Part shown: one piece after another, positions 1-32,000 of the stretch
How the letters are laid out: every line of letters begins with the position of its first letter
How positions within the stretch are numbered: position 1 is the stretch's first letter
Source of the DNA: Candidatus Saccharimonadota bacterium
Lineage (GTDB): Bacteria > Patescibacteriota > Gracilibacteria > BD1-5 > UBA6164
Length of the DNA stretch: 32,000 nt
Direction of reading: 5' to 3'
NCBI GenBank assembly: GCA_965229705.1
Contig: OZ245922.1
Location: 630,001-662,000 of the forward strand
Notes under the pieces: model-generated
Databases searched by the model: none
What the model saw: only the letters and a program-made list of their open reading frames with translations
Told to the model about the DNA's origin: nothing
Program-made: the position numbers and the translations under genes

Positions 1-1158
1 GACGAAAAACTCATCACCAACTCCCAAGAACTCAATACCGTTCTCTGATGAGGACTTGTACAAGGAAGTATCGTACTGCTTTCTGGTGAACCCTGAATCT
101 GAAAATCTACACTCACCCTCCAACTCTGATGATGGATACAAAGTGAACTTCTCTATATATCTGGGGAAGAAACTCTCGGACAAATATCTGGAAGAGCAAA
201 AAGACTCAATATCTCTGGGACACATATCAAACTCCTCTCTGAAAATAACCTCGAAAATATCCTTGCCACTCTTGCAAAACACCAAAGTAAAGTAGTGATA
301 CTCGACTCTATTTCCGTGATGTATAGCAATGAACTTTCTGGTACTGCTGGGAGTATCGGTCAAGTCAGGTATATAACAGAAAAAATCGTCGAATACGGAA
401 AACAACACAACACCACCTGTATTATCATAGGACATGTTACCAAAGACGGATCTCTTGCGGGACCAAAAACACTTGAGCACATGGTAGATACGGTTCTCTA
501 CTTTGAAGGAGAAAAGTTTGATGATCTCAGAATCCTTCGTAATCTTAAAAACAGATTTGGGAGTAGCAGTGAAATCTGACTGTATAAGATGTCCGAAACT
601 GGACTCTCAGATATCTCCAATCCTGGACTAGAATTTATTTCTGACGGAGATGATATTATTGGTTCTGCACTTTCAATAACGATGGAGTGATCTCGACCTC
701 TCGTCATTGAAACTGAGGCTCTCACCAGCTACACAAAGTTTTGATACCCTAAACGCTCTAGTAGAGGAATCGCGTGATCAAAGCTCGATCTCATTATTGC
801 CGTACTCAGCAAGTATACCCCTATCAAACTTGAGAGTTATGATGTTTATGCCAATATTTCTCGTGGACTCACATTTTCAGAACCAGGTCTTGATCTGGCT
901 ATTGCTGCAAGTATCATATCATCAAAAAGTGGAAAAAGCCTGTGTAAAAAATCTCTCTTTATTGGAGAGATATCTCTTACAGGAAAAATTAAACCAGTCG
1001 TATTTCTCGAAAAGCGTATCAAAGAGGCAGTAAAGCTCGGATTTACAGATATCTTTGTTGCAAAAAAAGCCTCAGCATTTCAGGATATCTGACAAAAAAA
1101 TACCTCTACAAAGATACACACTATTTCGCATATATCTGATCTCATAAAAAATATATAA
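1..1158 (+). CDS. radA: DNA repair protein RadA (5' end lies outside the window)
   Basis: Frame 1 is open from nt 1 to TAA 1156-1158 when TGA = Gly. It contains Walker A GEPGIGKST, whose two Gly are TGA at 94-96 and 100-102, plus LGGGL (TGA TGA at 46-51), the KNRFG motif and a Lon-like C-terminal domain. Confidence 0.92.
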
Positions 1159-2304
1159 ATGAAAAACTCTCTTCTTATTGCTCTTATTATGATATGCTCA
1201 CTTATCTCTGGGTTGATGTGAAGCGTATTTTTTACCTCTCTAACTCTGTCCTCATGAGAGAATAGAGAATTGAAAAACTCAAAAAAATATAATTCTCAAG
1301 TACCCACTGTCTCCCTCAAACAGCTTGAATCAGAAATCACACAAATTGTCGAAAAAATTTCTCCAAGTGTTGTAAGTATTGTGATATCAAAAGACCTCCC
1401 TATCTTTCGTAGTGATCCTTGGGGATTTTTTCAAGAACCTGCAGGAAGTGTTTCGAGAAAAATCTGAGGATGAAGTGGTTTTTTTATCAGTGAAGATGGA
1501 AAAATCCTTACCAATAAGCATGTTGTTTCTGATAAAAATGCTGACTATACTGTGGTGCTCAAAGATGGTTCTGAATATAGTACTGAGATTCTTGCTCTTG
1601 ATCCTATCAATGATCTTGCCGTAATACAGATAGTTGATGCGCAAAAAAAATTTACACCTCTCATAATCAATCAAGATATCTCTGAGTTACAGATAGGTCA
1701 GTTTGGTATTGCTATTTGAAATGCTTTGGCTGAGTTTCAAAACTCTGTTTCTCTATGAATCATCTCTGGGAAAAATCGAAGTATCACCGCAAGTGGAGAA
1801 ACACTCTCTGGACTCCTACAAACTGACGCAGCTATAAACCCAGGAAATAGTTGAGGTCCTCTTGTGAGCCTGAATGGTGAAGTAGTTTGAATCAATACAG
1901 CGATTGCCGCTCAAGGAAACTCTGTTGGTTTTGCCTTTGCCTTAAGTGCTGAACGCATTGAATATATACTACAAAGTATCGAAAAATCATGAAGGATTAA
2001 AAAGCCTTTTATCGGAATCAATTATATAGATATCACTCCTCGCACTGCTGATCAGTTTGATCTCTCTGTTGATTATTGAGCATATATATTTAACGAAGAT
2101 GGAGCTGTTGTTGGTGGAAGTAGCGCTGAAAAAAACGGTATTGAACCATGAGATATTATTTTGGAAGTTGGGTGAGTCCGAGTTCAGTGAGGGCTTCTTA
2201 CAAGTATCATACAAAATGCTCTTCCTGGAGATATTTTGAACTTAAAGATATTAAAAAAATCTGGAAAACAGAAAAATATCACTCTGGAACTTGGAGAGTT
2301 ATAA
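1159..2304 (+). CDS. htrA: HtrA/DegP-family serine protease (S1C protease domain plus PDZ domain) with an N-terminal membrane anchor
   Basis: The ATG directly follows the radA stop. The catalytic triad contexts are TNKHVV, NDLAV and GNSGGP (one Gly of GNSGGP is TGA at 1852-1854). A PDZ-like C-terminus is present. The frame holds about 15 in-frame TGA codons and ends at TAA 2302-2304. Confidence 0.88.
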
Positions 2305-2727
2305 ATAAAACAATATCACCGCAACAACTATTCCGAGAAGACTGCCTGCAAACGCTTCACTGGGAAGATGTCCAAGAGACTCTTTGAGCTGTGTCTCCTC
2401 AAAACGTTCGTTAATCATTTTTGCATGAAGGCCTGCCTCATATCGTACATTGATAGCATCGTATATGATAATCATTGTAAATCCCATGACAATGGCAAAC
2501 ATATCCGAATGAATCCCATGTTTGAGAGCAAAAGCTGTTGCCAGAGATACCACAAGAGATGAGTGTACTGAGGGCATTCCTCCACTTCCAAGCGCTTTTT
2601 CGAGATTCCATTTTCCACTTGAGATTTTTACGCTGATTCCTTTAAATATTACCGCAAGTAAAAAAGTCACTGCAGGAACCAGTATAATATACTCATAAAA
2701 AATATTGTACTCAAGTGTTCAGGTCAT
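2299..2727 (-). CDS. Divergent PAP2 / DUF212 membrane protein (acid phosphatase / vanadium haloperoxidase-related family)
   Basis: Contains the GGMPSVHSS motif typical of DUF212. ORF 2299-2670 extends through one in-frame TGA to ATG 2725-2727. The stop is TAA. Confidence 0.7.
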
Positions 2728-2737
2728 AATACCTTTT

Positions 2738-3223
2738 TTAAGATACTTCTAGGATTTTATATTCACCCATAGCTCATGCACCATTTTTGAGAGAAAAATT
2801 ATCTCCTTTCTTTTTTCATAAAAGCGCCTTTCCTACTGGAGACTCGTTTGAAATAGTTGGAACTTTAGCAAGTATATCTGCCTCTGTTGTTCATACTATT
2901 TTATATTGCTGTTTTTCTTTACTTCCTACTTCTTGAATTGTGACGAGCATCCCCATATTGATTTTCTTTCCTCCTGAAGTTTTTTCTTCTTTGATGATCT
3001 CAACTCTCTTGAGTTGGTCTTCAAGTTCTGTAATACGCAGTTCTACCTGCGCTTGTTCATTACGAGCATCTTCATACTCAGAGTTTTCTGATAGGTCTCA
3101 AAAACTAATTGCTTCTTTGAGTTTTTCTGCTATTTCAATACGCTTATCTTCTTTTAAAGATCGAAGTTCTTCCTGGAGTTTTGTAAGTCCTTCTTGCGTA
3201 AGGTATATTCGTTGATCTGACAT
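2738..3223 (-). CDS. greA: Transcription elongation factor GreA
   Basis: 161 aa. The N-terminal coiled coil reads LTQEGLTKLQEELRSLK...DLSENSEYEDAR, followed by a C-terminal globular domain (SNESPVGKALLGKK). Five in-frame TGA codons. ATG at 3221-3223 and TAA at 2738-2740. Confidence 0.88.
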
Positions 3224-3227
3224 AATG

Positions 3228-3932
3228 TTATTTTTGCTTAGGGAATAAATTTTGTAAAATATCTTCGACACTATTATAGGATTCTTTTTTTATTTTCAAT
3301 CAAAAAGCTCTTTTTTCATATGCAAAAACGAGGCGTATCTCATCATTGTTTTCATAATCTGCATTGGTATTTATAAAAAAAGATTTTTCGCCAAAAGAAT
3401 TTGTTTCGTTGAGAAAAAAGCCTTCTTCCTCTTCCAAGAGAGAAAATATTTTCAAAATATCGTTATAACTCTTTGTTGGAAAAATATACAGTGTCAGTTC
3501 TGGTGAATAATATTCATAGTAATTGTCAGGATATTCTCTCGTAAGACCAAAAAGTCGCGTTTGTATGAGAAGTTCTGTAATATCAAAGCGTTCTTGAAAA
3601 GCTTGCAACACTTCATTCTCATAAAATGTTAGCTCTGGGAGCTGCTCTTCATCGTCTGAAATATCTCATTTTTGTGACTCAACGACTTCGAGAAACGTCA
3701 TTCCTTTTTGTCTTTTTGAAACCACATCAAGGACCTTATCTATATCTCCATCAAGTTCATCTTGTATTTTAACTACTTCTTCGACATCGAGTATATTATC
3801 AGAACTCACTGTTTCACTCCCATACTTCATCTTTTTTACAAAAAATCGATAGTCATCACTCATAGCATACAAAACAATATTTGTAAGAGTTCCTACAAGT
3901 AATACTGCGAGAATAAATAAGAGTATACGCAT
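3228..3932 (-). CDS. Hypothetical membrane-anchored protein (N-terminal TM helix, acidic linker)
   Basis: ORFs 3666-3932 and 3300-3611 share a frame and join through TGA 3666-3668. The apparent stop at 3300-3302 is also TGA, and the frame continues to TAA 3228-3230. I recognised no family. Confidence 0.6.
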
Positions 3933-3942
3933 AAGAGATAAT

Positions 3943-4479
3943 TTATTTTACAACTATCTGAGAAAAATCGAGCTCTATAGGAGTATCTCGACCGAGTAAA
4001 TTAATATTTACTTTTACGAGACCTTTTTCTTCATTTACATGGGTAATCACTCCTTCATTTCCTTCAAACGCTCCTTTGGTAATCATGGCTCTATCACCTG
4101 ATGTAAATTTTGCACTAAAGGTTTCATCTTTGTCTTCGACTTTTCCTTTGAGTTTCTCCAGTTCTTCTCCAGAAACGGGAACCGGGATATTTCCTGCCCC
4201 AAGAAACCCTGTAACATTTGGAGTATTTCGCACAATATACCAACTCTCATTTGTCACTCGCATTTGCACAAGGATATATCATGGGAGAATATTTTTCTTC
4301 TTTTTGACCTTTGTTCCTCAGGCTCTTACCGATACAACATCGTGTGTTGGAACAAATACATCGAGGATATATTCTTCGAGGCTAAAGCTTTCTCTTCTCT
4401 GGAAGAGTGACTGTTTTACATTTTCTTCTGTTCCTGATATTACTTGTATTACATACCATTCTGGTTTTGCAGTTGTCAT
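3943..4479 (-). CDS. nusG: Transcription termination/antitermination factor NusG
   Basis: The NGN domain begins MTTAKPEWYVIQV.. and a KOW domain follows (GDRAMITKGAFEGNEGVI). ORF 3943-4269 extends upstream through two in-frame TGA codons to ATG 4477-4479. Confidence 0.9.
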
Positions 4480-4535
4480 ATATATTTATATTTTTATGAA
4501 ATAATATTATCCTTGATCATTCATAGGATATACTC

Positions 4536-4865
4536 TTATTGATCAGTTTCTTCTAGCGTTTCTCACTGTTCATCATCTATACTTATCTCTATTGCTGCTT
4601 CATCCGAGATAAGAGGAATCTCATCCTCGTTTCCGAGCATTCGGTTTATCTCTTCTATGGTTTGTGGTTGAGGAGCAGTTTCTCCTCAAATCATATCTTT
4701 GAGTCCAAAAATAATTGTCGAAAATATATTGCTAAAGAGAAACAAATAGAGCCCAAAAATGACTAGCATTATCAAAACGATATTAAAGTATTTTTGCGTT
4801 TCTTTTGTTGTGGGCCATACAACGTGTTTGAGTTCTCTTAGAGCTCATTTCACAAAGTGTATCAT
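4536..4865 (-). CDS. secE: Preprotein translocase subunit SecE (single TM helix) with a long acidic C-terminal tail
   Basis: Lies immediately upstream of nusG. The motif ELKHVVWPTTKET is followed by one TM helix. Contains 4 in-frame TGA codons (encoding MIHFVKG.., the GG pair in DMIGGE, and DEQGE). Stop is TAA 4536-4538. Confidence 0.72.
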
Positions 4866-4943
4866 ACAAAATTTGTTAAAAATAAAAAACACTCAGCTTT
4901 GCTGGTGTCTGTCAAGTCTATTATATGAAAAGAAGTATTTTGT

Positions 4944-4970
4944 CAAAAAAATCTCACATTAGGTGAGATT
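4944..4970 (-). terminator. Intrinsic-terminator-like hairpin on the minus strand (8-bp stem AATCTCAC/GTGAGATT followed by a U-run)
   Basis: Perfect 8-bp stem with a 5-nt loop. The A7 run at 4944-4950 gives a U-run on the minus-strand transcript. No minus-strand gene lies immediately upstream of it. Confidence 0.35.
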
Positions 4971-5114
4971 ATTACTTGCAGAATACTGTATGAATATACT
5001 TAATTTATTTTGTCAAATAAAATCTTCAAAAAAAAGCTCAGAAAATATTTTTTTTCGATGAACTATGATATACTGAGAAAAATGTATTTATAATAACACT
5101 GATATATTTCGATT

Positions 5115-5621
5115 ATGATACTTCCACTGAGCATATTTATAGTTGTTTGCCTCTGATGAGCTGCTGTGTTTTTTCTCTTTTATGAGTACCACATATCACA
5201 GCAAGAGAAACATATCTTGTCCCTGTTTCGTACACAAAGTAATATCATTCCTAGCCTATACGAACTTTCCAAATGAACACTCAATAAACACCAAGAAATC
5301 TTTGAGTCTCTTATAGCACTAAGAAAGCAAGAGTTTCATATGCAGTCTCTCTCTCATGATCTCCGATACCTTGGAAGCCTTGAGAAAAAAATATCTCATG
5401 AAATACAGTTTGTGTTTACTGCCTGTGATAACCATCCACAACTTATAAAGAAAAAGCAGTTCCTCTACATGCGAGATATCATGATCCAGCAACCTCTTGC
5501 CATACGAAAAGCTCTCAAAAAAAGAAATGTCCTCATAGAACATTTCAACAACTATATCCGCTACAAAAACCTCTCTCTTATATGATACATACTCCCTTTT
5601 CAAAAAAAGGAAATCATATAA
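5115..5621 (+). CDS. LemA-like membrane protein
   Basis: An N-terminal TM helix is followed by SNIIPSLYELSKGTLNKHQEIFESL and NHPQLIKKKQFL...HFNNYI, which resemble LemA family blocks. Four in-frame TGA codons. Stop is TAA 5619-5621. The antisense ORF 5319-5603 was judged spurious. Confidence 0.55.
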
Positions 5622-5674
5622 GAAAATGCAAAAAAACTCCGTATTTCTTATTTTTCCGTGCTTCCATAGAAGAC

Positions 5675-6349
5675 CTATTCACACAAAAGTTCATTTATTT
5701 TTTTGATCGTTGTAGTGTATACATATCCCGTAGGAAGACGAATACCCCAGGGATCTAGTATATCTTCCCTATAACGCACTTGAAAATCTTTTACTGCCTC
5801 AAAATCATCCAAGCCATAGACCCCATCTCTCCGAACATCAAAACCTTCTGATATTAAGAGATTTTCAAGTATTTCTAGCTCATCTATGTTGTTATCTCTC
5901 TGTATTCAAAGAGGTCATATAATCGGCGTACATGTATCTGTATCTTCTTGAATAGAACGACTATTTTCCCTTGAACTGCTACTGTCTGAAACTTCTGTAT
6001 TTTTTGAACTGATTGATACCTCTAATGTTTCTCTTGTTTCCTCTCTTTCTTGTTCTTGTGGAATTGCCTCTTGTTTTTTTGGGATATTTCTCTCGGTAAC
6101 AAAAAGTACATCTTGTGCGCGAATCGCATCTTGTGGGAGACTAATATCTATTTCTTCCGCGTCTGCTAGAATACTCTCAGAGTCAGAGATAAGAGAAACT
6201 CACTGTGAGAGAAAAGATGGAGAAATTTGCTGATTGATCTGCAAAGTGTGAAAGCAGTGAGAATGTCACTGACACATATACCAATAACAAAAAATGTATC
6301 AGGATACAAATGAAAAAACTATAGCCGAACAAAGCAAAAATATCTTCAT
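5675..6349 (-). CDS. Secreted or membrane-anchored protein with a C-terminal peptidoglycan-binding (PG_binding_1-like) domain
   Basis: This frame differs from the listed ORF 6183-6413. It starts with the signal/TM sequence MKIFLLCSAIVFSF, then has a Glu/Ser-rich linker, then LENLLISEGFDVRRDGVYGLDDFEAVKDFQ. Five in-frame TGA codons. Stop is TAG 5675-5677. Confidence 0.6.
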
Positions 6350-6464
6350 ACGTCTCGTACTGGTAAGTGATATTCATATAGGAGTATCTTAGAAAGACAA
6401 AAACAAAAGTCAAAAAAAGAGAGGAAAACTTGCTTTTTCTTTCCTGTGAGAATATAGTAAAAGT

Positions 6465-7328
6465 ATGAAAAAAATCGTCTTATACATTCTACTGACTTGT
6501 CTCTGCTGATTTCTCGGATATCACTGAGTATACGCTAACTGACAAAGCGATATATGTGCAGGAAATGATAAAGAACAAACCTATAAGTGTCGCATCGAAA
6601 GCATTTGTAATGCTTATAAATCACCAAAACCCGTATATGTCACTCAGGCATATCTCCAAAACAATGACGATGAAGATGCAAAATGATGAACCATACTTGA
6701 GACTGCCAAAGAACGCTACAGAGAAAATATGTGAAATATTTATACATGTGCCATTATCCAAGCACAAAAAAATAGTCTCAAAAATCTCCAAGGTTTTCTC
6801 AAAGCTGAAGCATGATGAGAACTTGCACAAAACTTTTGATGACAAATAGAAATACGCCAAAACCGTCTCGATATCTCCGCAAATACGATCTGATGTACTC
6901 TCAGTGATAGAGAAAATGTCCAAAACAAGCTCAATATCCTCAAAGAAAGTAGTCATGAAACATGTAAATATGTGAATTATCTCGCATACCTTGATAGCTA
7001 CTATGACGATGTAGCAAGTATATATTCAGATGAGGAAAAACAAGAAGTGTATAAGAATATCCCAAATATCATTACTGATATTGAAACTCAGAATATCTCG
7101 AGCGATATCAACCGACTCAAGAATGCCCTCGCAGAAGAGCGATCTCACACTTTTCAAGTATTTCCTCTTGCCTATCAGGCGTATAGTGAATATGAAAACA
7201 CCTTCCCCATTCACTTTCTCCTCGAACTTATTGAGGCTGACTTCATTATATTGAGGCAAAAACTCTATGAAACACTTATGCCTCTCGCTCAACTAGGAAT
7301 CAAAATGATCAATGCGATGAGCTATTAA
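6465..7328 (+). CDS. Hypothetical secreted protein (signal peptide, several Cys), 287 aa
   Basis: One continuous frame contains 14 in-frame TGA codons, including four TGA-TGA doublets. It begins MKKIVLYILLTCLC.. and absorbs ORF 6972-7328. I recognised no family. Confidence 0.6.
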
Positions 7329-7339
7329 GGAAGATATTC

Positions 7340-8389
7340 TTATCTTCGAAATCATCTCTCTTTTCACCTCATTTCCGTATATTTACCATTGAGACATCTA
7401 CTAATATATGGATATTCATCCGTTACAAGGTAGATATACTCATCATCTATCACTATTCCATTACACGCGTCAAGGTCACCCAATCCTGCAAAATACTCCC
7501 AGTCAGAAACGTAGGTTCCGTCTGGCTCAGTCTTATCAAGAATTACTGTCTTGTTTCTATAACTACAGCCTGTACCTGTCCTGATTGTATCAGAGAGCTG
7601 GTAGCTTGGAGAGTATTGACCACTCTTAGAGTAGTACATAGGAAAGCCATCTTGAGCAAAACCGATATGTACCAAATCTTCTCCTGTATCAGCAAAATCT
7701 ACAAGTCATTGAGAAATACCGTGATAATGATATTCTCCTGTAGGTTGTACATGAGCATGCTGATGATCAAGACCAATATTTGTCATATCTTGAATTGCTT
7801 CTATTCTATAACTTTCTCCTGACTGACACTTTACTACTTCTGCTGTTTGTGGTTCAAACTTTACTCCATTGAGTGCTATTCCAGGGGTATGAGCATCTGT
7901 CTGCTTTCCAGTATATTCTCATAAGTATGGAATACTATAAGATACTTCTTGAGAACTGATTGTATGGGGATTACCAGAATTGGGAAAATCTCAGGTCTCA
8001 TGATTTGGAAGCGCATTTGTTGAGATTCTTCTCTGATCTCAGCTGATGATAACATCTGTTTGTGTTCCATACTCGGTACTATTGATACTATATTCTTCAA
8101 AAAATGAGACTCCAATAAGATTCGAGCTGTGATCTCAGGTACTATCTAGCTTTGAAATAAGATAGTTCAATATATATAAGCTCCTCTCATCTTCTGCATA
8201 TTCACTCTTGTAGTTTTCGAGTTTCATAAGTACTCACGATCGAAGACCTTCTCCTTCTGCTGCAATAATACTTTCGAGCTGAAAAGCAGCAGTATCCATT
8301 CTTTGTTGAAGCTCTTGGGAAGGAGAAAATGCAAAAACTGAAACAACTCCAAAAATAAGGATAAAAGATATAGAGTATATTTTTTTCAT
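7340..8389 (-). CDS. YHYH-domain secreted protein
   Basis: ORFs 8234-8449 and 7364-7675 and the sequence between them lie in one frame with 9 in-frame TGA codons. The signal peptide is MKKIYSISFILIFGVVSVFA. Motifs GEYHYHG and GDLDACNG...YIYLVTDEYPY are typical of the YHYH family. The apparent stop at 7364-7366 is TGA, and the true stop is TAA 7340-7342. Confidence 0.7.
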
Positions 8390-8457
8390 GTTTAGATATG
8401 ATATAAGAAAATATATAATCCTATCATAATGAAAGGAAATAAGACGCAAGTTTCAAA

Positions 8458-9330
8458 CTACACTTCCAAACCAAAAAATACTTTTACCAACACTCCGATA
8501 AAAAAAGATATCAGTGCCACACACAGTGATATGAGAGCCATTTCGGTAAACCTCTTGGTAAAATTATAGTCTTTTGCAATAGATATATAAAAGTTGAAAC
8601 ATCATATGATGAGCAGCGCTACTCAGAGCGTTGTGAGCAAAGCGTAAAATGGATTTGATATCAAAAAGTATGGTGTTACAAGAAATATCACTGTCCCAAT
8701 ATAAGCACATCCAGTATACACACTTGAGATGATAGCCTGCTTTATATCTCATCACTGTTCTTGCCTCTGAGAGAGAAACTCACTTGCTGCCATAGAAAAA
8801 CTCGCAGAAATACCCGTAATCAGTCAGATAAGCGCAATACTTCGAGAGTTTTGAATGGCAAAGGTAAATCACGCAAGAGCCCCCGTAAGCTCTACTAAGG
8901 CGTCATTGAGTCCTAATACAATAGATCACATATAACTCAGTTTTGCTTCATGAAGCATATTGATGAGTTCTCTTTCATGTTGTTCCTCATCTTCGAGAAT
9001 ACGCAGGATTTCTGGATATTCTTGTCATAGAAGAGTGTATGATTCTTGGGCTTGAGACTCTCCTATTTCCATAAGTTTGAGTCCAAAAGTGAGACCAAGT
9101 ATTTTACTGATCATGATATACAAGTTCACTCTCCATCTTCGAGCCTGCACGTCTTTTTGTGTGAGTTCTCTCAGCATAATATAATGCTTTTTTTCATCTT
9201 CAGCTATAGACTGCAGGATATTTTTATTTTCTTCATTTTTTTCTTTTTTCGCAAGTCTGATGTAAATATCATGGCTTTCTGCCTCGTCTCTCTGCATCTG
9301 GATAAGAATATTTTGAAGTGTTTTTTGCAT
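8458..9330 (-). CDS. Ferritin-like (erythrin) domain fused to a VIT1/CCC1 iron transporter (MbfA-like)
   Basis: The N-terminal domain has paired E...ExxH motifs (EAESH, EKKH, ESQAQE, EEQH). The C-terminal part has multiple TM helices (LGLNDALVELTGALAG...). Nine in-frame TGA codons. Stop is TAG 8458-8460. Confidence 0.75.
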
Positions 9331-9405
9331 TTTGATATTTTTAGTGATATAGACCCTCTTTATTTCTCACAAATAGGAAAAAATGAGTCTATTTTTATAT
9401 TTGCC

Positions 9406-10152
9406 CTATTTGATCTTCGGAAAAAATATTGGCGTAGTTTTGCTATACTCTTGAAAATTTTTCTGATCTTTGTAACGATGTTCGAGAAATGGAACTCCCG
9501 AAACATATCGAAGCAGGAGAAACATCACAAGAGGAGAAACAAGAGCAAATATCGTTGCTTGCAGAGTGATAATAGAAATTCAGACCCAAAACATACTCTC
9601 TCCAAAATACTGAGGATAACGATGATATTTTCTGAGCCCTTGGGTGAGTATGTCTCATTTTTTCTTTGTCCTCATAAACTGAGCGAGTTCTGTATCTGCC
9701 ATGATCTCATATATGAGACCAAAAACCGCAATACCCGCTCAGAGAAAACTCAAAAATATACTTCCCTGAAATGAGGAAAGATTCATAAAAATAAGAGGAC
9801 CAGCTACACAGCACGCTAAAGCATACTGCAAACAAAAGACTTGGAGAAAGCCTCGAAGTATCGGATACTTCCATGATTTTCTCATCATGCGATAACGAAA
9901 ATCTTCCTTCCCTAATTCTTTCCTCTTTTTGAGAAAAATATGTAGTCCAAGCCTGAGACCCCAAACACAAATAAGAAATGTCAGTAGTGTATGAGTAGGA
10001 GTAAAGTTTTGTCACGCGGCATAACTTCATCACACTAAAACCACAAAGCTTATACCCCAGAAAATATCAACAATAGAATTGTCTGTATATTTTATGCTAT
10101 AGAGAAACTGACACAAGAAGATACATGCAAGAAAAAGAAATACATATAACAT
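9406..10152 (-). CDS. DUF1295 family membrane protein (steroid 5-alpha-reductase / ICMT-like fold)
   Basis: 248 aa with multiple TM helices and the diagnostic block GLRKYHRYPQYFGESMFWVG. Six in-frame TGA codons. The ATG at 10150-10152 lies 3 nt after the stop of the upstream gene. Confidence 0.75.
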
Positions 10153-10154
10153 TT

Positions 10155-10571
10155 TTATAAAGCTTTAGAAACATAATACATTACCAGAGAAATAGTGGCG
10201 CACAGAACAACACCCCAAAGTGTATCAACGATACTAAAAGTTAAAGAATAGTTTTTGAGAAATGTGAGATTAGTAAAGTCATATACTCCGTAAAGAAGAC
10301 CTCAAAGCAGTCATCCATAGAGAACGCTTGAACTAAGTGTTGCTCCATATGGAGTCTTCGTTACAAATATCATAATTGTCAGAACAATAAGTGCCCAAGC
10401 AATGAGTCCAGCACCAAGGTTAATTTTTATGCCTCCATCTTGAACAACAACTAGCGCTCAAAACTCACGAATAATAAAGTTATGAAGTACATAACCAAGC
10501 CATATAGTATCCATGATCAAGAGCGTAAAAAATCCCGACGCAAACAAAGCAAGAAGTTTGAGAATTTCCAT
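10155..10571 (-). CDS. DUF2177 family membrane protein
   Basis: 138 aa with four predicted TM helices. The start MEILKLLALFASGFFTLLIMDTIWLG and the block YGVYDFTNL resemble DUF2177. It is packed tightly against the DUF1295 gene. Confidence 0.55.
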
Positions 10572-10701
10572 AATTTTTCTGTTATAAAAATAAAGCTGAA
10601 AGATATACGAAAAGTTTTTATGATTATTTCTCACAAAGAGAAAGGTTTGAGTTTTTTCGTATTTCTCTAGTATATGTCTTATACGGGAATAACAAAAAAA
10701 T

Positions 10702-11835
10702 ATGAAGATTTTTCCATTTGCAGATATCCTTTTATGGTATAAAAAATATGGTCGCCAGTGACTGCCATGGAGAGAATACCATTATGACGCAAAAACTCTT
10801 GGGTATCGTGTATGGCTCTCGGAAACGATGCTCCAACAAACACAGGCAGAAAGAGTAAAAAACTATTTTACAAATATTATCACCGCTTTCCCCACTGTTG
10901 AAAGTCTCGCTCGTAGTGAATATGAAGACTTTTTTTACTATTATAAATGACTGTGATATTATTCTCGGGCTCGTAATATGCTAAAAGCAGCAAAGATTGT
11001 GGTAGAAGACTTTTGATGAGTGTTTCCAAAAGAAACTTCTCAGTTACAAAAACTTCCTTGAGTATGACCTTATACCGCTGAGGCTATTCGCGCATTTAGT
11101 TATGATATTGCTACCCTATCTTTTGATACCAATCTTGAAAAAATATTTGCGAGATATTATCATGGAGATAAGTGTAAAAAACTGACACAAAAAGAGAAAG
11201 ACGAACTCATAGGGCAGTTTGAAAAATTTTGTAAAAAAACACAGTGAAATGAGTGAATTTCTCGCAGTATTAACAATGCTCTTATGGATTTTTGAGCTCT
11301 CGTTTCTCTTGCAAATCCTGATACTATAGACTGGGAAAATTATCCCTTAAAAGACTGTAAGTTTTATAGATCTCAGGGAAATCTTGAGGAAAAAAAACCA
11401 AGAAACATATCCCGTTTCCCTCATAAGCAAGCATATATCATAGCTGTGCTTCATAAAGATCATAAGAAATATTTTTCTGACACTCATCGTCTGCTCAATC
11501 AAAACGAGCAACATATATCTTCATATTCTCTTTGAGAAAAGAGCCTAAAAATAAGAGATACAGCGAAAGGGTTTATACCTTTTTTTATATGAAAAAATAC
11601 TGGAAATCCTCGCGATCAAATACAAAAATATTTTATGAAAAACTATCATCTTGAGGTCTCTGTTCGTCCTCCAGAAATAAAGTCCTATAATCAGTATGAA
11701 GCTCCCTATATCGTGTGCTATTGCCAAGTGCAGTCGTGAACACATACCTTTGAAGTGTATGAGGATATCAAGGTAAGAGGTTTTGAAGAATGATATGTGG
11801 AGCTATTGGAGTTTTGAGAACAAAGACTTTTTTAG
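10702..11835 (+). CDS. mutY: A/G-specific adenine DNA glycosylase MutY (HhH-GPD domain plus NUDIX-like C-terminal domain); Fe-S ligands appear to be missing
   Basis: Family blocks present: LLWYKKYGRQGLPWR, VWLSETMLQQTQ, GLGYYSRARN and LPGVGPYTA (both Gly of LPGVG are TGA at 11059-11061 and 11065-11067). One continuous frame with about 20 in-frame TGA codons. Stop is TAG 11833-11835. Confidence 0.85.
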
Positions 11836-11910
11836 GGAGAGTTGATTACCTTCATTTCAAGGAAGCTCTGAGAAGTAGGAAGTAATTTTCATATAAAATA
11901 TAAATACTTC

Positions 11911-13398
11911 TTACAATTCCCTCAAAAACCTCTCCTTGAGTTCTCGACACCTTGCTATATCAATTTTCTCAAGATTTTTTACGACAAACTGCTGCCTCCC
12001 CTTTTCAAACACGGCTCTATTATCAGCGACAAAACACCAGTAAAGATAATTATACGGGCAAGCATCGTCTGTATACTTTTCTTTTGGATTATGAGAACTA
12101 TACTGATAATAGTCCGACATTTTGTGGATATAATTCGCGCTTGCTACATATGGTTTTGTCGCAAGTTTTCCTCCATCAGCAAACTGACTCATTGCCAAAA
12201 CATTTGGCGTGACTACCCACTCAAAGGCATCAGTATAAAACTCGAAAAACCAATGATTGAGCTCATGGGGATCAAGATTTACAAGTAAAGCAAAGTTTCC
12301 AATAATCATCAGTCGCTGAATATGGTGACAGTAGTTATTTGCATGTACTTCTTTGAGCGCTTGAGCGAGAGGTAACACGCTACAAGTTTCTGGCTCTTTC
12401 CAAAAAAATGATGGTAAAGGTCTTATATGCTGGAAGAAGTTTTCCTGATATATACTATCTTTATAAAAGTGAAAAAAATGATACATATACTCTCTCCAAC
12501 CAAGTATCTGACGAATAAATCACTCCTTATTATTCATATCACTCTCTGTCTTTTCCACCATTTCTACGACTTCTCGTGGAGAGAGAAAGCCGTAGTTTAT
12601 TGAGCTTGAAAGCAGACTATGATGAACATATGGATCATCTTTGTACATCGCGTCTTCTAAAGCTCCAAAAGTATCAAGATGATGCTCTATAAAATATTGT
12701 AAAAGATCGAGCGCTTCTTCTCTATTTGTGATTATTGGTAACTCTTCTCTATATTGAGAAGATGCGTTTGGTGTGAAATCATAAAATTTTTCTGCTTCTT
12801 GTAAAAACTTGTTTTTCCCAATACTAAAATCCCAACTTTTTTGATGCTTTCTATCAAATTTTCTATTTTCTATATCATAGTTCCATATTCCTCCCTCTGG
12901 TTGACCATCGTCTTGCATGAGGATATATTCTTTTTTCCTCATAAATCTATAAAAATACTCCATAATAGGAGGTTTTGTATACTGTTTCCGAAACTCCTCA
13001 TGACTCAGAAAAAAAGAATAGGTATCAGGAAGAAACTCCAGTTCAACTCCAAAATCCTCAAGCTGTTTTTGTATTTTGAGAAAGTTTTCAAAAACATAGT
13101 TTTCACTTGGTTTTACTATGACAAATTTCAAAATATTATGCTTTTTTGCAAATTTTTTGAGTCAAGAAATGTAGGATTTTTCTTTGAGAAATTCTGCTAT
13201 TTTTCACTGCTTTTTTTGTTGTTGTATCATATACTTTCCTCCGGCATAATCTATGATCTTACTTCTGGTATTGAGCCGTAGATTTCTTCACTGAAATGTG
13301 ATTTTTCATATATGATGAATATACACGATATAACTCGTGTCTTGAATATATTCTTGGCGTAGTTGATGATACAATAAGATTTGTGCCGTTTTTTTCAT
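11911..13398 (-). CDS. Cryptochrome/photolyase-family protein of the FeS-BCP / 'deoxyribodipyrimidine photolyase-related' (PhrB/CryB, (6-4)-type) class
   Basis: ORFs 11911-12486 and 12520-13131 join through TGA 12520-12522, giving EGFIRQILGWREY. The N-terminus extends through four more TGA codons to ATG 13396-13398. Family blocks HHIQRLMIIGNFALL and ACPYNYLYW are present. Confidence 0.8.
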
Positions 13399-13548
13399 AT
13401 AAGATGATCAAAATATTGCACTTCATTATGAGATTATTGTAACTGAATTCAACCGTTAAATATAATTTTTTTCACAGTTTCCTCCATCTACCTCTTGTCA
13501 GTATTTTGAAAAAAAATATACTCTCAAAATACGATAACTCACTTTTTT

Positions 13549-14943
13549 ATGTATACACGCTCACTGTTCTGGTTCAGGCAAGATCTCAGAGTTTATGATA
13601 ATACAGGACTCTTTGAGGCAGTACAAAACTCCAGAGAAGTACTCCCCATCTTCATCCTTGACTCACATATAATCGAGGGATTTTGAGGGGTCAGTAACGA
13701 AAAATTTTGATTTATTCGTGAAGCCCTTGAAGATGTTTCACAAGAACTCAAAAAACTCTGATGAAACAAGCTTATTGTCTTTCATGGAAAACCTGAAGAA
13801 ATAATTTCTCGGCTAGTAAAACAGTACAAAATCGAATGCGTGTTTACCAATACTAGCTATGGAAGTTATGGGAAAAAGAGAGATGAAAAAATATCTCAAA
13901 TCTTGAGTGAATGAGACTGTCACTTTTCTTCTCATAAAGATTTTCTTATCGCAGAACCTCACGAAATAGAGCAAAGAAAAGTATTTACTCCCTACTACAA
14001 ACTCTGGCAAAAATACATTATAGAAAATCCTCAAAGCATCAAAATAGTCCCAAAAATCAACTCTTTTAACCAACTCAACACCAAAGAACAAAGTGAGGCT
14101 GGAGACTTTATCCCCAGCAAAAAACATCCCTACTTTACAATGGATTTTGGTCGTGAACGCTTTGCAAAACTTCCTTTTCCACAATACAGCGACAACAGAA
14201 ATAATCTTGATAGAGATGGGACTTCTCGACTTTCTCCCTATCTCAGATTTGGAATTTTTTCTGTCAGACAGATATATAATGCCGTTCTCTCATGAGACTC
14301 CCTGTCAACATTGACCCAAAGAGAGATACAACAAAAATGATTCCCAGAAAAATGAACACATGAAGAAAGCTTTATCAGTGAAATAGCGTGGAGAGAGTTT
14401 TGGTGGCAAATATTTTATAATTTTCCTAATACAAAAACCACCGAATTTCAAGAAAAACGAAGACATATACCTTGGTCTCAAGATACAGCGTTATTTCACA
14501 AATGGATGCATGGAGAAACAGGCTATCCTATAGTAGATGCTGCCATGAAACAGCTCAAAAAAACACACTGGATGCATGGAAGGGCTCGCATGATTGTAGC
14601 AAGTTTTCTCACAAAAGATATGCACCTTGACTGGAGACTTGGAGAAGCGTATTTTCGAGAAATACTTCTCGACTATGACGAGGCTGTCAATCTCGGAAAC
14701 TGGCAATGGTGAGCAAGTGTCGGAGCCGACCCAAAGCCACTTCGCATATTTAACCCTCTTTTGCAAAGCGAAAAGTTTGATTCCAAAGCAGTATATATAA
14801 AAAAATATCTCCCCGAACTCGAGCATGAAAACGCTGAGGATATTCATAATCCCCTCGACTCTTCCCTCAACTATCACGCACCTATTGTTGATCATCGCAT
14901 CGAGACAAAAATTGCGCGAGAAATGTATAAAATACCTGAATAA
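13549..14943 (+). CDS. phr: Deoxyribodipyrimidine (CPD) photolyase, class I / DASH-like
   Basis: Family blocks present: LFWFRQDLRVYDN, TSRLSPYLRFG, TGYPIVDAAMKQL..HWMHGRARMIVASFL and NLGNWQWGAS. Ten in-frame TGA codons. Stop is TAA 14941-14943. Confidence 0.88.
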
Positions 14944-14946
14944 TAT

Positions 14947-15960
14947 ATGAACATGAATCTTTTTTTTATTTGTACACTTTTTATTTTCTGAACCCTCTTT
15001 TGAAGTTTTGCGTCTGTTTTGATTTATAGAATCAAAAGTTGAGAGTGAGGAATATGGTGAGGACGAAGTCATTGTAAAACCTGTCAGAGAAACCTTTCAG
15101 TCCTTGAACTGATACCAATATTTTCTTGGGTAATACAAAGAGGCAAATGCGCATCATGCTCATCAAAAATCTCTCCTATATATCCCCTGCTTGAACTGAC
15201 TACAGGAGTCCTTTTTAGCTGCGTGTGAATATTTCTTATATCGCCGGAACTCATAGCCTTATGAGATATACTTGAGTGGTGAAGACTCTTGTTTTTCTGT
15301 TTTCTCATATTTTTGACGATTATATATGTTTTCTACGATATCCTCTACCTAGAAATCCCCGAAAGCATCCTCATGATAGCAAATGTATCTGTACTCTGAG
15401 CTCTGATTTTTCAATCACACTGATATACTATTATCCCCTACTTGGCAGTATGAAACATAGATACACTCTCCTTTGTTTTTTCACTCTCTGTCTTAGCAGT
15501 CATGTACACCATTATATTTGCGGGACTGAGTGAAATATATGATTGTCTCCTCCTGTGAGTATGCTACGCTTGTGCGTACTTGTTGTTTCACTTTTTTTCC
15601 CTCCCAGTCTGAGACTCTGCGCTGGTGTCTGGAGTACTTGCAGCACTTGTGATATACTCTGTATTTTTTTTACAAATTGTTATTTCTGGAGGAAGAGCTA
15701 TGGGGGCTGGAGACCTGCGTATAGCGATACTAATGTGACTAGTTTGTTGACTAGGTTTTGCTTTTTCTGCCTTTATGATATGTTATCTCATAGGAAGTAT
15801 TGTGTGAATAGGGATGATTCTTGTTTCAAAAATTTATGGGCAGTCTCGAGGTAATAAAAGTTCTCAAATTGCTTTTTGACCTTTTATTGCTTGTGGGTAT
15901 ATATCTGTATTATTCTTTTCTTCCTCTATTTCCCGATTTATAGAGTGGTATATATATTAA
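14947..15960 (+). CDS. pilD: Type IV prepilin peptidase / N-methyltransferase PilD (A24 family)
   Basis: The ATG lies 3 nt after the photolyase stop. It has an N-terminal Zn-ribbon (CKTCQ...CASC) and the two Asp motifs YDILYLEIPE and GAGDLRI. About 20 in-frame TGA codons within the TM helices. Stop is TAA 15958-15960. Confidence 0.85.
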
Positions 15961-16039
15961 AAGTAAAGGCTTTTTCATTTACAAAATGACTCAATTTCGG
16001 TAGAATATTTAGGATTTATAAAAATAAAAATACAATCAT

Positions 16040-16576
16040 ATGACCAAGAAACGAATTGCTGCTATCAGAGATTTTATTGATGCTTCTGAAAAAGCCCTTA
16101 AGAACGCAAAAAAACTCCTCAAAGAAATCATTGAAGATGAAAACCTCGACCTTTCCAGCGATATATGACTTGATACGAAGGGGCTTTCAAGCTACGACAG
16201 TGGCGAAGATAAAATCATTGAATGAGTGTTTACTGGTGAGGATATGCTCTGAGTAGATAATAACAAGTATATCGTTCCCGTAAACTATGCCAGCAAGTCA
16301 AAACTCGTTCAAGGAGATAGGATGAAGCTCACAATTAACGGTTCTGGAAAAATGACCTATAAACAAATAAAGCAAATAGAGAGAGAAACTAAGATCGGAC
16401 TTCTCACTCAGGATAAATGAAAATACCAAGTTGTCGCTGAAGGGGTGAGCTATGATGTTCTTACAGCTGCAGTGACTCATTTTAAGGCAGAAATTGGTGA
16501 TAGTATTACCATACTCATCCCTGCAGGAAAAGAGGCGACATTTTGAGCAATTGAGGCAGTAATGCCAAAGCAATAG
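16040..16576 (+). CDS. Conserved hypothetical protein (178 aa)
   Basis: One continuous frame with 5 in-frame TGA codons. Contains the block VPVNYASKSKLVQGDRMKL. This frame differs from the listed ORF 16056-16256. Stop is TAG. Confidence 0.55.
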
Positions 16577-16584
16577 GCTCTTTT

Positions 16585-17367
16585 TTAGGAAGCAGAAAAA
16601 AATATATCTCTCAAGACAGATATAGCTCTCTGCTGATTCATAAAATATGGTGATGTAGCAACTGTGATGATGTCAGCTTTTTTGGCGATAGATAAAATCA
16701 CTTTCTTCTTCAACTCATAGTCTATAAAATCAAGTTCTGGCTGAAAAAAATCAAGATCAAGATTGAGGATAACTGATCTACGCTTTCACTGTTTCTCCTG
16801 ATTTTCGTTATCTTTGAAAGAAACTCTATCTCTTGAAGAAAAAACATCACTCAAAAGAGCCTGTTCGCTGCGTATCTGAATTATCTCTCAGACGAGTCAC
16901 TCTTTTTGTGCAGGAATAATATAGTTTCAAACATTGAGAACAAAATTTGTGTATGCAAATACGTTGTGTAAATTTTCTGCGTCTGACTTGGTTAAATACT
17001 CTCATGGATCACGCATATCCGCATGCTCGTCTATGTGATAGAGCAGAACATTATCAGAGATTGTTCCTTGATGACGAGCAAGATACCAAAAATAGTATAC
17101 ATGATTGTGATTATCCACAATATACATTGGTGTGTTTTCCCATGTGAGTTCATAGAGATGTTTCAGTCCAAAACATGCACGCATGTTTCCAGCGAAATCA
17201 TATTCTTCAAATGTAATTTTTTCAGATGTTTCTGCTAAAAGCTCTATCTGGTCTACACTCTGAATATTTTTGATACTTGGCACATAAAGGCGAGGCTTGT
17301 GTCGCTGAGAAAAAGAAAATGCATTATTTCCATGATTTTCCGTAATATAAAAAGATTGTGTATACAT
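16585..17367 (-). CDS. UPF0489 (C5orf22-like) family protein (tentative)
   Basis: ORF 17002-17367 continues through 5 in-frame TGA codons to TAA 16585-16587. The blocks MYIVDNHNHVYYFW, LLYHIDEHADMRDP and NLDLDFF match my recollection of UPF0489. Confidence 0.5.
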
Positions 17368-17408
17368 TATTTTTTTCTAAAATTTTCCTATAGACTAATC
17401 ATAGAGTT

Positions 17409-18050
17409 ATGAAACGCAAAGAACGAATAGAAAAACTCAAACAGACGGTGTTTACCATGTTTCCAAACGCAACAACAGAGCTCGAACATGAAAACGAGTT
17501 TCAGCTCCTTATTGCGATACTGATGTCCGCGCAAGCAACCGATAGGCAGGTAAATATCATCAATAGAAATTTTTTTCAGCACCTGAAAACTCCCGAAGAT
17601 GGGATCAAGATGTGAGTTGCAGAAATCACTGAGTTTATTTCTTCTGTTTCGTTTTTTAATAACAAGGCAAAAAATATTTTTCAAACCTGCAAAATACTTA
17701 CCGAAAAACACGACTCTCTTCCTCCAAAAAATATTGCTGAGCTTACAGCTCTTCCTGGAGTAGGTATCAAAACGGCAAAAGTATTTCTCTCTGTCACCGA
17801 AAATGCTCCCTATCTCTGAGTAGATACTCATGTCCATAGGGTCCTCAACCGTATTGGTATCACGCGTACAAAAACTCCTCTCGAGACAGATAGAGCTGCT
17901 GAAAAGATATTTAACGCTGAAGATCTTGCGCCTTTACATAATACGCTAGTGTTATTTTGAAGATACCATTGTATGGCACGCAATCCAAAATGTCAGTCTT
18001 GTGACATCCTCCCTGTATGTCAATTTGGTCAAAAAAACTCTTCCCAGTAA
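17409..18050 (+). CDS. nth: Endonuclease III (Nth), with an intact 4Fe-4S ligand set
   Basis: HhH-GPD blocks are present (LLIAILMSAQATD, LPGVGIKTAKV, VDTHVHRV). The C-x6-C-x2-C-x5-C motif reads CMARNPKCQSCDILPVC at 17970-18020. Three in-frame TGA codons. Confidence 0.9.
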
Positions 18051-18078
18051 ATACAAGAGCTTATGCCATGATGGTATA

Positions 18079-18176
18079 TTAAGGAGCCTCTGAGAAACTC
18101 CTTTTTTCTCTCCTTTTCCAAAGGAGAGATGGCTTGATAGAGCCAGAGTGGATTGGAAAATTTTTGTTTTCTCGAG
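18079..18176 (-). repeat. MITE-like structured repeat, copy A (inverted relative to copies B and C; one terminal inverted repeat is degraded)
   Basis: The reverse complement aligns with 30683-30789 over nearly its whole length. Its left end is TTAAGGAGCCTCTGAGAAAC. The internal hairpin is CTCTCC-N9-GGAGAG. Confidence 0.8.
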
Positions 18177-18222
18177 ACCGGTCTCGAGTTACTTATTTCA
18201 AAGGCTTGAGACCGGTCTCTTA
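18171..18222. repeat. Two copies of the GC-rich 12-nt palindrome GAGACCGGTCTC (18174-18185 and 18208-18219); the first extends to the 18-nt palindrome CTCGAGACCGGTCTCGAG
   Basis: Read directly from the sequence. The site lies between the convergent 3' ends of nth and the 18254-18535 gene and is probably a bidirectional terminator. Confidence 0.6.
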
Positions 18223-18253
18223 GACAAGATTTTTCTATTTTGCAGAGCTTCTT

Positions 18254-18535
18254 TTATGCAAGTTCTGTAACCTTTTTGAGTTTTTCGCTGTCATGGCTTC
18301 TTTGAAGTTTTTGCATTTCCTGTCAGAGAGATACAACTTCTTCTGCTACAATATCACTGTTATCTGGATCGTCTTCCACAATTGCCATGAGTTTGGTTTG
18401 AAATTCTTGAAAACTCTGGAAAAATCTGGGATGTATTTTCTCCTTGAGATCATGAAATGTGTCTTGTAATTGGCGTTTTGACTTCTTTTTTTGTTGACTG
18501 TCGAAGTACTTTTGCAGTCACGAACTTACTACCAT
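18254..18535 (-). CDS. Hypothetical small helical protein (93 aa)
   Basis: ATG at 18533-18535 and TAA at 18254-18256. Two in-frame TGA codons. Charged, coiled-coil-like composition. Confidence 0.45.
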
Positions 18536-18553
18536 AAAAGGATTTATATATAT

Positions 18554-18850
18554 TTATTTTATAGAAGACTGTAGAGATTTGAGTTCTTGAGAACTCTCTG
18601 CGTAAAGTGTTCTTTTTTTTGCGAGGAATATTTTTTCTTCTATTTTTTTGAGCGTATTTCAGAAGAGTATTTGCTGTTCTTCAAAATGCTTTTCACGCAT
18701 TTTTTCGATATCAGTCATCACTCTGTGAGCATTTTCAAGAAAATTTTTTCTCTTATGTGGTGGAAGAAAAGAAAATATCTGCAGATACTCATGTCTATCT
18801 TTTTTGCTTATGTTCAAACTTTCAAAGATTTTTTGCAGTTCAGTATTCAT
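18554..18850 (-). CDS. Hypothetical small helical protein (98 aa)
   Basis: ORF 18659-18859 continues through TGA 18659-18661 to TAA 18554-18556. ATG 18848-18850 is preferred over the upstream TTG. Confidence 0.45.
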
Positions 18851-19044
18851 AGCTACCAAGAGTAATATAAACTTCTTTCAATATATAAAGAAAAAAAGAA
18901 AAAACTAATGTTTTGTGTATGAATATCATGAACATACATGAAGTACTCATATACTCTATCATACTTCTTTGAGAGGAACAAGGAATTATCATTGACTTTG
19001 TATTTGCCGTGCTTTTTAAACAGTCTCTGGAAAATAAAATTTTT

Positions 19045-19962
19045 TTAATACTTTTTTAATACTTCATATTTCTTAAACCAGGTTATCTGTCTTTTTGCAT
19101 AATTTCGAGAGTGTTGTTGAATCTTGCTTCTTAATTCTTCTCAAGAGATTTTTCCCTGAAAATATGAAAAAAACTCTTTATACCCTATAGTATTCATAGC
19201 AAAATCATCTTGCGTGTATCACTGTTGCATGAGTTTTTTAAGTTCTTCTTCAGCTCAAGATTCAAGCATTTTTTCTACTCGGGTATCAATTCTCTGGTAC
19301 AATTTCTCTCTATCAGAGAAATCTGGATGCAAAAACAGTACATCATACTTGAGTTTTTTTTCTGCGCGAAACTCTTGCTTTGACTTTCCTGTAGAGAGCT
19401 TCACTTCTATAGCTCTTTCTACATAAGGTCTATTGTTTGGATGAAGTTCTTTGGCGTACTCGGGATCTATTTCTTGAAGTTTTCGGTAAAGCTCCTGTTT
19501 TGTAAGCGTTTCTAGGCCTTTTCGTAAAAGGGTATTTGTAGAAACATCAGAGGCATTTCTCTCAAAAATAATACTATCTATATAGAGCCCTGTACCTCCT
19601 ACGAGCATTGGTATCTTTTTTCTTTGGTATAAGTTTTGTAGTATTTTTTCTGCCTGTCTCACAAATTCTCACAAAGAAAATACTTCATTTGGATCTACAA
19701 TATCTATCATGTGGTGTGGAATTCCTTGTTTTTCTTCTGATGTGATTTTCCCTGTTCAGATATCCATATTTCGAAATATCTGTCGTGAGTCAGCAGAAAT
19801 AATTTCTGTATCAAGGTATTTTGCAATATCGATACTCATCGCTGTTTTTCACGAAGCCGTTGGTCCATAAATAACAATCAGTTTGGGAAGCTCTGAAGGA
19901 GTTTTGAGGAAAGTGTCTATGAGTTTTGTATCTTGTAAAAGATGTTTCTTCGTCTCTATCAT
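19045..19962 (-). CDS. miaA: tRNA dimethylallyltransferase MiaA
   Basis: The P-loop is GPTASGKT, whose second Gly is TGA at 19849-19851 (complement). Other blocks: ISADSRQIFRNMDIGTGK and a C-terminal AKRQITWF. Six in-frame TGA codons. Stop is TAA 19045-19047. The start at ATG 19960-19962 is uncertain. Confidence 0.85.
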
Positions 19963-19994
19963 ATTTTTTCTGAGAAATCGAATTGGCAGTATCA

Positions 19995-20103
19995 TTAAAG
20001 AAACTCTGAAAAATAGAAAAATTTCTCATCCTCTCTGGCTCTATAGAGTCATCTCTCTTTTTACAAAGGAGAGAAAAAAATGAGCTTCTCAGAGCCTCCT
20101 TAA
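19995..20103 (+). repeat. MITE-like structured repeat, copy B
   Basis: Ends are TTAAAGAAACTCTGAAAAAT ... GCTTCTCAGAGCCTCCTTAA. Internal hairpins are GGCTC-TATA-GAGTC and CTCTCT-N9-GGAGAG. Collinear with copy C. Confidence 0.8.
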
Positions 20104-20167
20104 TATATCGAAAAAAATTTGACTTTCAAATAGCTCTCAATAATATCTGCTGCGCTATAGTAATAAT

Positions 20168-20243
20168 GCCACTTTAGCTCAGTTGGTAGAGCACTCGCCT
20201 TGTAAGCGAATGGTCGTCGGTTCAAGTCCGACAAGTGGCTCCA
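20168..20243 (+). tRNA. tRNA-Thr (anticodon UGU), CCA encoded
   Basis: Hand-folded cloverleaf. Acceptor stem GCCACTT/AAGTGGC, anticodon loop CTTGTAA, T-arm GTCGG-TTCAAGT-CCGAC. Confidence 0.9.
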
Positions 20244-20376
20244 TTCTTCGCTCTTTTCGCTATCGCTCATTCGAGTTTCGAATGCTGTAGCCATAAAATA
20301 GCAAAGAAAAACACACAAACTCAAGCGAAGGATGTCCTCCAAAGCTTTATGCGAAGGACGGACATTTTTACTTTTT

Positions 20377-20461
20377 GGGCAGATTCCAGAGCGGTCAAAT
20401 GGGGGGGACTGTAAATCCCTTGGCTTAGCCTTCGGGGGTTCGAATCCCTCTCTGCCCACCA
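20377..20461 (+). tRNA. tRNA-Tyr (anticodon GUA), long variable arm, CCA encoded
   Basis: Acceptor stem GGGCAGA/TCTGCCC, anticodon loop CTGTAAA, variable arm TGGCTTAGCC, T-loop GGTTCGAATCC. Confidence 0.9.
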
Positions 20462-20472
20462 TAATGTTTTAT

Positions 20473-20500
20473 GCCCAGGTGGTGGAATTGATAGATGTGC
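20473..20500 (+). pseudogene. Duplicated 5' fragment of tRNA-Leu (acceptor 5' strand plus D-arm only)
   Basis: The first 18 nt (GCCCAGGTGGTGGAATTG) are identical to 20593-20610 and the next ~10 nt differ only by transitions. No matching 3' acceptor strand (CCTGGGC) occurs before the intact gene. Confidence 0.6.
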
Positions 20501-20592
20501 GAAGCCATACTCCCGAACGAAGTGAGTGGGGTGCACGCGTTGCGTGTCGTCATCAGTCAGTTGAGAATCACATTACATGAATCATAGTTTAT

Positions 20593-20676
20593 GCCCAGGT
20601 GGTGGAATTGGTAGACACGCTGGTCTTAGAAACCAGTGCCTTTGGCGTGGAAGTTCGAGTCTTCTCCTGGGCACCA
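20593..20676 (+). tRNA. tRNA-Leu (anticodon UAG), type II, CCA encoded
   Basis: Acceptor stem GCCCAGG/CCTGGGC, anticodon arm CTGGT-CTTAGAA-ACCAG, long variable arm, T-arm GGAAG-TTCGAGT-CTTCT. Confidence 0.9.
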
Positions 20677-20837
20677 AGATCTCTGAAAAGAGATTATACC
20701 CAAAAAATTATGTTAAATTGACGGCATATCCAGTCTGCTCGATATATAACACTCTTTCTGATTTGCTGTAGCCTATCACAAGAGATACTTAATATTTTTT
20801 TGTACCGTATAAAGCGGGCAAGTAAAAACATATTTTT

Positions 20838-21104
20838 ATGAAAAAAGATATCCATCCTGTAAGTAGAAAAGTAGCATTTGTAGAAAACGGAAGTGGTTTT
20901 GTACTGATCACACATTCTACGGTAAAAACAGATACCACTCATACTCATGAGTGAGTAGAGTACCCAAGTGTGTATGTAGAAGTTAGTTCACAGACTCATC
21001 CTCATTATACAGGTGAGAAGAGGATTCTGAAAACTGGCGCTGTTGATAAGTTTTATGCTCGTCAGAAAAAAATGGAAGAAATGCAAAAAGCAAAGAAGAA
21101 ATAA
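20838..21104 (+). CDS. rpmE: 50S ribosomal protein L31 (Cys-free, type B-like)
   Basis: Begins MKKDIHPVSRKV and contains VEVSSQTHPHYTGEKR and GAVDKFYAR. One in-frame TGA. The protein has no Cys residues. Confidence 0.85.
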
Positions 21105-21397
21105 ATACTCTTACTTCAAAAAAATCCTAAATAATAAAACCATAGCCGCACTAAATGAAGACGTAAAAAATACAAAATCATACTCAAGTGTCGACGAACT
21201 TTTTGAAGATATCAATTCATAGAATACATGAAAGAAATCAAACAATCTACGGTTTTTACATTGGCTCGTCATCTTTGAAGCTACAAACACACATATTATT
21301 CTCCGAAGGACTGTTTCTCACAGTAACATATTTCGCTAAAAAGTTTGACTTCATTTTTTCTTCACTATAATCTCCCCTGCGTATTCATTTTTTGTTG

Positions 21398-21527
21398 AAG
21401 ACCGAAGGCAAAGATACATAAGACCTTCGCAGACAAAAGCGAAATATTTAAACACTCGTTTAAACTATCTCTCTTTTGTAAGAGAGATTTTTTTATGAAT
21501 ACATTGTAGAATATAATTTTTAGAATT
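21398..21527 (+). promoter_or_regulatory. Putative rplJ (L10) leader region
   Basis: The stem CGAAGG (21403-21408) / CCTTCG (21424-21429) is followed by an attenuator-like terminator hairpin directly upstream of rplJ. The call is an analogy to L10-leader autoregulation and was not modelled. Confidence 0.3.
21467..21494 (+). terminator. Intrinsic terminator or attenuator hairpin (ATCTCTCT-TTTGTA-AGAGAGAT followed by a T-run)
   Basis: Perfect 8-bp stem followed by T7, lying 34 nt upstream of the rplJ ATG. Confidence 0.6.
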
Positions 21528-22094
21528 ATGGCTGTTAGTAAACAACAAAAGACTGAGATACTCGCTGACCTGGTCTCAAAATTTACACATGCACAATCTA
21601 TTGGTTTTGCAGCAACAGATACTCTCACAGTAGAAGAATTTTGAAGCTTGAGAAACTCATTGCGAGAAGTACATGCGAGCTATACTATTGCGAAGAAAAC
21701 ACTCATCGTAAAAGCAATGAAAGATGCCCTAAACTGTGAAGTTGATCTTGCTCAACTCCCAGGGCAAATTTGAGTAGTATGTTCAAATGAAGATGCCGTT
21801 GCAGGTCTTGGGAAAGTAAATACTCTCGTAAAAGAGACAAAGGGAGAAAAAATCTCTTGGGTAGCAAGTTACATGGAGGGAAAAATGATGAATGCAGAAG
21901 AGACGCAAGCTCTCGCAAGTCTTCCTGCAAAAAATGTTCTTCTTGGGCAACTTGTTGGCGTGATATCTGCTCCACTGACAAAACTTGCTGGAACACTTGA
22001 CGCAACTGTCGCTGGTATTGTTCGGGTTACAAAATCTGCTGGTGATAAAGCTCGAGAAGCAGGGAAAGAAAAGCTTGCTGATATAGCAGTATAA
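21528..22094 (+). CDS. rplJ: 50S ribosomal protein L10
   Basis: Begins MAVSKQQKTEILADLVSKF. Two in-frame TGA codons. Absorbs ORF 21873-22094. Located upstream of rplL. Confidence 0.88.
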
Positions 22095-22254
22095 TTTTTG
22101 AAACTTGTGTAGTAATTCTTTTTTTGTCCGATGAAGAAAAGAGTTACTCACTAGCTGCAAAAAGCTAGAAAATGTCATCTTGTCCCGAGGCTGGGACAAG
22201 CTTCCTAAGTTTGGGAAAAGATGACAATACTTTATATACTAACTTTAAAAGACC

Positions 22255-22653
22255 ATGTCTGAAGAAGTAAAACTCAGTGCAAACGCACAAAAAGTTCTTG
22301 ATCTTGTATCAGATCTTAGTGTTCTCGAAGTTGCTGATCTCGTAAAAGCAATGGAAGATACATTTGGTGTAACTGCTGCAGCTCCAGCAGCGGTAATGGC
22401 AGCTCCAGCAGCTGGTGGTGAAGCAGCTGGTGGTGAAGCTGAAAAATCAAGCTTTAATGTAGAGCTCACAAATGCTGGTGGACAAAAGATTGCTGTTATT
22501 AAGGTAGTAAAAGAGATCACTGGTCTCGGTCTTGGTGAAGCAAAAACCCTCGTTGATAACGGATGAGTTATCAAAGAAGGAGCATCAAAAGATGAGGCTG
22601 AAGAAATCAAAGGAAAACTTGAAGAAGCTGGAGCAACTGTTGAATTAAAATAA
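22255..22653 (+). CDS. rplL: 50S ribosomal protein L7/L12
   Basis: Has the Ala-rich hinge and the block [23 protein letters not shown] 22255-22566 continues through TGA 22564-22566 to TAA 22651-22653. Confidence 0.92.
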
Positions 22654-22666
22654 GTTTTTTCATAAG

Positions 22667-22712
22667 AAAAAGTCGAAAGTTCCACCACTCTTTCGACTTT
22701 TTTCTTTTTTTT
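22667..22712 (+). terminator. Intrinsic terminator after rplL
   Basis: The stem AGTCGAAAG/CTTTCGACT has a 10-nt loop and is followed by TTTTTCTTTTTTTT. Confidence 0.7.
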
Positions 22713-22774
22713 GCATTTGCAGTTTTATCTTTATACTTCATTCTACTTTTCTCAGAAGTAAACAAAATATACAT

Positions 22775-22848
22775 TGGGGTATGGCCAAGTGGTAAGGCAG
22801 GGGACTCTGAATCCCTGATCGGGGGTTCGAATCCCTCTACCCCAGCCA
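22775..22848 (+). tRNA. tRNA-Gln (anticodon CUG), CCA encoded
   Basis: Acceptor stem TGGGGTA/TACCCCA, anticodon arm GGGGA-CTCTGAA-TCCCT, T-loop GGTTCGAATCC. Closely resembles the E. coli tRNA-Gln architecture. Confidence 0.88.
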
Positions 22849-22862
22849 AAAAAATAAAAAAA

Positions 22863-22896
22863 AGTACTCTTGAGAGTACTTTTTATGTTTTTTATC
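22863..22896. terminator. Hairpin AGTACTC-TTGA-GAGTACT with flanking A-run and T-run (bidirectional terminator)
   Basis: Lies between tRNA-Gln (+) and the 3' end of the minus-strand gene 22905-23378. Confidence 0.55.
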
Positions 22897-22904
22897 GTAA
22901 TACT

Positions 22905-23378
22905 CTAACTCTCAAGATTTACAAACTCTGTTCTCTCTCCATCAAGATCAGCTCACAGCTTATAGAGCTTGACTCACTCTGGGTGTTGACCAAGAGTATT
23001 GAGAAAAATATCTTTTTCATCTCCGTATGGAATCACAAGTTTTGCCTCGATATTTTCAAAAATCTTCACAGCATCTTTTGTCCCAATAATTATAAGTATA
23101 TCTACATCTCAAAAAAAAGCAACTATTTCTTCCTTGAGATCAAAACTCTCGCTTGTTACAATACAGATATGCTTTCCATCAATAAGAAATTTGTAGAAAA
23201 GAATATCTGTATACTTTTTTACTTCTAAGAGATTCCCTGACTTTTCATATTCTCATGGATGAGACACATCCACATCTTCGAGAAATACTTTTTTTGTATT
23301 ATAGTCAAAAAACACTTCTTTTTTTTCCGTATTTTTAATACTGAGAGTTGATGGATTTTTATAGCTGATTTCTATCAT
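22905..23378 (-). CDS. Hypothetical protein (157 aa)
   Basis: ATG at 23376-23378 and TAG at 22905-22907. Four in-frame TGA codons. The frame was checked codon by codon. It only vaguely resembles MBL-fold proteins, and no HxHxDH motif is present. Confidence 0.5.
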
Positions 23379-23458
23379 AGTTTAAAAAAAATATTAATAA
23401 TAAGAGAAAAACTCATTTTTTAGGAAACTCTGAGAAAATTCTCATTTCTCAAAAATGT

Positions 23459-23911
23459 CTATACAAAGAAAAGTTTATTTCGATAAATAATACCCGACAG
23501 ATCAAACCTCACCGAAAAGTCTTGGATTTTCTCAACATCAATCCACTCATAACCAACAAATCGTTCGTCTTTTCGAACGTAGGGTTTTTTCTTTCCTGTA
23601 TACTTTACGATAAATAGGTATACATCTTTATCTATCATTGGACTTCACTCAAGGTAGGCAGCAGTATAAGTATAATTGAGTTTACTCACAAACTTTATTA
23701 TCTCAAGATCATGAGTGTTGAGACCTGCTTCTTCGGATATTTCTCTGAGAGCAGCATCCTTGGCAACTTCACCTGACTCTATTTTTCCTTTTGGAATAAC
23801 AAACTCAAGCTTATTAGCAGAGTTTCTCCACTTTAAAAGCAGTATCTCAATATTTCCATTTTTCTTTCTATACACAATGCCTCCTGAACTTGTTTCGTGC
23901 TTTTTTGGCAT
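23459..23911 (-). CDS. NUDIX hydrolase
   Basis: The NUDIX box reads GKIESGEVAKDAALREISEEAGL. ORF 23645-23911 continues through TGA 23645-23647 to TAG 23459-23461. Confidence 0.8.
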
Positions 23912-24047
23912 AATTTTTTTTCAGGCTACGGTACATTAGCTAAATAGTATCAAAAAACAGCTGAAAATCAAGTTTCATATTTTGCGAAAAGAGGAAAAAG
24001 TGTGCTATCATAGCATTACCAACAAAAATAAAAATACAAATACTCCT

Positions 24048-25013
24048 ATGAATACACAACAAGATATTTTAGCATCTGTGTATCTCGATGATGAAATTTT
24101 ACAAAAAACACCATCGGATAGCATAAACTTCTTCGAAGAAGTGAGCATGCAAGAAGATCAAGAAGCTCTATCCTCTTCACAAAAAAGTAGCCCTTTGATA
24201 TCTGAGAAAATACGCACTGGAGCATACGCTTTTTTGAGATATATCTGAACTTCTGCTTGTATATTTCTTGTCCTCTTAGTAGGGACAAACTACAAAGCCT
24301 ACTCAAGTATTGCCTATAGCTTCATATTTTCGTGAGAAATGCAAGAAACCCAAAAGGCAATCGTCAACTCAGTACACGCAGCAAATATTGATAAAGCTTC
24401 TTCAGAGTCTTCTCAGCTCGAAAATACTTTCTCACAGCTCGAAGATGATGTCATGCTTGATGCTCGATTTCTCAAAGAAAAACATTCTATTAGTAGACTC
24501 ACTCACAAAGCAAATACTGAAAGTGTGATTCCAAATATTGAGATTACTCCCTATGAAAATCGTATTATTATACCGCGAATCGGAAAAAATATTCCTCTCA
24601 TAGATATCGTCAATACCCATGTTGACGGAAGTGATGAACTTGAAGATATTTTTATGGATGAGCTCGAAGATGGTGTAGTGCGTTATCCTGGAAGTGGAAA
24701 ACCAGGCCAATGAGGAAATGCGTTTATATTTGGTCATTCTTCCAATTTTCCATGGATGAAATGAAACTATAATGATGTTTTTGCGCTTTTAGATCATGTT
24801 GTCTATTGAGATGAAGTCATTGTTTATTATAATCAAAAAAAATATATCTATAAAATCTATGGAAAAGAAGTCATTCGTCCTGGTAATGTTTCTGTTCTGC
24901 ATAGTGATGATAAGCAAGATTCTCAAATAACACTGATGACTTGCTGGCCAATTGGAACAACGCTCAATAGACTCATTGTCACATGAGATCTTATTTCTGT
25001 AAGCAAAGGATAA
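24048..25013 (+). CDS. Sortase-family transpeptidase with an N-terminal TM anchor
   Basis: ORFs 23982-24248 and 24339-24713 and the downstream sequence lie in one frame with 7 in-frame TGA codons. The catalytic contexts are FIFGHSSN, ITLMTCWP (TLxTC) and NRLIVTG. Stop is TAA 25011-25013. Confidence 0.8.
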
Positions 25014-25054
25014 TGATAGGATTTTTACATACATACAAGAGCTTTGAAGAGGTC

Positions 25055-25297
25055 ATGATGCTTTGAGGTATGCTCTACGAAGATGTGCTATTTCAGGGGT
25101 TTATGATTTTATGAATATCTATCCTACTACTTGTTCTCGTTTCTATTTGTGTTCCTTTCATCCTTTTCTACCTTTCTCAGAAAGAAAAGAAAAGAGAAAA
25201 ACAAGAAAAGAAGAAACTTCTCACACAAATCCTCATGCAAAAAGAACTTGAAAATGAGGTCGAAAAAGAGATAGAAGATCAAGAAAATAAGCTATAA
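25055..25297 (+). CDS. Hypothetical small membrane protein with a Lys/Glu-rich tail (80 aa)
   Basis: ATG at 25055. One TM helix (ISILLLVLVSICVPFILFYL). Three in-frame TGA codons. Stop is TAA 25295-25297. Its 3' end overlaps the convergent gene by 6 nt. Confidence 0.4.
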
Positions 25298-26776
25298 CTC
25301 TTTATACCACTGAGAAAATGTCATATCATGGTGTTTGAGATAGCTTGCAAGCTCGATTCATACATACCTCCAGTGCCACGGCTCTCTATCGTATCCATCT
25401 ACTTCTCTTCCATTTTGATAACTTTGATGAAAGCCGTATCTATGCGCATTTTCACGAAACCATGCATATCTGGCTGTAAGCTCTGTGTCATTTAACCATT
25501 TTTCATGTGTAGAAGCTGACCATATATCAATTGCTAAACCAGACTGATGTTCCGAGTGACCTGCCTTGGCACAAAGATAGTCCGGACATCAGCGAGACTT
25601 GATACCTACCTGATAGTCATAACTCCGATAACTACTCACAACTACCACTTTTTCACCTGTATCTTCAAAGTATTTTTTTGCCAGTGCCTCAAACTCGAGA
25701 GCTGCCTTTTTCCGCATTTTCGCATCTCATTTTGTATCTACTATGTGTTCTAGTGAAAGAGACTGCATATCTTGTGGGATATACTGTATATCCTCAAACG
25801 GAATATCTGGACTGACATATTTTACAAAACTCTCATCAGAAGAATAATCAAGCGATGTAAGTATATTTTGGAGATCATGCTCTTGTAGATCACTGGTATC
25901 TACTATATCGTATACAGGGATACTTCTCCCTTGAGCAAAAAAATTCCAAACTTTTTCATATACTCTATGACTTGCCAGCATTCAAAAATGATCCGCATCA
26001 GGAATATCCAAAAAATAGGTTTTGGCACTTCGAGGAATTTCTGAAAGCGCTTTTCCGTGGCGTTGATGAATGATCCTATCTTTTGCTCCATGAAATATAA
26101 ATACTTCTGCCTGTGTTTTTGTAATATTTTCTTCACTCACAAGCGTATTGGGTAAAAAGAAAAATCTTTGTAGAGCAAAACCAAATCTATCACGGGCAAG
26201 TTCATAACGACTCAGGTATGGCGCCTCGAGAACAATTTTTGGAAAGTTTTTTCCTTGAGCAAACTCAAGAGCCACTCCTGTTCCAATAGAATAACCATAT
26301 AAAAAAGTATTTTCCTCACTCAAAGCAAATGATGATTGTGCATAACTATAGAGGAGTTCGGCGTGTTCTTGCACCTTGTCTGCATGAGGAAACCCGCCAG
26401 ATTGCCCATAACCAGGGTACTCTAGCGCAAGAACATTATACCCCATTCGAGAAAGCCTTGCTATATCATGATAAAAAAAACCTATATCACCTCCATTTCC
26501 ATGAAAATAGTAGATGGTATGCGATTTTTTATTATCTATATATATTCCATATACTCTATCTCCTGCCTTATCTTCGAGATATATCCCCTGCAAATTATTA
26601 AAACGATAGTTCTCTGAAAGTATATGCTCTTCAGGAGTAGTATGAACATACACTCCTGGAAAACTGAAAAATGTTTCTATGTTTCGAGCAAGCAATAAAG
26701 TGACAAGGTATACTATCAAAAGACCAAGAAAAAAGAAAGAAATCATAATAAGGAAAGAATAGTATTTTTGTATCAT
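25292..26776 (-). CDS. Fusion protein: TM anchor, alpha/beta hydrolase domain, then a VanY-type (M15B) D-alanyl-D-alanine carboxypeptidase domain
   Basis: ORF 25982-26776 (GYSIGTG nucleophile elbow, HGAKD, DADHF) ends at TGA 25982-25984, in frame with ORF 25727-25981. That frame runs through three more TGA codons (25727-25729, 25589-25591, 25358-25360) to TAG 25292-25294. The C-terminal half carries SSYRSY, SEHQSGLAIDI and EPWHWRY. Confidence 0.75.
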
Positions 26777-26807
26777 GGGAGTGTAAAATTATTTTCAGAT
26801 CTATTCT

Positions 26808-28661
26808 TTATGATGCTGTTTTGCAGTGATCAGAAACAACACTATTTCCTATTTGCTTATACCTCTCATAAAAATCTTCCACAAATTTTCTGACATGTTC
26901 CTGTTTTGGAAAATATACACCTTTTTCTCTTACCGTATATTCAAACAAAAAGTTTCCTGCCTCCATCTGCTGAAGATAGGTAAATATTTGCTGCGTATAC
27001 ACTGCAGTATATAACTCTCTCAAAGCCTGAATATTCTCCTCACTCATATGAAGACATATCTGTCATCACTCATAGCTTATGAGCCCCGACTGAAAGAATA
27101 TATGCAAATGTATCAAGCACTCACAATAATACGGAATAATATCTTCTACTTCTCTATACCTCATCATTTTTATCGAACGCATAAGGTGCGTGATGAGTAT
27201 ATGCTCATCAAGAGGAGACGGTCATTTCAAAAAATATGCTACAAGTCCACCAGCAGTTGCCTTGAACTCTTCGATGTTTTTAAAAAGTCCTTTTTCTCAT
27301 ATCTTGATTTCACATCATGGAGTGAGCCATAGCGTATGACCATATTCATGCCCTATGGTTTCTCTATCATATACTTGATAATACTCTTCTTCTGAACCGT
27401 TGAGAAAGTCATAATATTTCTGTAAAATCTCTGCAGATATCATCTCCTGATCAATCTGCATTTTTGGAAGAGATCTTTGAGAGTCAAGCACATACTTTGG
27501 AAATGCAAATATCTTTTTCCCATACACCTTACTCACCTCATCATCATTTGGAACAACCTGAGCGCTATACGCTCAACAAAGAAACGACCCATAAGCAAGC
27601 ACTGGAGCACTAATATAGAGCTGTACTTTTTGTTGGTTTTTTAAAGAGTATTCATAGCTTTCTGGAAAATTTTCTCTTCCTATCTCATCATACATTCACT
27701 CATACATATGTAGTACATCTGCTGATACTTGTGAACGAAAAAGACTTGGATCAAGAAGACGCATATCAAACTCGATAGATACTGCGCGGCGATACCTATC
27801 CTCATAGTATTCTATCGGATGACCTGGTTGCACAGGAGTATCTATTGCCATCCATTTTCTATCTACTTCTGCCCATTTTTCAACAAGTAGGTGTGTATGT
27901 GTTTCACTCAGAGCATTTTTTATTGATGAGAAATATTCTCTGTATGCTGATTTTCTATCAAATACCGTATCATCGAGCTTATCAAGCTGCTCTATAAACT
28001 CATCATACAGCGCTGATATTTCTGAAATATCTTCTGGGAAATGCTCTTTATAAGAGAGAGATACATATGAGTTTTCCTCTAGTGTGAGGATAGAGTATGA
28101 TCTATCTGCCGTCAATCCGTAGTGTCACGGATCAAAAAGCTGGTTTTCTGCAAGGTAATCCATGACCGCATCATGATCTCCATGAAACTGCTTTTCCAGT
28201 TGTCTATTGGTCTCAAATAAGAGTTTTCTATTCCACTTTAAAAAAAGTCGTGAGTAACATTTTCCAAGTTTATGAGTATAGAGAAATATTGTTCTGTAAA
28301 AATCTGTTAAAAGACTTTCAGAGTATATGTCTTCTATCATTTTTCATTGAAGAGCCTCATAATATTCTTGCACAAAACGATAGGAGAGTTCAAAAGCTCT
28401 GTCTCTTTCTTCTTGTGTTTTTCATATTTTTTCGAGATAGATATCAAGAGCTTCAAACTTTTTTTGTCCGATACGAGTAGCTGCAGCAAAGTATGTTTCT
28501 TCGTTTTTGTCGAGTTGCAGTACATCTAAGATATCATCGAGCACTTTTCTCTGCCAGTTATTTTTTGAGATTCCCTCTGAAAGACTGTTGAGGTGTTGCT
28601 CATTTTTTTGAAAAAGTTCATGTATACGAGAAACATCTTGTAGAAATGCTGATGTATTCAT
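26808..28661 (-). CDS. Large (617 aa) zinc-metallopeptidase-like protein, HEYGH...EEFKAT (DPP III / M49-like, tentative)
   Basis: Five listed ORFs (28422-28661, 28125-28340, 27696-28115, 27315-27536, 26808-27047) share one frame and are bridged only by TGA codons. The bridging segments were checked codon by codon. ATG at 28659-28661 and TAA at 26808-26810. Confidence 0.75.
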
Positions 28662-28717
28662 ATGATATTTTTATGTATTTTCCGTGCCTGGTTAGTATAT
28701 TATTTTCTGATAAAAAT

Positions 28718-30424
28718 CTACTTTTTCTTCCATCCATAGCTGATATTTTGACTCCTTTTTTTATCTCATGAAAACTTTCCTCAGGAAAATCATCTATGCC
28801 CTCATCTTCTTCAAGAAGATCAGTAAGAAGCTGACGAAGAGTCTCTTCCCTTTGCCTGAACTACAAGAGGTTTTCTCCTATTTTTTACTTTATAAAAATC
28901 TAGTACCACCGCCGCAACATCGGGATGAACATTCATATATGAAAATTTTTCTAAGATATCTATTTTCCCCACATCTCCCAAACGAATACCAACCTCGTCT
29001 TCGAGGAAGCGTATCAGTGTTCCTGGATTCATTCCGTCTATTTTTCCTTTTGCAATAAAAAGTCTCTGTTCTCCTGTTGGTGAAATATGAGGTCCCCTCT
29101 CAGAAATAACACTGTATGAAGACTCATCAAATCGTTTTTCATACGCATCTTTGAGAAGAGAGGCAACAATAACTTCTGCTTCTCAAAGCGTGAGAAGCTC
29201 GAGTGCGAGGCTATCAAATTTTTCATATCATCCTCCTCAAATACTGTGAGTGAGGCGCTGTATTAGTCTCTTTTTTTGCAATGATACTACATCTTTTGCG
29301 CTTGGAATTTGTTGTTTTTGTATTTTTTGTTTGAGGAGTCTCTCTATAGCAAAGAGTTTTCGCATATCTATTCGTGAGACAAATGAGATGGCAGTTCCTG
29401 TTTTGCCTGCTCTTGCCGTTCTTCCAATACGATGAGTATAGGTTTCTGCGTTATCTGGAAGAGAATAATTCACAACATGCGTGAGATCATCAACATCTAT
29501 TCCTCTGGCAGCTACATCTGTTGCTACGAGTATTTTGCTCTTTCCTGACTTAAATCGGGCTAATATTTTTTCTCTGTGTTTTTGCTCAATATCTCCATGT
29601 ATTCCCTCTGCCTTGAGTCCTCTTGCCATCAGTCCTGAAGCAACTTCATCAGTATCCATCTTGGTTTTACAAAATACGATCCCATAAAAATCTTCTGTTA
29701 TATCTATCACGCGTGAGAGTGCTTCAAACTTATTTCTTGGAGAGACTTCATATAAGATTTGCGTGATTCTCTCGGAGATGCTTGTTTTGGACTCGATTTT
29801 TACGGTTTCATAGTCTCCCATGTGTCGCTTAGCAATAGTGAGTATTTCTCGAGGCATAGTAGCAGAAAAGAGCAGAGTCTTTTTATTTTCAGGGGTGTAG
29901 CTCATGATTTCTTCTATTTCTTCTCTGAAACCAATATTGAGCATTTCATCTGCCTCATCAAGGATAAAGTAATCTATATCTGCAACTTTAAGAGTCTTTT
30001 TAACGACGAGATGATCTGTGATTCGTCCTGGAGTTCCGACAACAATATGAGGTCCGTTCTTGAGCGATCTGACTTCGTCTCGGATATTTTGTCCTCCATA
30101 AAGAAGTGTTATTTTGACTCAAGCGTCTGCAAATGATCCTATTTCTTGAGCGACTTGTATTGCGAGCTCTCGAGTGGGAGTGAGAATCATAGCTTGTATC
30201 CCTGCTTTGCTCATATCGAGTTTATCGAGTAATGGAAGTCAAAAACTCGCTGTCTTTCCTGTCCCTGTCTGGGCTTGTCCGAGAACATTTTTTTCTCCTG
30301 AGAGTAGGAGTGGTATCACTCAAGCTTGTATGGGGCTTGGGTGTTGGTAGCCTTTTTTTTCTATTGCTTGAAGGAGTGTTTCTGAGAGTCAAAGGTCTCG
30401 GAAATGTAGAGTCTGTTCTGTCAT
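28718..30424 (-). CDS. DEAD-box ATP-dependent RNA helicase with a DbpA-type C-terminal RNA-binding domain and a Gly/Arg/Ser-rich tail
   Basis: Motifs present: Q-motif, AQTGTGKT, PTRELA, DEAD (LDEADEM), SAT and HRIGRTARAG. The N-terminus extends from ORF 29237-29944 to ATG 30422-30424. The C-terminus continues through ORF 28820-29032 to TAG 28718-28720. Confidence 0.9.
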
Positions 30425-30682
30425 AGTAATTTTACAAAAAAATAAAGAGACATATCTCTCTCTCATAGTGAGTGAGTGTCATACACAAAATAATTATTCA
30501 AAAATCTCGCCTAAAAGAGATATTTCTGATAATCGGTATTTTGTAGAAGAAATGTCTCTTTGTGGAATATGCTTTGCATATCTATGTCGAGCGGGACTAT
30601 ACAAAGAAAAAAATGTAAAGCAAGCTTTTTTGAAAAAAGTATTGTTTTTTCTATTTTTATGTATATAAAATATTTACACTTC

Positions 30683-30789
30683 TTAAGGAACCTCTGAAAA
30701 ACGAAAATTTTCTAATCCACTCTGGCTCTAACGAGCCATCTCTCCTTTGCAAAAGGAGAGAAAAAAGGAGTTTTTCAGAACTTCCTTAA
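30683..30789 (+). repeat. MITE-like structured repeat, copy C (most complete copy)
   Basis: The terminal inverted repeats are TTAAGGAACCTCTGAAAAAC ... GTTTTTCAGAACTTCCTTAA (17 of 20 positions complementary). Internal hairpins are GGCTC-TAAC-GAGCC and CTCTCC-TTTGCAAAA-GGAGAG. Confidence 0.85.
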
Positions 30790-30843
30790 TGAAGCGAGTT
30801 AAACTTTTAATCTCGCTTCATGAGAGGCGAAGAAAGGACTAAA

Positions 30844-30999
30844 ATGGACCTAAATACAGATAATTTTTTCGCAATGCTTCTAATACTCTTGGTTATTAGT
30901 TTATCAGATTACTTCCAAGAAAAAATTTGGGTGAAATATATGAAATATGTAATCTTAGGATTGATTCTTGGATTCTCTTTGCCAATTATCTGATTATAG
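30844..30999 (+). CDS. Hypothetical small membrane protein (51 aa)
   Basis: ATG at 30844. Two hydrophobic segments. One in-frame TGA. Stop is TAG 30997-30999. A strong terminator follows. Coding status is uncertain. Confidence 0.3.
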
Positions 31000-31012
31000 C
31001 AGGTATACACTA

Positions 31013-31040
31013 AAAAAGGAGCGTTATAACGCTCCTTTTT
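31013..31040. terminator. Bidirectional intrinsic terminator (perfect palindrome AAAAAGGAGCGTTATAACGCTCCTTTTT)
   Basis: Read directly from the sequence. Lies between convergent genes. Confidence 0.8.
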
Positions 31041-31041
31041 A

Positions 31042-31266
31042 CTATTTTATTATATTCTTCCAGTTCATAATACTCAGCACATACCCTGCAGCAAGTCCCC
31101 AAAAAAACATATACACCCATACATCAAGTGATAAAAGCACTGGGAAAGCCTTTGCAATCCAAAGTGTTGAAAAAACAATCATCAACTTAAATATCATTAT
31201 GTCACGAATTGTCATTCTATGAAGCGTGTCCATAGATTCTTGGATATATCTTTGGTAAAAGTTCAT
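31042..31266 (-). CDS. Hypothetical small membrane protein (74 aa)
   Basis: This is the 3' part of ORF 31042-31365. The start is placed at ATG 31264-31266 because the upstream part overlaps the MAPEG gene, whose stop is at 31317. Two TM helices. Confidence 0.35.
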   Translation of the reverse strand: MNFYQRYIQESMDTLHRMTIRDIMIFKLMIVFSTLWIAKAFPVLLSLDVWVYMFFWGLAAGYVLSIMNWKNIIK

Positions 31267-31316
31267 AAAAAAAGAAAAAATATATAAATCGTATCTTAGA
31301 AAAAAATTGCGAAAAA

Positions 31317-31703
31317 CTACAATAGTATTCCAGAAATTGCCAGTAATAACATACTCACCGTACACAAAAGAGAAATCAGAAATGGAATCATACGCTTTTT
31401 AGGATCTTGCTGATACATAACTGCATACAAAATACGCGAAATAATCCATATTCATCAAATAATAGCAGCAGCTATCTCATAACCTCAAAATGTCGCTACC
31501 CACAATAAGGGAAGAAATACCATCACGCTCTCTAGCGTATTTACCTGAATACGATGAGCAATGATAAACTCTGTATTTTTAGTCGTATAGGTCTCATATG
31601 ACTGAACCTTGTGTTTTGAACGCATAGTTCCAACCCTAAAGGCAAGAAGTACCTGTAAAAGAGAGATAACGCAAGTAATCAGACCTGCATATTCATAGTG
31701 CAT
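31317..31703 (-). CDS. MAPEG-family membrane protein
   Basis: ORF 31485-31703 continues through TGA 31485-31487 and a TGA-TGA doublet (31452-31457) to TAG 31317-31319. It is 128 aa with 3-4 TM helices and an IWIISRILYAVMY block. Confidence 0.6.
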
Positions 31704-31797
31704 AATAAAAAGTTATAAAAATAACTCTTGTATTGTAGTTTCATTATCTATTTACGCAAACTCAATCAACTATTTATGAAAAACTTTTTCAATAGTA

Positions 31798-32000
31798 CTA
31801 ATCTTTTACATACTCCCCTGCAAACTTACTCGTGAGACTCACAAAATCTGAGATATTTTTGAGTTCTCCTCACTCTAAAAGTACTGCCTGCATATAGGCG
31901 TAGTTGATAAGATCTTTGAGTTTTTTGGATTTTATATCAGACTGAAACTCTTTCTTCATCGCTTTTACCAGCTTATTGTTTGGGTTGAGTTCTAGGATAC
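31798..32000 (-). CDS. htpG: Molecular chaperone HtpG (Hsp90), C-terminal end only
   Basis: The sequence ILELNPNNKLVKAM...LINYAYMQAVLLEGGELKNISDFV matches the Hsp90 C-terminal region. Stop is TAG 31798-31800. The gene continues beyond the window. Confidence 0.7.

Follow-up and report, generated by a model that had tools for sequence, protein, structure and literature searches.

UGA as a glycine codon in a 32,000-nucleotide stretch of a probable Gracilibacteria chromosome

The window analyzed here, the whole 32,000-nucleotide stretch (1..32000), is almost certainly, judging from its genes and their relatives, part of the chromosome of a BD1-5-type member of the Gracilibacteria (candidate phyla radiation) that uses genetic code 25. 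UGA is then an ordinary glycine codon in this organism, and translation is ended by UAA and UAG only. Glycine is strongly supported, and tryptophan excluded, by three independent sequence comparisons: with homologues of solved structure, with the codons of 80 related genomes, and with a 96-97% identical strain. UGA occupies glycine positions that are invariant in universal motifs, and in comparisons among relatives it interchanges freely with GGN codons.

Open reading frames and gene content

Long open reading frames arise solely when TGA is treated as a sense codon. Under this model, stop-to-stop ORFs no shorter than 100 aa add up to 2.07 times the window and the longest reaches 620 aa, compared with 0.73 times and 293 aa under the standard code. 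Treating TAG or TAA as sense gives 1.15 and 1.28 times the window, respectively, with the maximum at 293 aa for both, as in the standard code. The curated gene set, built with TGA as sense, comprises 36 CDS and four tRNA genes at a coding density of 86%. The genes discussed below are listed here, with glycines encoded by TGA in lower case where motifs are given.

1..1158, forward: radA, 5' end cut by the window edge; 11 in-frame TGAs
1159..2304, forward: htrA/degP-type serine protease (Trypsin_2); 13 TGAs, including GNSgGP at 1852-1854
3943-4479, reverse: nusG, housekeeping gene with in-frame TGA
4536-4865, reverse: secE, housekeeping gene with in-frame TGA
10702..11835, forward: mutY; 15 TGAs, including LPgVg at 11059-11061 and 11065-11067
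13549..14943, forward: class I CPD photolyase; 9 TGAs
14947..15960, forward: prepilin peptidase (A24); 17 TGAs, the highest TGA density in the window
19045..19995, reverse: miaA (IPPT profile, 1-242 of 243); 6 TGAs, including P-loop GPTASgKT at 19849-19851
within 20168..20676, forward: tRNA-Thr(UGU), tRNA-Tyr(GUA), tRNA-Leu(UAG)
20838-21104, forward: rpmE (L31)
21528-22094, forward: rplJ (L10)
22255-22653, forward: rplL (L7/L12)
22775-22848: tRNA-Gln(CUG)
26808..28661, reverse: DUF7897 protein, 617 aa; 10 TGAs read through with the frame unchanged
28718..30466, reverse: DEAD-box/DbpA RNA helicase; 13 TGAs

Seven other long TGA-sense ORFs (4000-4749, 9031-9819, 18141-18605, 20302-20862 and 22560-23228 on the forward strand, 8564-9103 and 22165-22644 on the reverse strand) were judged spurious and replaced, because they are antisense to or overlap nusG, secE, a VIT1-like gene, a DUF1295 gene, rplL or tRNAs.

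The 36 CDS contain 195 in-frame TGA codons (2.1% of codons), none of which requires a change of frame, and 12 of the in-frame TGAs are followed directly by another as TGA-TGA tandems. All 36 CDS end in TAA (24) or TAG (12) and none in TGA. An earlier reading of the sequence alone had claimed both that every gene stops at TAA or TAG and that in-frame TGAs are frequent without frame changes, and both claims are borne out by the curated set. The same reading had warned that a standard-code annotation of the contig would be badly wrong. We agree: its estimate, some 170 fragments in place of about 40 genes, had the right character but fell slightly short, since the 36 CDS break into about 231 pieces. 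Together, rpmE, rplJ and rplL have just 4 TGAs in 408 codons.

Profile searches returned end-to-end Pfam matches for single ORFs with many TGAs, giving the full-length confirmation that the sequence-only reading had proposed as a check. The FAD_binding_7 profile was matched at positions 1-202 of 203 and the DUF7897 profile at 2-594 of 595 (E = 1.5e-158); the DEAD, Helicase_C and DbpA profiles were matched end to end across TGAs, as were both the N- and C-terminal domains of GreA.

Lineage and the decoding of UGA

Among GTDB species representatives, seven of the eight nearest relatives of the window's RadA bear the title Candidatus Gracilibacteria and have 70-82% identity; the remaining one is titled just "bacterium", and no Absconditabacteria title occurs among the 80 related loci. 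An exact 36-mer of the window has no match in these representative genomes, so the source genome is not one of them. The ORFs of these RadA relatives likewise collapse under the standard code. An affiliation of the window with the Gracilibacteria, as proposed from the sequence alone, thus fits the single marker RadA and the record titles. An origin in a phage, some of which recode stop codons, was considered and rejected in view of the housekeeping genes and the 1.0-Mb contig.

Code 25 has been described in the Gracilibacteria (BD1-5/GN02) and Absconditabacteria (SR1) (Campbell 2013; Rinke 2013; Hanke 2014, PMC4032931; Shulgina & Eddy 2021, PMC8629427), groups that have been put in the GTDB class JAEDAM01. 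The literature places UGA-to-glycine reassignment only in these two lineages, as the sequence-only reading had also stated, and reports tRNA-Gly(UCA) as present and RF2 as absent in them (PMC8629427; gTranslate preprint, bioRxiv 10.64898/2026.05.24.727570). The window resembles them in its frequent use of UGA for glycine, in stopping at UAA and UAG only, in low GC content (35.8%) and a small genome (the contig is about 1.0 Mb), and in its closest relatives, which are Candidatus Gracilibacteria MAGs with the same recoding. Decoding here differs in nothing from the known code, with UGA use being heavy; radA has 11 TGAs, compared with just one in some close relatives.

By analogy with this lineage, UGA would be read by a dedicated tRNA-Gly with anticodon UCA, release factor 2 (prfB) would have been lost, and RF1 alone would handle UAA and UAG. 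Rfam detected only the four tRNAs in the window, and tRNA scans found no tRNA with anticodon UCA either there or in 81 related loci totaling about 1.2 Mb. The window, about 3% of the roughly 1.0-Mb contig, contains no release-factor gene.

There is a slim chance that glycine is decoded without tRNA-Gly(UCA), or with RF2 and context-dependent termination, or that the window comes from a lineage outside the BD1-5/Absconditabacterales class, which would mean that code 25 arose independently there. A dual UGA, meaning glycine in most places and termination in some contexts, or decoding by something other than tRNA-Gly(UCA) such as an unusual near-cognate tRNA, draws what appeal it has from the decoding machinery of the source genome being known only by inference, and we consider it very improbable. 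TGAs are spread evenly within genes with no enrichment toward 3' ends (KS p = 0.85), and each of the 36 CDS closes with a TAA or TAG at a position that agrees with full coverage of the homologous profiles. Published Gracilibacteria that read UGA as glycine carry tRNA-Gly(UCA) and have no RF2; in the published exceptions this tRNA is missing, RF2 is retained and UGA is a stop codon (PMC8629427).

Absconditabacteria have a variant in which CGA and CGG are translated as tryptophan in addition to UGA as glycine, possibly extending to some Gracilibacteria (PMC8629427). The window shares with this variant UGA as glycine and a low frequency of CGG (8.8 per 10,000 codons). It differs in that CGG is found at conserved arginines (MutY YYSRARN, VanY SSYRS) and that CGA, at 70 per 10,000 codons, is not rare and is matched by arginine (57%) or lysine (13%) in relatives; AGG likewise aligns with arginine or lysine. 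In these alignments, CGG, CGA and AGG all appear still to behave as arginine codons, with a sample of eight codons for CGG, and neither the window's CDS nor the relatives' alignments give any sign of this second reassignment.

The amino acid at UGA

We tabulated the residues opposite in-frame TGAs, a check that the sequence-only reading had suggested, in alignments to standard-code PDB homologues of six families (RadA, HtrA, MutY, MiaA, DEAD-box helicase and photolyase). Glycine is opposite 31 of the 50 aligned TGA positions and tryptophan opposite none (binomial P ~1e-22 for glycine against a 7.5% background). By family, glycine faces 7 of 10 TGAs in RadA (against S. pneumoniae RadA, 5lkm), 9 of 11 in HtrA (against a DegP-like chain), 8 of 10 in MutY (against E. 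coli MutY), 4 of 6 in MiaA and 2 of 7 in the DEAD-box helicase. The six aligned TGAs of photolyase face alanine four times, glycine once and serine once, with no tryptophan. The roughly 38% of positions with a residue other than glycine in these distant homologues are expected from variable columns, and GGN codons spread similarly.

Among the glycine-facing TGAs are those for the two Walker A glycines of RadA, the P-loop glycine of MiaA, and the glycines of HtrA GNSGGP and MutY LPGVG, so the original claim that TGA falls at invariant glycines, where glycine fits and tryptophan does not, stands. All seven positions quoted for that claim are TGA in the frame and strand given: TGATGA at 46-51 (RadA LGGG), 94-96 and 100-102 (RadA GEPGIGKST), 1852-1854, 11059-11061 and 11065-11067 on the forward strand, and 19849-19851 on the reverse strand. 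TGA also encodes six of the eight glycines in the Arg/Gly/Ser-rich C-terminal tail of the helicase (SYgSSgRRgGHRgFSgGKFSg), and the conserved tryptophans of photolyase (WQW, AWREF, HWMH) are TGG throughout.

Codon interchange was examined in 200 orthologue pairs from loci of the 80 related genomes. Window TGA codons (n = 1481 pairs) are opposite GGN in 588 (39.7%), TGA in 322 (21.7%) and TGG in none, pairing next with alanine, serine, asparagine and aspartate codons. This profile mirrors that of window GGN codons (45.6% GGN, 28.0% TGA) and differs from that of window TGG codons (60% tryptophan, then phenylalanine, leucine and tyrosine). Counting both directions, TGA and GGN interchange 588 and 949 times and TGA and TGG not once among 3149 pairs. 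Against the near-identical strain (L081), 9 of the 11 codon differences involving TGA are exchanges with GGR (GGA or GGG) and none is with TGG.

Codon composition also points to glycine. GGN alone makes up 4.4% of codons, and the glycine content becomes normal (6.5%) only with TGA counted as glycine. UGA then accounts for about one third of glycine codons (195/599, 32.6%), second only to GGA; TGG makes up 0.77% of codons.

Code 4, in which UGA is tryptophan, is found in Mycoplasmatales, Hodgkinia, Zinderia, Nasuia, Stammera (several of these being insect endosymbionts) and some Eggerthellaceae. The window resembles these organisms in its clear use of UGA as a sense codon, in coming from a reduced, AT-rich genome and in the presumed loss of RF2, and a large public protein collection has versions of L31, GreA, L10 and a NUDIX protein with W at the TGA positions. 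These versions show that an automated pipeline picked code 4 for the contig; as gene-caller output, they are not evidence of the amino acid. The amino acid here differs, with no TGA aligned to tryptophan or TGG in any comparison, even though TGA needs only one transition to become TGG, a change that code 4 would leave silent. Code 4 would also lift tryptophan to 2.9% of residues and lower glycine to 4.4%, and the glycines of the Walker A motif GxxxxGK[ST] in RadA and MiaA cannot be tryptophan. Judged from the alignments, code 4 is already refuted, and we rate it below dual decoding.

Least probable of all is the standard code, the default expectation for bacteria with nothing further in its favor: the 195 TGAs would have to be real stops in pseudogenes or sequencing errors, programmed readthrough or selenocysteine sites, yet they strike essential genes (nusG, secE, rplJ, rplL, rpmE and radA) with no frame change at any, their density far exceeds any selenocysteine usage, the same ORFs and recoding recur across dozens of independent assemblies, and most codon differences from L081 (289 of 426) are synonymous under code 25, which indicates that the full-length ORFs are under purifying selection.

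Consequences for annotation

Reading UGA as glycine here is the correct reading of a code already known, in a known lineage, and involves no new biology. Its value is practical. A standard-code annotation splits the 36 genes into about 230 pieces, and a code 4 annotation swaps about one third of glycines for tryptophan, catalytic and P-loop glycines among them. For the Gracilibacteria, such errors make homology searches and structure prediction less reliable and degrade family profiles. For the biology of the group, the window adds one further well-supported case of a reassignment that has been on record since 2013, with hundreds of genomes showing it.

Open reading frames across TGA

Relative to the 32,000-bp window (GC content 35.8%), the summed length of stop-to-stop ORFs measuring 100 aa or more was 0.73x under the standard code, with a longest ORF of 293 aa, and 2.07x with TGA as a sense codon, with a longest ORF of 620 aa. 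Treating TAG or TAA as sense gave 1.15x and 1.28x, and the maximum stayed at 293 aa for both. Greedy selection of long ORFs, followed by replacement of several spurious antisense ORFs with real genes, produced a curated set of 36 protein-coding and 4 tRNA genes (86% coding). These genes end in TAA (24) or TAG (12) and contain 195 in-frame TGAs, which are uniformly positioned along genes (KS p = 0.85) and include 12 in-frame TGA-TGA tandems. With 195 in-frame TGAs in 36 genes, a standard-code annotation would yield about 231 pieces; the sequence-only reading had expected about 170 fragments in place of about 40 genes, correct in kind and slightly low in the number of pieces. The TGAs it had quoted in radA (46-51, 94-96, 100-102), htrA (1852-1854), mutY (11059-11061, 11065-11067) and miaA (19849-19851, complement) all lie in the claimed frames.

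We searched Pfam using translations with X at every TGA, so that the choice of residue could not bias the matches. Single ORFs span Pfam models almost end to end, as in DUF7897 (profile positions 2-594 of 595, E = 1.5e-158, 10 TGAs), IPPT of MiaA (1-242 of 243) and FAD_binding_7 of the photolyase (1-202 of 203, with DNA_photolyase also matched). DEAD, Helicase_C and DbpA were spanned in the same way, as were both GreA domains, YHYH, DUF1295, MAPEG, VanY, NusG, SecE and ribosomal proteins L31, L10 and L7/L12. Pseudogenes or assembly errors are ruled out because in-frame TGAs occur in essential housekeeping genes. ORF structure, stops at TAA and TAG only, and Pfam coverage confirm that TGA is a sense codon throughout the window.

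The residue at UGA

For six families, we recorded which residue of the top PDB match stands opposite every TGA that could be aligned, the homologues being standard-code proteins.

Residues facing in-frame TGAs in solved structures
RadA: Gly at 7 of 10 (LGGG, both Walker A glycines, EIG, MEG, FG)
HtrA: Gly at 9 of 11 (GNSGGP and VVGIN among them)
MutY: Gly at 8 of 10 (GLGYY, HGG, LPGVG, DLG)
MiaA: Gly at 4 of 6 (P-loop TASGKT, DIGT)
DEAD-box helicase: Gly at 2 of 7
Photolyase: Gly at 1 of 6 (remaining five Ala or Ser)

In total, glycine faces 31 of the 50 aligned TGAs (P ~1e-22 against a 7.5% glycine background) and tryptophan none; the conserved photolyase tryptophans (WQW, AWREF, HWMH) are all encoded by TGG. 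At its 3' end (28718-28850, minus strand), the gene for the DEAD-box helicase encodes an Arg/Gly/Ser-rich C-terminal tail, SYgSSgRRgGHRgFSgGKFSg, in which six of eight glycines are TGA, a clear illustration of the code; a Trp-rich version under code 4 is implausible.

Codon exchange with 80 related loci was followed in 200 orthologue pairs (RadA, HtrA, DUF212, GreA and neighbouring genes) by local blastp and pairwise alignment. Window TGAs face GGN in 588 of 1481 codon pairs, TGA in 322 and TGG in none; relatives' TGAs face GGN in 949 of 1668, TGA in 322 and again TGG in none. The TGA substitution profile is nearly identical to that of GGN and differs from that of TGG (Trp, then Phe, Leu and Tyr). 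A sister strain (L081), represented by a 58.7-kb ENA metagenome contig, matches the window over about 17 kb at 96-97% identity. The two differ at 426 of 4495 codons, 289 of them synonymously under code 25, which indicates purifying selection on full-length ORFs. Eleven differences involve TGA: nine exchange it with GGA or GGG, while TGA<->TGG does not occur, though it would be a silent transition under code 4.

GGN alone makes up 4.4% of codons and GGN plus TGA 6.5%, with TGG at 0.77%. TGA is the second most used glycine codon (32.6%), and is rarer in the genes for L31, L10 and L7/L12, where 408 codons include 4 TGAs. PDB alignments, codon pairs, the sister strain and composition thus all support the earlier assignment of glycine rather than tryptophan.

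Because CGA and CGG have been reported as tryptophan codons in some Absconditabacteria, and possibly some Gracilibacteria (PMC8629427), we also checked arginine codons. CGA and AGG (70 and 39 per 10,000 codons) face mainly Arg and Lys in relatives, and two of the window's eight CGGs fall at conserved arginines, in MutY YYSRARN (E. coli YYARARN) and VanY SSYRS. The window and its relatives show no sign of a second reassignment, CGG being a small sample (n = 8).

Lineage and genomic setting

Scanning GTDB species representatives with RadA yielded 80 loci, none with Absconditabacteria in its title. Nearly all of the best matches (82% identity, then 70-75%) come from Candidatus Gracilibacteria MAGs; their radA genes likewise contain in-frame TGAs, and applying the standard code makes their ORF coverage collapse. 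Among close relatives with RadA identity of about 70-75%, radA TGA counts vary sharply, from 1 (L002, L006) to the 11-13 seen in L001, L003 and the window. Six more distant loci (L021, L022, L023, L027, L037, L055; GC 37-57%) have radA without in-frame TGA and may be standard-code sister lineages. In-frame TGAs are nevertheless numerous in several records that bear the title 'Candidatus Peribacteria'.

Ribosomal proteins, nusG-secE, radA and miaA on a 1,006,762-bp contig indicate a cellular chromosome, and a phage origin was rejected. Other features include:

11911-13398, minus strand: DPRP/cryptochrome-like photolyase-family gene
13549-14943, plus strand: class I CPD photolyase, back to back with the DPRP gene
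18078-18173 (minus), 20008-20107 (plus), 30697-30790 (plus): conserved ~100-nt intergenic repeat, three copies, 79-90% alike

The photolyase pair, with mutY, nth and radA nearby, stands out in a reduced CPR genome and suggests that the habitat is light-exposed. In the sister strain (L081 1-2646), synteny with the window breaks at about 13467, where two TPR genes replace the DPRP gene. Relative to the window, the sister strain also carries about 417 bp of inserted sequence immediately downstream of tRNA-Gln, close to position 22900 (region 22905-23378, minus strand), inside an extra 141-aa ORF (L081 12044-12469).

The repeat combines an A-run with two strong hairpins, GGCTC-N4-GAGCC and TCTCTCC-N-GGAGAGA, and has a predicted fold of -34.9 kcal/mol (z = -5.9 against shuffles). 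It has no Rfam match, and across 81 loci its core pattern matched the sister strain only. One copy, at 20 kb, lies directly upstream of the tRNA-Thr/Tyr/Leu-rpmE cluster. The repeat could be a small mobile element or a regulatory leader.

Decoding and database annotation

Translation of UGA as glycine was described in 2013 in Absconditabacteria (SR1) and Gracilibacteria. Proteomics has confirmed it for one BD1-5 bacterium (PMC4032931), and hundreds of genomes in GTDB class JAEDAM01, orders BD1-5 and Absconditabacterales, now have this assignment (gTranslate preprint 10.64898/2026.05.24.727570). The window is a textbook case of translation table 25, an already known code and not a new one. Judged from genomic data, our comparisons show UGA decoded as glycine, with termination only at UAA and UAG. 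By analogy with the lineage literature (PMC8629427; 10.64898/2026.05.24.727570), a tRNA-Gly(UCA) would read UGA, RF2 would have been lost and RF1 would serve UAA and UAG. The window has just four tRNAs, for Thr(UGU), Tyr(GUA), Leu(UAG) and Gln(CUG); tRNA(UCA) was found neither in the window, about 3% of the source contig, nor among the 81 loci.

By exact look-up, a public protein collection has W at every TGA of L31 (20838-21104), GreA (2738-3223), L10 (21528-22094) and NUDIX (23459-23911) from the NCBI/ENA contig, and the glycine versions are absent from it. The tryptophan versions are evidently an artefact of automated gene calling with code 4, which leaves these database entries wrong at about one-third of their glycines. 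The main value of the finding is as an annotation warning.

What the first reader, a model, noticed from the sequence alone, without database searches (positions are those of the whole stretch)
18079..30789. Family of ~107-nt MITE-like elements with inverted-repeat ends and conserved internal hairpins (3 copies in 32 kb)
The copies lie at 18079-18176 (inverted), 19995-20103 and 30683-30789, and they align by eye over essentially their full length with most positions identical. The ends are imperfect terminal inverted repeats beginning and ending in TTAA (TTAAGGARCYTCTGARAAA ... TTTYTCAGARCYTCCTTAA). Two internal hairpins keep their pairing despite substitutions between copies. The first is GGCTC-N4-GAGCC in C versus GGCTC-N4-GAGTC (a G-U pair) in B. 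The second is CTCTCC-N9-GGAGAG in A and C versus CTCTCT-N9-GGAGAG (a U-G pair) in B. Together with the terminal stem, this gives a three-way-junction-like RNA fold. All copies are intergenic: 3' of nth, between the miaA start and the tRNA cluster, and in the long 5' region of the DEAD-box helicase gene. The window contains no transposase. The element could be a non-autonomous MITE (Correia/IS630-like, TA/TTAA target) or a structured small-RNA or regulatory family, and I do not recognise it.
Basis: seen in the sequence. Interest (0 to 1): 0.7.

Follow-up and report, generated by a model that had tools for sequence, protein, structure and literature searches.

The report
Mosaic MITE-like repeat family in Gracilibacteria
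The three look-alike ~107-base intergenic sequences are real copies of a small, lineage-specific, non-coding palindromic repeat that behaves like a decaying miniature transposable element, not like a conserved RNA gene; this is a known kind of thing, apparently not yet described in this bacterial group.

Summary
The repeats are real and far beyond chance. The description needs three corrections.

- **Copy A is longer.** It spans 18079-18256 on the minus strand. A 69-nt module (Y, two GAGACCGGTCTC palindromes) pushes its far arm outwards.
- **The family is mosaic.** The layout is L-end, optional Y, core X (the two hairpins), R-end.
- **The window holds more traces.** There are decayed remnants at 19015-19044 and 23419-23452, and an empty site at 7325-7328.

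The host is a Candidatus Gracilibacteria genome in which UGA is a sense codon. A 96%-identical sister strain has seven loci. All five substantial loci covered in both genomes differ in structure between the two. One difference is a 107-nt presence/absence bounded exactly by the TTAA termini, and the empty site keeps a single TTAA.

No copy turned up in about 73 kb from the nearest other Gracilibacteria, in pattern scans of three large DNA collections, or in Rfam.

Pairing is 90% kept, but covariation does not exceed shuffles. Wobble changes show no strand bias (10 against 12), and copies lie in either orientation in every kind of intergenic context.

Best reading: a non-autonomous MITE-like element with a TA or TTAA target duplication that decays by slippage deletions. 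No partner transposase was found. One oddity remains: core X is better conserved than the arms.

The parts
30683..30789 (+). Copy C, full L-X-R form (107 nt). L arm 30683-30702, hairpin 1 30723-30738, hairpin 2 30739-30761, R arm 30770-30789. TTAA at both ends.
   Evidence: RNA fold -41.5 kcal/mol, z -7.0; 125 bits. It lies between the divergent DEAD-box helicase gene (minus strand) and a small plus-strand ORF. It is absent from the sister strain, where a ~250-nt stretch (about 30643-30897) has no counterpart.
19995..20103 (+). Copy B, L-X-R form (109 nt), between the miaA start (minus strand, 19962) and tRNA-Thr (20168).
   Evidence: 118 bits. At the same site and with identical flanks, the sister strain carries L-Y-R: core X is replaced by module Y.
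18079..18256 (-). Copy A, composite L-Y-X-R form (178 nt). R arm and X at 18079-18159, Y at 18160-18228, L arm at 18229-18256. The outer TAA (18254-18256) serves as the stop codon of a 93-aa minus-strand gene.
   Evidence: (I5). The sister copy lacks 34 nt of Y, i.e. one of the two palindromes.
18160..18228 (-). Module Y: two 12-nt perfect palindromes GAGACCGGTCTC (18174-18185 and 18208-18219), bracketed by an AAAAAT direct repeat.
   Evidence: 2 matches against 0 expected; found only inside elements A and sister B across all DNA held.
19015..19044 (+). Remnant of copy D: the L arm only, just 3' of the miaA stop codon.
   Evidence: The sister strain has a full 118-nt copy here (L001 10925-11042). 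The window lacks 91 nt lying between two A-runs.
23419..23452 (-). Remnant: R arm plus a fragment of the L arm, between the NUDIX gene stop and the next gene.
   Evidence: (D5). It is present in both strains. The corresponding spacer is 30 nt shorter in relative L006.
11857..11878 (+). Possible L-arm remnant (TCAAGGAAGCTCTGAGAAGTAG). Weak.
   Evidence: 3 mismatches out of 19; 17.4 bits, E 0.5. Not established.
7325..7328 (.). Empty site: a single TTAA, whose TAA is the stop codon of gene 6465-7328, at the place where the sister strain carries the 107-nt copy G.
   Evidence: Window: GCTA TTAA GGAAGAT. Sister: GCTA TTAA GGAAGTTCTG...CAGAGCCTCC TTAA AGGAAGAT (L009 1806-1912).

Best explanation
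This is a lineage-specific family of small non-coding mosaic palindromic repeats. It behaves like a non-autonomous transposable element (MITE).

**Structure.** A unit is two imperfect 20-30-nt terminal inverted repeats (TTAAGGARSYTCTGARAAAC ... GTTTYTCAGARSYTCCTTAA) around a core X. X holds two adjacent hairpins, GGCTC-N4-GAGCC and TCTCTCCTTT-N3-AAAGGAGAGA. Some units also carry module Y (two GAGACCGGTCTC palindromes) between the L arm and X.

**Inferred mechanism.**
- A transposase encoded elsewhere in the genome recognises the inverted ends.
- It inserts the unit at TA/TTAA sites, which are often the TAA stop codon at a gene end, and duplicates TA or TTAA.
- Copies then decay quickly. Replication slippage between short A/T runs and between the flanking duplications, helped by the hairpin-forming palindrome, removes modules, arms or whole units.

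**Shown:** the family, its boundaries, its mosaic forms, its restriction to this lineage in the DNA examined, and structural turnover between strains that includes one terminus-precise presence/absence.

**Inferred:** transposase-mediated insertion, the size of the duplication, and the slippage mechanism.
For: **A real, sharply bounded family**
- establish the copies and their boundaries.
- Seven loci plus two remnants lie in roughly 64 kb of non-redundant sequence from two strains. If that density holds, the 1.0-Mb genome would carry on the order of 100 copies. That figure is an extrapolation.

**Ends**
- The ends are inverted repeats. TTAA is present at 11 of the 14 outer ends of copies A-G: all but A's L end, both ends of D and E's L end, with the sister forms of A and B ending the same way.

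**Precise polymorphism**
- Copy G is a 107-nt presence/absence whose endpoints are the element's own termini.
- The empty site keeps one TTAA, and the flanks differ by a single A.

**Context and orientation**
- Copies sit between convergent, divergent and co-directional genes, in either orientation.

**Turnover between strains**
- All five substantial loci covered in both 96%-identical strains differ in structure.
- The deletion junctions lie at short direct repeats: AAAAAT, A5-7, and the two GAGACC palindromes.

**Distribution**
- The family is absent from relatives: about 73 kb was searched with the model, best hit 18.7 bits.
- Exact-pattern scans of genome, metagenome and viral collections found nothing.

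**Folding and strand bias**
- Most copies fold as one long hairpin, as single-stranded DNA or as RNA, with z-scores of -5 to -8. B folds weakly and E moderately.
- Transition mismatches show no strand bias: 10 G-T against 12 A-C. That fits a DNA palindrome and does not fit an RNA read from one strand.
Against: - No transposase with matching ends was found. Only about 90 kb of the two strains could be read, because the source genome is withheld from the look-ups.
- The duplication cannot be sized: TTAA is itself a palindrome, so it could equally be part of the inverted repeat.
- The one clean polymorphism cannot be polarised, because no outgroup is available. Deletion between TTAAGGAAG and TTAAAGGAAG explains it slightly better than fresh insertion, which would need an extra 1-nt indel.
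- No insertion can be shown to be recent.
- Core X is more conserved (89.5% mean pairwise identity) than the arms (69-75%). This is the reverse of what is expected if only the transposase-binding ends mattered.
- One compensatory G-C to T-A change occurs in hairpin 1 of copy E.
Confidence: 0.7

Rival explanations
1. A structured small RNA or cis-regulatory RNA family. The terminal stem plus two hairpins would form a three-way junction that acts in the transcript, for example as a processing site, stabiliser, attenuator or regulator.
For: - Copy C folds strongly as RNA.
- Hairpin 2 is invariant apart from U-G wobbles, and hairpin 1 shows one compensatory change.
- Core X is the best conserved part.
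- Hairpin 1 followed by TCTCTCCTTT matches a loose terminator pattern in all three window copies.
Against: - There is no Rfam match, even at permissive thresholds.
- Covariation measures do not exceed shuffles.
- G-U and A-C mismatches are balanced, 10 against 12, so neither strand is favoured.
- Copies occur sense and antisense to the flanking genes, and in promoter regions with no upstream gene (B and C).
- No consistent promoter or U-tract terminator lies inside the unit.
- In a strain 96% identical, C is absent, X of B is deleted and G is optional.
Confidence: 0.1
2. A host-maintained palindromic repeat of the REP/BIME/ERIC type. It would be spread by recombination, gene conversion or a REP-associated (RAYT-type) transposase. 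Core X, and perhaps Y, would be a binding site for a DNA-binding protein such as a nucleoid protein, a topoisomerase or a restriction-modification-related factor.
For: - Mosaic module structure.
- The core is more conserved than the arms.
- Y consists of perfect 12-18-bp palindromes typical of protein operators.
- Module content differs at the same locus between strains.
Against: - The long non-palindromic inverted arms and the terminus-precise presence/absence with a retained TTAA are what transposition with a target duplication predicts. REP/RAYT elements have neither terminal inverted repeats nor target duplications (from general knowledge of those families).
- The module differences are fully explained by deletions between short repeats.
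- No candidate binding protein or RAYT gene was seen in about 90 kb.
Confidence: 0.12
3. Chance resemblance of low-complexity AT-rich intergenic DNA, or an assembly artefact.
For: The genome is 36% G+C and its intergenic DNA is A/T-rich, so short matches such as TCTGARAAA also occur outside the elements.
Against: - Full-length matches score 97-125 bits, and no shuffle reaches the observed counts.
- The same loci are present in an independently assembled sister genome from a different data set.
Confidence: 0.01

Closest known systems
RUP (Repeat Unit of Pneumococcus), a MITE of Streptococcus pneumoniae
   Same: It is a simple element of about 107 bp with terminal inverted repeats and target duplication. 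It is intergenic, present in many copies, and thought to be mobilised in trans by an IS (IS630-Spn1) with similar ends (PMC3049150, as read).
   Different: RUP's sequence was not on hand, so no direct comparison was made. The present family is mosaic (optional Y, and an R-hairpin-R form), no cognate IS is known, and the host is a Gracilibacteria genome with reassigned UGA.
BOX elements of S. pneumoniae (boxA-boxB(n)-boxC)
   Same: Modular build with variable module content between copies, inverted-repeat ends and a highly base-paired structure. Classed as MITE-like (PMC3049150).
   Different: The modules and sequences are different. BOX varies by tandem boxB number, whereas here variation is presence or absence of X or Y through deletion.
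ERIC/IRU elements of enterobacteria
   Same: Imperfect palindromes of about 127 bp in intergenic transcribed DNA. Shorter forms arise by internal deletion and longer forms by insertions of about 70 bp at fixed internal sites (from my own knowledge). That parallels the 69-nt Y module sitting at a fixed position.
   Different: There is no sequence relation. ERIC is conserved across genera, whereas this family was found in only one species-level lineage. ERIC has RNA-level effects (an RNase E site; PMC3049150) that were not tested here.
Correia elements (CREE/NEMIS) of Neisseria
   Same: About 100-155 bp, with long terminal inverted repeats and a TA target. They sit at gene boundaries and form hairpins in transcripts (PMC3049150, and my own knowledge).
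   Different: There is no sequence relation. Correia promoters, IHF sites and RNase III cleavage have no demonstrated counterpart here.

Membership tests
MITE (miniature inverted-repeat transposable element) | Small (under about 300 bp) and without coding capacity | tested here: met
   Units are 79-178 nt and contain no ORF.
MITE (miniature inverted-repeat transposable element) | Terminal inverted repeats | tested here: met
   In C the arms are 31 nt and 77% complementary (I15). The terminal helix is paired in about 83% of cells across 7 copies.
MITE (miniature inverted-repeat transposable element) | Target-site duplication flanking each copy | tested here: inconclusive
   TTAA is present at 11 of the 14 outer ends of copies A-G. 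Copy E has TTAG on its right and CTTA on its left. The empty site keeps one TTAA. Because TTAA is itself palindromic, a TA duplication, a TTAA duplication and membership of the inverted repeat cannot be told apart. One extra A sits at the occupied site.
MITE (miniature inverted-repeat transposable element) | Multiple dispersed copies in one genome | tested here: met
   The window has 3 copies plus 2 remnants in 32 kb. The 58.7-kb sister contig has 6 copies plus 1 remnant. A whole-genome count was not possible.
MITE (miniature inverted-repeat transposable element) | Insertion polymorphism with endpoints at the element termini | tested here: met
   Copy G: L009 1806-1912 is occupied, window 7325-7328 is empty. 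Direction, insertion or precise excision, is undetermined. The other three polymorphisms (C, D and the B modules) are imprecise deletions.
MITE (miniature inverted-repeat transposable element) | A cognate autonomous IS with matching terminal repeats | tested here: inconclusive
   None was found in about 90 kb of the two strains. The one IS seen (rve-type transposase, L008 about 2268-3695) has ends no more similar to the element's than shuffled sequences are. The rest of the genome could not be read.
IS630/Tc1-mariner-derived MITE (Correia- or RUP-like) | TA duplication, and ends matching an IS630-family transposase gene's ends | not testable with these tools
   TA and TTAA cannot be separated (see above), and no IS630-type gene is available from this genome. 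A 4-bp YTAR duplication with GG-starting ends, as in IS5-group elements (from memory), fits equally well.
Any Rfam RNA family | A score at or above the family's gathering threshold | tested here: not met
   Only the four tRNAs pass. At permissive E-values, the best hits over the elements are 19-21 bits to unrelated eukaryotic models.
REP/REPIN (RAYT-mobilised) | A short REP palindrome with a conserved 5' tetranucleotide, inverted doublets, no target duplication, and a RAYT gene | tested here: inconclusive
   The arms are not themselves palindromes. The Y palindromes occur only inside the element. No RAYT gene appears in the annotated loci, but the genome was not fully readable.

The most novel reading that the evidence does not exclude
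Core X, two adjacent hairpins about 50 nt long, is kept at about 90% identity while the arms drift. It may be a functional cargo and not just filler. For example, it could be a protein-binding DNA or RNA module (or, with Y, an operator-like palindrome) that the element distributes to gene boundaries across a 1-Mb genome with reassigned UGA. The family would then be a host-exploited regulatory or architectural element with no described counterpart in Gracilibacteria or related ultra-small bacteria.
Probability: 0.15. Interest if true: 0.55.

Novelty: new member of a known kind. Interest (0 to 1): 0.3.

Why it matters
- **A gap in what is known.** Ultra-small bacteria with reassigned UGA are usually described as streamlined. 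The full-text searches I ran found no account of an interspersed repeat family in Gracilibacteria or Patescibacteria.
- **Scale.** A family at roughly one copy per 10 kb would make up about 1% of a 1-Mb genome.
- **Strain variation.** It would be a main source of structural difference between close strains: all five substantial loci covered in both strains differ at 96% identity.
- **Practical nuisance.** It can disturb assembly, binning and gene calling. Two examples are seen here. A stop codon is supplied by the end of copy A. The 316-aa MiaA model (the source-genome protein found by the cluster look-up) starts inside the end of copy B.
- **Limits.** Beyond that, this is an ordinary kind of selfish DNA.

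Tried and rejected
- **Pattern scans.** The core and right-end patterns were scanned exactly against genome contigs (2 scans), metagenome contigs (2) and viral contigs (3). There were no true hits. The single hit, in a Bdellovibrionota MAG, lies in ordinary sequence with no other element feature.
- **BLAST.** Searches of annotated plasmids and phages returned nothing.
- **Source genome.** Its proteins, from the 1,006,762-nt contig, are not retrievable. No whole-genome count or transposase hunt was possible.
- **The rve-type IS in the sister strain as the parent element.** Rejected, because the similarity between its ends and the element's is at chance level.
- **Terminator or promoter function.** Hairpin 1 matches a loose terminator rule, but B and C have no upstream gene and D is antisense to miaA. 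Promoter-like hits do not exceed shuffles.
- **Flanks resembling the element's own ends, as a sign of end-targeted insertion.** The best case is the 3' end of the 93-aa gene beside A. That is native coding sequence, conserved in a relative that lacks the element. The idea was dropped.
- **Extra TCTGARAAA motifs outside the elements.** 6 were found against about 3.4 expected, which is not significant.
- **Relatives at 64-81% protein identity (L004-L006, L010, L011).** No copies were found, so they gave no outgroup for polarising the polymorphisms.

Full report
**Host and setting**

The window has 35.8% G+C. Reading UGA as sense raises the total length of ORFs of at least 100 aa from 3,688 to 14,151 residues. 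Every gene examined has in-frame TGA codons. The best MiaA and DEAD-box helicase relatives are all Candidatus Gracilibacteria.

The source is a 1,006,762-nt contig.

A sister strain was recovered almost completely, as loci L001, L003, L007, L008 and L009. It is ENA sample ERZ25074195, a 58,691-nt contig. It is 95.6-96.9% identical to the window over the aligned parts.

**The observation**

- B (19995-20103) and C (30683-30789) are as described.
- The third copy starts at 18079 on the minus strand.
- The core pattern occurs 3 times against 0 expected, and the end pattern 7 times against 0.27 expected.
- A covariance model built from five copies scores the window copies at 99-125 bits.
- Mean pairwise identity among six independent copies is 75% in the L arm, 89.5% in the core, 69% in the R arm and about 30% in the 10-nt flanks.

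The unit is therefore sharply bounded at its TTAA ends.

**Corrections**

*Copy A is 18079-18256.*
- That insert holds two perfect GAGACCGGTCTC palindromes.
- The true L arm follows at 18229-18256. It is 90% matched to the L arm of B (I5).
- Its terminal TAA is the stop codon of a 93-aa gene.

*The window holds further traces.*
- An L-arm remnant lies at 19015-19044.
- An R-arm remnant lies at 23419-23452.
- A doubtful remnant lies at 11857-11878.

**A mosaic family**

Comparison with the sister strain shows four modules in the order L, Y, X, R. The forms seen are:

| Form | Copies |
|---|---|
| L-X-R | B, C, D, E, G |
| L-Y-X-R | A |
| L-Y-R | sister copy at the B site |
| R'-hairpin 2-R (79-nt palindrome) | F |

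Y occurs only inside elements.

**Turnover between two strains 96% identical**

All five substantial loci covered in both genomes differ:

| Locus | Window | Sister strain |
|---|---|---|
| A | two Y palindromes | lost 34 nt between them |
| B | kept X, lost Y | kept Y, lost X, with identical flanks |
| C | present | region absent, within a ~250-nt imprecise indel |
| D | 30-nt remnant after a 91-nt deletion between A-runs | full copy |
| G | single TTAA (7325-7328) | 107-nt unit (L009 1806-1912) |

At B, the junctions lie at AAAAAT and A5-6 repeats.

At G, the endpoints coincide with the element's termini, and the right flank differs by one A. This is the one terminus-precise presence/absence. 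It fits either of two events:
- insertion with a TA/TTAA duplication, or
- precise excision by slippage between the flanking direct repeats TTAAGGAAG and TTAAAGGAAG.

No outgroup was available to decide between them.

**Distribution**

The new sister-strain sequence added copies E, F and G. That gives seven loci plus two remnants in about 64 kb of non-redundant sequence. If the density holds, the genome carries on the order of 100 copies, which is an extrapolation.

Evidence that the family is restricted:
- About 73 kb from the nearest other Gracilibacteria (helicase 79-81% identical, MiaA 66%) contains no copy. The best score is 18.7 bits, E 0.2.
- Exact-pattern scans of 185,579 species genomes, JGI metagenomes and IMG/VR gave nothing real.
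- Plasmid and phage BLAST gave nothing.
- Rfam has no match.
- Full-text searches found no description of such repeats in Gracilibacteria or Patescibacteria.

**Structure: DNA palindrome or RNA?**

Most copies fold as one long stem enclosing the hairpins, as RNA or as single-stranded DNA, with z-scores of -5 to -8. B folds weakly and E moderately.

Across seven copies:
- 90.4% of cells form standard pairs.
- The covariation measures do not exceed column shuffles. Three pairs are changed on both sides, a count that 129 of 500 shuffles reach.
- The one clear compensatory change is G-C to T-A in hairpin 1 of copy E.
- Of the mismatches caused by transitions, 10 would be G-U wobbles on the plus-orientation strand and 12 on the other. 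Neither transcript orientation is favoured.

Context and orientation:
- Copies lie between convergent genes (A, G), divergent genes (B, C) and co-directional genes (D, E, and the 23419 remnant).
- Copies lie in both orientations relative to those genes.
- Promoter-like and terminator-like matches are not consistent.

These results argue against a dedicated RNA gene or cis-regulator. They favour a DNA-level palindromic mobile element.

**What remains unexplained**

Core X is better conserved than the arms. This is unusual if only the transposase-binding ends matter. Three explanations are possible:
- selection on X;
- hairpin-templated correction within palindromes;
- faster slippage in the A/T-rich arms.

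No gene start lies at a suitable distance, so I treat this as a curiosity.

**Partner transposase**

None was found. The sister strain carries one IS with an rve-type transposase that is only weakly like IS481/IS3. The similarity of its ends (CAAGAAGACCCTGAAA) to the element's ends is at chance level.

Whether the family depends on an enzyme that duplicates TA (IS630-like) or YTAR (IS5-like) cannot be decided from TTAA ends alone.

**Verdict**

- The finding is real, with corrected anatomy.
- It is best filed as a new, lineage-restricted, mosaic MITE-like repeat family.
- It works like RUP, BOX, ERIC and Correia elements (PMC3049150) but shows no match to any annotated or curated sequence searched here.
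- It appears to be decaying more than actively spreading over the divergence sampled.
- Confidence in this reading is about 0.7.
- Interest is modest (0.3).
- The conserved core leaves about a 15% chance of a more interesting function.

Noticed in passing
L008 3889-4449 (sister strain): A tandem array with a 102-nt period and 5.5 copies at 96% match. It consists of tRNA-Pro(UGG)-like units: ARAGORN calls four tRNA-Pro genes plus one tRNA-Gly. It sits directly beside an IS. This could be real tRNA amplification, repeated integration scars, or an assembly artefact.
   Followed up: partly
L008 75-3695 (sister strain): A 706-aa protein with a reverse-transcriptase domain (RVT_1) lies next to a ~1.4-kb IS. 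The IS encodes a 422-aa rve-type transposase with only weak IS481/IS3 matches. Its 24-nt inverted ends read CAAGAAGACCCTGAAA, with an extra internal copy of the left end.
   Followed up: partly
window 22891-22900 and 31040-31051: The sister strain has two small extra genes at these junctions. One is a 141-aa ORF just 3' of the tRNA-Gln terminator (L001 6649-7074). The other is a 163-aa Bro-N domain protein (L003 9144-9635). These are strain-specific gene indels unrelated to the repeat.
   Followed up: partly
window 11911-13398: The 495-aa photolyase-related (DPRP) gene is intact in the window. In the sister strain it is truncated to 171 aa by a cluster of TPR-repeat genes (L009 about 8011-13928).
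   Followed up: no
window 18254-18256 and 19993-19995: The element's ends interfere with gene models. The stop codon of the 93-aa gene beside copy A is the element's terminal TAA. The 316-aa MiaA model (the source-genome protein found by the cluster look-up) starts at an ATG overlapping the last base of copy B, whereas the conserved start is MIETKK at 19962.
   Followed up: yes
window 18079-18087, 20095-20103 and other element ends: The element's termini read TTAAGGAGG and CCTCCTTAA. No start codon lies at a suitable distance, so the significance is unknown.
   Followed up: partly
window 31013-31040: A strong bidirectional terminator-like hairpin, AAAAAGGAGCGTTATAACGCTCCTTTTT, with a 12-bp stem. 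It lies between the small ORF downstream of copy C and the MAPEG gene, and shows what a genuine terminator looks like in this genome.
   Followed up: no
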